Part shown: positions 1 to 64,000 of the stretch, piece after piece
Position numbering within the stretch: position 1 is the stretch's first letter
Layout: each line of letters starts with the position of its first letter
Assembly: GCA_008632985.1 (NCBI GenBank)
Contig: QPGO01000020.1
Location: 310,001 to 374,000, forward strand
Length of the DNA stretch: 64,000 nucleotides
DNA from: Psammoneis japonica
Lineage: Eukaryota
Direction of reading: 5' to 3'
Position numbers and translations under genes: made by a program
Notes under the pieces: generated by a model
What the model saw: the letters and a program-made list of their open reading frames with translations, nothing else
What the model was told of the DNA's origin: nothing
Database searches by the model: none

Positions 1-529
1 ACACAAAAGAGCTGTCACGCAAAGCGTAATTGGGATCATGACGCCAAGAATATAATCGATTTTGACTTGAGATGTGACTTGATAAAGGTATTCACCATGT
101 TGAACTTGTGCTCGAGGAGAACCACAACGACAGACTGAATCAGATTGGTATTCAGGCGTTTTCAACGACGAGGCAGCCAAATCAGAAACTCGTTTCGTCT
201 GCGTTGCAGAAAACAACAAAGTTTGTCGTTCGCTCGGCAGATGTTCAAGTATTTGATCTGCTTCGTCCAGTACCAGTATTAGCATGTGGGAAACGTCAAA
301 GTTTGGTTTCTGTTCCAAGTGCTGCTACACACGTCCCGGTGTAGCCACGAGGATATTTGTCCAGCCAAAATGCTGTTGTTCGACATGATACTCCTTTGCC
401 ACCCACTACTAGTCCAGCAGACATGCATGATGTTGTCCAACCTTTTCAATACCGGTACTTGAAAGATCTGTAAAGCTCACGATTCCGACTTTGAACAAGA
501 GCACCGGGCCCGTCGGATGGAGTGTATCA

Positions 530-870
530 CGCGCTAAAAACAGTTTTTCAATAAGCGGCACCAGAAATGCCAGAGTTTCTTCAGAGCCCGTTCGTGCCGC
601 GCCCATATTGTCTCTCCCACACAGAGCATGAGGAATAAAAGCGTTTTGTATTTCAGCCCTGGTGACAAAGTTTGCACCATCCAATCCACACAACGTTGCT
701 TCCGACAAGGGCAGCGCTCGAAACGAAACCTGCTGACCAAGCGTAGGAGTATCAGGATCAGGAGCTTCTGCAGCAATCCGCTGTTCCAGACTCTCAATCT
801 CTTGCGCTCATTTTACATCATGTTTCTCATCGCCCCGCTTCTTTTGGGGATGGCGGTGCTTATCAACAAA
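530..870 (-). pseudogene. N-terminal fragment of a DDX10/Dbp4-like DEAD-box RNA helicase, degenerate
   Basis: Translation gives EIESLEQRI...FRALPLSEATLCGLDGANFVTRAEIQNAFIPHALCGRDNMGAARTGSEETLAFLVPLIEKLF. This is a Q-motif plus a damaged Walker A (GSGKT changed to GSEET). There is an in-frame stop upstream and similarity ends near 530. Confidence 0.75.
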
Positions 871-1571
871 CAATGTGACTGGAGAAGAATAACTTGGTCG
901 ACCTGGGGGTAATTCTCTTTTCGGCCCACCTCAGCCCTCAGCCTTAGCAAACAACATTGAACCTTTGGAGAATTGATAGGTCTTCACTTTGTGTGCGATG
1001 AAGCATTTGGTAACTAATTCAATCGTTATTTCTGTTGGCGTACAAACTGAAAATGAGTGAGGTGTAGTTGTCATCCCGAAAGAAACAGAATAAGTTCCGG
1101 ACCGCTGTCGTCTGTTGGAAACACACCAACCAACCACGAGCCGCGACGTCCAGAGCTAGTCTCAAACACTCCAAATATAAGGTGCCCCACACATCAGCGC
1201 CTTTTATCTATATTTATTATGAAACGAATGAGGCATAGGTAAAGGGATGAGAGGAGGGAAATAATAACAAACTCGACGAAACATACCGGAACGACGACAA
1301 CAGCAGCAGACTCACAGACTCACACACCACACCGAAGGAGTCGAAACCGATTTTCTTGCGTGGAGTGGCACTTGTCAAAATCGATCCAACACGTAATGGT
1401 GCTAAAGATAAATGACGACAACATCACGAGTGACTCACCTTGTGAAAAACGGTGGCAACGACGGTGGACGCGACGCAAATTCGCCATGGTGGCTACGCAA
1501 ATTCTGCGTGGAATTTTTCGTTTTTGTACCAGGAACCAGGAACCTAAAAAATCGCACGGTACAGTATCTTA

Positions 1572-2923
1572 GGCACGTTCCCACCCTGATAATTTCGGCC
1601 GTAAAATAAATATAATTTGGCCAAATTTACGTATTTTACGGGCGTCAGGGCTGGGAACGAATTCGATCGGTAAAAAAGATCAAAATCTCATGTCGAGCTC
1701 GGTGAGGACGCTACACGCCACAGCACTGTTTACACTGCTACTACAGCACTGGCTAGAGCTGCTAGCTAGAGAGACACCACAACATTGTCAGCGACAATCG
1801 TTGTCCATTTTGCGATTGCTCTACGGTAACCCAAGACTCAGGATAACACCAGTGAAGGTCAGAAGAAATACATCCAACATTCAATCCACTAGCAAGAGTT
1901 GCAGAGAGATCAGAAAGACGCACGAAACAATGGCATGCAGTGAGACTACAGCATGTAAAACTACTAAATGTAATTTCTACAGAATGTGAGGTACTAAAAG
2001 GCACCATTGTTAACTCTTGCGGTTTACCATTGGCCTAAGTCCATTTCAAAGAGCAAAGTAACAAAGAGCAAAGTAACAAAGAGCAAGTCGCAGAGAAGGC
2101 CTCCAGACAGTAGAGTAAGGCACTGTGAGGCACAATGCCGACGATGTTGCGCAAAACATTGACCCCCACCGGCATCATTGTCCTAACTTCCGACAAGATT
2201 GATGAAATAAGTGCACACAGCCTTCTTCATAGTCATATTCTCTCACAACAAGCCTTCCTGTTGTTGTTGAAGTGACCAAAATATTGCATTCTTGACTCTT
2301 GACCGTCAATCAAGTAACCTTGAGTATACACCAAAGAACCACCTCAATGTAACATCAGATCATAATATATTGCTACGAGGATTCGGCCTCAAGTCTGTAG
2401 ACGTATGGTTTGTGAAGAATCCCAACGCGAAATCTGAACAAGAGAAACGAAGACATCAAAAATACCATTAGTCGACACGGTCGTCATAAGCCATAACAAC
2501 AACGAAAAATCAAAATTGTGACAGCTTGATCGTATCGAGCGTAGTCTTATTGACCTGTCTCTACATTCTTACCTTCGTAGACAGGACGGTCGTTCGTGTA
2601 TGAACGGGTCCGTTCATGGCAGCAGCCATCATGGTTGTTGGTTGTTGTGCGATCGGAGCGGAGAAAGAAAAAAAATGGGCGGCTTGTGTGACGTGGCACG
2701 TTCGAGCTCCCAAAACGCCGAATTTACCGTGAAAATTATATTTACGGGAGAGAATTTACGACGACCGACACCTGTCGTCGTAATTTGCTGATAATTTCGG
2801 CTGTAAATTGGCGGATGGAAAACAGACGTGCGATTTTTCTTGTACGAGAGTTTCTACAGGAATTTTGTGTAGAACGAAATTATATTTATTTTACGGCCGA
2901 AATTATCGGGGTGGGAACGTGCC
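1572..2923. mobile_element. Non-autonomous PIF/Harbinger-type DNA transposon (MITE-like)
   Basis: ~47-bp terminal inverted repeats: GGCACGTTCCCACCCTGATAATTTCGGCCGTAAAATAAATATAATTT at 1572 and its reverse complement (1 mismatch) ending at 2923. A TTA duplication flanks both ends (1569-1571, 2924-2926). There is no transposase ORF. Confidence 0.85.
2047..2087 (+). repeat. 15-bp tandem repeat (CAAAGAGCAAAGTAA x ~2.7)
   Basis: Directly visible inside the MITE. Confidence 0.9.
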
Positions 2924-3244
2924 TTACTGTACTTCCTGATGTCCAGATTTGTGTTGCAGAGTTGAGTATGGGTTGCTGTGTCGGACACGGAGGATGTGGC
3001 TAAGATACCATCATTAGGCGTCCGAGCAGTAGCCTTACTGGTTTAGTTCTTGCGCAGGCCTACTCTACTAGCTCTACTAGCTAGCTAGAGTTAGTAGAGA
3101 GTAGCTGTATCTGGCCGTGATAGATTCAGATACGGTAGACGGCCACAAACTCCCAAACTCACCAAATTTCCTTATCTGCTGCGATGCCTGCGGTGTCTCG
3201 ACTGGAAAACACATCTCATCTCTTATCCTATCGTCTTTTCCACC

Positions 3245-4968
3245 ATGACGACAAGGCAGAAAAACACAAAGGCGTCTACTAGAAGGCAGAGAGGAAAGCC
3301 CCGAAAGAGATATGTGTTGGTGCTACTTATTGCCCTTTTCGGGCTAAATTATATCAATTACCACAAAGCCAAGATCCACGCTGGGTTAATGATAGCACAT
3401 GGCTTCTTCTTGAAGTGGAAAGTCTATAATCTTGAATGGGTCAATGATCACGTGGTGGATTCCAGCGGAAAAGTAGCTTTTGATTTCTCCTTTAAGTCTA
3501 ACGCTAGCTGTGACTTTTTCCTCCAAAACCCGACATTCCTCTCGGAAATCGCTGACACAGCAGTTAAAGACTGGAGATACCGCAATAAGCACCCCGGAAA
3601 TTACTCGAAAAAGAATGATCAAGACCTGGCACTTGCCGAGTCGGCTTGGGAACGCCTGGTCCAGTCCTGCCATGGACCTACGATTGAAAAAGACCTCCTA
3701 AAGCAAATCACGCTTCGATCCTTTATGGATGGACTCGCCAAGTGTGGCCATCCCGAAGAGTACGAGACTGGAGGAACGCAATTGTTTGGCGGTGCCTGGT
3801 GCAATGGCTACTGGCACGATCACACCAAGGCAGTGTTTCATCCAAAATCAATGGTCTCGGTGAAAGTGCCACCTAAAAAGCAAGAGGCACTATTTGTACA
3901 AGCAGCCCGATGTGCCTTTCACCTCCAGTTTCCCTTGCAGCCAGACAAAGAGCCAGAACTTGAACTTCTTGAAGCCAGTACCTCGAATAAGCCTACATTA
4001 AGGAAACAATTGGGCCGCAATTGGAGTCCCAGACGGTGATTCTGTTAGCGTTAGCCCTGGGTCCCAAAGGTATCAAGCAGGCTTGTAAGCTGGTAACTAC
4101 AGCCTATCCCCGTGGATGGGATATTGTGTTGGTGGAGGGCCCTTTCCGAGGCCTCAAGTACAAATACAGTGACGCTCTCTTGGCGTTAAAAGCCGTATTC
4201 GAGAAAGAACAAGAGGTACCTGCCAGCGAGACGCTGGTTCTCTTTGCTGACTCGTCGGATGTATTGTTCCAACAGTCTCCCGATCAAGTGGTGGACATTT
4301 TCTTGAACAACTTTAGCCAGCAATTTGTCTTTAGTGGGGAACCCTTCTGCTTCCCCATGGGACTCTTTCCCCACAGCTTTGGATTGCCCCACCACGTCTG
4401 TGAAAAATTGTATCCCGAATCCTCCAGCATTGCCCCCCTCCAACAAAAGTATGTCAACACGGGTGGTTGGATCGGCCTGGGAACGGCCGCCTTGGTCGTC
4501 CTGAAAGAAATGGTCGACAAGGAGCAAAAGCACCGCAAGCAAGACTCCATGTGTCACAACTGGGGAACGGATCAGCTCTTAGGCAATATTGCCTACCTGA
4601 GCTCCCCAAATATTGGGCTGGACGCGGACTACACAATCTTTGCGGGATACGCTTGGGACTTGATCGACGCTGCCTTGACGCCTCACCCAGTAATTTCCTC
4701 CAGCAACGATGGTAGCAGCAGTACATACTGCGATGCTTCCAGATATAGGTGTCCACCGATGCTTCACTTCAATGGATTGTCCAGTTCGGGAGGGACCCTG
4801 GACATAGCCTTCAATCTCTTGACCAAAGTTTTGGATTGCAAGTTGGACCATGACTCGGGGAAAGGCAATACCATCACCATTGTAGACCGCACCAGTGGAA
4901 AATTGAAGAAACTGAAGGGCTTGAAATCCTCCGAGTTCGCGGATTGCTTGAAGGGGACTTCCTGTTGA
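3245..4968 (+). CDS. Type II membrane glycosyltransferase, PLOD-like GT domain; split into two ORFs near 4020
   Basis: Basic N-terminus plus TM helix (YVLVLLIALFGL). The second ORF has LFADSSDVLF, FSGEPFCFP, YVNTGGWIG, DQ, IGLDADYTIF and PMLHFNG, typical of PLOD-GT-like domains. Joining the ORFs assumes a frameshift or an intron. Confidence 0.7.
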
Positions 4969-5734
4969 AAATAGTAACTTCTGAGAAAAGTTGAAATGAT
5001 TCATGTTCTCTGGTACTCCTTCTGAAGCTTGGCCTAGCCAAATAGCTAGTAGACAACGCAAGAAAATCAAGGTGTCTTTTTTATCTCTCTGATGTCTCGC
5101 AGCATATCCTACTTGCTACATAGTTAATGATGTGTAGCTAACTGTCCCTCTTTGTGGGTTAGTTGGCTAGTTAGACCTCTGTCTGAGATTCCATAGCAGA
5201 CATCATGACGGGTAAGTAAAGAGTAGGGCTAGATTTTGGTCATTTTATGAAAAATCAAAATAGATTTTTTCTTATCTCTACTCTAGCAGGTATAGATTTC
5301 TACTCTAGCTAGTAGCTACCGTGGCTACGCCACCTAGAGAGTCTACCTTGCACAGTCGCCTAGAGACTTGGACAGTAGGTACGCTAGGCTAAGAGTCATG
5401 GGCTGGGACAGTTTACTAATTGGTCCCAACCCTCGCGTCCTAGGCGCGTAGGCCAAGCGAAAGATAACAATCGTTTCGACCTTAACAGCGGTGTCGTATT
5501 CGAAACAATGAGGTTCAACTGCCTCGTTTTTCTCTCGTTGGCTTCAGTTAGCTCTACTAGCTAGAGTAAGTGCGTACCGTACGGCAGAACCTCTCGTGTC
5601 GTGGTGACGTGGTACGAGTGCGTCTGTCGTGCGCGAGCTTCATCACTGCGCCTGTCCCACGCAGCAGATACACAGACCTCGGGCAATCGCACCAACAGCC
5701 ATCTTTGGTCATTTGTCACCAACGTTGTACATGA

Positions 5735-8700
5735 GGGCATTTAAGATCAAAAGGGAGGCCAGGGAACACTTTGAGAGCAGTGGTTGAGAGTTGCAATGCT
5801 TGTCTGCTGGTGCAGCTGCACCAAAGAGCTTCCAGAGTGAAAGGACACCCTGGTGCAACCAACCAACCCAAGAGCTGCAGGCTGAGGGCATTGAAGATCT
5901 CTGGAGGAACCCAGGGAACTCATTGAGAACAGTGGTGGAGCATTGCAAGGCTCATCTGGTGCAGTCGTAGCCACCAGTCACTTGATCCATTTTCCAGAGT
6001 GAGACCTGAAGCTTCTGCTGAATCCAAAGTGAAAGAGGACCCTGATGCAACCAGCCAAACAACTGCAGGTTGAGGGCATTGAAGGTCTCCCTTGGAGCCA
6101 AAAGAACACTTTGAGAATGGTGGTGGAGCATTGCAAGGCTCACCTGGCACAGTTGCAGAAACCAGTGACTTGATCCATTTGCCAGAGTGAAAGCTGAAAC
6201 TCCTGCCTCTGGTGTGAAAGGACACACTGATGCAGCCAAACAACCCAACAACTGCAGACTGAGTTCATTGAAAGTTTCCTGTGGAACCACAGGAACACTG
6301 CAAAGAGAACAGTGGTGGAGCATTTCAAGGCTCATCTGGTGCAATTGCAGCAGCCAGTGACTTGGTCCACATGCTGGAGCGAAAGTTGAAACTCCTGCCT
6401 CCAGAGTGAAAGGACACACTGACGCAGCCAAACAACACAACAGCTGCAGACTGAGTTCATTGAAAGTTTCCTGTGGAGCAAAAGGAACACTTTGAGAACA
6501 GCAGTGGAGCATTGCACAAGACTCATCTGGTGGGTTGCAGCAAGAACCAATCACTTGATCCACGCCAAAGCTGAAACTGCTGACTCCAGAGTGAAAGGAC
6601 ACACACTGATGCACCCAAACAACCCAACAACTCTGCAGGCTGCGGGCATTGAAAATCTCCAGGGGACCCCAGGGAAAACTTTAGAATTGTGGTGGAGCAT
6701 TGCAAGGCTTGTCCAGTGCAGTTGCAGCCACCAGTCACTTGGTCCATTCCGGAGGCCCAGTGAGACCTGAAATTGCCGAGTCCAAGCTGAAAGAGGACCC
6801 TGATGCAACCAACCAACCAAACAGCCAAACAACTGCAGGCTGAGGGCATTGAAGGTCTCCCTTGGAGCCGAACAAACACTTTGAGAACAGTGGTGGAGCA
6901 TCGCAAGGCTCATCTGATGCAGTTGCAGCCACCAATCCTTGATCCATGCCAGAGTCAGAGCTGAAGCTCCTGAATCCAGAAAGAAAGGACACACTGATGC
7001 AACCAAACAACCCAACAACTGGAGACTGAAGGCATTGAAAGTCTCTGATGGACCCAAGAGAAAACTTTGAGAATGGCCATGGAGCATTGCAAGCCTTTTC
7101 TGGGGCATTTGCAGCCACCAGTCACTCAATGCACTCCAGAGTGAGACCTGAAGCTCCTGACTCCAGAGTGAAAGGACACACTGATGCAACCAACCAGCTG
7201 AACAACTGCAGACTGAGGACTTTGACATCTCTCTTGGAACCAAAAAAACACTTTGAGAAAAGCGGTGGAGCATTGCAAGGCTCATCTGGTGCAGTTGCAG
7301 CCACCTTCCACTTGATCAATGCCAGAGTGAGAGCTGAAACTCCTGACTCCAGAGTGAAAGGACACACTGGTGCAACCAACCAACTGAACAACTGCAGATG
7401 GAGGGCATTGACATCTCCCTTGGAACCAAAAGAACACTTTGAGAAAGGTGGTGGAGCATGGCAAGGCTTGCATGGTGCAGTTGAAGCAAAAAATCACTTG
7501 ACCCATGCAAGAGTGAGGAGAGCTGAAACTCCTGACTCAAGAGTGAAATGACGCACTGATGCAGCAAACCAGCCAACCCAACAACTGAAAATTGGGGACA
7601 TTGAAGGTCTCTGATGGAATCCAGGAAACACTTTGAGAATGTTGCTGGATTGCTGAAGAGTTCATCTGGTGCAGTTGCAGCCACCAGTCACTCACTTCAT
7701 TCCAAAGTGAGAGCTGAAAACTGCTGAATCCAAAGTGAAAGAGGACCCTGGTGCAACAAACCAAACCAGCAATTGCAGGCTGAGGGCATTGAAGGTCTCC
7801 ACCGATGAAAACGACAACATGGATTCTGTTGATGATGGTCGGTTGCACCTGTTGAAATGCAAGAAATGCCGACACGACAGCAGGCAAGACAAGACGTGAA
7901 AAAAAAACGCCAACGCAGCAACAAACCAAACCAGGCTGTCATGACACACCTTGCCATGTTGATGATCACCCCGCATGACATGGAGGTGCCATGTGTTGCA
8001 ATGACTCAGAACGGCAATGTTCCATTTGTTGTGTTGTTGATGGTGGCCACGTTTCACCACACTCGAAAAAAAAATGCGCTCGTGTCGCTGTGGTGAACAA
8101 AGAGTTGAGAAATGTGGTGGATTGTTGCAAGGCTCATCTTGTTCAGAAACCTCCATGAGTCACTCCATCCCAGCAGGGTTGAGAGCTGAAACTCCTGACT
8201 CCAGAGTGAAAGGACACACTGATGCAGCAAACCAACAACCAGCCCAACAACTGCAGGCTGAGGGCATTGAAGGTCTTTGAAGGAACCCAGGGAACATTTT
8301 TAGAATGGCGGTGGATTGTTGCAAGGCCCATCTGGTGCAATTGCAGCCACCAGTCACTCAATGCATGCAAGAGTGCTCAGAGCAGAAACTCCAAACTCCA
8401 CAGAGAAAGAACACCCTGGTGCAACCAACCAACACAAGAGCTGCAGGCTGAGAGCATTGCAGGTCTTCAGAGGAACCTGCAAAACACTGTGAGAATGATG
8501 GCGGAGTGTTGCAAGGCCCATCTGGTGCACATGCAGCCACCAGTGGCTAAAATGCATGCCAAAGTGAGAGCAGAAAAACACCTGACTCCACAGAGAAACC
8601 AACAACTGCATGCTGAGGGCATTGAAGGTTTTCAGAGGGACCCAAGGATCACTTTTAGAATGGTGGTGGAGTGTTGGGAGGCCCGTCTGGTGCAATTGCA

Positions 8701-11700
8701 ACCACCAGTCACTGAATGCATGCCAGAGTGAGAGCTGAAATTCCCAACTCCACAGTGAAAGAACACACTCATGTGACCAACCAACCCAACAACTTCAAGC
8801 TGAGGGCATTGAAGGTCTTCAAAAGCACCCACAAAACACTGTCAGAATGGTGGTGGAGTGTTGCAAGGCCCATCTGGTGCATTTGTAGCCACCAGTCACT
8901 AAATGCATGCCTGAGTGAGAGCAGAAAAACTTTTAACTCCTCAGGGAAAGAACATCCTGATGCATCCATCCAACCCAACAACTGCAAGCTGAGGGCATTG
9001 GAGGTCTTCAGGGGATGTCAGGGAACACTTTTGGAATGATGGTGGCAGAGTGTTGCAAGGCCCATCTGGCGCAGTTGCAGCCACCAGTCAATCAATGTGC
9101 GCAAGATTGCTCAGAGCAGAGAAACTCCAAACTTCTTAGAGAATGAACTTCTCAGAGAATGAACACCCTGATGCACCCAACCAACCCTAGAGCTGCATGT
9201 TGAGGGCATTGAAGCTCTCTGGTGAAACCCAGAGAACACTTTGAGAACAGCGGCAGAGTGTTGCAAGGCTCATCTGGTGCAGTTGAAGCCCCAAGTCACT
9301 TCAGCCATGCCAAAGCAACAGCTGATGAAAGTCCTAACTCCAGAGTGAAAGGACACCCTGATGCAGCCAACCAACCCCACAACTGCAGACTGAGGGCATT
9401 GAAGGTCTCCAGTGAAACCCAGGGAACCCTTTGACATTGGTGGGGGGGGGGGGGGGGGTGTTGCAAGGAACTTCTGGGTGCAGTTCCAGCCCCCAGTCAC
9501 TTTCCCTCCGTGCAAAAGGAAGACCTGATGAAAGCTTTAAGTCCAGAGTGAAAGGGTGCCCTGAAATGCAACAAACACCAACAAACACAACAACTGCAGG
9601 CTGAGGGCATTGAAGGACACTAAAAAACAGCCAGGGAACACATTGAGAATGGTGATGGAGCATTGCAAGGCTCATCTGGTGCACTTGCTGCCAAGAGTCA
9701 TTTAATCCATTCCAGAGTGAGACCTGGCTGAAACTTCCAAAGTGAGTGAGGCCCCTGATGCGGCCAACCGGCCAAACAGCTGCAGGCTGAGGTCATTGAA
9801 TGTCTCCATTCTTGGAAACAAAAGAACACTTTGAGAATGATGGTGGAGCATTGCAGGGTTCATCTGGTGCAGTTGCAGCAACCAGGCACTTGATCCATGC
9901 CAGAGTGAAAGCTGAAACACCTGTGTCAAGAGTGAAAGGACACACTGATGCAACCAAACAACCAAACAACTGCAGACTGAGTTCATTGAAGGTTTCTCAC
10001 ATGAGCAAAGGAACACTTTCAGATTGGTGGTGGAGCATTGCAAGGCTCATCTGGTGCAGTTGCAGCCACCATCCACTTGATCAATGCCAGAGTGGTGAAA
10101 GCTGAAACTTCTGACTCCAGAACAAAATGACACACTGATGCAACCAACCAACAGAGCAACTGCAGGGTGAGGGCATTGACAATCTCCCATGGAACACAAG
10201 GAACAACATGAAAAAAGTGACAGAGCATTGTCAGACTCATCCAATGCAATTGCAGCCAACAATCACTTGATCCATGCCAGAGTGAGAGTCTGAAACCTCC
10301 AACTCCAGAGTGAAAGGACACAGTGATGCAGCAAACCAACCAATCCAACACCGGAAAGCCAAAGACATTGAAGGCCTCTGGTGAAACCCAGAAAACAATG
10401 TGAGAATGGTGGTTGAGTGTTGAAGATTTCATCTGGTGCATTTGCAGACACCAGTCACACAATCCATTCCAGAGTGAGACCTGAAACTGTTGAATCCAAA
10501 GTGAACAAGGACCCTGGTGCAACCAACCAACCCAACAACTGCAGGCTGAGGGCATTGAAGGTCTCCAGTCTCCAGCAGAACCCAGGGAACAGTTTAAGAA
10601 ATGTGGTGGATTGTTGCAAGGCTCATCTTGTGCAGTTGCCTCCATGAGTCACTCCATCCTGGCCAGATTGAGAGCTGAAACTCCTGACTCTGGAGTGAAA
10701 GGACACACTGATGCAGCAAACCAACCAACCCAACACCTGCACACTGAGGGCATTGAAGGTCTTTAGAGGAACCCAGGGAACATTTTTAGATTGGTGGTGG
10801 CTTGTTGCAAGTGAGGCCCATCTGGTGCAATTGCAGCCACCAGCCAGCACTCAATGCATGCAAGAGTGCCCAGAGCAGAAAAATCCAAACTCTCAGAGAA
10901 AGAACACCCTGATGCAACCAACCAACCCAAGAGCTGCATGCTGAGGGCATTGGACATCTCCAGTCAAACTCAGGGATCACTTTGAAAATGGCAGTGGAGT
11001 GTTGAAGGGTTCATCTGGTGCAGCTGCAGCCCCCAGTTACTTGATCCATCACACTCATGGCAAGAGCTGAAAGTCTTGAACCCACAATAAAAGAACACTC
11101 TCACGCAACCAACCAACACAACAACTGTGGGCTGAGGGCATTGAAGGTCTTCAGAGGAACCCACAAAACACTGTGAGAATGGTGGTGGAGTGTTGCAAGG
11201 CCCATCTGATGAATTTGCAGCCACCAGTCGCCAAATGCATGCCAAAGTGAAAGCAGAAAATGACCTGACTCCTCAGAGAAAGAACACCCAGATGCAACCA
11301 ACCAACCCAACAACTGCACACTGAGGGCATTCAAGGTCTTTAGAGGGACCCCAAGGAACACTTTTAGAATGGTCGTGGAGTGTTGCAAGGCCCATCTGGT
11401 GCAATTGCAACCACCAGTCACCAAATGCATGCCAGACTTAGAGCGGGAAAACTCCCAACTCTTCAGAGAAAGAGCACCCTGATGCAACCATCCAACCAAC
11501 ACGACAACTGCATGCTGAGGGCATTGAAGGTCTTTTGAGGAACCCAGCAAACACTTTTAGATTGGTGGTGGAGCGTTGCAAGGCTTGTTTGGTGCAGTTG
11601 CAGCCACCAGTCACTTGGTCCATTCCAGAGTGAGACCTGAAATTGCTGAATCCAAGCTGAAAGAAGACCCTGATGCAACCAACCAACCAACCAACCAAAT

Positions 11701-14700
11701 GACTGCAGGTTGAGGGCATTGAAGGTCTTCTATGGAGCTGAGCAAACATTTTGAGAATGGTGGCCGACCATTGTGAGAGTCATCTGGTGCAGTTGCAGCC
11801 ACCAACAACTTGATCCATGCCAGAGTGAGAGCTGAAACTCTTGGATCCAGAAAAAAGGACACACTGATGCAACCAAACAACTCAACAGCTAGAGAATGAA
11901 GGCATCAAAGGTCTCTGGGCATCCCAGAGAACACTTTGAGAATGTCTGTGGAGTGTTGCAAGGCTTTTGCATTTGCAGCCACCAGTTGCTTGATGCACTC
12001 CAGAGTGAGACCTGAAACTGCCACATCCAAAGTGAAAGAGGACCCTGGCGCAATTGTCCAACCCAACAACTGCAGGCTGAGGGCATTGCAGGTTGTTCTT
12101 GGAGCCAAAGGAACACTTTGAGATCAGTGGTGGAGCATTGCAAGGCTCATCTGGTGCAGTTGCAGCCACCATCCACTTGATCAATGCCAGAGTGAGAGCT
12201 GAGACTCCTGACTCCAGAGTGAAAGGACACACTGATGCAATCCACCAACTGAACAACTGCAGACTGAGGGCATTGACGTCTCCCTTGGAGCCAAAAGAAC
12301 AATTTGAGAAGGCTCATCTGGTGCAGTTGCAGCAACCAATCACTTGATCCATGCCAGAGTGAGAGCTGAAACTCCCAGCTCAAGAGCAAAATGACACACT
12401 GATGCAGCAAACCAACCATCCCAACAGATGAAAATTGGGGACATTGAAGGTCTCTGATGGAATCCAGGAAACACTTTGAGAATGTTGCTGGATTGTTGAA
12501 AAGTTCATCTGGTGCAGTTGCAGCCACCAGTCACTCACTCCATTCCAGAGTGAGAGCTGAAACTGTTGAATCCAAAGTGAAAGAGGACCCTGGTGCAACC
12601 AACAAACCAACCCAACAACTGCTTGCTGATTTCATTGAATGTCTCCAAGAAAACCAAGGAAACAGTTTAAGAAATGTGGTGGATTGTTGCAAGGCTCATC
12701 TTCTTCAGTTGCCTCCATGAGTCACTCCATCCTGGCCAGATTGAGAGCTGAAACTTCTGACTCCAGAGTAAAAGGACACACTGATGCAGCAAACCAACCA
12801 ACCCAACACCTGCACACTGAGGGCATTGAAGGTCTTTAGAGGAACCCAGGTGACATTTTAAGATTGGTGGTGGCTTGTTGCAAGGCCCATCTGGTGCAGC
12901 TGCAGCCACCACCAGTCACTCAATGCATGCAAGAGTGCTCAGAGCAGAAAAACGACCAAACTTCTGAGAGAAAGAACACCCTCCTGATGCAACCAACCAA
13001 CACAAAAGATGCAGGCTGTGGGCATTGAAGGTCTTTAGAGGAACTTGCAAAACACTGTGAGAATGGTGGCAAAGTGTTGCAAAGCCCATCTGGTGCATTT
13101 GCAGCCACCAGTCAACAAAAAATGCATGCCAGGGTGAGAGCAGAAAAACACCTAACTCCATGGAGAAAACAACATCCTGATCCAACCAACCAACCCAACA
13201 ACTGCATGATGAGGGCATTGAAAGTCTTCAGAGGGACCCAAGGAACACATTTAGAAATGTGGTGGAGTGTTGTGAGGCCCATCTGGTGCAAGTGCAACCA
13301 CCAGTCACTCAATGCATGCCAGAGTGAGAGCTGAAATTCCCAACTCCACAGTGAAAGAACACACTCATGTGGCCAGCCAACCCAGCAACTGCAGGCTGAG
13401 GGCATTGAAGGTCTTCAGAGGCACCCATGAAACACTGCTGGAATGGTTTTGGAGTGTTGCAAGGCCCATCTGGTGCATTTGCAGCCACCAGTCACTGAAT
13501 GCATGCCGGAGTGAGAGCAGAAAATCTCCTGACTCCGCAGGGAAAGAACATCCTGATGCATCCATCCAACCCAACAACTGCAAGCCAAGGGCATTCAAGG
13601 TCTTCAGAGGAGCCCAAGAAATGCTTTGAGAATGGTGGTGGAGTGTTGCAAGGCCCATCTGGTGCAGTTGCAGCCTCCAGTCACTGAATGCATGCCTGAG
13701 TGAGAGCAGAAAAATGCCTTGTTCTTAGAGAAAGAACATCCTGATGCAACCAACCAACCCAACAACTGCATGCTGAGGGCATTGAAGGTCTTCAGGGGAT
13801 GTCACGCAACACTTTTAGAATGGTGGGGGAGTGTTGCAAAGCCCATCTGGAGCAGTTGCAGCCACCAGTCAATCAATGCATGCAAGAGTGCTCAGAGTGG
13901 AGAAACTCCAAACTTCTCAGAGAATGAACACCCTGATGCACCCAACCAACCAAGCCAACAACTCCATGCCAAGGGCCTCAAAGGTCTTCAGAGGAACCCA
14001 GGGAACACTTTGACAATGGTGGTGGAGTGTTGAGGGGCTCATCTGGTGCAGGTGCTGCCCCCAGCCACTCAATCCATGACAAGGTGAGAGCTGAAATTCC
14101 TGACGACTCCTCAGTGAAAGAACACACATGCAACCAACCTGAAGCCAACCCATCAACTGCAGGCTGAGGGCATTGAAGGTCTTCAGCTGCACTCATGAAA
14201 CACCACAAGAATGGCAGGGGAGTGTTGCAAGGAACATCTGATGCAACTCCAGCCCCCAGTCACTTGCTCCATGCAAGAGGAAGACCTGATGAAAGCCTTA
14301 AGTCCAGAGTGAAAGACACCCTGATGCAACCAACCAACACAACAACTGCAGGCTGAGGTCATTGAAGATCTCTCTAGAAGTGCCCAAGGAACTCTGTGAG
14401 AATGTTGGCTGAGCATTGCAAGGCACATCTGGTGAAGTTGCAGCCCCCAGTCCAGTCACTCAACCCATGCCAAAATGGGACAAGGAAAATTCCCAACTGC
14501 TCCAGAATTAAAGGACACCCTGACACAACCAACCAATTCAACAACTGCAAGCCAAAGGCACCAAAGATCTCCAGGGAAAACAAGGGGAAACTTTGATGAT
14601 GGTGGCAGAGTTTTGTGAGACTCATCTGGTGCAGTGGTGGCCCCCCCCAGTCACTTCATCCACACCAACAAAATGTGAGCTGAAATTCACAACTCCAGAG

Positions 14701-15860
14701 TGCAAGGACACCCTGATGCAACCAACCAACCCAACAACTGCAGGCTGAGACATTGAAGGTCTCCAGGGGGATCCAGGCAATGCTTTGAGAATGGTGGTGG
14801 AGTTGTTGAAGAAGGCTCATCTGGTGCAGTTAAAGCCACCAGTCACTTCATCCATGCCAGATTCAGAGCTGAAACTCCTGACTGCAGAGTGAAAAGACAC
14901 ACCCTCATGCAACAATCAACCCAACAGCTGCAAACCCAGGGCACCAAAGATCTCAAATGAAGCCCAGGGAACACATTGAGGTTGGTGGCAGAGTGTTTCA
15001 ACAACACACATCTGGTCCAGATGCAGCCCCCACTCACAAAGTCCATGCCAGAGTTAGACCTGAAATTCCAATTGCTCCAGAGTAAAAGCGCACACAAGGG
15101 TGCAACCAACCAGCCCAACAAATGCAGTTTTAGGGCATGGAAGGTCTCCCCAGGGTTGCCTGGGAGCAACATGAGAAACAGTGGTTGAGAGTTGCAAGGC
15201 TTGTTGGGTGCAGTTGCACCCCCAAGCCACTTCATCCATGCAAGAGTGAGCTGAAATTCCTGGCTCCAGAGTGATGGGATGGGGCACCCTGATGCAACCA
15301 AACAACCCAACAACTGCAGGATGAGAGACTTTGAAAGGTCTCCTCCAGGGGAGGAAACACTTTGAGAAAAGTGGCTGAGTGTTGCACTTGTCTTGTGCAG
15401 CCGCAACTGGCAGCTGTGTCATTCTTGCCAGAGCCAGAACTGCAATTCCCACCTTTCAGTGTGAAAAGACACCCTGATGTGCAATCAACCAGCACAACAA
15501 CTGCAGGATGAGGGCAATGACAATGGTCTCTGGTGGAGCCCAGGGAACACTTTGACAAATGTGGTTGAGTGCTGCAATGCCCATCACTTTGCCCAATGCA
15601 GAGCTGGGGCTCACAACTCAAGAGAGTGAAAGCAAACAATGGCACAACTGACAAAGACATCATCTGAACACTGTGAGAGCTGTGGTTGAGCACTGCAAGG
15701 CCCACATTTCTTTGTTTCACCCAACCAGAAAAGAGAGTGAGATTTCAAGCTCTCCCACTTCCTGAGTGAAAGGACACCCTGGCACATGGCCTGCCAACAC
15801 ACCAGCTGCAGACTGATGGTGTTGGCGGTCCAGGGAACATTGGGAGAACTGTGGTGCAAC
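5735..15860. repeat. Diverged tandem array (satellite), ~186-bp monomer, roughly 50 copies, with higher-order blocks
   Basis: The unit GAACACTTTGAGAATGGTGGTGGAGCATTGCAAGGCTCATCTGGTGCAGTTGCAGCCACCAGTCAC...CAACAACTGCAGGCTGAGGGCATTGAAGGTCTC recurs about every 185-195 bp (e.g. 6104, 6292, 6485, 6874, 7245, 7432). ORF 7048-7551 shows a 62-aa period. Confidence 0.95.
7800..8095. mobile_element. ~290-bp non-array insertion interrupting a satellite monomer
   Basis: Absent from the homologous higher-order copies (~10560-10590 and ~12640-12665). It has CACC/GGTG ends and no recognisable family. Confidence 0.55.
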
Positions 15861-18460
15861 AAAAAAAGATTCATGCATGCACAGTGCAGACTTTCTCCTC
15901 CTTTTTCATGCAGCACAAACACCTCAAAATCATCCATTGCACAGCAGCACAAAAACCTGCATGGATTCTGTGTGTGTCATTCTTTGTGGGTTGTTGTGAT
16001 CCCCCACTTCCACTTGGAAGCTTGAGTCAGAATGAGTTGTCACATTGCCAGCAACTTGCACAAAAGTCAGCGACCACATGCAATGACCCATGCTTGTGAC
16101 AGCAAGGAAGGAAAAGCACAATGCACCTGTCCTTCATGCTGGCTGGTTCTACAATGTGAATTGGCGCACATGGCCACAACAGATTTTCTTGCACCAGGAG
16201 CAGTGAATTTGTGTGCTTTCCCTCTTCCGCACCACTGACAGACTTCCCGCCATTCTCCACGGCATGGGCTGTTTCTCAAAACAATGTCTCCTAAAGTCAA
16301 AATGCCATTTCATTTTGCTGCTTGATGTTGTTTTTGGTGATCAGACATTTTGGGAACAGTCGTGTGGCATGATGTTCTCATGTGTTTCTGTGATGTGGAC
16401 CTGATGTCACAAAAAATTCAAACCTGCTCATGTTTCAAACAAGATCTCACCTTGCACAAAAACCACACAATCTCACAATGCTTTTCAATCACATCTAAAG
16501 TGTCCAAACAAACAATGAGATGCAACCTTTCTTCCCGTGCAACTCCAATGGAGAGCATGGGATGGGCTCACACGAGTGTTGGCAACAAACGCAGCAGGCT
16601 GTTGAATGAATGCAAGGTCTCTCATGACATGAAGTCAATGAAAAGAGGATGTCCTTCAAAACAACTCCAATGGCAGCCATCAGCTCAGTTGAGCATCATT
16701 CCAAGCAAACACGATGCCTCCGACATGTGCTTGTTGCAGACAAACTGACACAAGAGCATCACTGCATCCTCAGCAACATCCAAGCATGAGTCACCGCAAG
16801 GCATTTATGAACCATCTCACCTGGAAGTGCAGCCAGAGCTTTCACATTGGCCACAGACATGCTTGGGTTCAGATGAGTTGCAACCACACTCCGATGTCAG
16901 CTGTGGCTTGGCCGATCATCAAATCTTCAGCAGATTTGACAGCTGACATGTTGAAAACGGGGGTCAGTTTGAAAACAGGAAATGAAAAGCAACCACTTGT
17001 TTGGAGGGTTTTTTTTGTGTCAAAACATTTGCAAATGAATGAAGACATTGTTCTCCAGTTGTCAAAGTGATTGCAAGCCAGCAATCAACAAGTCATCAGT
17101 TGCAACAGCTCATCAACAAAAACAGCAAAGGTCTTTTCATTGCAAAAATCAAAATGCTCAACCCTGCTTTCAAACCACACTGGTTGTGATGCAGTGTCTC
17201 TGGCAGCCAAACAAGCCAGTCACTTGTGTCAACATTGTGTGCCAGCCAATGTCCCAATGGCAAGACAAATTGCACAGCAAGCAAAGATGGGGGAGCACAT
17301 GAACACGCTTCATTGCAGAAAAAATGCCTGGGTGCTGCTTCAGCCAGCAACCTGAGTGCAGTTGCTTGCAATTGTCAGAGATGAGAGCAGCCTTGTCTGC
17401 ACTTCATTTTGCGACTTTCCTGAAAGCAGAAATTTGCAGAGTGCTGCAAGCAACATTTCACTCCCCCCCCAAAAATCTGCTTCTGCTTTGAGTCGCTCCA
17501 AGTGATGTTGCATCCCCTCAAGTTGCGCTGTGGCCCTGGGAACACCCTGGCTCTCTCAAAAAGCATTCTTTGTTTCCTGCACACAATGGACAAAGAGATC
17601 AAAGCAAAACAAGAGGGTGAGAAGACAACAGAGTTCATCAAATGCCATGGAACAATGCACTTGCTGTGAGAACACAAGAGCAAAGAAGCACAGTGCAAGC
17701 TCAGAGAATGTTTTCATTTGTTTTCATTGTCAATCAGTTTTTGGGTTGAAAGCTGCAGGTCCAATGGTGTCAGCATAAAATTGACAATGCTTGTTTTTGG
17801 TGGTGATGGCCGCTGTTGCAGAGATGCTCCATCCATGTCGATGTTTTGGCAATTCTGGAAACAGCCATTTCACCTGGGTTTTGGCCACGCAGCAGAAAAC
17901 ACATGATGTGAGTGAATTAAAACTTGTGGCATTCTAAAAGCAAGACAGCAGATTTCTGACTGATCCACCAAATGACTTTTCCTCACAGCCTTTGTTCCTC
18001 ATTGTTCGCTTCTCTCTGCGTCAGGTGCACTTGTGCTCACAATCGTGCGCGTGCCTCGTGCGCTGTTTGAGAGGTGCTGATGATCCAGGTTTGACAACCC
18101 TCCTGTGACAGAGCAAGCAGTCATGGTGCTTTTTGGGCAAGATGCCAACTCAGCAACTTGTGGCCACCAAGCCAGCAAACGAAAGCAATGACTTCGACTT
18201 TTGCCAAGATGTGCAGCTGCAGGCGGGCGGGGGCTGCCAAGAGATTTGTTGTTTTTTGCATTGCAACAACTTTCAGAACCTGACATTTGGCACAATCAGT
18301 GACAGCAACCAGTGGCAGCATGCATTAGATCTAAAGGGAGTGAGGGAAGCAAGTGCGTGGCCACGCACTTGTGTTCACAGGCTCAAAGCCTGTGAGTCGT
18401 CGTCGATTGATTTGACTCGTCAGCAAGATGCTCTGACCTGCGACCGATCGACCGATCAGC
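15860..18460. other. CpG/TpA-depleted degenerate sequence (probable TE or gene relic) adjoining the array
   Basis: TG/CA-rich with only YTAR-type and rare other TAs. Its ORFs are rich in Cys/His/Gln, essentially lack Tyr and have no recognisable domain. Confidence 0.7.
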
Positions 18461-18709
18461 GAGGTCATTTTGTTTACTCAAAAATCCGAGGAGGAACGAA
18501 AGGACAGGCTTTTGACAAATCCACTAAATGACTTTTCTTCGCTCACAGTCATTACGGTAGTATTCACGTCTGCGTCTCTCTGAAAAGTGGAAAGGGTGCT
18601 TTCCGCACTTCTTGGTTCACTATTTCCTACCCCGGAGTGCAGTACAAGGTTACGTTACGGAATTGCGTTGTGAGTGCATTTCGAAGATCGAACACAAGTG
18701 CGGAATACC

Positions 18710-19549
18710 ATGGTGGCTATCAAGTTGGATTCTGCATCCTCAAGCAGGTTGCCAACGACGACCTTGATGGGCAAAAATAGTCTTGGCAAGAAGGGACTTC
18801 CCCGATCGGTTAGAGCTTTGGTGGTGGGCTTTGTTTTAGTTAACTTGGTTGGAGGTGTCATGGTCCTGTTTCTACAAAAGTTTTCTTTCATTTCGTGGGG
18901 ACCTGCGAAGGGTGCGTTGGATAAACTCAGCGAAGCCATGGAGGATCTGGATCATTCGGTGATTGAAGATCATATCGGCATGAAATTGCTTAGCTTGGAC
19001 CAATACACTAGTATGCAGATGGATCTATCACAATCAAAGGAAGAACTTACGAATCTTCGCAAATGGTTAGCTGATAAAGAAAAAGAGCTCACAAGTGTTA
19101 TGAAAAGCAGAGAGAACATTCACAACATGGTCGAGGATATTAAAAAGGACGAGACGACCTCAAGGCGAAGGTATCTGTCCTTCAAGGAGAGCGAGCGGGT
19201 TGGAGAAAGGAAGTCAACCGTATCAAGGGAGAACGCGACAAAGCTAGGAAAGAGCTTGCAGCCTTACAAGGAAAGTAATAGAAGAAATGAAATGGGGCCA
19301 ACTGGCCAACTCTCATTCCCATTTTCGTCTCTCGAGAGAAAACGCACCACTTCAGCAAAAAAAGTATGGTTGCATTATTCATTCCATAATTTAGAACCTT
19401 CAACTTCACTTCATTTCTGCCTTAATTTTGCGATATGCTTCTGTAATGAGCTTCGATCTCTCTGTGGATCGTGCTTTTTCGGCCTCGGATGCGTTCGCCG
19501 ACTGAACATCAGGGTGGTGTTTCAGCATCTGCTTGCGAAACGCTGCTGA
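18710..19549 (+). CDS. Hypothetical protein with one TM helix and a coiled coil; true 3' end uncertain
   Basis: ATG at 18710, hydrophobic ALVVGFVLVNLVGGVMVLFL, then a heptad-rich segment. The last ~50 codons are antisense to the J-domain gene. Confidence 0.55.
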   Translation: MVAIKLDSASSSRLPTTTLMGKNSLGKKGLPRSVRALVVGFVLVNLVGGVMVLFLQKFSFISWGPAKGALDKLSEAMEDLDHSVIEDHIGMKLLSLDQYTSMQMDLSQSKEELTNLRKWLADKEKELTSVMKSRENIHNMVEDIKKDETTSRRRYLSFKESERVGERKSTVSRENATKLGKSLQPYKESNRRNEMGPTGQLSFPFSSLERKRTTSAKKVWLHYSFHNLEPSTSLHFCLNFAICFCNELRSLCGSCFFGLGCVRRLNIRVVFQHLLAKRC

Positions 19550-20976
19550 AACTTCACTTTTCGTTGCTCCTTTGCGTATTCCCAACACTGCATAGGGATC
19601 GTTTGGGTCAAAGTCCAGTGGTACTCTTGTTGTCTCTTGCTCGTTTTTGCCTTCTGTTGTTGCCGTTGTTGTTGCTGCTGCCGATAGCTTTGTTGTTGGC
19701 GTTGATAGGTCTCCTGCTGTCGTTGTTGATAAAACTGCCGTCGCGCCCACTCTTCCCAATCCTTATACCAGTCATATTCCCCTTGTTCGTGGGCATTCTC
19801 GCCGCTCAGATGCTTGAGAATAAAGGAACGATGGCTTTCAAAGTAGCGCCTCGCTGCTCCACTCGTGTCGACAAAATCATCTCCTTCAGAAGAGGATGTC
19901 TCTGCATCATGCTCTCGTTGCCTCTCCCATTCAGCAGATGCTAATCGATCCGACATCCATGGCTGGATAAGCTTTCGAAAGCCGACGAACAAGCCGCCTA
20001 CAACGCTAATAATCGGGATCCTTAGGAGGATTCGTCCAGCAATATTTGCCAGGAAATTCAAGATAAGTAGTCCCAACGTCCCAATATTCCGAGCTCCCAA
20101 CACTCGAATGCTTGCTTGAGCGGCATCTGCAGCTTGCGACAAGAAGCTGGTAGACGCTTGTGCCACGTCTTGAGCCGAAGCATTCACAACTGTATGAGAA
20201 ACACCAGATACTCCTTGTCCGGCATCGCATCCAGATACAAAGGCTCGATACTCCAATCCCAAGACGGTATAGTCTATGACATATGTTGGCATGTACACCC
20301 TTCTTGAATGAACCACTTGTGTTTGAACCGAGACAATTTCGCTCGTCGAGTTTGAAGCCAAATCTTGTAGCTCCTGCTTTACCACGCTAAGAGCTCTGCC
20401 TCTGGTGGCATTCCATGGATCTGGAAATATTTCTAGCTTCTCCGTCACACCAGTGCTTGGGTTGACATACTTCATGTCTCGTAGCATCCACGTTTGGAAG
20501 GGCACTGTCTTGCTTCCTAAGAAAACCAGGGCCGTATTGTGGACGGGATTAATGAGGGACCGTCTGTAGCTATATCCAGCATAAGCTGCCATGCCTGGAA
20601 CGAAAATTACGTTACTTCGGTTTCCAAAAGCACTAGCAAATGGCTCCGGTTTCCAATCGAATCGGCGTTTGTCATTCTCATCCTTCAAAACAAAGCGAAT
20701 ATTAAGATCAAAACTCCACACGGGGACGTAGGATGCATTGATACGAATGTTGCGCAGTCCAAAGGTCAAGCCCTGATCGTCCACTGCCCAATCTTGGAAT
20801 TCTTGCAGAGCTTCTTGTGGCGATACGCTAAAGGTGAGCGCGTCTAATTGAAACCCTTTGCTACGATTTGCTACGAGGCGCTTCTGTGACGAATTCGATG
20901 GCCAGAGCAGGTTGAAGTGTCGACCTGAAACATTCCATCGCTTTCGAGTGAGGTTGTGCCAACGTATGAGCGTCAT
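19406..20976 (-). CDS. DnaJ-domain (C-terminal J) membrane protein; one frameshift near 19616
   Basis: The 484-aa ORF continues, after adding one G at CAC TGG (G)AC TTT, into DPNDPYAVLGIRKGATKSEVSAAFRKQMLKHHPD (HPD motif). Confidence 0.85.
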
Positions 20977-21379
20977 CGTCGACTGCCCTACACTAGAGTC
21001 TCATACACAACCTTGAGACAGTATCTCCTACATCAATAAGATCCAATCAGAAATGCAATACTACAACAAGACACCGCAGCAGGACTCCCATGGCGCACCT
21101 ACGGTACAATACGAGTTGGAGTATCTGGATCTTGATCTGCGGCTGGCTGCGAGCTGTGAGGAGGGAAGAAGCAGTCGATTGAATCATCAATCGGAACTTT
21201 GAGTGCGCGTGCCGCGCGCCGGTGCGGAATGTTTGCTGACGTGGTGAGTCGTGAACTGATCGATGTTCGAAAGAGCCACAAAAGAGCCTGTTGTCGAGAG
21301 CGACGAGCGAGACGTTTGACATTGACCTCATTATTCAAACTGAAGCCAACGAACAACATCAAAGTACGTTAACGCTGCT

Positions 21380-24234
21380 ATGAGAAGGACAAGAGACTTT
21401 ACCGGTACTTGGTATTCGGTGCTTCTTACTATCGTGGCTCTTGCATGTCTCTGGAGAAATGGAGGCGGCCATGACGGAGACACTCACCAAACTCAATCAT
21501 TGCAGAAAGTTCTGCGTGTCACCCCAACTTGGGAAACCACGAGCGTAGTGCCACGGCCTCACCGCCGCACTCTGTGGTCCCTCGTGGAAAATTCAGAAAG
21601 AACGATTATTCTTAGAATTTGGTATGGTCCAGAGAGCTTTTACCCAGATTATGCGTCAAGAATACTGGAGGAAGATTCTCCGCAAGACGATGAAGTTTTT
21701 TCTGTGGCCATTTCGTTTGAAGACATTTGTAAGTCGAATTCATGGCTTTTCAAGAGAGCCGTATGTGTTGCATTCGCATACAATTTTAGCTCACGCATAG
21801 TGTACTCTCGTTGCCTTTCCAAGACAAAACGATCATATTCATGGCGGCAACCTGGCTGCTTGGTAGCCTCGGTGAACTGATTGGCATGCCGAGTCTCGTG
21901 GGAGAAATCATTGCAGGTTTTCTATTGGGTCCTCCGCTGGCCGACATTGTGCCTTTCCCAGAGGCTATGGTTTTGATTGGAAACATTGGGCTGATTGGGA
22001 TGATTTTAGAATCCGGTATTGACATTGATGTTGGGCAACTCAAAGAAACTGGTCTCCGTGCCGTATTCATGGCGTTTACCGGCACGACTCTGCCACTTTT
22101 GACGGGGTTGGGACTGGGCAGAGCGGCTGGACAGGACTGGCGTTCCTCGATTGCCATTGGTGCGTCGTTTGCCCCATCTTCCTTGGGGTCGCTGGTAACG
22201 CTCTTTCAGCTGGAGAAGTTTTAAATACTCCGATTGGACAAATGATTGTAGCCGCCAGTGTTGTGGATGATGTCTTGGGTTTAATACTGCTGAGTATTCT
22301 CGAGGTGTTCGTCAAGGATGATCCGCAAGTATTTGATTTTGTACTGCCATTCATCTCATCATTTGGTTACCTTATTGTCCTGGGCTATTCGGGTGTCACT
22401 TGGATGCCTCGACTAATTGAACACAAAATCATGCCGATGTTTCGAGTGGAGCACCGCGAATTTGTTGCGTTTGGTCTCATGTTTGTGATCTTGCTTGTAT
22501 ACATGCCGCTTTTGAACTATTCCAAGGCAAGCTATCTCACGGGGACCTTCCTCGCGGGCCTGACTTTCTCGCAGATAAACTCTGTCCATGCGTCCTTTGT
22601 CAACAAGGGTCGGCAGCTATTGAACTGGATGATGAGGCTACTCTTTGCTGCGACGATCGGTTTCCAGGTACCAATCAAGAAGTTTCACGACCTATACGTT
22701 CTCAGATGGGGAGCATCATTTAGTGAGTAAATCGTGCCATGCTTTGCGTTGTTTTCAGGCTTGTTGTTTGTGACCCATTCGCTCACCACCGCGCTTGGTC
22801 TACAGTCCTGCCAATCCTCGCAAAACTGCCGCTCTTCTTGTTCGTCCCGCGTTTTCAGAAAGGGCTCCCAGATGATTTCCCGTACGATCCGTATAAGAGA
22901 GATGCTCTCATTACTTCTTTAGCAATGACCTGCCGCGGTGAATTCAATTTCATTATTGCAGCATTTGCTCTGGGTGAAGGGCTGTTTGATGCCTACCTCT
23001 ATTCTGCGGTTGTGCTGGCTGTGCTTTTGAGCAGTATCACATCGCCACTGCTGCTTCTCAAGCTTGCGAGGCACTACAATGAAAAATCAAAGTCTTTTGT
23101 GAATGGTAACCATCCTGTTCAGCGCATCGAGAACACGTGTGACGGGTATCGTCCACTTTATTTGGGTATCCAGGCACGCACTCCCATTCATTGGGGACTA
23201 CAAAACACGTTCAAGAAGGCATTGGAGAGCAATGGTCTCATCATCATTGACCACCGATCGTGGCATACACTGGGACATGATGCCGTTGATATCACAGAAC
23301 TATTCGTGCAAGACACTGTAGTTAAGGTTAGAGTACGTGCATGCTTTGGCGGAGATCCAGAGTCTTTGGTGGGCACGACCGTCGGGGGCGATGGTGAAAA
23401 AGTCTTGACTGGCGTTCCTCTTGTTGTAGACCCCGTAGACCTAGACAAGGTTCTAAGAGAACAAGAAAAAGAAGTGCAAACGTCAGATGATTCCAGTACA
23501 AACTCAGCAGCAAATGAAGAACAGGAAATCGAAGATCGTTGTAATGAAATCCGAACAGGTCAGTGAAACCAATGCATACAATCCGATCCGATGTCCTTGA
23601 TATTTTTTACACTCATGGTTTAACGGTGGTTTTCTTACGTCAATTTGCAGTTCTGATGGGTTGCCTGTTATCAGATGATGCGGAGGACTACAATATCCAG
23701 GTAACGCAATGGACACCTTACACGGTGTTTGGGAGTAAGACCTCCAGTGGACCTGGAAGGGTGGAGTATTGCTTGCAATCTCATGTCAGCAATAACGACT
23801 ACGTTGAAGAAGATTTAGCAGGAGACTCGCATGACGATACTCCTACGCCCCCACCACCGCCGCCGTCGTCACCACCACCGCAGGGATTTGGCGCGATCCG
23901 GCGACCTTCTCGAGTCAGACGATACACTAGTGCCTCATCTCGACCTTCAGATCAAGAAGACAACACAGTACACCATGACCCACACTTGGCAGCTGATTTA
24001 TGGGATGCAGATGCAGTTGCGCAAGATGTGGCACGCCATGGCTTTATCATGGCACCGGTGGGTCACGGACATGATGTCGTAGAGGGCACTGAGCGTCGTG
24101 GCAGTGGAATCATGGGCAGCCCACGGAGACGAGCCAGTACCTACGATTCTGCATTCTCAGCAGTCGTTGCTGACGAAGAAACCTTTGCACCTGATACAAT
24201 CAAGGAGCGCTTGCATGGCTACGTGCGTGATTAG
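21380..24234 (+). CDS. CPA2-family Na+(K+)/H+ antiporter with a long C-terminal extension; 4 exons
   Basis: Motifs GMPSLVGEIIAGFLLGP, ESGIDID, AASVVDDVLGL, GTFLAGL and TCRGEF. GT-AG introns at 21729-21823, 22723-22805 and 23559-23650 restore the frame. One missing G at 22185-22188. Confidence 0.9.
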
Positions 24235-24374
24235 GTTCACTGTTACTTCGTTCGAACAGCACTCGCGGGAATTGAAAACAGTTCTCATGAGTGGTCTTCC
24301 GCTTATAACGTCAGGATATCTGCCAGCATCAATACAAGGAGTATTCCTCTCTTTTTAGACAAAAACCGAGATAT

Positions 24375-24755
24375 TTATAAGAGTCCATTCGAAAGTAGGA
24401 AAGCAATAAGAAATGCAACAATCACGATGCTTGCTCCTCCCACAAGCTTGAACGTCGGATTCAATATTGCATCGCCAGATACCCGATCCGAGTCCTCGGC
24501 TGTTGTGATATCTCTTGATATAAAACCCTTGTAGTATTCCTTACTTCCAAGCTCAATTTGATCACTGTCACCCTCTGGATCTTTGTCTTTGTTTTTGGTG
24601 AAGCTCTTGGACATGCTGCGCCCTCGTACCGGCATGGGCGGTTTCCTGCCTGACAGCAGCGCGGCATTCTTGCCAATAGAGAAAGCGCAAGAATGATCCT
24701 GGATCATGATCAAAATGCAAACAAGAGAAATACATAAGAAGTCACGGTCTCTCAT
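24375..24755 (-). CDS. Small, probably plastid-targeted membrane protein
   Basis: Signal peptide ending SCA-F (resembles the diatom bipartite ASAF motif), a basic transit-like stretch and a C-terminal TM helix. Confidence 0.65.
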   Translation of the reverse strand: MRDRDFLCISLVCILIMIQDHSCAFSIGKNAALLSGRKPPMPVRGRSMSKSFTKNKDKDPEGDSDQIELGSKEYYKGFISRDITTAEDSDRVSGDAILNPTFKLVGGASIVIVAFLIAFLLSNGLL

Positions 24756-24859
24756 TGCGCTTTTCTTTAGCCTTTGTCGACACTGCATCAACCCTTTATA
24801 TGATGTGAACGCTCCGCAACTTGCAGGGCCCTACCTATTGCCAATGTCGTGATTTCGTG

Positions 24860-27290
24860 AAATGTGCGGCGCGCGGCGCCTCTCTGGCGCGCTGTGCGCT
24901 GCGCAACAAGCGTGCATGATGCAGATCACGGGGCGCCTGCTTTTCCCCTTCTTGTTTTGAAGGTGCTTCAAGCTTGTCACTGTTTGGGTCACTTGTTGAG
25001 CTTCTCACATCTGCAGGCTCATCCGATTTTTAAAATGCATCTCTGGGATTGCTGTTTCTTTTGAATCAGCCACATTCTCTGCACCCCACGGCATTTGAGA
25101 GATCTGTGTTTGTGTTGCTCAATTTTGTCTTCTTGCTGAGCTGTGCTGGTGTGTGGTGCTCTTCTTTGTGCCTGACGATCATTTTCAGACATTGCACTCT
25201 GTTTTTGAGCAGGTTCTGAATGAAAAAAAAGAAAGCAAGCATGACAATGCAATGATGAGCCACAATGTTGACTGCAGTGACATGAGTTGTTTTGTTGAAA
25301 ATTCAAAACTTGAGAATGGCTCAAACTCATTTTTTCAAGAGCCTCCCTCTTTCCACCAAGAAGCAGCTCACAATGGCCAACCATGCAAGAGCTCTCAAAA
25401 AATTTGAGCATGTCATCCCAGGCATCTGATCAGAGAATCATGAGTTTTGTCAGAGAGACAAAAATGCCATCATGTGAGGAGAGCCCGCTCTCTCAGCCGC
25501 CTTTTTGGCTGAACCCGTCAATCTCCTTTGATGACCATCAAGCCATTGCCAATGTTGTTGCAGCTGTTGTCCTGCACAAAAGTGCTGGTGGAGTTTTCAA
25601 CCTCTCAAGCAAATGCATGCAAAGCTCACAAGCTCAGATTGCCAGGTGTTCTTGACTCATGAATGGCGCAGGGAATGAGCCCACTTTTGAGCAACAAGCT
25701 GCGGCTCTCTGACTTTTTGAGTGTGCTCAGCAGCCTTGCATTCTTCTCTGAATGGTCAACCAACTCATCAGTGATGTTGTTGTGCTCAATGCATGCAGGA
25801 GCAGCTGTTGCATTTCCATTGCTGAAAACACACCAACCCACAGTGCTGCCTGTGGTGCATGGCTTGTTGTCATGCCACACCACACCACCACCAGACACAA
25901 CCACCAAGAATCAAACTCAGGTCATGATCCAGCAATGTGGCTCATTTTGCATGTGACAGCTGGGCAACTGTCTCTTCCAAAGAAAGTGTCATCCAGGTCA
26001 GCAGCTGGCAACAGCTCTTCAACAGCCCTGCTTGTTTGGCGCCAATGACTCACTGTGTTGTTGGAGCAGCACAGCTCAGACAAGTGCCCTTCTTTCATTG
26101 CAACAGCAACGGCCATTGAGTTTAAAGGGTTGGGGACACCTTTGTGCCCTGGTGAAAGATGTTGTCAATGAACCATGTTTCCTGCAGCACTCAAATGTGC
26201 AGCAGCAGCAAAGGCCCCAAAAAGGCTGGACACAACACAGCACTGTTCACAAACAAGTGCCCTTCATCACAAATTGGCAGCATCTCTTTGAGGCCCCCCA
26301 AAAAGGCCAGGCATGACACAGCACTGTTCACAAACAAGTGCTCTCCACATCACAACAGGAACAGCTCTTTGATCTTGAGAAGTTGGGGCTGTCTTGCTGC
26401 AAAGAGATGTTGTTGGCATGTGCTGCACCGAGATGCTGCAAAATCCAACAGTCAAGTGTGCAGCAGCAGCAGCAGAAGCACCCAACAAGGTCAAACACAG
26501 CACAGCACTGCATGCTCACAAACAAGCACCCGTTGTCACAGCAGCAGCAGCAGCAGCAGCCCTGCCTTGCTGCCAAGAGACATTTGTTGGTGCACCACTG
26601 AAGATTGGACACAAGAACGCAGCCATTTGCAAACAAGTGCCATTCCCATTGTCACAGTGACAGCAACAGCTCATTGAACAGGGGGTGGGGGAGGGGTGTC
26701 TCACTGTGAGAGACATTGTTTGGCCAATTTTTGCCCTTTGAGACATTGCAAAATCCCACAGTCCTCAAATGAGCCAGGCAGAGCAGCAGAAGAAGCTCCC
26801 CAAAAGGCTGCTGGGTGCAGTGCAGCACAGCTGTTCATGTGCACAACCCAAAAAGCAAATTGCCCAAACAAAGCAGACACTGGTCTTGAGATTCCTGTTA
26901 GCACATTGCAGCACATGAGCTGCTCTGCCCACTGCCTGGCCAAAAAACAGCAGCTGCGCTCTTTTTCCAGCGGGTGACTTCTTGAAAACAGGCTGGTGTG
27001 GAGGGCACTTCTTTGTTTTTTTTTAAGCTTCAACATTCTTGTGGCTCACATTGAGACCAGCACCACACTGTCAATTCTCTCGCTGATCACACCCAGCTGT
27101 TCAGATGATCTTGAGTTGAAGATTGATGCCAGCGCCTGCCCCACAGCTTCTTTTGTTCTCAAAGTCCTCCAGCATGTGATGAACAAGCAACAAGAGAGGA
27201 ACAAGAAGAATCAGCATCCTCAAGTGGGCTCCAACACCATGCGCTCTGCTGCCAAGGATGTGCGGTGCCACCGGGCTTTTCGAACTAAAA
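24860..27290. other. CpG/TpA-depleted domain (relic repeat or TE)
   Basis: Only about 5 TpA in 2.4 kb by eye, all TTAA/TTAG/CTAA. Its ORFs are Tyr-free. Confidence 0.85.
26195..26820 (+). repeat. Degenerate minisatellite with CAG runs
   Basis: ACAGCACTGTTCACAAACAAGTGC at ~26237 and ~26318, with variants at ~26505 and ~26630. CAGCAGCA...CCCCAAAAAGGC recurs at ~26200, 26292, 26461 and 26783. Confidence 0.7.
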
Positions 27291-27556
27291 TGTAGTTCTC
27301 CCGGTGTGCCCCGCAAGTGCTGCGGTGCACCTCCGCAAACACGCACGGCACAGCACGAGCTTTTTACCCTTCTTGCGAGCTGTCTCAGGGCTGAAGAACC
27401 CGGAACGAGAGAAGCCAAGTGTACTACCGGTACGCGCTTGACAATGCGCATGTCAGCAAAGTACAGTAAAGGCACTGGCGGCGGCTGGCGGCACGCTCAT
27501 CGCTCGCTCATCGCACTCATCAGCAGGCAACACACTGAAGGAGGCAGATATCGACG

Positions 27557-29378
27557 ATGGCGCATCAGCGGAGCAACCATGGCGGCCCTCCAGTGCCTTC
27601 GCAGCCGGGATTCAAACGACGACTACCACCACCACCTCCGGCAGTAGGTCAAAGTGGACAGCCTCAACACTACGGACCAGCATCCGGGTCAGGAAGGTTC
27701 CCACCTCCTCAGCACTTTTCTAACAACAACAAGCGGGGGCGATTCGGCGGACGAGGAGGACCCATGGGAGGGAGAGGTATGCGAGGTGGCCGTCTCGGTC
27801 TACCGTATGCCAACAATGGAGGTCGAGGAGGAATGCGTCCCGGTCCGCCTCCGCCTCCTCCCACGAGAGGAAGAGGTCCGGGACGAGGGCCAAACTTGAT
27901 ACACGGACCAGGACCGCGACTGCACGGCAGAGGAGTACCACCACCGCCTCCTCCACAACAACAACGAGGAGTTCCACCACCTCCTCCGCCACCTCCGCCC
28001 CAACAACGTAATGGATTCATGGGACAGATGCCTTTGCGCGCTCCGCCACCTCCGCCTCCTCCTCTCCAAAGTATGCTCCGATGCAACATACACAGCTGCC
28101 GCAACATTTCCCACCGCCTCCTCCGCCTCCACATAACCATACAGCAGTTCAATCAAATGTCGTGATGAATCAATTCCACCAACACTCTTCTGTACCCCCC
28201 TCCATTGCTCAGCGAGTACATCCAATGGCGACTGCGCAGCAGCACGTAGCCTCGGCAACATCTGTAGCGGCAGCAGCAGCTCCTCGCAAGGATGCGTCAC
28301 AGCAGCAGCTTGCTCGTAATGATTCACAGCAGCACTCAACAGAGGCCATAAGTCGAGCATGGTCCGAGCATGAGGGTCCTAATGGAATTATGTTCTATTA
28401 CAACAGTATTCTGAAAAAGAGTACATACGAAAAACCAAATTGCCTTCAGGGAGGCGAAGTCAAACAAAACAAAGAGCCGGGGAGTGGAAAGAGTACGAGG
28501 ACCCAGCTACAAAAAAGAAGTACTACTCGGACGGGGTTACGACAACCTGGAAGAAACCAGATGGTTGGAAGGGGAACAATTCAAAGCAACAGTCGCAATA
28601 TACCTCACGATCCAAAGACTCCAACTCAGTCGCTGTCCAATTCAAGGGCAAGGACGACAGCAAAAAGGCCTTTTATGATTTATTGTTATCCAAGAATGTC
28701 TTACCGACGACGAAATGGAACGAAGTCGTCAAGCTGTTTTCAAGTGACAAAACATACGTCTCCTGCAGTAAACACTTATCGGTAGGAGAACGAAAACAAG
28801 CCCTGGCGGAATACCAAACCAAACGCGCCAACGAATTGCGAGACTTGGAGCGAGCCGAACGCACGCAAAAGCGAGAAGCATTCTTGAAACTACTCTCCGA
28901 AAAGGTCTTGGCCATGCCGTTGTTTTCTGCCGACATGACGCGATTCTCAGATGTCAGACATGAGCTGGTCAACGATTATCGTTATAATGACATTTCCACA
29001 GAAGAGGACCGCCAAGCGTTGTTTTTGGAGTTTTGTGACCAAGTACAAAAGGCAAGCGAGAGTAGACGGCGGAACGAGTTGCGACGAGCTAAAGAAGCCT
29101 TTATGGGCTTCCTCAAAACGCAGTCGCAGAACGGGAGCTTGACCTATGCGTCGTCCTACAAGTCGATTGATACCGAGAAGGACGAGAAGTCCTTTGCTAT
29201 CTTGTCGGAATCGGACCGACAAGCCTACTTTGACGATTATGTTATTGAATTACAAGAGGAGGAAGATAAGCGCCGTAGTGAGCAAGCGTTGACGAGCTCA
29301 TTTGCACGAACACGAAAGAGATCATTGTCGTCAAGTGATGAAGACGGAGAGGTACAGGAGGACGAAGATGATTCGTAA
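27557..29378 (+). CDS. PRP40: PRP40-like splicing factor (Pro/RGG-rich N-terminus, 2 WW, FF domains); two single-base frameshifts
   Basis: WW motifs WSEHEGPNGIMFYYNS..STYEKP and WKEYEDPATKKKYYSDGVTTTWKKP. FF motifs AFYDLL...W..V...LSVGERKQA and EAFLKLL...RY...EDRQALF. Frameshifts at ~28063 and 28479-28482. Confidence 0.85.
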
Positions 29379-29697
29379 CAATGCTATCCATGTACAGCAC
29401 AGCAGAGTAGTAGAGTGAGTCTATTGCTGTTTCAATAGTCCAACGCGCAGCTCTCGTCTCGCTCGTTTGACGTTTATCTGCGATCCTAACCTATCCCGTG
29501 CCGCGTGGTTATTCCCGTACGCGCATGGAAACGCGACCTGTTGGTCCCGCGCGTTGACATGGTTCTGTTTTTATTTTTTATTACTGTTACATGAATTCTA
29601 CGCTGAGAACCGCATTGATTCTCACACATCATCTCAAGTTGTAAGTGCTCCTTCTCGTCGTACAACTTTCAATTGATCAACCGATACTGTAGCGACA

Positions 29698-31562
29698 ATG
29701 AGTCACCCAGCAAAGCAACCTACCAAAATGACCAAAGATGACACATGGGACACAATTAGTGGGGATAGTACAAGCGTGAATCACACACACGAAAGAGAGG
29801 CGGCAAGTGCAGTTCAAGAACAAGCTCTTGCAAGTTTACCTTCCCCTGCGACGAATTCTCGTCGTCGCCGCGGTGAAGAGAAGGATGAAAGAGCTGACAA
29901 GGGCATTTCTAGAGCTCGTGCTGGTGCTTTCGCGGTGAACCAAGACGGGGTTGTCCCTCGTGCAATTGCCGGAGACGATGCAAGCATCGCGGTGTCTGAG
30001 TTGAGGAGTCATCATTCTGATAAAACGATACTTGTCAGAGCCGAACTAGCGCAATCGAATGAAGAAATCGATAATGTACACGAAGAAATGGGTGCTATGC
30101 GCGAAGACATTTCTCGTCTTCAACAAGAGAATGTTCGTCTTCACCGGTTGGTTCCTCATATCGCCCAAGCTGAGATTGCTCAAGTGGTGGTGTCAGATCA
30201 CATTGAATACACAGAAACGATTGACCATGAGACATTGATGAAAAGGCGTCGATTGGTTGCAGCAGTCATGATCTTGTTGGGACTTGCTCTCCTTGTTGTG
30301 GCAATTGTAGTCCCTGTGTTGTCGATAGGCGACGACGAAGACCCCGAAACAACGCAAACGTTGCTTCCGAACGGTCCATGGCAGCAGCTGGGGCAGGTAC
30401 TGAATGGGGAAACCGCAGCAGACGATTTCGGAGAATGGATTTCGTTGTCGCGTGATGCAAATGTCATGGCAGTCGGTGCGTCACAGTATAAGACACCCCG
30501 TCCTGGTTATGTTTCTGTGTTTCGTTTCGTTCAGGCAACTATGAGTTGGAGCCCAATGGGTCAAACGTTGATGGGGGTTGCCCAGAACGACACCTTCGGC
30601 GAATGTGTGTCGTTGAATCATAACGGCACGATAATTGCTATTGGGGCTGATGACAATGACAGGGGCGGAGATAATGCTGGTCAGGTTCGAGTGTTCGAAT
30701 ACAACATGGAAATGGATAAGTTGGTTCAACTAGGCAGTGACATGTATGGAGACTCGTCCGGAGATTTCTTTGGGGATTCTGTATCGCTTTCAGCCAATGG
30801 AGACATTCTTGCGGTGGGAGCTTATTTGGAAAGCACTGAAAATGGCAGCAATGCAGGGTCTGTTCGTGTTTTTAAATACAATCGCGACACATCATCGTGG
30901 GATCAACAAGGACAGAGACTCAGTGGTCGAGCCGCCAATGATTATTTCGGTAGGTCGATTTCCCTGAGTAGCTCGGGAACCATTGTCGGCGTTGGATCGG
31001 TTGGGAATGATTTCGGAGGAAGCGAAGCTGGTCTAGTTTCCGTTTTCGAATTCAATACAGCATCATCAAGGTGGGATCCTATGGGCTCTCCAATAATTGG
31101 AAATGCTGAGGTCGGTCGCTTTGGTTCCTCTGTTTCCTTGATGACAGTGGCTTGGTTGTGGCAGTCGGTTCGCCTGAAGTTGGACGAGTTTTGGTCTTTG
31201 ATCATGTCCGCGCGTCCTCGACTTGGATACAGCGTGGTCAAACCCTAATGAGTAAGCAGTCGGGTGATGAGTTTGGTTCTTCAGTGTCGCTGAGTGCAAA
31301 TGGAAATGTCGTCGCTGTTGGCAGTCGCTCTCATGACGTCAACGGCGCTGAAGATGCTGGTCGAGTTACTCTCTTCCAGTACGATGCAATCGCCGAGAAG
31401 TGGATTCAGGTGGGTGAACATATAAGTGGTAGCGTTGAAGGTGATGAATTTGGGCAGTCCGTTTCCTTGTCGTCGAACGGAAGTGTTGTCGCTGTTGGCG
31501 CGTGGGGTAGCGACACGAACGGGAACCGATCGGGCTCAGCATATGTATTCACAGTAAATTAG
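29698..31562 (+). CDS. Single-pass membrane protein with FG-GAP-like beta-propeller repeats; frameshift near 31140
   Basis: TM helix followed by repeated FGxSVSLSxxGxxxAVG...W.Q.G units. Adding one G at TTG(G)AT joins the two ORFs. Confidence 0.85.
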
Positions 31563-31976
31563 GTCCCTGCATCAAAGTCTCCTCCAGATTATCCCAGATG
31601 AGTGCAATCCTCTCTATTTTCTAGAGGGCTGCTTTACCAGTGGCAGTAGCTACACTGCTCTACTCTCTGCAGTGGGTGGAGTCTCATCTCTAGCTACGAC
31701 CTAGCTCTACGGTATCGTTACAGTAAAATGATCATTGAGACGTTGCAGTGAAACAGGGTGTCGTTGTGTGCATCTTCCCATGGCCTGTCACTACTGAAAC
31801 CTCCGCCCGCGTTGCTGTCTCCACTCATAAAGACGCAAAACATGCAAAACAGAATATGCAACAGCCACAAAACACCATGGCACCACCCAGCATCAACAAG
31901 ATGGAACCGGCAAGGACAAGCGACCCTTTGTTTATGGACGAATCTGGTTTATAGGCGTTGATGTTATCTTTTCGTT

Positions 31977-33299
31977 TCACTTCCTCTGATGGAGAGCATC
32001 GTGCTTGTGCACTCGCTTCATAAAGTACAGGTCCGCCTCGGTGACCTTGTCCAACCTTGCATTCGAATCAAAGCCGTCAGCGACGAGTTTGTTGATATAC
32101 TCTGACGCATCGTCGGGATGTAGGTCTGATACAACAGAACGAAGCCATTCGTCGACAATGGTGTATTTGGTCTTGTTAACCAACGGAGCGCTGCTTCCCG
32201 ATGGGCTCTTTTCATGAATGACAAGTCAGCTTCCTTGATCAGTGCGAGCATTGGATCGGTATCAAAGCCATCATTCACAAGCTTTTTGATGTAGCTCATA
32301 CGATCATCGTGATGAAGCGTTAATCCATCAATAGAGTCAATCCATGCCTTGACGATGTTCGTCTTGTCATCCCTTGCGGACGATTTCGCGGCGACTTGCC
32401 CTTCTTGGCAGGAGGGGCGGTGGTGGAGCCAGATTCTGCCTGACGGTGTTTCTTGGATTTGGGCTTTTTGCCAGCATCATTGTTGGTAGAGCTTGTCTTT
32501 GGTCCTGCGGTGGTCTGAGATTTATCAGAATCTGGCGTAATCAGCTGCTGCTGGGGTGAGGAGCTGGAGACCGCTGCTGTATTAGTCGAGATGGACAAGT
32601 TGGTGGGTCTGCGAAGTCGCTTTCCTCCCCCGGCCACTCTCTTTTGGTTCTCTTTTTCCTTCCAATAATCGCTGTCGCCACCCCAACCAGCATGGTTCAC
32701 CGTGTAGTCTTTCATTTCAACGTCTTTCTCGCTGTAATAACTGACGTAATCCTTGCCCCTGATTCCACCTTCTTTTGGCCCTTTTCCTCCCTTCGGATGA
32801 AACGCATAGTCAATATCAAGTCCCGAACAGCGTTTCCATTCCCAATCGCGGAATGCATTCACCTTGACCAGCTCCCATGGGTCGTCTTTGTGAATCGTAG
32901 TACGTGCGGCTTGTTTGCCGGCGGCTTGTTTGCCGGGCGTGTCATCCATGGAACTGGCGCACTTGTCTCTTGTTCTGCTTCCTCGCTAATTTCGTCCTCC
33001 CGTGATATCTTCTTGCCGGGAGTCAAGAAGAGAACTTTCTTCATTGCCGTCTGAAGTGATGCCTGACTTTCGCGTCGCTTCTTTCGGAGAGTCTCGACTT
33101 TTTCGCTTCTCTGCTTTTCAAGACAAGCTCGATCCTGCAGCTGCGCTTCTAGCGGAGGTGAACTCACCGGGCTGAGCTTCCGATCAATGGATTGCTCATC
33201 GAGCTCAATCGTATCAAACGTATCAACGCTCTTTGTAGGAGTGGGGGTATCCATAGTTCTACTTGTCAACGCCAAAGAGCGAGCTGTTGTAGAATTCAT
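31977..33299 (-). CDS. Hypothetical protein with two C-terminal SAM-like repeats; several frameshifts (gene or pseudogene)
   Basis: Consecutive minus-strand ORFs. The repeats YIKKLVNDGFDT...LIKEADLSFMKRAH and YINKLVADGFDS...KVTEADLYFMKRVH are clearly homologous. Confidence 0.6.
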
Positions 33300-33719
33300 G
33301 CTGATTTGTCACTGTATTGCTACTGTTGTCTTTTGCAAATTGTGAGGGAAATGGCGAGTTGACAAAACCACACACAACGATTAGCGATTGGCGATAGGGC
33401 TACTTAGCAACGTCCAACGACCAACGACCACCTACCTGGCTGTCTACTACTGCCAGCCTGCTGACTGTACAGCACAGTTAGTACCGTATCGCATCATGGC
33501 ATGCATCCGATGGAGCTGGCATATGTTTCTTCACTCTTGCCGGCGCTTCATTGTACCGCACAGTGTCGGCATGGCACGTGCACCGGAATGACAAATGCTT
33601 CAGCAAGACACAAAACATCATGATGATGTTGTGATGACGAGGAGCGACCTGGGCCATCTTCTTGCTTGCCCTCGCCTTTGAGGTTTTCAGCTTTGGATCA
33701 TCTCCGTAGAGCTACACTG

Positions 33720-36700
33720 GAAGTGCTCTTGCACAAAGAGTGCCCGAAACGCCGGGTTCTCGGCACAGGGCCCCAACTCTTTCTCCTCAATGTGAGCAGT
33801 GCCTGGATGACCTCGCTTCAACTGAGCGCGGGGGGTCATTGCACACTCCTGTGTGCGCTGCTGCTCTGCATTTGCATGAGCTTTGCACCTGTGCAAGCTG
33901 TGCCTCTTTGCAGTGCCACCATCTGATGATCCTCTTTGTGCCAAGGATTGTTTGGGCTCTTGTTGCTGGGCGCAACAATGGCCTTGCAAGTGCTGCAACC
34001 TTTGACAAGCACAAGCATGGTGGAAAGCAGCTGCTGGCAAGTTTGCAAGAAAAACAAGATCAAAGTTGTTGGGGCTGGAAAAATGAAGTGCAAAAGAGAA
34101 AGAGGAGCTGCGACAAAAACTGGCCTCCACACATCTGACATCTGAGTCAAGCTTGTCTGTGTTGGGGAGCTGCTGCACTTTGCAATGAGTGGCAGTGGCA
34201 CGGTGGGGGTGACACGTTGACTTCCAGTTGGTGCTGCTGCTGCACACTGCCATCAACCACATGACAACATGCAGCCAGTGCCAGGCACTCAAATGAGTGC
34301 CCCCCCCGTTGTCATTGCACTTTGTGATGTCAGCGCACCAAAGGCAATGTGGGTGCATTTTAATTTTCTGAAAGCCAAGCAGTGTGCAAAAGAGGCAAGA
34401 GACCATGGTGCACCATGAAGAGTCATGAAGCAAACAGCAAACCGGTGGTGCAAAAATGCACCCGCTGTTTGCTGTGGCAGCAAGTTCGCTCAAAATGGGT
34501 GCAAACACAGCTGACAACCTGGACCCAGCTGTGGAGAGTCAATTGACTGTCCTGTGTCACAAAATTTTCTTTGATTTGCTGGCATGATGCACACATGATG
34601 TGGCAATTGTGAGAACAGTGGGTGCACACAGCACAAAATCTGTCACTCCAGCTTGGGACAAAAACCACAGTGACAACAACACTGGCCCTGGTTGTGGGTT
34701 GGCAAATCCATGTCATGACATGTCACAATTGCAGCCTGACCACCAATTGCATGTTGTGATGCACAAAAAATGCACAGAACAATGATTTGAAGTGAGCACT
34801 GACAAGGCTTGAAAATTTGACCAGCTCTCTAGAATCTCTGGCTCAGCCTCCAATGTGAGGCACAAACCACCAGTGCATTGCCACCATCTTCATCCAATTC
34901 AACCCTTGCAAAAGACACCAGCTTCTGAGGCTGGGGAGCTTTCTTGGTGTGTGATGCTTCCCAAAGCTCCATCAAGTGGTGACAAGATAAAAGACTTGCA
35001 CCCCACATTGTCAAACTTGAGAACTTGATGCTGCACAGGCAAATGCTGTGTGGCAATCAGCAAGGAGCCACAGTTTGCAAATGTCTGAACTGGGACTGCA
35101 GCAGCTTACAGGAGAGATGTGTTGCAGCTGTTTGAGCACCAAAAAAATGAGCCAAACTTGCCAGCCCCAGCAAGAACTGTGCATGATGTGCTGCTGGTGG
35201 TTGGCCAGCAACTGGCAGACAACAAAGTTTGTTGTGGAAAGGCACGAGTGGAATCCACAGTGTTGACCAGCTCAGTGTAACATCAAAACTTGGCATCTTC
35301 AGTGGAGAGGCTGGGCCTCTGCTCCTGCTCCACAGACTCTGGAGATCATGCCAACAAGCTGCCAATGAGCTTGTTTTGCAAAGCACCCTCTCCAGATGCA
35401 AGTGCACAAACTTGCTCACATTTGGCAACCAGGCATTTTGCAATGAAGATCTTCTTTGTTGGGGATGTTGCTGCAGGTTCTGCCACAAACAAGTCTAAAA
35501 TCACAAAAAGCAAGCTTCTCTTCAGCTTCAAACAAAATCTCAGTGCTGGTCACTTCATGACAAAAGACTGCACAAATCACAGTGCCTCCCCACCACAATC
35601 AAGAAGAGCTGACAAAGTCCAAACAAGTGCAGCTGGAAGGTGCACTCTTTCTAATCTCACAGGCTCCATGGCAAGTGCAGAGCATGCTTGCACCACAGCT
35701 GGCAACAAACAATGCAGCAGGCTGCTGCAACTCAAGGCTGGGTTTTGCATGACATTGGGCTTTCTGCAAGCAAACATCCTTTAAAGCATCTCCATTGAAA
35801 TCCATTGGCTCAGCTTGACCTTGCTCTAACCAAAGGCAATGTGGTGCTTCCAACATGTGCTTCTTGCCAGACAAGTCAGCAAGTGCTGTGCACTTTCCTT
35901 GTGGATGTCAAGACCTCCAACAGAACACTGTCCTTGCCCCAAGAAAAAACTGCAGATGCTCAACCAAACTCCAAGAGTGTTTTTCAACAAAGAACAATGT
36001 CAGAAAAGCAGACAAATGAAGAATGAGAAAAACAACAAACTCTGCTGGCATTGCCTCCAGCAGAGCTTGGATCTGTGTGTGCCTCGGGCCAACCTTGGCC
36101 AACCTTGTCAGGAGGGAAAATGCAGCAATGTGCTGCACTTGCAACTGTGCTGTTGTTGAAACCAACAGCTCTGCTTTGGATGAATGCATGGGGGGGGGAA
36201 TGGCCCTCATTGATTCCTGCACTCCTGCCAAATTGTGGCACACTCCAACAAACAATTGGGGCAATTTTGCACCCATGAGATGTCCACATCATCAAGAGTG
36301 CAGCAAGGTGGAACTGTGCACATGTTGACCAGTTGGTGACTCCTTGAGGATCCTCAGCAAGCAAGACACTTTCTTCAGCAGCCATTGTGCCAAGGATGTG
36401 GGTCTTCAAGTTGAGGTGCTGTGCTTTTTGGGAGCTTGCAATTTTTGGAAAAAAAAAAGAATGAGTGCTTTGCATTGGATGTGTGTGCTTTTGCCAAATG
36501 AAATTTTGGCAACGAGCTGTGACTTTGTCCACTCATGAGACATGATTGTGGAATGCACAGATGCATGATGGTTGTGGCGATGTGCAATGTTCAGCTTGGC
36601 TGCAGCCTGCGGAGAAAGTGCCAGCTGTCAGATTTTGGCAGAACTCTCAGGCAACTTCAACCCAACAACAGGGCACAGGCTGACCAGCAGCAGCATTTGA

Positions 36701-39500
36701 AGCTTCAAATGTGCAGCTCTTGTGTTTGTGCAATGGCCCTGACAAGGGTTTGGCCTGATGAACACACAAGTGTTTGAGAAGGGTGTTCTGAGACAGATCA
36801 AAACAAAGTGGTGTGAGGTGCAGCAGAAAAGAGCACAAGCTGCTTTAAACTGGACCTCATCTGGAAGATCTGGCCCATCCTCAAGTCTGCAACCTGCAAC
36901 TGGGAAATTGGGGAGAAAACAGGGGCAGTTGGCAGCAGAGCAATGGAGCACCACTGATGGAAGGTGAAGGTGCCATGTTTCAAGACAATTGGACAAGGCA
37001 GAAATCATTCTCTTTCTGTTGTCTCAAGGTTTGATGCTGACTTTGTTCTTCAAAATTGCTGCTGCAGGCACAATTGCTCAGTGTTGGACACAGAAGATGT
37101 GTTGTGAGCTCTTGTTGTCACAGCTTGTGACTTGACAGATGTTCCTGAAATCTTGTTGTTTGATCCTGCAATTGTTCCGCAGGAAGCTTGTGTGTGAGGG
37201 TTCCTGCAGCACAATGTGCAGTGCCAGCACTCCAAGAAATTGTCATCCCCATCCTCTTGGCTGCTGGCATTGCAACAGGTGCCAAGTGGTGATGAGTGAC
37301 ATCATGATGTGGCTTGGAAGCAAAGCAATGCTGGTGGCTGGGTGTGTGCAATTTTTCTTTCCCCCTCTGTTCTCCAAAGAAAAGGAGAAAGTTTGCTTTG
37401 GCACACATGTGTGCAATCATGGGGTTGCCAAGACATTGTTTGTTTTGGCATTTCTGTCAATTTGGTGAGCAGCTTTGTTGGCTCCATTCATCCAGGTGTT
37501 CATCATTGTGCTTGTTTCTGGAGTTAAAAGCAGTCCAGTGAACTTGCTCCATCTCTCAAAGCACTTTTGGCTTTTGGGCAGCACAGGAAGTCAAATTTGT
37601 TGGCATGGTTTTTGTGAAGGGCTTGCTGCTTGACAGCAAAATAGAGATGGTTGGCACCATCCTTGTGAGAGCATTGTTGTGCACACTTTTGTCTGTGGCA
37701 CCCACACTCAAGATGCTGTGGATGTGCTCTTGAACCATGCAAGCAAAGAAGATGAGTTGCTCACAGGTGGCAGTGCTTGCCGCAGCATTGTCATGACCTG
37801 GGGCTGTGCTGCGCAATCTTTTCAAGGATCACTTTTGCATTTTTTTAAGAGCTCAGTCACAAGCAAGAACAAAAGTTGCAGGTCAGGGATTTCTTTGCTC
37901 TGTGCAGACAGATCTCCACTGAGCTGCCAAGATGCTTGCATTGCTCTTCTTCTTGGCACAACTCTCTGGAACTTGTTTGGTGCTCTGGCACACATTGGGG
38001 CTTGGCATCTGCATGTCAAGCACTCCAATGTTGAAGCAACAAGAAGCTTGTTTCCCCAGAATCATTGAGTGGTGTGATCTCTCCATCTTTTTTGACTCCA
38101 CAGATTGTGACTTGATTTGTCTGTCTTGCTGGGCTCACGTCATAACTTGAATCTCCTGGCTCATTCTGGCAACTTTTGTGTGCACAAATTTCTGTTTTGC
38201 ACACATGAGAAAGGTCAAGTGCTTGTCTTCAGCAAGGCTGGCAAGTCTGCTGTGTGGTCAAGCTCACCTGACTTTTAGTCAGTCCTGAGCTCAGCAGAAA
38301 ACTTCCAACCACAGGCATGCCCACATGCTGTTGCTGGAAAATGACATGGCTTTCTTGCTTGACAATGGTGCCATGCATCTCTGAACTCTTGGACACTTGG
38401 CAAGAGAGTTCAACAACTGTCATTTTGACCTTAGAGATCAGAGTGGTTGAAAATGGTGCATGCTTTGCAGCTGGTCTCTTTTAGAGAGTGTGCTTCAATC
38501 ACACAGGAGATTTTCAACATGGCTCAGATGTCTGGCTCATTTCCTGCACCCTTGAATTCTCCACTTCAGCCATGCTGGAGATTTTCAACATGTTTTCTAG
38601 CTTTGGCTCATTTTCCATGCCCTTGTGCTCTTCTGGGCTCTCTGCTCTGAGCATTTTTGTTGCATTTCAAAATTGCTCACCAGGGCAGCAAAACATGTTT
38701 TTTCCCACTGCCGCTGGGCAGGCATTCATGAGAAAGAACACCAGCTTCGGCTGGCTTTTCAGCACTTTGGTGCCATGTTGGCACAGGCTTTGGTGCCATG
38801 TTGGCACAGGCTTTGTTGTGCTGACAAACAGGTGCAATGCAGTGGAAGAGCTGCCACAAGGCAAGTTGTGTGGGTTGTTGTCAAAAATCTTGTTTTCATT
38901 GAGAAAAGAGCTTGTTGGGTGAAGTCTTTGTCTGTCAACAGCAGCTTTTCAACCATCTCAGTTTTTTGTTTTTTCTTTTTTGGCAAGTTTGCTGAGAGTT
39001 GAAAGAAGAAGATGTGGCTGAGTCATGAGCCTTGCCGCAAACGAAGCCAGCTGCCATGCGTTGCTGTGCTCTGCAAAATGCAGAGCAGCGCACCATGTCA
39101 CCATGTGCTGCTCTGCTGCTGGAAAAAGAAAAAATGATCACACCAACAACCAAAAGCTCTTCTCTGTTTGCTGATGCAACAACTGCTCAAGTGCCTGATG
39201 CTGCCCACTGAATCAAGAAGAAGGGAAAAGAGCTTTTTGTGCTGCCCTCCCCTGCTTTCTTGCGGTGCGGTGCTTCGAGCTGCTGTGCTGCTCAGCACCA
39301 CTCTCCTCCCTTTCTCTGTTCTGTTCCCACCCAAATCAGACAACTTGGGACTGGGAGATTTTTCCTTGTCATTTGACAGTTTTCTCTCTGACTGGTCATC
39401 ACACAATTGAAACAACGACATGCAGAGGGAGCGGAGGGCATGCAGGAGCGGCAGGGGGGCAGTGGGTGGTGTTTGGCACGATTGATGACTGCATCAAATA
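33720..39500. other. CpG/TpA-depleted domain of ~5.8 kb, probable decayed transposon
   Basis: Abrupt compositional switch between ordinary genes, TG/CA-rich, residual TA mainly YTAR. The size is TE-like but no family was recognised. Confidence 0.8.
38766..38814 (+). repeat. 23-bp direct tandem duplication containing an internal inverted repeat
   Basis: TTTGGTGCCATGTTGGCACAGGC x2, with GTGCCA-TGT-TGGCAC inside. Confidence 0.85.
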
Positions 39501-39895
39501 AAAATCATGAATCTGCTTGTCTTCTTTAGCAGTGCGACAACGGTAGCAGCCGAGCGTACCGTAGAATTCAACGCGATACCGATTCTTAGAGTATATTCAA
39601 AGGTCTACATGCTTGAATATTGCATTTTGAATCGTGAGTGTCGCGAATCGCCAATTTCGAACGACTGTCATCCGACTTCGCGCACCTTGGACCTTCACAG
39701 CCAACGCACAAAACACCTCCCGCGACTTCCTCATCACCTCAATCCAAAAGCAAGCGGGACTTGGCTAACATCAGCACCTACGATTGCTCATCATTTCAAA
39801 ACTCAGAAGAGCATCTCTAGAGCGCCTTCGTCTTTCTTATTATCAGTTGAAACCAGGTGTACCGTCAAGAAAGCATCACACCATTTCGATAGAAC

Positions 39896-42800
39896 ATGCT
39901 CCGTCGCTTTTGCTCTTGCCTTCTGCTGGTATGTTTCGTGGGTCCGCTCGTGTTGGAGGCGGGGTCGCCAGTTAGTATACAGCCCGACACGTCCATAACA
40001 ACAACTCTATCCAGTGAGTCTGCTGTCTTTGGGTATCAGTCGCCTGATTCAGAGCTTTCTCTTCATAATGCCGTGGTGGGAGTCTTTTCGCGAGCCCTGG
40101 CAAAGAACAGCCGACTCCTTCGCGAATTCACCGACAAAGATCAAGGAAAGTTTTCTCTACGCCGTCACTTAGCCATTGGTGATTTCGACGAGTTTAATGC
40201 TATATTTAGCGGCGCAGTGATTCGGCTACCCGACGCCAAGGTTAAGAACAAGGTCGGCCTCTGGACGCTCAATCTCGATATTTGGAACTTGCTGTGTACC
40301 AACATGCAAGTGGGAGATATTCTGATCTCGTACAAACGGAACTCGAATCAGAATCTCGTCATTACCCTGGATGTGATTGATTTGGATATGAACTGTAACA
40401 TGAACTACCGTTATCAGTATTTTCCTGTCAAAGGTGAAGGCAAAGCCAAGGCACGAACCAACAACAACGATGCCTCGGTCACACTAGGTTTCTCATCGCC
40501 TAACTTTGCAACAACTCCGCCAAAATCTGCATCGGTTGATAACTGTGAAACGAATATCAATGTTGACGACATTGATTTCGACGGTGGAATTGTCGCGGGC
40601 ATCTTGGATCTGTTCAAGGATTTGATTTCGAATGTCGTGGAAAGTGAAGTCGCCGGTGTCGCGTGTTCAGAATTGGGATCTCTTGCGACAGATTCGTAAC
40701 GGACTTTTTGCAAATGGCAGACGATATGATTCAAGATTTCTTGGAGATCCAGTCGAGGCCACACCCTTGGCTGCCGAAGCAGCTCTGGTGCTATCACCAC
40801 CCAGCGGCAAGACGCTGGTCAATCTCCAAGACAAAGAAGGATCGTTTGGATCTGTCATTCACTTTCTCTTGGACCAACTAGACGCGTTTCTTGGTATCGA
40901 AGTCGATGATCCAGATGGACCTACAGACAATGGCAGAACGTTGGGGGTTAATGCGTTCTTGCGAAAGAACGTGTTGGATGAAGACCGAGCACTCACCCTC
41001 GAAATGAAAAGTCTCTTCCCGGATGGACCCATCTTATACGATGGTCATGACAAGCTGACAGAGACAACGATTGAATTGGAGTCTGTCCGGATGTTTGGTC
41101 TCGACACCTTTACCAAGTTCAACCCGCTGATAGACCTTGGAACCTACACTTTGTCAAATGAACTCGCATTGGACTCCCTGACTGTAGAATTGGACGTCAA
41201 GCTTACTATTCGACCATCTACACTGCCAGACTCTGTCATTGAACAACCATCTGCAGACAAGATCGTCGAGAACATCAAAATTGAATTCGGCGTTGACCAA
41301 GTCGATACTGTCGTTGCTCTCTTGCTAGCCATTGATCAAGATAAACTGGGAAGCATGCCACTGGGCGGATTACTTGACACAAGCGGTATTTTACCGTGTT
41401 TTCTTTCCTCATTCCATCAGCTGCAACTGACAGAGCTTGCTGTGTCGATTGGAAACATTCGCACCCCAACCCTTGATGACTTTATTTCAGTCGGCCTTGA
41501 TCGCGTGGTATCTACTGCCGCGGAAGCACTATTCTCCATGTACGAGAAGGTAATTCTGCAGGCTTTGCCCAACATGATTACTATGAAGGGAATGGATATC
41601 ATCAACAAAGAATTCCTCAAGGAATTTCTTGAAGACCCTGGGAACACCCTTTGCACCCAGCCTCAAGGCTCAGGTACTGTCGATTTTAGGGATTTGCTGT
41701 TGGCACCAGATGTTGCTGCTACGGCCGGCGCCACGGGTACCTCTCCTTATGGCACCGTTATGTCCTCAGTCATGACATTGTTAAGAGAGGAGTTCTTGTC
41801 TGTGGACGACGATGGACTACCCAAGCTCAACTCAATGCTGATTCGACCCTTAACCAAGTCACAGTCTGGCAAAGAAGGAAGAATAGAGTTGTCATCTGTG
41901 CTCTTTGACATCGTCAAGGAGGTTGATACGATGATTGGGTCTGCCTTCACAACGAGATTTCAGCTTGGAATGTCGGATTTGAGGATTGACAACCTTGACA
42001 TCCTCACAGAGCCCGTGTCGCTTCTCCAAGCTACTACCGACCCTCACAAGTTGACAAATATGCTAAACATGGGCCCGGTCCCTGGTAAGCCCCTTAACGG
42101 AGCTGTCCGATTCTTGTGGGCCTTAGACGGTGATTCTCCTCTGAATATGCGCAACAACATGGACATTAGTATTTCTGTTCCGTCTTCAGTAATATGGGCT
42201 GATTTTATGGCTATGATTGACGCTGAAAGGCTAATGCAGTTTCCACTGGAAGATGCGCTTGACTACAATTGTTGGCTTTCTATTATCCAGGCCCCTGAAC
42301 TCGACGAGAAAGGCAACTATGTCGCACCCCGGGGAGAGCAGAGCCTTGGGTTGTCCAAGTTTCTGATCCAAATGCTTGATCTTGATGTTGGGTTCGATTG
42401 TGTAGATTGTACGAGTCCAGGCGTCGTCATCATTCCTGATTTGATCGACTCGCTGAAACAGTCCGGCGCTATCCCACTCTTAAGAGACCGCGTAGAGAAC
42501 TTCGTGTCGGAGCTCGCTGAGGGCGAATGGCCTCAGCTCATGATTGATCGAATGTTGAGTGACGCGTCGAGGCTGTGTAGGCATAGCCCTTCCTTTGTGG
42601 AAGGAGCGGTTGCCAGTGAATACGAAGCTCTGGGTTTCCCTGATTTATCACGAGAGTCGCTCGAAACGATTGCTTTTGCCGGCGTATCTGGCGCTCCAAT
42701 CGCTCTGTTTGTTTTTGCCGAAAGTCAAATGCAGGCATCAGTAGAGCCCTCTGACCCCCTTTCGGCGCAGTCATCTCTAGTGGTGCCCACCGATACTACT

Positions 42801-45800
42801 TTAGTGGATTTCACTGATCTCGGTGGGAGTGTGGGTACGTGGGCAGAGAACTTGCTTGAGCAAGCCAAAGGCCTCATCAGTGATGCCGTGGGAAATGGCA
42901 CTGCGAACGCTAGTGAGAGCTCTTTCGACGTCAAGGCAGCAATCCAAGATTTCCTCCTGGACGACGAGGGTGTTCTTCGTATCACATTTGACGACCTCGT
43001 CCTGGATGAGATAGGAATTATCCTCGGCCTATCCGAAATTCGCATCACTGGCTTGGACTCGATCTCTCGCATGGATGTTTTGGATGCAATCGCACCCCAA
43101 ACGCTTCAAAATACGGTTGTGATGGAGAAGCTGGGTGTAGAAATTATTGTCCCTCTTGCAGCTGAAGGATCCGCTCCCGAAGAAATGACATTTACGTTCG
43201 GCTTTAACAATGTTGAATTGAACTTGTCGCTGTTGCTTGCTCTTGACCTGGATCGCTTCAGCGAAATGCAACTCGGTTCTCTTCTCCATATCAAGCAGAT
43301 TTTTCCATGTTTCCTCTCTACCTTGTTTGATATCGACATTTCTCAATTGTTGGTGACGGTTGATAGCGTCGACATCCCGAAGGTTGATGGTTTCCTTCCA
43401 GATAGTCTTCTCAACACATTGACTACATCAATCAATGACATATTCGAGTCTCGTGGTGATACCATGGTAGCAGCCATGCCAAAGATTGCTGACGTGTTTG
43501 GGCGGGGGATTCTGAACAACATCCTCAAGGCGTACGTCAACGCAGACAAGAACGCTGTTTGCCCACCGATGTTGTCAGCGAGGTCTACCGGTAGCCTCGG
43601 TGGCCTTTTGGACTTCCGTGATTTGCTGCTGCCAGAAGAAAAGTCAAGAGAATTAGGTGGCAGTGGCAAGGGCCAATACGGAGACTTGATACGGACTCTT
43701 CTCGGATTCGCAAAGGAAGAGATACTGAAGATGGATGCAGATGGTTTGTCTTCGCTTAATGATATTTTGATCCGACCCTTGACAGAGAGCGTTTCTGATG
43801 TACCGGGTACGATTGCGATCGAAGGCGACTTATTTAGCAACGATATCAATGTGGATGTAGGTGGATTAAGGGCCAGGATTGACTTGCGAGCTTACGATGC
43901 ACGCATTGAAAATCTAGACTCGCTTGGTGCTCCTCTCGAGCTTCTGGAACCCGTGATGAACGAGGCGAGCATTCTCAACAACACTGCGACGATGGGAATT
44001 GGGAACCCTTTGCGGTTCGCCGTTCGTCTCGTTTTTGCTCTACAAGCAGACGGTGAGTTACCCTTGTTTCCATTTTGTTTCTGTTTTCCTGGCTCTAGCT
44101 TATTTTTCTCTCTTTCTGTCCCGGATCTCACAGACGATATGCAAGTCCGAAACGAAGTTGATATCAGTGTTGATCTAGAGGCCGCTAGCGTCGTTCTTGG
44201 GGCTTTGTTGAAGATCGCTGAGGAACCGTTTCTGTCGTTTCCTCTCGGCGACGCAGCCAACTTCAATTGCTGGCTTGCAACTATTCCCGCTCCTACCCTT
44301 GACGCACGAGGAGTTCGTGTTGGGGGAGAAGCGGTTGTTGCGGTCACTGACTTGGCGGTATCCATGGCAAGACTAGGCCTCAACATATCTTGCGTCTCGT
44401 GTACAAGTCCAGATTTGATCGAGCTCTCTACCATCCTGTCATCACCGGAAGCCAAAGAAGACGCTACAGAAGTCGGAAATATGCTGCTCGACTTTGCGAC
44501 ACGTCTGATCGGGGGAAACTTTCTCCAGATTCAGATCGATCGCCTAATCAACGAGGCCGCGATGAAATGTCCCCACAACAATGCCTACAATCCCTCCGCA
44601 CCCAAGGTCGTCTACGAGCCATTCGAAGCAGCCGACAGTGAAGAGAGCTCCGTGGGATTCCTTATAGCAATTGTGGTGGCAATGGGTTGTCTCTTTGTTG
44701 TCACTCTTATCGTCTATTTTGTGGTTCGATTTATTGTTCGAAGACGGCATAGGAGGTGGCTAAAGTCTCTGGCGAACGAGAACATTGTCGCTCTGTACAG
44801 AGAGCAGAAAAGAGAATCGGACATCAACAAGGAAACGAAGTCAATGTTCACAAGCCCCGTGATTCCAATTTACGTACGTATTCTCATGCCCATCGTCATC
44901 CTTGGGAACATTGCTTTCTTCCTCAGTGGTCATCTTAGTCTGGGAGCTTCGGTGAACATCGAAGCCGATCTATTTGGAGAGAGATTTACAATTGAGAAGT
45001 TCTTTGAATTCTCAATGGCAAGAAGCACGGTGGACATTTGGAAGGCCGGCGGTAAAGAGCTTGCCATCCTTATTCTAATATTTTCCGGCGTTTGGCCGTA
45101 CACGAAGCAAATCATCACATTGGTGCTGTGGTTTCTTCCGCCCAAGGTCATGAGCGTGACTCGGAGAGGCAGTGTCTTCTACTGGCTTGATGCGCTTGCG
45201 AAATGGTCCATGGTTGATATCTTTGCCTTGGTTATTTCTCTTGCGTCTTTCCGCGTATCCATCGAAAGCCCGGATGTGGCATTTCTCACGGACGGCTTTT
45301 ATTCGCTGGACCTGATGGTGGTCCCAATGTGGGGTTTGTATGCTAATATGATTGCTCAGCTAATCTCTCAAGTCAGCTCGCATTTCATTATCCACTACCA
45401 CAACCGGGTGGTGGCTTCTGCTAGCAGTGATTACGACAATGCTCATTGCGGCCCCAAAACTGTTGTTGGGGACGATTTGGAGAGTAACCAATCCGGGTCT
45501 GGCTCCGGCAGCTCATTGTCGCATTCACCCGATACCGAAGAAGTCGTTGTCGAACGCCGTGATCATCTTTTCCAGCACGCCTTTATGAGGCCTCATCGTG
45601 GAGACGGCGACCGACTCATGATTCGTCGCGGAATTAACGCAATTATTGTCATGTCGTCGATTGCCATTGTCTTTTTGGTGGCATTTGGCTGCGCCCGTCC
45701 ATCGTTTTCTGTGGAAGTATTGGGCATTATTGGAGTGGCAGTTGAATCGGGTCAAAACTTCAAGAAGGCTGTCACACCCTACAGTGTGTTTGACATTGTG

Positions 45801-47264
45801 AATCTGTTAATGGAGCAAGCTCGATTCTTGGACAGTGCCGGAGATTATCTTGGACTCGGAACGTTATCAGTCTTGGTCATTTTCTCCGTACTTGTTGTTC
45901 CGCTTCTTCAAACATTGGTCCTACTTCGCCATTGGTTCACGCCCATGGCCCGTTCTCGGCGAGCCAAATTGTACGTGGCGGTGAGATTATGCAAGCTTGG
46001 CAGTACATTGAGGTCTACATCATTGCCGTGATTGTCTCTGCCTGGCAGCTGGGACCCGTATCGGACTTTATGATCAATTCCTACTGCCAGGATTTGGAAG
46101 CTACATTGCTACCATGGTATACTATGGAATCATTCAACCAAGGGACGCACAGTGCTTCATGGTGGAAGCCTCGGTTGAGAGTGCGACTTACATGTTGATT
46201 GCCGCGGCGATCCTCCTGGCCTTGCTAACACGTTCATTATGAAAGCCATCGAACAGTACCAACGCGATACGGATGAAAACTTGTTACGTTTTGAAGCACA
46301 AGACCCCAAGACGCTTTCCGAATCCTCGTCAGACATGAACACAGAGGATGACATTTTTGAAATAATGGAAAAGATCCACCCCGTTCCAGTCATGTTTACC
46401 GATATGTTTAGGTGGTTGCTGCGGCGCCAGGATTCCTTTGTTACCACCAGTATGAAACGGGGTTTGGACGGCGACGCCAAATTGGGTGTTGACAAGGGTT
46501 TTCCTCCTGTCGAGAAACAAGAGCAAGCAACGGACGCTGGTGTTCCAGTCATTTTGGCTTATCCTGAAAAGTCCATCGTCAGCAACGAGCAAATCGGCGG
46601 TGACTCTAATCTCATTGTTGCAAACAATACTGCGCAAACCGCGGAAGACACCTTTGAAGACGAATGCGTCGACGTTCACCCGAAGGCAGTCAGCTTCAAG
46701 GAAGACGTGATCAGTAGCGGAGACGACGGCTTTTCTCAACTAGAAGAAGGACAGCAAGCAAGCATGCGAGACCATGGCGACTCCAATCTCATTGTAGAGG
46801 ATGATGTTGCTCATTTGGGTGGAGATGCTAGCTCAGACGGAGCAACTCCATTCGACGAAGACTCTAATTCAAACGTTGCAGGCAAAACTCCTCCGATTCC
46901 CTCGGCCAGAAATCAGACCGAGCATACGCAAGGTCTTGTTGTGGCTAACACCCCACAAGGTGACGCTGCCCTGACCAAGATTGCTTCCCCGGCAGACGAT
47001 CCATTTTACGAAGAGGAATTTGATCAAGTCTCATCAGGCAGTGTCGCCGAGAATGAGGATAACAACTCGACTTTCTCCTTTAAATCAACCGCGAGCTCCC
47101 AAGTGGACGGATGGACGTGTCCGTCATGTTCCTATGCCAATGGCGACGGAAGAAGCAGAGCGTGTGCCTTGTGCGGACTAGGACGACATGCCGCCACGGA
47201 TCGAGACGCTGAGTCTCTCACCACCATTGACGAGAGCTCCGTGTACACGAACGGATCGACGTGA
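39896..47264 (+). CDS. Very large membrane protein: signal peptide, BPI/TULIP-like repeated ectodomain, PqiA-like TM domains, acidic tail with RanBP2-type zinc finger
   Basis: ORFs 39896, 40663, 40632, 45932 and 46239 join through single-base shifts. In-frame intron at 44053-44133. PqiA-like motif LILIFSGVWPYTK...WLDALAKWSMVDIF and a second copy FSVLVVPLLQ...QAWQYIEVY. C-terminal WTCPSCSYAN...CALC. Confidence 0.8.
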
Positions 47265-47400
47265 GCACAACAAGCGACACTAACTTGACTCAGCCTTTTA
47301 AAAACCATACATATTGAATATAAACACAAAAATGAAACTCCTATTATTTTAACAGTTAGATTAACCCAACAACAATGGTAATGCCGATACTCCTGTCTGA

Positions 47401-48174
47401 TTACGACAAGGAGTAGATGGATCCACCGCTCTTTCCCAAGAGCTCGGCCTTGTTTGCGTCTTCCACGAGAATATCTTCTGGATCATCGTCTCCTCCAACG
47501 CGTTGTCTGTACATGATAAAGACAAAGGCCCCGATAATGATCAAAGTCATGGTAAGGATTCCATAAGACGCGAAGAAGCTATCAAGAGCAGCGTTTCCAG
47601 TAGTCACCGAGTCGAGCGTGGTGAACAGCGAGTCGCCGGCACAGTTGTTGGTGTTGGCACCGCCCAAGTCATACTCGCCTCCGTTGTTGTCTGAGGCAAA
47701 TCCAACAACAAGAGTCGGTGTAAAGGACGTGTCAGTTCCATCGTCAGTGTAATCATCGTCTGTGCTGCTAAAGTAAAAGGTGGTTTCAATCTTGAAGGCG
47801 CCTGTCGTTGGACACGCCGTGCCATTGACGGAGTACAGAGTCTCGAGGTTGCAGAGCTCGTCCGCCTGATACAAGTCGACCCGTTCTGCAACAGAGGTGC
47901 AAAGCAAAGTCACATAGACGTCTTCTAAATCATCATACCCGTCGTTAATGTCAAAGTACACGGCTGCATGGACCTTATCACCCGCTTTGCAAGTCTCAGA
48001 CTTGCGGTATCCGCCAGAGCCATAATAATAAGTACCCGGCGAATCACACGTCACGTCAAGCGCTGTCACTGTGATTGCAGTGTTGGTACAAATCGAAGAA
48101 GTTGTTTGCTGCGCGTTGCAACATGATACCAACAGCAGCAACGAGACTAGAACAAACGACGTGAGGTTCGTCAT
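47401..48174 (-). CDS. Type I membrane protein with a Cys-containing ectodomain (possibly ML/MD-2-like)
   Basis: Intact 257-aa ORF with a signal peptide, several cysteines, a C-terminal TM helix and a short acidic dileucine-like tail. Confidence 0.8.
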   Translation of the reverse strand: MTNLTSFVLVSLLLLVSCCNAQQTTSSICTNTAITVTALDVTCDSPGTYYYGSGGYRKSETCKAGDKVHAAVYFDINDGYDDLEDVYVTLLCTSVAERVDLYQADELCNLETLYSVNGTACPTTGAFKIETTFYFSSTDDDYTDDGTDTSFTPTLVVGFASDNNGGEYDLGGANTNNCAGDSLFTTLDSVTTGNAALDSFFASYGILTMTLIIIGAFVFIMYRQRVGGDDDPEDILVEDANKAELLGKSGGSIYSLS

Positions 48175-49393
48175 GGTCTATCTATCTCTGAAATGAATCG
48201 TTCTTGTTGCGATGCTTGTGTTGTTGTGTTTGTGACATGAGCGATGAGCGATGGAGATTTTTTTTTCTCTTGTTTGGCGAGCGTGTCGTCACCAATGATC
48301 GCTCGACCGTTATGTGTATAAATATAGATTTACATACGCTTAATTGATTATTAAATAACATCAAATTTTCAAAATGGACATAGATTACTTAAAGGCCGAA
48401 TACATATATCTTTGAAAACGGTGTGTTTGGCGAGAAGTCGAAGTCGTGCGGACGCTCACATTTTTCTTGCGTTTGTCAACTTCTTTGACGACAAACAACA
48501 TTTTTTCAATCTGCTTTCGTACCGCGTATTGCACCATTCGATATGCGGCCACGGCGAAACTCGGCACCGGTGACAGTAATCTCGCAGACGAGACAACCTC
48601 TTTCCGTTGCAAGAAGTGAAGACATTGTGGAGTTCCATGCAGCGAGCGCACTAACACACATGCTTACCATCAAATTCGAGGGTCAACAAGAGTGGTACCT
48701 GTCAAGGCATGGTTCGCCCCCTTCATCTCTTTCAAGGTGGCGTCTTAATTTTTGTTTCTTGCTGCCTTCGGATCTGCAAAGGAGGTTCCGAGACGACTTG
48801 ACCTGAGTGACATTTGGCTCGTTGTCAGGTCCATCCTTTGCGTTGACGTACGAGTTGCCAGCGAGACGCATGAACTTTAGACGCACCTGCACGCGACCAC
48901 GAACATGAAGTTCTCCCTCGTATGAATCAAAACAAGCAAAAACGACAATTTGGAGGTTCACTTGAATCTTGAACGGTGCGGTCGTCATATAACCGTCGTG
49001 AGAAATCTACCGTGCCGAATGGATGATGTAAACGAGTGCATTGCAGCAGGGACAAGATGTTGATTGAGAGGTCTTGCGTCGACAGGAGAGCACGCATCCT
49101 TTGAAACATGCCCTCTTTCCACTCTCTCTACCCGCGAAAGACTCAATTTCCATTTCCCCACAAGAATCAGCCGATTTCATTCTATCTCAGCGCGCGCCAT
49201 TGTTTGTACGCCGTCTGTCGTGCGTTGCTTCGTTCGTGCTTCGCACGTCTGACGAAGCGTGACGGGGCTTATCATCAACACACAAACAGCAGCGCCGCCG
49301 CAAACAAGATCGTCTTGGAAAACCAAGCCAATCGTGTCGTAGCAGTGCTGAAGCTGTCCTCTTCGAACCACAACAAATAGTAGCAAAAGAAAC

Positions 49394-50582
49394 ATGCTGT
49401 CCACGGTGAGTACGTACCGGCGTGGGCCGATCGTTTTCTGATCAGGTTGCTTGGGTTGACCGAACTCGGATTTGACCGTTAACACGACTTGCCAACCGCA
49501 GAGCCGCCAGATGATTGTCTCTCACATCTTTCCTCTGCAACTATCTGAACAGCTCATTTGCTCCAAGGAGGAGCACCGTCGTCGCGTCCTACAGCAATAT
49601 CCGGAGTACGAGGATAAGCACGGGCGAGAAGGGCGTGGAGATATACGCTCGGTACCGTGCTGAAGCTGGCACTGGCAACCACGCACAACGTGAGGCCCAG
49701 GCGGAATACGAATCCTATATGAACCGGGTTGGTGTTGCTGAAGACATGTGCATGACCTACGACGCCATTCGAAAGGACCAGGCCAAAAAAGCCCCCAAGT
49801 ACGCTGTGGTTGAAGACGTTTTGTATTATGGTGGGATCAAGTTTCCGGCATGGGAAGACTATTACTCTATCATGCAGGAAACTATCGCTGAGCTGGGAGA
49901 TGCTGCGACTGAGGAAGACCTTCGGCTTGCCGTCAAGTCCAAAATGGTCATTCGTGACAATATTTTGGAGTTTTTTTTTCGCCCGCCAACCGAACAACCA
50001 AGCCCTCAAGACCAGGGTGGTACTCGTGATGTGGAAGGTCTCGATTCAAACAACAATTTGGGCTCCCATTCGGATGCCAATTTGGCTGCTGAGCCACAAC
50101 AAGCAGTTGCTCCCCAGCAGGGACGGACGCATGCAGCTCCAATGAGTCAAGCGAGCTTCATGGCCATGATGATGGGGTTTGCGAACAATGGTGCGTCCCA
50201 CACCTTCAACTATACTAGCATTCATGACTCAAACATAAACAGAGTTGGCCAAGGATCGGATGACAACAGTGGAGTCACCAATGAAGACCTCGCGAACATG
50301 ATTCGACGGCTAGAGGAGGGCCAGCGCAGCATCCGAGAAAGCATCCAAGAAGTACAGCGTGTCTTCCAAGAAGGACAACGTAGCACCCAAGAAGCACTCA
50401 GCATCCTCCAAGAAGAACTCAGCGATCTCCAAAATCGCAACCAAGAAAGCAAAGGCGAAACGGGTGGGAATGGCAACCTTGATGGCTTGTCCGGGAAGGA
50501 CTGTCCCACATTGTCCACGGAAGACGGCAACCAAGAACTCGAAGAAGAGGTGAACGCCGAACCTCCATTTGGCTCACTTTGA
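49394..50582 (+). CDS. Hypothetical protein with a C-terminal coiled coil
   Basis: ATG at 49394, intron 49406-49552 (GTGAGT...CAG), one frameshift near 49623, then a long open frame with a heptad-rich segment. Confidence 0.6.
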
Positions 50583-51405
50583 CCCAGTGTTCCGCGTCGA
50601 TGTAGCCAGCGTGCCAACATTGGTCAGCGGCTTCGCCGTTCCGGGCATGATGACTGAGTTTCTGCAGGCTGTCCTTTACGTTTTGACAAATGGTATTCTC
50701 TGCATCGCCGTCTCCAATGGACCGACGTATAAATAATTAGTCGTATTTTTTGTCTCCAAACGCTGATTCAAGCTGCCGACACCATAGTAGCATGAAGCTA
50801 ATCATCTACCTAGCTATTCATACCGTAGCTATGGCACAGTAGAAGTAGCTAGCTAGAGATATGATATGGTACTTCTACTTACTTTAGCATCGACAGGGTG
50901 CTAGTCTGATTTGTGACATTATTTAGGATATACGATATACTATTTGTACACAGTAGGTAAGATGTGAGAACTAACTATCGTAGAGAAGACTCCCTTGTCA
51001 GAGGTGAAAATGCCTACGGTGCAATAGTAGGGATGATCAACCATGAGAAAGAACGCAGCGTACCAAATCATTCACAACTCCGTTTCTCTTTGCTCGAAGC
51101 CCAAGCCGGCTATAAAATACCACGGTGCATTATCAACCACCAACAAGCAAAGCCCCCCGTCAAAATTCTGAACGTCCCACTGACGCCCGCCTCTACACAC
51201 GTGTAGCAAACCACGAAACAGACAAGCACAAAACACAACGCGCCCATAAGCCAGAACCCCAAGAAAAGATTCAAAAGCACCACCAGCCCCTAAACCGTTG
51301 CGCAAAGAAAGTATCACTCGATTCGTGCAGGATCCTGACGCAAATTAAAAGCTTGAATTTCAACAGCTTGTCCCAAGTTGGAAAGAGCATTCTTCCCGCT
51401 ACTGC
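50577..51405 (+). repeat. Segmental duplication, copy 1
   Basis: Colinear with 56525-57455, e.g. TTTGACCCAGTGTTCC..., TTTGTACACAGTAGGTAAGATGTGAGA and GTGCAGGATCCTGACGCAA. Confidence 0.92.
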
Positions 51406-52349
51406 AAATGTTATTACTGTCGTCCTTGTCGTCCTCGTCGTCATTGTAGGAGCGAAGCCTTTGCTCGAGGTATTCTCGCAGAAGTATTGGGTTACTAAGC
51501 TCCGCGTTGTCGTTTGATAGGCTTGAGAATATTCCACTGCACTTTTCTGGGCCATCGTCGAGAATTTCCAATGGCAAAAAGTTAGGATCACCAAAAGCCA
51601 TGCACAAGAGAACGGACTTGTAGCTCGAATCTTCTTGGCTTTCGGCATGTAGCACGCACGGACGAAAGGAAGCCACATGATATCCTCAGAGTACTTCCAA
51701 GCAATCAACATTCGACAGCGAGGGCATGGTCCAACCAGAACTCGCGCCGCCTGATAATCCAGAATTTGCAAAAGACACCGTCGGCAAAAGCGAGTGGTGG
51801 AAGTCTCCTCCCGTCCGTCACAGCCGCAGCGCATAGCAAGACGACGAGACGCTGCTGATACCCGGGTCATGCTCAAGGTCGTAGACATCCATAGCAGCAA
51901 CGTCCACCGGCTGTTGCCAATCCGGTTGTGGACCTGTTGGGTGTTGCGGCTCCTGTAGAACCTGGCTAGATGGTCGCTCAAGTGCTACAGCGGTCCAACT
52001 ATGTCTTGGGAATGTTTGATTCCATGTCGGTATCTGGATCGTCTGCCACGTCTACACCACCGTTTGCGTTTGCTCAGTGGCCAACGATTGCCCAATTGCC
52101 ACCACCAACTAGTAGTAGATCTGCAGCACCAGCTCCCCCTGCTTTTGCGTAGCCACTACCCGCTGATCCGAGATTGCCGACTACTACTGCATCCACCCCT
52201 CCGAATCTACCAACAGCCACCGGACGCAGGACCAGGTCATCAAAGGTCATGGACGCGTCACCGACGGAATCGTTCGTTTCCTCGTACGACTAGGCCCTAC
52301 CAGTAGGGATTAGGGGACGCGCCACAACCATGGAAGAAGTGGAAGACAT
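51060..52349 (-). pseudogene. Disrupted gene with a RING-like Cys cluster and C-terminal TM helices
   Basis: Cys cluster CGC...FCRRCL...CPRCR. Multiple stops and frameshifts. The C-terminus is paralogous to ORF 57048-57611. Confidence 0.5.
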
Positions 52350-52884
52350 GTTGACGTAAAGTCATGGAAACGAATGAAGTCATTCGCAATACTGTCGAGA
52401 TAGAAACGCTGACTGGCATACATGCAGGAAAGCCTTTGATGTATTTAGGTGGACTGAAGTCGTACCTTCACGTGTGAGGTGAATAACGATGTATGTGATT
52501 TGGGGATCAAGCTAAAAGAAGAATCATTCACTAATAACGACGACGCCTTAGCGACCCACTAGCTACTGGTAGAGCTTTTGCAACAGCAACAGAAAATCCT
52601 ACATACTACACATTGTGTGCAAGTGTACCTACTGCTGCGTTACTGAATGAAAATGTACTATTTATTCATGTAATCGTGGAACACCGCCGCCATTGCCCAT
52701 CCGCTGAGAGATATTTTGTGCTGAAATGGATCAACGTCGAAAGGATGATACGTCCCTGCCTCTGCATTCCATATCCCAATATCTCTTGAACTCATAGTCA
52801 CCCGAATATCTGCACCCGAAAGCATACGGTACTTTTACATGTATCTCTACAGCAATGCAGCCCCGGCCTTCACACCCCGTTCAT

Positions 52885-54284
52885 CTAACGTAGTCGCTCA
52901 GAAGGCCTTGCTTCCCAATCCGCCTCACGCAAATCATCTTCATCAGCGTCGGCCTGGGCTCCCAGACTCTCATCATCGCTTTCAGTGTCTACGTAAGAGT
53001 CTTCATCGTTTTCACCTTCGATGTCACTTTCCTCATCATCTCCTTCAAAAGCTTCTTTAATGATGGCAATCTCTGCCTCAAGGGCAGCACGTTGATCCCG
53101 AAATGCAGCCACACGAGTTGTCATCACGCCAAAAATACTTCGCTAGTTTTCTCGGGGACCACGCCAGCCCCCGCATCAGATTTTTTTTTGTTTACTTAAG
53201 AGCCCTATAATTTTCTCAAGGGACTCTTCCTCTTGTTTCAGCTCAGCCTGCTGTTGCAAAAGTGGCCCGGTCGCTTGGATAAAAGGCACAGTCGACAACT
53301 TCGGAAGAAAGTTTCTGGCCTTGACGTGTACAGCTTCGGGATATTCTTTCATCATGTCAATCACAAGCTCTTGGATAAGTCTCCTGTTGCATCGGCGGGC
53401 CAGGTAATGAAGTGGCAGTCCGCGCCCTCGTCGTGCCTTGATGCGGATAGCCTCGGGACACTCTTGCATGAAAAAGCGGCAAATCCTTGCAACGTTCTCT
53501 GTGCACCATTCCTCATCCTCGAGAATCTGACACGCAGTATACAGAGGAGTCTTTCCCATCCGTTACGATGTTTCAGGCACTCTGGATGCTTCTTACCATC
53601 CATTTCAACAAGCCCATATCGCACTCGTCCCCTCCCACAATCTCTTCCAACATGCCGGGTAAACATTTGTCGAGAGCTGCAGGTTGCAACTCAAAGAACT
53701 CACGAACAATGAATGCCTGACAACGTCCACTAACATGGCATCTAATGAGGCCTTGAATAAGTATCACACGGTGGTACTGAATGGCGGTCAGGTGCTCAAA
53801 AATCCACGCATGGTTCCGCGCAATCCAGGGCAGCAAAGCACAATGTTCCGAGGCGATGCATGCCAGAGGGAAGAGATCGATCACAATATCCCATTTCCAC
53901 AGCAAGGCATGCGGTTTTATGTTGACAAGAAACTTAATGGTCTCGTGGAGAATGGGATTCCTTTGAGTACTCTCGCAAACCGCGGTCAGCAAAGACCATC
54001 CATTTGCTTGTACGTGAACAGCTCCTGCGGGAATCGGTCCATTTTCTCTCTTGTAAACAGCTCTTGCAAGAATCGGTTCATTGATGACTTCTTGTATGAT
54101 GAGATTGCAGATCCGCTCTCCTGCTCGCTGGATTTCTTCCCCTTCCTCGTTGACTCTGAGCAACAAGAAGATACGATCGAACAAATGCTCGAATTGATTG
54201 CGCAATTTCCTCTGGCAAATCTGAGTGAGAGACAGGCTCTTGCACGTCTCGCTCTTGCTGTTCTCCTGCAATTTCGTTGGACAT
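52885..54284 (-). pseudogene. Diatom-type ankyrin-like repeat protein, frameshifted (gene or pseudogene)
   Basis: GKTPLYTAC...CPEAIRIK...GLPLHYL...YPEAVHVK motifs spread over three or more frames, with an acidic tail. Confidence 0.6.
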
Positions 54285-54544
54285 AGTCGTTTGGTTTATA
54301 ATAGCGTAAAGGCTGCTTCGGCTGGTACTGTATGGTTGATTCTGTTCGTTCGACGGGGGCGATTGGTTCATTCGATGCAACAGCAACAGAAACAACAAAC
54401 ATGTGATGTCCAACCGCCAACGTTTTGACTTCTGCGGGAGACATGCGGCCGCGCGCGCGCCCGTCACACCCAACACGTACACGCACGTACGCGATGGACC
54501 AAAATAATCTAATATTCGTATTTATGAATGGACACAAGCATCAT

Positions 54545-56550
54545 TTAACATGCTCCGTGAATGAAGAATGACATTGATTTTGTCCGTCCTGTTGAACCGC
54601 GGCAACCGCGTGCATGCTGAACCAAAACACTGACACTGGTGCGCTAACCTGCCTTTCAGTTTTCCTTACACCACTGCAGCACGATGAGCCAGTTTTAGGA
54701 AGCTGCTTCATGTCACAAAGTGCGTGGAGACTTCTGTTCTCCAGATTTTTTTTCTGAAAAATGAGGCCAATGTCTCGTTGAGAGGTGCCGGCATGTTTGT
54801 TCTCCTGGCCTCCATGTTGTTGCTCCTAAAATGCTCAGTGGCAGAGGACCACAAAAACACACAGCTTCATGACAAGCATGACAAGCACTTCTCTGTCTGT
54901 GCAGAGTCTCTCGTCAAGTCGCGAGAGAAATTCAAACACCACGAATCTGCCCGGACTCACTGGACACTGGCACTGGTGGAGGAGATTTGAAGCTCAACTT
55001 CTCGGCAAAACGATGCACACTTGACAACGAGATGGAGAAAACACTTTTAGAAAGAATTTTGCAACAATGGTCAGAGGACATTGCAGGCCATTTGGAGAGA
55101 ACTGGCAGCACTCAAGGTGGCGAATCATGCCCAATGTTGGCTTGTGGAAGACAGCCAACACAAAAGAAAGAGAAGAGTCCGCCATGGAGATGGAAGACTT
55201 TCAAGATGCCATGATGGAAGATCAAGTTGCTGATCTCCATCATCGCAAGAGAGTGGCAGCTCCAAGAAACTTTGCAGCTCCAGCTCTGATGAGGACTGTG
55301 GATCAAGAAGTGGTGCCTCGTGCAGCACATCATGTTGGACAAATCCAAAAAGATGCAGGTTGCAACTGCTGCCACCTTGCCATGGATGATGGGCACTGCT
55401 GTCAATCCCTCACTGTGTGCTGCCCATCTGACTGAAGGGTGGGCTCCCCAGGTGGCCACACTTGTGCCACCTTGGTTTGCAACACATCAGGGCTGTGGGA
55501 GGCAACGTTTGGGAGGCAAAGACAACTCACAACAGGAGCGTCAAACAGGAAAGCTGCAGCTTGAAGCTGCTTTTTGGAGCAGAGTCAGAAACAAAACAGC
55601 TGTGAAGCTGTTCTTGGAGGGAGGAGCAGCTTCTCCTTCATCTTCAGCTGCAGCGGCCTTCCCTTGTTTTTTTCTGTGTCAAGAAAGGACATCTTTGGTC
55701 ATCATGGCTTCTTCTGTTGAGCCCTCTCCTTCTTCTTTGTGCCATCTTCACATTTGGCAGTCGCACCCCTGCGAGAGCATGCATTTCCTCCATCAGACAA
55801 GTGCAAGCAGCCTCTTGACAAAAGGCTTGGGGCTTGAAGCTGTGGTCATTCAAGCAATCATGGAAAATCCACTGGCACTGCAATGCTGAGGGGCAGTGTG
55901 CAACAACACCTCAGCCACCAGATGCAGAGATCTGAGCTGACTTTTGCGTTGTTTCGCCACTTGCCAATGCAAGTCAGACCAAGGGCAAGTGTGTGGGGAA
56001 AACAAACTGTTCGCCACCCCTGAGGAACAAGAAGAGTGCATTCAAGCATGGCTTGCCAACACTGCAAATTTGCTCCAGCCTGGTTGTGTGATCTGAAAAT
56101 TGCATGGTGCACAGCTTGGCAGCAGTGTGCAGAAACTTCTCTGCACAGCATGGGGGACACAGAGGCTTTGAGTCCGGTGAGTCAGTTGCTGTGTTGCAGT
56201 TGCAGAGAGCCCTTTGTTTTGGCCAAGGACTCACTGTTGCTTGTGATTGATTGCTTTTGTCAACTGTGCAAGCAGGGAGAAAAGGCAGACATTTGCACTC
56301 TAGAAGAGCCCAAGCATCGCAGCTCGTGCTGCGCCCCGGGTGAAAATCACGGACGGCAAAGTTTCTGCATGTTGTTGGAATCAAACATGCGAATCATTTT
56401 TTTTACTCGCAAGAGCAACCCGCCGCATTGACAAGAGTGCCAGCAATGAAACTGCTTTGCAGCTGGATGTGTTGGGCACACAGCCACCGTGTCATTAAAT
56501 TGAGTGGGACTCTGGGCAAGTTCTCTTTGACCCAGTGTTCCACGTCGATG
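54545..56550 (+). pseudogene. CpG/TpA-depleted domain containing a decayed coding sequence
   Basis: Protein-like frames (KEREESAMEMEDFQDAMMEDQVADL; ENKLFATPEEQEECIQAWLANTANLLQPGCVI) with no Tyr and excess Cys/His. Confidence 0.6.
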
Positions 56551-57455
56551 CAGCCAGCGTGCCAACATTGGTCAGCGGCCTCGCCGTTTTGGGCATGACG
56601 ACTGAGTTTCTGCAAGCTCTCTTTTTAGGTTTTGACAAATGGATCGCTGTCTCCAATGGACCGACGTATAAACAATTAGTGGTATTTTTTGCCTCCAAAC
56701 GCTCATTCAAACTACCGACATCATAGTAGCATGAAGCTAATCTGCCTAGCTACCGTAGCTTTGGCACAGCAGAAGTAGCTAGCTAGAGTTTATTATGTTT
56801 TGGTACTTACTCTATTCAACATCGACGGGGTACTAAGGTGCGCGAACAACAGGGAACAAGCGACAAGATTCGTGACATTCTTTTAGGATATACAGTACCA
56901 TTATTTGTACACAGTAGGTAAGATGTGAGACTTAATAGAGAGAAGACTCCCTTTGAGGTGAAAATGCCTACCGGTACGGCGCATTATAGCATGATTCAAA
57001 CCCCATCGTCGATCAACCGTGAGAAAGGACGAAGCCTACCAAATCATTCATAACTCCGGTTCTGTTTGCTCGAAGCCCAAGCCGACCATGGAACTATCAA
57101 GGCGCGAAATCAACCACCAACACGCAAAGCCCCCCATCAAAATTCTGAAGGTACACCGAAACGCAATCTCTCTCGTGTCCGTCTTTGGCATTCCCAGCAT
57201 CCCACTGACGCCCTTTACACCCGTGTAGCAAACCACGAAACAGACAAGCAGAAAGCACAACGCGACAGTAACCCAGAACCCCAAGTAAAGATTCAAAAGC
57301 ACCACCGGCCCCTCTTGCCAAAGCGACAACGGCTCTAATGGGAAGAAACCAGTTGCCCGAAGAAAAGTAACACTTGACTCGTGCAGGATCCTGACGCAAT
57401 TGAAAGCTTGAATTTCAAAAGCCTGTCCCAAGTTGCAAAGAGCATTCTTCCAGCT
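56525..57455 (+). repeat. Segmental duplication, copy 2
   Basis: Colinear with 50577-51405, with small indels. Confidence 0.92.
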
Positions 57456-60030
57456 ACCAGCATCCAATCCCATGCAAATGACTGCAGTCATGTCTTGTTC
57501 AAGCTGCTGTTGCCAAATGCGGTACGCTTCTCGATGTCGTTCCAGTACAAACTGATAGTTCAACGTTTTGTTGCGGGAAACCCGCAAGGTGTAAACGTCG
57601 GGGTCTTCCAACGCCTTGCGCTCGTCGATTGTGCCTTGAGCAGGGAACGTAGCTTGGGTTCAAGACCGCTTTCCGAGGAAACAAGCTTCTCTTGTTGTTC
57701 CTTTAGTCTGAGTAGAATTTCATTCTCATTCGGGTCTTTGCATCGAGCTTCCTGGGTTGCCACCATCCCCTTAACAGAAAAGACTCGAAATACATTCCAG
57801 TGGGGATCAGTCATAAAGGTACTCGTGAAAGGCTTCAGTTCGCCTTGCTTCTTCCCGTTGTCGAGGACGTATAGCTCCGACGGTGGTTACTTTGGCGTTG
57901 GTAGGCAGGCACGAATGCTAAAAGAAGAAGCCTCTCTCGCTTTTTGACCTGCAGCTGCATAGTTTAGACCATCTTTTTCTTGTCGCTTTCAATTTAAAAA
58001 CAAGGGACTCTCGTGCGCTTCTGGTAGTGCAGAAGCCTGCGCCCGACAAGCTTTGGCTTGAGAAACATTGGGAAGACGCACCAACATGAGCTCTCGTTAC
58101 ACCGTGTCTTGCGCGCCGAAACAGTTGGGCCCTCTTCTGCAACCGCGGTGTCATTACCCGCTTTCTTTTGACAATGGACCAGAAAGGCGTAGCGGTAGCT
58201 ACACTTGTGCAAATCACAAACAACCGGTGAACAAGTCAGGCTCTCTTCTTGAAATCCATCTTGATTTCCAGACTTCATGTAGGACATGCGGAAGTAGGAT
58301 TGAAACCATGGAATATCGCAAGCTCGTGTCCAAATGGCCCCAGAAAGGGATTCTTGGGAGGACCCCTCGTCGCTGGACTTGTCGTTGGAAGCTTCCACTG
58401 TACCCGGTTTCGTCACCTTCTCCTTTTCAATCGCGATCGTTGGCCGTTCTTCTCGTCCTTACTCGAGTCGGGGTGCGATGCGTCTGCACTTTCGGGATCA
58501 ACTACACGGTCTGACCAGGTCCTTTTGACACTTTATCCATTGACGATGCGACCCCACTCTGCTAGTTCTTACGGCTAGGTTGAGACTTCTCTGGTTGACC
58601 GTCGCCGGCTTGTTTGCCGCCACGTTCGTTCGCGGACGATGCTGTCTCTGCGGAAGGCTTGCAGTCGTCCGTACCACTATTCTCTTGCTGAATTCCCTCT
58701 GTAAGCACCGTTTCTGGCTGGATCGCCATTCGAGTCATCGTCCTTGTTGGTATCATTGGTTGTTGGCCGCATCCTTACTCTGCTCCATATCTGGACATTG
58801 AAACTTGTAATAGACAAATCTTCTTGGCCATCCCTTGTGTCATGCCAACCACACAAACTCTCCATTAGTCCTGAAGGAACTTGCCGGCGCTTCTTGTTCA
58901 TCGTCGTCTTGTCTCGCAATAGCTGCAGTGCGTCTGGCACGGTGCGAACGACCAGTCCTTGTCCACAATGCCATGCTCTTGTGCAAACAATATGCAACCT
59001 TTTGGCACGTCCTTGATGCTGCCATACGAAGCCATGGATGGGGTGTCAAGCGTGACGGTTCAAAAGAGGTACATTTCACGAAAGACGGGATCTAGTAGAT
59101 AATCCAACAAGCGGTCTGCCGGCGGGAGGCATGCAAAAGGCATGCCAGTTCTTAGTAAGAACGCAATCATGAACAACAGCGGAACCATCAAATACAAAGG
59201 ATACTCATCAGCTCGGATTGGTTTCATATCCTTGTCGAATTCGAAAAGTTGATCTTGCTTTCTCCCTTTGCAGGATCGAGCCTCGTACCGAAATTAAGAA
59301 TGTCACCAGAATGGGAATCGTATCGGTGGTTCATGGTGTGCCGCAAACTTGTCTTGATCCTTCAAGAGGCCGTTTAGGTCGTGTCCCTTTGGTTCCTTTT
59401 TCAACGTCTTTTTCCATTCTCAGTATGGATCGAGAATAGTGAATAGCATGTGGCCATCCACGTTCCGAAAAGGGCGTGCAACTTATCTCCGCAGTACCGC
59501 ATGTGGGTATTGACTACCTTCTTGAAATCTGTTCGAAAGAGGTTCATAAGAAGCCACAAGAGACTCGTGTTTCAAAGATACCCGGTTGACTCATTTTCCG
59601 GTTTCGAAATCAGATCGTTATCCTCGGTGCGCACAATCTGTCCCGAAACAAGAGCTTCTTTTGACAAGGATCAAACGTCATGGCTGCAAAAAGAGTCCAT
59701 CTCCGTCAAACATGTGATGATGAGCGCAAACCCCATCGTCAGACTGAAAACGTCCGTTGCCATTCCGATAACAAGTTCCTTCATTAAAATCATTGGGCGG
59801 CTCCATACTATCAATGACTGTTAACGGCATCTCCTTTAAAAGTGGCATACCCTCTCGCCCATGCTTTTTGGTAGTGGCCGGAGGCCGGAGCGACGCAGTG
59901 CTGGCGAGGTGGAAGCTGCTTGTCTACTGCTTGTGACTGCCATTCTTAGTGTGTTGTCCAACGGTCCAGCCACTAAAGTCAAAAAGGGCTCTCGCAAGAT
60001 TGTGACAAGCACGATAAGTGCTGCCATTGG
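57048..60030 (-). pseudogene. Fragmented minus-strand coding remnant(s) of unknown family
   Basis: A chain of short minus-strand ORFs with protein-like composition, Cys/His clusters and C-terminal TM helices paralogous to 51060-51400. Confidence 0.4.
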
Positions 60031-60434
60031 AAACCTCTTCGTACCGAGTCGCAGGTTTCCGCGATGAAACTAGTAGTAACACGTTAGTTATGTCGCTAAA
60101 GATAGAGGTCAGATCAGATGATAACGATCAACGCTGCCGCCGCAATCTCCAATCTCCATCGTGAGGTGCGCGACCTGGTAAGAAGACGCCTCATTCGAAG
60201 CGCTATTCATCGTCTACATGTACATGAATCATCGGTATAATTGTGGATGAGAGATAATGAGAGGTGACGATGCGGTAGACGGTCTTTGGGGCTGAACGCT
60301 GAACGCCATGGGATCGCTGCACACCGCACGCTGTCCACGCGCATTCGTCGTACTACCGCGCGCTAATTTTTTCGTCGTGACGTCAGCTGTATCTACAAAA
60401 ACTTGATCGTCACATCGTTCGTCCGTGTTTCACC

Positions 60435-60954
60435 ATGATGAGACTAACGGTATGTTTGCTTTGCATCCTGTCGCTGTCGCCTTACAGGGGCTACCCGTGC
60501 TTACAGCGGCTCCGCCGCCAATCTTATGAGCACTGGTAAGGTGACTCAGGTGATTGGTGCCGTTGTGGATGTTCAGTTTGATGAGAAACTGCCCAAGATT
60601 TTGAACGCACTCGAGGTAGATGTGCCCAAGGGTAACGAGAGACTTGTGCTCGAGGTCGCTCAGCATCTTGGAGAGAACACGGTCCGTACTATTGCGATGG
60701 AGAGTACTGATGGTCTTGTTCGTGGACAAAAGTGCGAAGATACCGGAGCTCCGATTCAAGTGCCTGTCGGACCCGAGACTCTCGGACGTATCATCAACGT
60801 GATTGGAGAGCCTGTCGACGAGAAGGGACCAATCTTTCCAGACAAAAAGATGGAGAAATTCGCTCCTCTCCACAGATCTGCTCCCTCCTTTACTGAACAG
60901 GGACGTACTCAGGATATTCTTGTGACTGGAATCAAGGTTGTAGATCTTCTCGCA
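60435..60954 (+). pseudogene. ATP2: 5' fragment of mitochondrial F1 ATP synthase beta subunit
   Basis: [15 protein letters not shown]...[28 protein letters not shown]...[19 protein letters not shown]...[10 protein letters not shown]. It stops before Walker A, and a presequence-like leader (ATRAYS) lies upstream. Confidence 0.92.
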
Positions 60955-63470
60955 GAATTCGATTTTACTGGTGGAGTCCTTTTTCGCCGTGGCACGTCCC
61001 AACCTTGTACTATCAGAAATAACAAATTGCAGCAAATGCGCCGCTCTTGCATTTGATTACGAGGCCGCCGACGTGAAACATCAAGGCGGCTTGTCTACGT
61101 CGTCCAGATCAAGCACCACAAACACGACGGCCTCACGTAGCGAGCGGCAAGCACAATCTTTTGCGCATCGACTTTTCAAGACGGGAGCTTTTGATATTCG
61201 GAACTGTAAGGCTTTGATTCTCAACAAACGCTGGGACCATTTGACTCGATTGCAAGCCTTGTGGATTTCGATTCTTCCATTCAAACAAAGGCACTCGATG
61301 CACTCTTGTCCTTTTTTACAAGATACCATTTTTCGATTGGAACAGGACGCAACCATTACAATCAATGACTTGAGGTGTGCGCACCCGTCTCGCATTATGC
61401 GCGTAGATTCCACTACGCTTCACGCCTTGCACATTTTTGCTACCGAGCATCATCCGCTCATGGCCAAGGGACAGGGACACGTCAAGGAAGGATTCAGTCT
61501 CTTTAGTTTGCTGGATCGGACCAAGTCAAAAGTGGGACGGCGATGTTTACGAGAATGGATGCTCAAGCCACTCTTGGATCGTGGCGAAATTGCCAAACGT
61601 CAAGACGGAGTGCTTTTCAATCTGGAAAACATTGATGACGTCAACAGGATCATGTCGCGAGTGAAAAAAGTGTCTCACTAAACCTATTTACGCTCGCCAA
61701 GACACTGGACGCGGCCTTGCGGATTTGTAACATTCTTACCGTGGACTTTGAGAGCCGACTCAAGGAGTGATTCAATGGACCCGGGCTGCTGAGCGTTATC
61801 TTGCTTTTGTCGGGCGTCTCTTGGATAAATGTGCCGTTCCTGTCATTCGGGATTTGTACGATCGAATCACTTCCATTGTCGATCAAGGCTTGAAGCTGGA
61901 TTCCAAAGAACACGTCATTATTCGAGAGGGCTTCCACGAAGAATAAGACGCGAACAGGCAGCAATACGAAAACCTTGGTGGTGCGTAACCGTGTCATTAT
62001 GATGTGTTATGATTTGCATATGGTACTCACAAATGTTCTGTAACCATTGCTCTCTTCCAACACACCAACACGCAGACTTGCTCATGTCGACGGCGGGCAA
62101 ATTAGCGACAAGCATGGCGAAGCAACAAGCATTCGAAACCGTAATGTAATTTTCATGCCGCAAGTAGGATTTCTCGTGGAACTCGAAAGACACCACTTGC
62201 CACCCCCTGTGCTACCCCCCACCGAAAGCTGATGCAAATGATACTTCGTCCCCGGATGCCGACGTACACCCGGGTCTACCGCCAGATTTTGATTTTATCT
62301 TTTCCATTGAAAACAAGCTTTGTTTCAAGAGAGATTGGGAATTTGGACGCCACCATCAAGGACTTTATTAGTATGGTCATCACAGAGCTTGAAGAAGACA
62401 TTCTTGATTGTGAAACAGAACTTCGAAGTACCTTTGGAGCGCTTGCTGAACTCGACTGTATTCTTTCCTTTGCATGCTACGCCGCCGACAACGACTACAA
62501 CAGGCCCCAGTTGCTCCCCATTGACCAAAAGTGTATTCACATCAAGAATGGCACTCATCCGTTACAAGAACTCATTGTAGACGGTGAATTCATTCGGAAC
62601 GACACAAGCATGAACGGGGAACAGAGTCGTGTCAATATCATTACCGGACCCAACTTGAGTTGCAAGAGTTGCTACACTCGTCAGGTTGGAATGCTTGTGT
62701 ACATGGCGCATATTGGATGCTACCTTCCCTGTGATGCTGCCAGGATTCCATGACGGATCAGATTTCTACGTGCATTAGTGCGGCTGAAACTTGCTTGGTG
62801 CCCCACTGCAGCTGTCAGCTCGATCTGACGCAGGTAGCTTATATTCTTTGGAGGAGCACCCAATCGTCGCTTGTGCTCATTGACGAATTTGGAAAAGGTA
62901 GGCACAGACTCTCTGGAGGAATCATGGTACAAAGTACTTCTAGCTGTTCGACACTCAACTCGTCTTGTTTTCCTTGCATACTTACATCACTGAAGGCACA
63001 AGCGCGTTTTTGGCGGCGGGAATTAACAAACTTTCGCGCATGAAATGCAAAGTCATTTGCACGACCCATTTCCTGGAAGTCTTTAGCTTGGGATTGCTAC
63101 GGGATGGCGCGGACGGAGTTTGTGCCCACCGAATGACGGTATACATTCCAGAGTCAAAGAGCGAGGACGAAGTAGAAGACTCTGGCGCAGCACCCTTATT
63201 CAAACTAGAGCAAGGCGTTGCCGAGTCGTCCGCAGGGCTTGTGTGTGCCGAGAGAGCCGACGTAAACAAGAAAGTCCTAACCCTTACCGCTACCAAAGAT
63301 GGACGCACCGTGCAACCGCTCCAAGAAAGCATGAATCTCTTAGAGCTAAAGCCAGAGGTGCAGGACGTCTTGCGCATGTTTCTGGGAGTCAACTCATAGG
63401 CAAATGCCACAGACGAACAGCTTCACGTGCTGGAACGTAAACTTGCTGTTATTTCTATCCCGTAGTAGGG
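60955..63470 (+). pseudogene. MSH5: MutS homolog 5 (meiotic) pseudogene
   Basis: TLHALHIF..EHHP...KEGFSLFSLLDRTKS..GRRCLREW, AELDCILSFA, HPLQE, ITGPNLSCKS (damaged Walker A), LVLIDEFGKG and TTHFLE. Many stops, frameshifts and deletions. Confidence 0.85.
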
Positions 63471-64000
63471 GCGTCGTAGTTGGGGGCAGCTTGTGCAGAC
63501 AACAAGTAGACAAGACCAAGACATGAACGAGTATGGGGGATCAATCCAAGGATTTCTGTTTTTCTTTTTGTGGCGCTTCTTGTGTGGGAAAAAGCGGCAC
63601 TTGTAGATGAGAACGCTGTAGCCAGTGTTGTAATTGAAGGGGCCTCTCTATCACGACATGATGGAGCAAGGGTATACTGAACCTTTTACATGCAGCTTCA
63701 ATCGCGAAATGGTCTTGGAACTCTCGCCACGGTGTAGCATCTCTTGTTCTCTTGTGTGAAAGTCGGTGAATACAATCATATGTCGGATGCGAGTAGCTGG
63801 TCTCGCACGGTGCTCTGCCCAGTCAGAATACGATATCCATACATAGCACAAGGTGGGTTACCTCTCTGCTGAGATTGTGCAATAGTACAGAGACTAGAAG
63901 TTACGGTGTTGACAATAAGATACTCGATACGGTAATGATAAATTTGTGAGAAGATTGTCGATCGTACTCGCTACAGTACTACTGTTGGTACTTTCATCCT

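Follow-up and report, generated by a model that had tools for sequence, protein, structure and literature searches.

Decay of 5-methylcytosine removes CpG with a gain of TpG and CpA; in vertebrate bulk DNA, CpG stands at about 0.2 of expectation. Fungal repeat-induced point mutation (RIP) turns CpA into TpA and lowers the G+C content; it responds to duplicated sequence and, before meiosis, requires an enzyme of the RID/DNMT4 type. In Escherichia coli, very-short-patch repair depletes CTAG, a TA word that is converted to its CA/TG forms through a bias in the treatment of T:G mismatches. To our knowledge, no process was known before 2026 that clears TpA out of selected parts of a eukaryotic genome. 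Mettrop et al. (bioRxiv April 2026; 10.64898/2026.01.13.699255) then described TpA>TpG/CpA hypermutation in viral DNA that lies integrated and silent in the genome of the chlorarachniophyte Bigelowiella natans. According to this preprint, 231 of 302 new mutations fell in two silent viral inserts and 230 of these 231 were A>G or T>C, all on TpA, with a hypermutation rate of about 6e-7 versus 3.5e-10. The B. natans genome was found to contain 124 clusters of windows poor in TpA and rich in CpA+TpG, and an adenine deaminase acting on DNA was proposed (Mettrop et al., 2026). The preprint does not touch on CpG in its main text, so a double depletion is without precedent there. So far, TpA hypermutation is reported in B. 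natans only: not in diatoms, not together with CpG loss and not on a satellite. In diatoms, silent transposons are CG-methylated by DNMT5, and many diatoms have DNMT4 relatives of RID, the function of which is not known (PMC9998398).

The window, i.e. the whole stretch of DNA that was analysed, consists of 64,000 nt of Psammoneis japonica contig QPGO01000020.1 (310,001 to 374,000), and all coordinates are positions within it. Four blocks nearly free of TA and CG were delimited (Table 1). They had been placed correctly, within a few hundred bases, in a sequence-only reading, and their edges are sharp to about 100–200 bp. Per 100 bp, there are 7–13 TA and 4–11 CG outside the left edge of block 1 and 0–2 inside it.

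Table 1. TA-poor islands of the window and their parts
Feature	Positions	Basis
Block 1, TA-poor footprint, 12.6 kb: satellite array and about 2.7 kb of unique DNA	5743..18331	dinucleotide counts
Diverged tandem satellite in block 1, unit about 186–191 bp	5831..15585	Tandem Repeats Finder, nhmmer
Island interrupting the satellite, CG density normal, no TA	7811..8082	sequence read, footprints
Right-hand part of block 1, unique, non-satellite	15601..18331	per-100-bp counts, footprints
Block 2, TA-poor footprint; CG-poor part 25025–27080 nested within; 81-bp tandem repeat at 26215–26372	24837..27285	counts, footprints
Block 3, TA-poor footprint, 5.8 kb, complex unique sequence; CG-poor part 33857–39058 nested	33708..39526	counts
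Block 4, TA-poor footprint; CG-poor parts 55181–55653 and 55956–56324 nested	54697..56403	counts, footprints

The near-absence of CG and TA and the richness in TG and CA noticed in that reading were borne out by observed/expected counts, the expected counts being calculated from base composition. For 5689–17934 these were CG 76/732, TA 49/767, TG 1221/607 and CA 1476/926; for 24930–27132, CG 17/129 and TA 4/146; for 33830–39267, CG 26/309 and TA 18/371; and for 55029–56317, CG 13/81 and TA 2/80. The other 42,824 bases gave CG 2424/2539 and TA 1631/2817, the latter being an ordinary value, and the TA loss is thus confined to the blocks as it is to delimited regions in B. natans. Within the blocks, TA was reduced to 0.03–0.07 of expectation and CG to 0.08–0.19, a CG depletion that roughly equals or exceeds that of vertebrate bulk DNA, and TG and CA were raised to about 1.7–1.9 times expectation. 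Pyrimidine-purine steps make up the same share inside (0.227–0.242) and outside (0.242), so transitions alone suffice for the pattern, and the G+C content of the blocks is unchanged (about 0.46–0.50). When every CG and TA of the flanking DNA was changed in silico to TG or CA, CA and TG reached 1.94–1.98 at a G+C of 0.468 (observed, 1.72–1.87 and 0.46–0.50). The blocks also have a dinucleotide signature in common (GC 1.31–1.48 versus 1.09–1.14 predicted, AT 0.71–0.82 versus 0.93, AA 1.24–1.28) that this conversion did not reproduce, and the GC excess showed no tie to a TG context. The blocks therefore differ in something else as well: their origin may be foreign, or they are subject to a further bias. 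Leftover TA amounts to 1.4–1.8% of TG+CA which, at steady state, would correspond to a removal of TA about 55–70 times faster than ordinary transitions.

The two depletions have separable footprints. At seven of the eight edges, the TA-poor footprint extends 79–484 bp past the CG-poor one. The ~270-bp island that interrupts the satellite contains about 16 CG and 0 TA; it is spanned by a TA-free run (6683–8300), CG-free runs break there and it forms a gap in the CG-poor footprint. In the last ~440 bp of block 1 (17887–18331), CG is back and TA still absent (TA 0 and CG 7 at 18000–18099); for 15601–17934, TA was 0.04 and CG 0.19 of expectation. Block 4 holds a TA-free run of 1252 bp (55049–56300). 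Five 200-bp windows had no TA and at least eight CG, four of them in or at blocks; no 200-bp window had zero CG and at least six TA. TA loss is thus wider, with CG loss nested within it and CG kept in TA-free patches, which argues for two processes and not one. The sequence-only reading had proposed a second mutator converting TA to TG/CA: the need for a domain-restricted process beyond CpG decay stood, and its account was refined to two separate processes whose footprints differ.

The satellite of block 1 was used as a record of substitutions. Tandem Repeats Finder gave a period of 186 with 74% matches at 5831–7800 and of 191 with 69% matches at 8599–15585. Using nhmmer, 55 satellite matches were found, and the 48 near-full-length monomers were retained for substitution counts. 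The mean pairwise identity was 0.725. At consensus TG/CA steps (1944 cells), 99 double transitions were counted versus 48 single ones; at all remaining steps (6884 cells), 85 double versus 1018 single (Fisher odds ratio 24.7, p = 4e-58, for cells that are non-independent as copies share ancestry). TG<->CA doubles outnumber the single-step intermediates, so new CG or TA is removed in place. Their frequency (5.1%) is about that predicted if a site mutates and is then resolved either way, the per-site transition frequency away from TG/CA steps being 7.4%. For recent changes, 12 mutual-nearest monomer pairs (81–94% identity) were compared. They contained 20 TG|CA doublets versus 10 of every other transition-transition kind together; among single transitions, 11 involved CG, 9 involved TA and 72 neither. 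Individual columns are split between TG and CA with scarce intermediates: column 104 has TG 27, CA 16 and CG 1, column 177 has TG 25, CA 12, TA 5 and CG 1, and column 146 has TG 18, CA 12 and TA 1. TTTTGG is present in one satellite copy and TTTTAG in related copies; the direction of TA changes was deduced by parsimony from few satellite sites.

Since two of the three stop codons are excluded, TA-free DNA contains long ORFs. Their unusual amino acid composition, pointed out earlier, was recovered when the 69 ORFs of at least 100 aa in the blocks were compared with the 100 outside: Tyr 0.03% versus 2.00%, Cys 6.4 versus 2.7, His 5.2 versus 2.4, Gln 6.2 versus 4.2 and Trp 3.25 versus 1.5. None of 98 block ORFs reached the Pfam cut-off, ORF 35281–35781 of block 3 had no relatives among 1.84 billion representatives and one block ORF searched in Atlas gave no match. 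The purine/pyrimidine period-3 signal in the blocks was at shuffle level (median 0.81 versus 0.69). Within the blocks, these searches turned up neither protein remnants nor any sign of viral or mobile-element proteins. Long, tyrosine-poor ORFs in DNA free of TA and CG should not be annotated as genes.

The closest described system is that of B. natans, and it provides what the sequence-only reading had not known, a measured TpA>TpG/CpA hypermutation (Mettrop et al., 2026). In both cases, the change affects both strands in regions with sharp limits, the nuclear genome being ordinary elsewhere, with a long-term loss of TpA and gain of CpA+TpG; the TpA frequency is about 0.0018 for one sequence class in the preprint and 0.0016–0.0040 here. 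B. natans belongs to another supergroup, the Rhizaria, whereas the present organism is a diatom-like stramenopile. Here, whole islands are saturated, CpG is lost too and one target is a tandem satellite; unlike the viral inserts described in B. natans, the blocks gave no viral or transposon trace among 98 ORFs compared with Pfam. A:T>G:C transitions at TpA are seen here as a footprint and not as observed events, while in B. natans their rate was measured (Mettrop et al., 2026).

The other systems match in part. As in CpG decay through 5-methylcytosine, the loss of CpG is accompanied by a gain of TpG and CpA (as in column 104 of the satellite), and small CpG-rich patches are spared, resembling unmethylated CpG islands; this decay leaves TpA alone, whereas the blocks lose TpA too. 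With fungal RIP the blocks share transition-only changes, marked DNA with sharp edges and a destroyed coding capacity. RIP proper (C:G>T:A, mainly CpA>TpA) does not fit, as TpA is nearly absent, CpA/TpG doubled and G+C unchanged; the direction is reversed (in block 3, TpA/ApT 0.07 and (CpA+TpG)/(ApC+GpT) 2.14). Nor is the earlier label 'RIP-like' supported if it is taken to mean repeat-induced: block 1 holds a tandem array, but at E <= 1e-5 blocks 2–4 resemble neither one another nor the rest of the window, which leaves three blocks out of four without a second copy in it. The depletion of CTAG in E. coli is bacterial, genome-wide, tetranucleotide-specific and far weaker; it was considered as an analogue for a repair bias alone.

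A long-read assembly could show TG/CA where heavily modified CG and TA were miscalled. The window does look like such an assembly with residual indel errors: one exchanger gene is split over neighbouring ORFs in three frames, and contigs of a second read set, run X1, have single-base insertions relative to it. These contigs have a word depth of about 58 and possibly come from the same sample as the assembly, their library type and platform not being on record. The TA/CG-free sequence was nevertheless recovered in the contigs with about 99.8% agreement: contig record 1 differs from 24000–26598 by 6 letters and 2 gaps, and the match to 37884–39036 has 2 letter changes and 2 gaps. Among the differences listed in blocks 2 and 3 (16 positions, with 143 further differences beyond those listed), 4 turn a TG/CA of the window into CG in X1 and 2 make TA. 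Three are adjacent TG<->CA doublets (34610/1, 34625/6 and 34950/1), in which X1 has the partner dinucleotide, CA for TG, and neither CG nor TA; these doublets carry the satellite pattern over to a second sequence family. A strand-majority error predicts one choice at neighbouring sites, whereas in monomers 0–8 column 104 is CA and columns 146 and 177 are mostly TG. TA-free DNA moreover contains CG-rich patches, and the TpA signature of B. natans came from Illumina data (Mettrop et al., 2026). A base-calling artefact is therefore unlikely to be the cause of the absence of TA and CG, and we attach hardly any credence to it.

Three biological alternatives to a pair of processes were weighed. One ADAT2-like deaminase might edit both TpA and CpG in marked chromatin without cytosine methylation, as both depletions share the four islands at similar strength and as the ADAT2 of amphioxus and Trypanosoma is cited in the preprint as acting on A and C (Mettrop et al., 2026). 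We consider this improbable: CG survives in TA-free patches and edges and TA never does in CG-free ones, the targets differ in geometry (the target C precedes a G, the target A follows a T), and the B. natans hypermutations were A>G or T>C in 230 of 231 cases, with no increase in the G:C>A:T rate reported (Mettrop et al., 2026). The resolution of pyrimidine-purine mismatches toward TG/CA, by repair or gene conversion within the islands, would leave the same trace, since sequence data do not separate mutation bias from fixation or repair bias, and satellite copies can form heteroduplexes. Such a bias would however demand an awkward rule, the same T:G mismatch going to A:T beside G and to G:C beside A; blocks 2–4 have no partner sequence within the window and the changes of B. 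natans arise de novo in a single-copy region (Mettrop et al., 2026), and we give this possibility a small chance. An equally small one is given to inserts of a virus or element that avoided both dinucleotides before its arrival, with no special host process. The sharp edges and the GC-high, AT-low, AA-high signature of the four sub-blocks, which conversion of host DNA did not yield, speak for such inserts. Against them, the satellite shows the constraint operating in place after amplification, TA-free sequence continues into CG-normal edges adjoining host genes, the searches for viral or mobile-element proteins (98 ORFs against Pfam and a relatives search with one ORF) were negative, and terminal repeats were not found at the blocks, which is a weak test.

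The reading that we favour, and hold to be fairly probable, is that the islands are long-lived, non-coding and probably silent DNA brought to mutational equilibrium by two context-specific transition processes confined to them. They would sit between the ordinary genes of a diatom-like alga. One process would remove TpA by A:T>G:C transitions, giving TpG on one strand and CpA on the other, and would set the full footprint of every island. The other would remove CpG by C>T transitions, most simply through deamination of 5-methylcytosine, over a nested and slightly smaller footprint that spares small CpG-rich patches. Both would still be active. A CG or TA newly made from TG/CA would be rapidly returned to TG or taken on to CA, so that copies come to differ by TG<->CA double changes. 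The sequence itself shows the depletion, the sufficiency of transitions, the in-place coupling and the separability of the footprints; enzymes, cytosine methylation, chromatin silencing and the cause of the targeting are inferred.

The window would represent the end state of a B. natans-type signature in an unrelated algal lineage, with TA at 3–7% of expectation beside TA-normal genes. A TpA-removing process may be widespread in marine protists, and scanning assemblies for TA-free islands, with or without CG, offers a cheap search for targets. The nested, separable footprints point to an independence from CpG methylation and narrow down where to look for the enzyme and its guide. More tentatively, and with odds that we place somewhat against it, TpA editing of silenced DNA might be an old genome defence common to SAR (Rhizaria and stramenopiles) and not peculiar to one chlorarachniophyte; it would be saturated here, would hit satellites and unique non-coding DNA besides invaders, and would mark a compartment wider than, and independent of, the CpG-methylated one. 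If this were true, TA-free islands would chart, from sequence alone, a state of silent chromatin that has gone unrecognised.

When all 16 dinucleotides were scanned in 1-kb windows, CG and TA were reduced to 0.0-0.3 of expectation in four islands of the window (blocks 1-4), and TG and CA were raised to 1.5-2.3 of expectation in the same islands. The scan confirmed the depletion of CG and TA with gain of TG and CA described in the sequence-only reading. The amino acid bias that it reported also holds: tyrosine made up 0.03% of residues in 69 ORFs inside the blocks versus 2.00% in 100 ORFs outside, and Cys, His, Gln and Trp were elevated in the inside ORFs relative to the outside ones. The composition switched within about 100-200 bp at the left edge of block 1. 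The intergenic DNA to its left, at 5200-5500, is unusually TA-rich, with 7-13 TA per 100 bp up to the edge, showing that the ordinary non-coding DNA of the organism is not TA-poor; the contrast with the TA-free block is extreme. In an avoided-word test, no 3-mer or 4-mer lacking CG and TA deviated strongly from Markov expectation. Residual TA in the blocks was preferentially in TTA or TAA, and the strand asymmetry between TG and CA was small.

Positions and dinucleotide counts (observed/expected) of the depleted blocks, with their TA-poor footprints
Feature	Position	CG	TA	TA-poor footprint
Block 1	5689-17934	76/732	49/767	5743-18331
Block 2	24930-27132	17/129	4/146	24837-27285
Block 3	33830-39267	26/309	18/371	33708-39526
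Block 4	55029-56317	13/81	2/80	54697-56403
Rest of window	42,824 bases	2424/2539	1631/2817	

Transitions are enough to explain the composition of the blocks. The share of pyrimidine-purine steps was 0.227-0.242 inside the blocks versus 0.242 outside, G+C was the same inside and outside, and 95-96% of the pyrimidine-purine steps inside were CA or TG. In silico, every CG and TA in the flanks was replaced at random by TG or CA. The converted flanks gave CA/TG values of 1.94-1.98 and a G+C of 0.468, close to those of the blocks.

Most of block 1 is taken up by a tandem satellite whose diverged units measure 186-191 bp; the block also includes about 2.7 kb of unique DNA. The satellite was used as a record of substitution. 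Forty-eight near-full monomers were aligned over 187 columns (mean identity 0.725), and counts among the existing copies were used in place of ancestral states. At consensus TG/CA steps (1944 cells), 99 double transitions were counted versus 48 single ones; at the remaining steps (6884 cells), the counts were 85 and 1018. The odds ratio for doubles at TG/CA steps versus elsewhere was 24.7, among copies that share ancestry. Exchanges between TG and CA occurred at a frequency of 5.1%, near the per-site transition frequency elsewhere (7.4%), as expected if each new CG or TA soon becomes TG or CA, the two outcomes being equally likely. In 12 mutual-nearest monomer pairs, 20 TG|CA doublets were found versus 10 of every other kind together. 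Three columns were split between TG and CA almost without intermediates, one of them retaining 5 TA. By these monomer comparisons, the process removing CG and TA acts in place and is still active. Leftover CG amounted to 2.0-2.8% of TG+CA and leftover TA to 1.4-1.8%. By a steady-state argument from these residues, removal would be about 35-50 times faster than ordinary transitions for CG and about 55-70 times faster for TA.

It is very improbable that a base-calling artefact made the TA/CG-free sequence. Contigs of a second read set (X1, word depth about 58, of unrecorded library type and possibly from the same sample) reproduced the sequence of block 2 and a large part of block 3 with about 99.8% identity. 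The listed differences of X1 inside the blocks included three adjacent TG/CA doublet exchanges; four differences create a CG in X1 and two create a TA. A strand-majority artefact, moreover, predicts that neighbouring sites behave alike, whereas in satellite monomers 0-8 column 104 is CA and columns 146 and 177 are mostly TG. One satellite monomer contains a run of about 17 G at about 9440-9460, a stretch of mixed sequence in the other copies; the run may be a genuine expansion or a homopolymer error of long reads.

The losses of TA and CG have different footprints. The CG-poor footprints were nested in the TA-poor ones and ended 79-484 bp short of them at 7/8 edges. A patch breaking the satellite (7811-8082) contains about 16 CG and no TA. 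Among 200-bp windows, five had no TA and at least 8 CG, and none had no CG and at least 6 TA. This points to two processes rather than one: the nested footprints and the TA-free windows that keep CG indicate that TA loss defines the island and that CG loss is nested within it, sparing CpG-rich patches.

All four blocks are intergenic. Blocks 2-4 are complex unique sequence, with no likeness to one another or to any other sequence of the window; the only similarity detected in the between-block comparison was that of the satellite and of short repeats within block 2. The term 'repeat-induced', implied by the earlier comparison of the process to RIP, is therefore not supported. The unique parts of all four blocks (15601-17934 in block 1, and blocks 2-4) have a signature in common: GC 1.31-1.48, AT 0.71-0.82, AA/TT 1.24-1.28 and CC/GG 0.78-0.86. 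It was absent from the flanking DNA, also after in-silico conversion of CG and TA. The GC excess was equal after AG, GG and TG and is not tied to a TG context. A foreign origin or an additional bias may lie behind the shared signature.

The blocks showed no trace of coding. Of 98 ORFs without stops (70 aa or longer) in the blocks, none reached the Pfam cut-off; five gave sub-threshold matches (E 0.005-0.04). ORF 35281-35781 had no relative among 1.84 billion representatives, and ORF 33690-34538 had no usable Atlas match. The purine/pyrimidine period-3 signal of the blocks was at shuffle level (median 0.81 versus 0.69) except for weak patches at 25.5-26.9 kb. An 81-base unit is present there, in block 2, in two tandem copies (26215-26372) and may account for that signal. 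A codon model in the purine/pyrimidine alphabet was underpowered, even when applied to real genes. A 23-base unit is repeated 2.2 times in tandem in block 3 (38765-38815). No terminal direct or inverted repeats were found at the block edges in a purine/pyrimidine alphabet, a weak scoring regime in which the block 4 score was a self-overlap. No tRNA gene or Rfam family was detected in the window. The 20-base core of the satellite matched three loci in metagenome contigs, all by chance and with ordinary CG and TA. A further run from the same sample as X1, of unrecorded kind and not taken as evidence, covered the genes at 27.7-31.5 kb at a word depth of 20-70, and blocks 2 and 3 at about 0 (no bin above 2.6).

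The genes around the blocks are of eukaryotic type and encode FF and WW domains, a PLOD-type glycosyltransferase, FG-GAP repeats, a Na+/H+ exchanger, MutS domains and an F1-ATPase beta N-terminal domain. Among named relatives, the ATPase fragment is closest to those of diatoms (Cylindrotheca, 84%; Conticribra, 81%); its top match had 92% identity, and none in the protein collection was near-identical. The nearest Atlas cluster of the FG-GAP protein is mostly Bacillariophyta; another search gave distant matches only. On these two proteins the organism is called diatom-like. The FF-domain protein had no relative among metagenome contigs. The exchanger is broken over three abutting ORFs in differing frames (22029-22730, 22727-23566 and 23548-24234), reflecting either leftover assembly indel errors or a pseudogene; single-base insertions were seen in X1 relative to the window. 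At 60448-62753, a 202-aa ORF contains the N-terminal domain alone of mitochondrial F1-ATPase beta, with up to 92% identity to proteins of algae; it overlaps the start of ORFs for MutS domains III and V, which lie in different frames. A gene fragment, introns or a fault in the assembly could explain the arrangement. Two copies of a direct repeat of 111 bases (88% identity) lie at 50574-50684, at the end of ORF 49515-50582, and at 56522-56632, immediately right of block 4. The 200-bp window 50401-50600, outside the blocks and near the first copy, contains 13 CG and no TA.

Fungal RIP creates TpA and lowers G+C. Block 3 has the opposite signature, with a TpA/ApT of 0.07 and a (CpA+TpG)/(ApC+GpT) of 2.14. 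Methylation-linked CpG decay would explain the CG part and not the TA part. In diatoms, according to PMC9998398, silent transposons are CG-methylated through DNMT5 and many species carry DNMT4 relatives of RID. 'TpA' does not occur in a diatom mutation-accumulation study (PMC6604790). The literature searched yielded no report of 5-hydroxymethyluracil in diatoms and none of a TA motif for N6-methyladenine.

The earlier proposal of a second mutator that converts TA to TG/CA in selected DNA is supported, and an experimental precedent exists in another lineage. Of 302 new mutations in mutation-accumulation lines of Bigelowiella natans, 231 fell in two silent integrated viral regions; 230/231 of these were A>G or T>C, all 230 at TpA, at about 6e-7 per site per generation versus 3.5e-10 (preprint 10.64898/2026.01.13.699255). 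The preprint also describes 124 genomic clusters of windows low in TpA and high in CpA+TpG, as well as a class of coding sequences whose TpA frequency is 0.0018. An ADAT2-like adenine deaminase that acts on DNA is proposed there. The preprint alone describes TpA-directed hypermutation in the literature searched. The sequence-only reading knew of no such description; given this one, the mutator is not categorically new. The words CpG, diatom, stramenopile, satellite and tandem do not occur in the main text of the preprint. What is new here is that no viral or mobile-element remnant is detectable, that CpG loss co-occurs with TA loss yet is separable from it, and that the footprint occurs in a diatom-like host, saturates whole islands and includes a satellite as a target.

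Follow-up and report, generated by a model that had tools for sequence, protein, structure and literature searches.

Four CpG- and TpA-poor domains in a diatom contig point to a sequence-specific A:T-to-G:C mutational process

Results

Four domains jointly low in CpG and TpA

The window analyzed here, a 64-kb stretch of the Psammoneis japonica genome, contained four domains in which CpG and TpA were jointly low (D1, 5743-18325; D2, 24837-27292; D3, 33714-39498; D4, 54697-56403), covering 22,531 bp in total. The TpA density within them was 0.08 of that in the outside DNA, and CpG amounted to 8.5 per kb versus 57.1 per kb outside, corresponding to 0.15. TG/CA per kb was raised about 1.5-fold, with observed/expected ratios of 1.4-2.4, and the G+C content (0.44-0.53, about 0.49) stayed in the same range as outside. 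The edges of all four domains were sharp, lying within tens of bases.

D1 carried a tandem satellite on the forward strand (5753-15856) composed of 54 units of about 187-191 bp (~190 bp), which were approximately 70% alike. D2 was intergenic; its 23 CpGs within 24912-27286 lay mostly near the edges, and TG and CA reached about 1.7-2.1 times expectation. The sequences of D1-D4, the satellite included, were mutually unrelated. Comparison of D2, D3 and D4 with the window by blastn detected no copy, the only match being the internal 60-95-bp repeats of D2. Pfam searches with 26 six-frame pieces of D2-D4 gave a best E value of 0.016, with all matches under the curated cut-offs, and revealed no coding remnants; the 12 six-frame pieces of D3 had no Pfam match. 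Rfam and tRNA scans of the 64-kb window gave no matches. With units only ~70% alike and no coding remnants in the 26 pieces of D2-D4, the domains look old. A degenerate 20-letter motif from the D1 satellite matched at least 118 loci in metagenome contigs, with one match each. Among the loci listed, nhmmer with the satellite profile found no relative and none was jointly poor in CG and TA, and they were dismissed as chance matches. D1-D4 appear to be silent non-coding DNA, a satellite array in the case of D1 and relics without copies in the other three.

Context of the surviving TpAs

The 74 TpAs remaining in D1-D4 consisted of 59 YTAR, 10 RTAR, 5 YTAY and no RTAY, compared with 281, 395, 453 and 497, respectively, among the 1,626 TpAs in the 41,469 bp outside (Fisher p = 9e-30). 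The inside/outside density ratios were 0.39 for YTAR, 0.05 for RTAR, 0.02 for YTAY and 0.00 for RTAY, so that YTAR itself was depleted 2.6-fold. Approximately 270 RTAY were expected at the outside density, and none was present even though about 1,150 R..Y TG/CA sites in the domains could back-mutate to it.

The first-pass annotation had listed five TpAs in D2, and all five were found in place, with no others in 24837-27292. They were TTAA at 25031 (25030-25033; context tttTAaaa, of the TYTARA type), TTAA at 26123 (26122-26125; gttTAaag), TTAG at 26899 (26898-26901; tgtTAgca, YTAR but not TYTARA), TTAA at 27024 (27023-27026; the end of a T9 run) and CTAA at 27286 (27285-27288) at the right edge of D2. 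All were YTAR. The same bias, which had been claimed by eye for the other three domains, was borne out in D1 (38 of 48), D3 (13 of 18) and D4 (3 of 3), and D2, D3 and D4 alone gave 21 of 26.

If the residual TpAs were back-transitions from the NCAN/NTGN sites in the domains, YTAR would account for 26.7% of them, and for 25.7% if they arose from any single-base source; the excess over the back-mutation expectation had a binomial p of 3e-21. As the 40 TpAs of the D1 array shared only 18 different positions within the repeat, of which 14 were YTAR, the array was collapsed, which left YTAR at 39 of 51 over all domains (p = 2e-13). The domain DNA without the array (12,427 bp) gave 25 of 33, versus 22% predicted by the null and 17% outside. 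The bias therefore persisted after the correction for base composition and repeated array positions that the annotation had proposed as its check, and we confirmed that the YTAR bias of the residual TpAs is real and far beyond chance.

Among the TG/CA columns of the satellite consensus, TA variants were found at 15 of 674 Y..R, 5 of 571 R..R, 1 of 381 Y..Y and 0 of 395 R..Y positions. The YTAR bias thus held within the satellite as well. Only these variant counts were usable, because most TG/CA columns were fixed across the units, and the columns were otherwise discarded for testing the strand rule. The mostly fixed columns suggest that conversion to TG/CA largely preceded amplification of the satellite, or that the units were homogenized. 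Column 56 showed GA>TA in eight units, and column 156, an R..R column with 32 TG, 2 CA and 3 TA, showed TG>TA in three units. The TpAs in these two columns look like new arrivals and not survivors, and the residual set accordingly mixes input with resistance. CWG methylation (CAG>TAG) was considered as a source of the residual TAG and rejected, since it leaves TTAA (18 of 74) and the scarcity of RTAG (3 of 74) unexplained.

Support from public sequencing runs

Contigs from the public run X1, possibly of the source sample, matched 24001-26598 with six letter differences and two gaps, and a k-mer-assembled X1 contig with a depth of 58 recovered D2. This agreement indicates that D2 did not arise from a mistake in a single assembly. 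Read contigs of lower identity fell on D3. The differences between the window and the read contigs included exchanges of TG or CA with CG at 25553, 27014 and 27062 and by paired TG-CA swaps at 34610/11, 34625/26 and 34950/51 (among 40 of the 183 differences from X1), which is the pattern expected from independent decay of CG or TA. A second run, X2, whose kind could only be guessed, gave contigs on the genes between D2 and D3 and none on D2 or D3.

These observations bear on the view that no mutational footprint exists here, the domains being foreign or functional DNA that avoids CG and TA by origin or by selection, or modified bases having misled the sequencing or the assembly. Many viruses and RNAs are low in CpG and UpA (PMC3829696). 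However, the depletion far exceeded any compositional bias known to us, as seen in the absence of RTAY, and was common to four unrelated sequences including a satellite. The differences fitting CG and TA decay and the recovery of D2 in the depth-58 contig also argue against this explanation, which we regard as highly improbable.

A graded context extending two bases from the TpA

The trinucleotide densities relative to outside were 0.01 for TAC/GTA, 0.02 for TAT/ATA, 0.13 for TAG/CTA and 0.22 for TAA/TTA. A per-strand model gave log-depletions of 0 for TAAA and TAGA, 0.2 for TAAG, 0.65 for TAAC, 1.1 for TAGG, 1.6 for TAAT, 1.8-1.9 for TAGY and 1.9-5.8 for TAY. Expressed as fold depletion, TAY was reduced at least 50-100-fold, TAGY, TAAT and TAGG 3-7-fold per strand, TAAC and TAAG less than 2-fold, and TAAA and TAGA hardly at all. 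TAAA/TAGA accounted for 40 of the 66 strand contexts of the survivors outside the array, when 12-13% was expected, and, within YTAR sites, the base at +2 was A in 35 of 50. TAAA and TAGA were essentially resistant, and the context extends two bases out. As survival requires resistance on both strands, T-Y-TA-R-A surroundings should be favored, and the hexamer TYTARA made up 11 of the 33 survivors outside the array, versus 1-2% expected. The rule put forward in the first-pass annotation, TAY>TGY (RTA>RCA on the other strand), was thus borne out in the survivors and in the products described below, but was incomplete in that the second flanking base also counts.

AA and TT were not depleted (1.31 and 0.88 of the outside density), in contrast to TA at 0.08, and none of the trinucleotides lacking both CG and TA fell under 0.64, indicating a strict requirement for the 5' T. 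GAY was examined as a weaker target (GAC/GTC, 0.65; GAT/ATC, 0.68) and rejected, a simpler source being Asp codons in the outside coding DNA. The sequence would fit an attack on the A in TAY and one on the T in RTA equally well.

Products of TpA loss

The loss of CG and TA amounted to 84.5 per kb, of which TpA made up 35.8 per kb, and TG and CA gained 77 per kb, approximately 91% of the loss, when the outside DNA, mostly coding and thus an imperfect proxy for the ancestral composition, was taken as the baseline. Few A>T or A>C changes can be accommodated by this balance, and the change consisted of nearly all transitions, their direction being read from the mass balance.

Because transitions keep the R/Y class of the flanking bases, a process blind to context would produce equal gains of YTGY+RCAR and RTGR+YCAY. 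The observed gains were +13.3 and +3.9 per kb, respectively, over all domains, and +18.3 and +2.8 per kb in D2-D4. The ratio of the two classes was 1.89 in D2, 2.02 in D3 and 1.75 in D4, when compared to 1.22 +/- 0.23 in 20 outside chunks of 2 kb. The gains were graded in the same manner, with TGY at +30.8, TGRY at +5.4 and TGRA at +0.25 per kb, and the gain per context correlated with TA loss (r = 0.53) and not with CG loss (r = -0.22). YTGY and RCAR counts were 90 and 107 in D2, 114 and 142 in D3a, 115 and 92 in D3b, and 62 and 64 in D4; both strands were affected about equally.

TpA loss differs from CpG loss in context and reach

The context constants of CG and TA loss were uncorrelated (Spearman 0.04), and a common context rule for the two losses was therefore rejected. 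TpA loss also reached 51-326 bp past the CpG-poor core at seven of the eight domain edges. The resulting collars, whose bounds were chosen after inspection of the data, summed to 1,335 bp, with a CpG observed/expected ratio of 0.63 and a TpA ratio of 0.01. They lay at the right edge of D1 (18000-18325; 11 CpG, observed/expected 0.50), on the left (24837-24940; 14 CpG, 1.36) and right (27235-27285; 4 CpG) of D2, on the left (33714-33975; 9 CpG) and right (39260-39498; 7 CpG) of D3, and on the left (54697-54955; 8 CpG) and right (56310-56403; 7 CpG) of D4. None contained a TpA except the left collar of D4, which had one (CTAA). With TAY at 0.01-0.02 and CpG at 0.15 of the outside density, each TAY site would have received more than twice as many hits as a CpG.

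The first-pass annotation had named error-prone gap filling as one candidate mechanism: T:G mismatches from 5mC deamination would trigger long-patch repair, and filling by a Pol-eta-like enzyme with WA>WG errors would let TpA decay alongside methylated CpG. TpA and CpG loss did co-occur in all four domains, the overshoot of 51-326 bp is on the scale of excision tracts, and human cells have non-canonical mismatch repair at deaminated CpG (PMC13458396). However, the collars combined complete TpA loss with partial CpG loss, and TAY took more hits than CpG even though each hit would need a rarer trigger nearby. The WA motif of Pol eta comprises AA as well as TA, and the errors of this enzyme extend to A>T and A>C. 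The undepleted AA and TT, and the recovery of ~91% of the loss as TG and CA against the outside baseline, speak against such errors. The same holds for the comparison with somatic hypermutation, in which Pol eta produces A>G at TpA in connection with the processing of deaminated cytosine; AA was spared here and transversions were few. This mechanism is disfavored, and we consider it very unlikely.

The sharp boundaries and the rate at TAY also bear on an explanation with no dedicated enzyme, namely that old heterochromatin decayed slowly and passively, driven by a spontaneous bias or a repair bias particular to the lineage. One example would be a T:G-directed glycosylase concentrated on methylated DNA and fixing replication T:G mispairs to C:G, a logic resembling that of very-short-patch repair of E. 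coli. A T:G>C:G bias together with CpG decay would approach the observed end state of low CG and TA with high TG and CA, and the apparent age of the domains would suit it. On the other hand, replication errors at TAY would have to exceed 5mC deamination per site, a general A:T>G:C drift is predicted when only TA was affected, the boundaries lie within tens of bases, and RTAY is absent from 22.5 kb despite its many back-mutable sites. We judge passive decay to be distinctly unlikely.

Discussion

A model of two transition processes

We propose that two separate, near-saturating transition processes rewrote D1-D4. As both would convert self-complementary YpR dinucleotides to TpG/CpA, G+C would be kept steady at about 0.49. 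The first would be ordinary decay of CpG to TpG/CpA with a mild preference in the order WCG > CCG > GCG. The second would change TpA to TpG, or to CpA when the other strand is targeted, with the strict 5' T and graded 3' context described above; per site it would outpace the decay of CpG, and it would act at full strength 50-300 bp past the CpG-poor core. A domain-confined, context-dependent mutational process at TpA is very probable. The account as a whole, in which the TpA process is enzyme-like and recruited to chromatin domains, stands in our estimation at about even chances.

We infer that a base-modifying enzyme may be recruited to these chromatin domains in a RIP-like arrangement. Since hydrolytic deamination of adenine to hypoxanthine gives pure A>G transitions by the lesion alone, this reaction in 5'-TA is the chemistry we favor, albeit at somewhat short of even odds. 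More tentatively, the agent could be a natural chromatin-targeted DNA adenine deaminase that serves a RIP-like defense or marks heterochromatin, and hits 5'-TA unless R-A comes next. Such a putative deaminase may be a dual A/C enzyme of the CDA fold. To our knowledge, no natural DNA adenine deaminase acts on eukaryotic chromatin, and the literature found on DNA adenine deaminases was confined to TadA editors made by engineering and to cytosine-deaminase toxins from bacteria. The openly accessible articles searched brought up no description of a joint loss of CpG and TpA, or of hypermutation specific to TpA, in any diatom or other alga.

Thymine could be the target instead. A TET/JBP-type dioxygenase acting on repeats would oxidize the T in 5'-RTA to 5hmU or 5-formyl-U, and mispairing with G or faulty processing would give T>C, seen as A>G on the opposite strand. 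The motif is equally readable as R-T-A with T attacked, and a TpA preference is described for 5hmU and base J in the older literature. 5hmU nevertheless pairs with A and is weakly mutagenic alone, and conversion above 99% by almost pure transitions is harder to reach via 5hmU than via inosine. We know of no 5hmU in diatoms. Dinoflagellates, which belong to SAR like diatoms, make 5hmU by TET/JBP homologues; this enzymatic modification of A:T pairs accumulates on repeats and has been connected with the silencing of transposons (PMC11572971, PMC11071213). There, it is an epigenetic mark that is not reported to be a mutator, and base-resolution mapping in Breviolum minutum showed 5hmU without a sequence motif (PMC11071213). 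Oxidation of thymine is, on balance, unlikely.

Comparison with known systems

The proposed TpA process resembles fungal RIP in its near-saturating transitions, its sharp-edged non-coding or repeated stretches, its dinucleotide target and some spill-over at the edges. However, ascomycete RIP changes C:G to T:A only, raising TpA and lowering G+C (RIPCAL, PMC2621366), whereas here TpA was destroyed by A:T>G:C with G+C unchanged. As for the duplication on which RIP acts, D1 is a 54-unit array; D2-D4 had no copy in the window, and the lower-identity read contigs fell on D3. RIP depends on RID, a DNMT4-type enzyme. Diatom DNMT4 groups with fungal RID, has no known function, and occurs in 8 pennate and 23 centric species of the 60 diatoms surveyed, in some with a chromodomain (PMC9998398).

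The CpG side is like 5mC decay, with matching TpG/CpA gain in DNA that is presumably methylated repeats, and the balance between CpG loss and TpG+CpA gain held. Such decay leaves TpA untouched, so the 35.8 per kb of TpA loss is unaccounted for by it, and the TpA process differs in its context rule and spatial reach.

The natural target of TadA is U33-A34-C35 in a UACG loop. TadA and ADAT2 convert A to I, read as G, after a preceding U/T, as here only TA was depleted and not AA, CA or GA. The natural versions are RNA enzymes, in contrast to the DNA activity of those obtained by laboratory evolution; evolved TadA acts on DNA and has motif preferences (PMC11405849). TAC was no more depleted than TAT, any pyrimidine serves, and the context reaches +2. 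A TadA-like deaminase, which the first-pass annotation had named as the other candidate, may be the effector, but the specific UAC(G) preference was not seen. ADAR, known only from animals, leaves clustered A>G in retroelement copies and prefers a 3' G; in the present domains TAG/CTA was less depleted than TAY, and a satellite was affected too.

Implications

Known mutation that is repeat-directed or linked to methylation (RIP, 5mC decay, AID/APOBEC) targets cytosine. The present results point to an undescribed sequence-specific A:T-to-G:C mutator beside ordinary CpG decay, and domain-confined erasure of TpA by A:T>G:C would add a new entry among programmed or chromatin-linked mutators. It predicts that TYTARA sites survive, that TGY/RCA products accumulate and that the process is separable from CpG methylation. 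Such domains escape detectors of silenced DNA that are based on G+C or on CpG only, and spurious ORFs are inflated in them as TAA and TAG are removed. The signature of low CG and TA with high TG/CA at unchanged G+C offers a scan for algal genomes, and its distribution could be matched with that of candidate deaminase, TET/JBP and DNMT4 genes. A natural DNA adenine deaminase, should it exist, would be relevant to base-editing research. If the deaminase proposal is true, the enzyme of this diatom lineage would have no known natural precedent in deaminating the adenine of nuclear DNA, and it would be the first mutator directed at repeats to drive A:T>G:C.

Four domains depleted in CpG and TpA

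A 500-bp scan detected four stretches of the window in which CpG and TpA were both almost missing, namely D1 (5743-18325), D2 (24837-27292, the domain under study), D3 (33714-39498) and D4 (54697-56403), with bounds set by their TpAs. These domains, 22,531 bp together, contained 74 TpA (3.3 per kb) and 191 CpG (8.5 per kb), compared with 39.1 and 57.1 per kb, respectively, in the remaining 41,469 bp. TpG and CpA reached 1.4-2.4 times the expectation at an unchanged G+C content of 0.44-0.53, and the strands were hit about equally. The gain of TG+CA (77 per kb) corresponded to approximately 91% of the loss of CG+TA (84.5 per kb), indicating that transversions were minor.

D1 was largely a tandem satellite (5753-15856) of 54 units of approximately 190 bp (187-191 bp), with a similarity of about 70% among the units. 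The plus strand of this array was rich in A (A 3127, T 1956). As most TG/CA positions were fixed across the units, the conversion mostly preceded amplification or was homogenised later. D2, D3 and D4 showed no relationship to one another or to D1. An 81-bp tandem duplication (two copies, 81% alike) and a third diverged copy were found in D2 at 26185-26372 and 26446-26560, along with a (CAG)n run near 26466-26560. The strand bias of D3 reversed near 36.8 kb, with more A than T and more RCAR than YTGY in the left half and the opposite in the right half (R, purine; Y, pyrimidine), and this flip may represent two pieces in opposite orientation.

Among stop codons the domains had only TGA. Since TAA and TAG were nearly gone, stop-free frames of 90-275 codons were common on both strands, such as that of 275 codons at 33714-34538 on the minus strand, and gene callers could take them for genes. 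The long frames gave no family match, a Pfam search of D2-D4 in 26 six-frame pieces yielded no credible hit, and Rfam and tRNA scans of the window found nothing. The ORFs beside the domains were typical eukaryotic genes (FG-GAP, Na/H exchanger, PLOD-type GT and a PqiA-domain protein); for two of them the nearest Atlas clusters were in Bacillariophyta, with scores of 0.87 and 0.94 that serve as leads only and make a diatom origin plausible. In the uninterrupted PqiA-domain ORF (40632-46031, plus strand; 1,799 aa), the paraquat-inducible protein A domain spanned residues 1465-1542, and the nearest Atlas clusters of this ORF were PqiA-bearing hypothetical proteins, in part from Bacillariophyta.

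The window was compared with contigs built by Logan from a public sequencing run (X1), possibly of the same sample. They spanned 24001-26598 at depth 58 with six other letters and two gaps, and broke at the duplication/(CAG)n area of D2. Among the 40 of 183 differences examined, three of the eight listed for D2 were TG/CA versus CG (25553, 27014 and 27062), and D3 showed paired TG<->CA swaps at 34610/11, 34625/26 and 34950/51 (span 34950-34952). The TG/CA/CG differences match the pattern expected from independent decay of CG or TA in alleles or copies, and the swaps are as expected for an ancestral CG or TA decaying on different strands of two of them.

Flanking bases of the surviving TpAs

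The five TpAs of D2 lay exactly where the first-pass annotation had placed them (TTAA at 25031, 26123 and 27024, TTAG at 26899, CTAA at 27286), and all were YTAR, from which a TAY>TGY (RTA>RCA) rule had been proposed. The 74 TpAs of all domains comprised 59 YTAR, 10 RTAR, 5 YTAY and no RTAY, compared to 281, 395, 453 and 497, respectively, among the 1,626 outside (Fisher p = 9e-30), corresponding to inside/outside densities of 0.39, 0.05, 0.02 and 0. If the residual TpAs were back-mutations, their flanks would mirror in-domain NCAN/NTGN or all one-step sources; the observed YTAR share was 80%, while these nulls gave 26.7% and 25.7% (p = 3e-21). The 40 in-array TpAs mapped to 18 different positions of the array, of which 14 were YTAR, and YTAR accounted for 39 of 51 when each position was counted once, 25 of 33 in non-array domain DNA (12,427 bp) and 21 of 26 in D2-D4. 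The excess over background thus persisted after composition nulls and array collapse. At consensus TG/CA columns of the satellite, TA variants occupied 15/674 (Y..R), 5/571 (R..R), 1/381 (Y..Y) and 0/395 (R..Y) cells, which are non-independent as they fell on 5, 2, 1 and 0 columns; CG variants showed the opposite trend (4, 7, 7 and 8).

The products were also examined. All changes involved are transitions, so the flank class is preserved and the bookkeeping is exact. Under context-free TpA>TpG/CpA, YTGY+RCAR and RTGR+YCAY should each rise by approximately +11.5 per kb, whereas the proposed rule predicts approximately +16 and +7. The observed gains were +13.3 and +3.9 per kb in all domains and +18.3 and +2.8 in D2-D4. 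The ratio of the two classes was 1.89, 2.02 and 1.75 in D2, D3 and D4, lower in satellite chunks (1.22-1.46), and 1.22 +/- 0.23 (maximum 1.69) in 20 outside chunks of 2 kb, a mostly coding baseline that limits this test more than anything else. By arithmetic, a mild YCG preference of CpG decay could contribute only approximately 2 per kb.

The survivors and the D2-D4 products supported the rule, but it proved incomplete, as the context reached one base further. The symmetrised -2 base was T in 79 of 118 YTAR strand views, and the +2 base within YTAR was A in 35 of 50. A log-linear depletion model in which each strand context had its own constant gave 0 for TAAA and TAGA, 0.2 for TAAG, 0.65 for TAAC, 1.1 for TAGG, 1.6 for TAAT, 1.8-1.9 for TAGC/TAGT and 1.9-5.8 for TAY. 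TAAA/TAGA made up 40 of 66 strand contexts of the non-array survivors (null, 13%; outside, 12%) and the hexamer TYTARA 11 of 33 (1.6% and 1.1%). TAC and TAT were equally depleted (0.01 and 0.02 of outside density), and product gains agreed with the grading (TGY +30.8, TGRY +5.4, TGRA +0.25 per kb).

TpA and CpG losses follow different rules

The two losses shared domains but not rules. CpG remained at 0.10 (CGA/TCG), 0.11 (ACG/CGT), 0.17 (CCG/CGG) and 0.24 (GCG/CGC) of outside density, and its context constants were uncorrelated with those of TpA (Spearman 0.04). Per site, TAY received over twice the number of hits of CpG (0.01-0.02 versus 0.15 of outside density). The TpA process also extended further, as the TpA-free zone exceeded the CpG-poor core by 51-326 bp at seven of eight domain edges, and the reverse occurred at none. 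These collars (18000-18325, 24837-24940, 27235-27285, 33714-33975, 39260-39498, 54697-54955 and 56310-56403; 1,335 bp, with bounds placed after the data were seen) retained CpG to a large extent (o/e 0.63) and had a single TpA (CTAA; o/e 0.01).

Possible mechanism

The data show that the TpA loss was domain-confined, strand-symmetric and almost purely transitional, and that it strictly required T on the 5' side and depended on the 3' context in a graded manner. The Pol-eta-like gap filling suggested in the first-pass annotation has the motif WA and its own mutation spectrum (WA>WG); this origin is disfavoured, as AA/TT was not depleted and transversions were scarce in the domains. ADAR-type editing prefers a 3' G and is likewise disfavoured by the relative sparing of TAG. 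We favor a base-modifying enzyme brought to these chromatin domains, which would deaminate adenine in 5'-TA with an A>G outcome; this chemistry is the most parsimonious, as inosine by itself gives clean A>G. Attack on the T of RTA would leave an identical signature, and has a precedent in repeat-associated 5hmU formed by TET/JBP homologues in dinoflagellates, as described in PMC11572971 and PMC11071213. The CpG half may stem from a RID-like activity or from the usual decay of 5mC; PMC9998398 reports that diatom DNMT4, of function not known, clusters with fungal RID.

Full-text searches of the openly accessible literature turned up neither joint CpG/TpA erosion nor TpA-specific hypermutation in diatoms or other algae. 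There is an appreciable, though less than even, chance that the effector belongs to a kind hitherto undescribed. We class the phenomenon with repeat- or heterochromatin-directed hypermutation, as a variant new to the literature searched.
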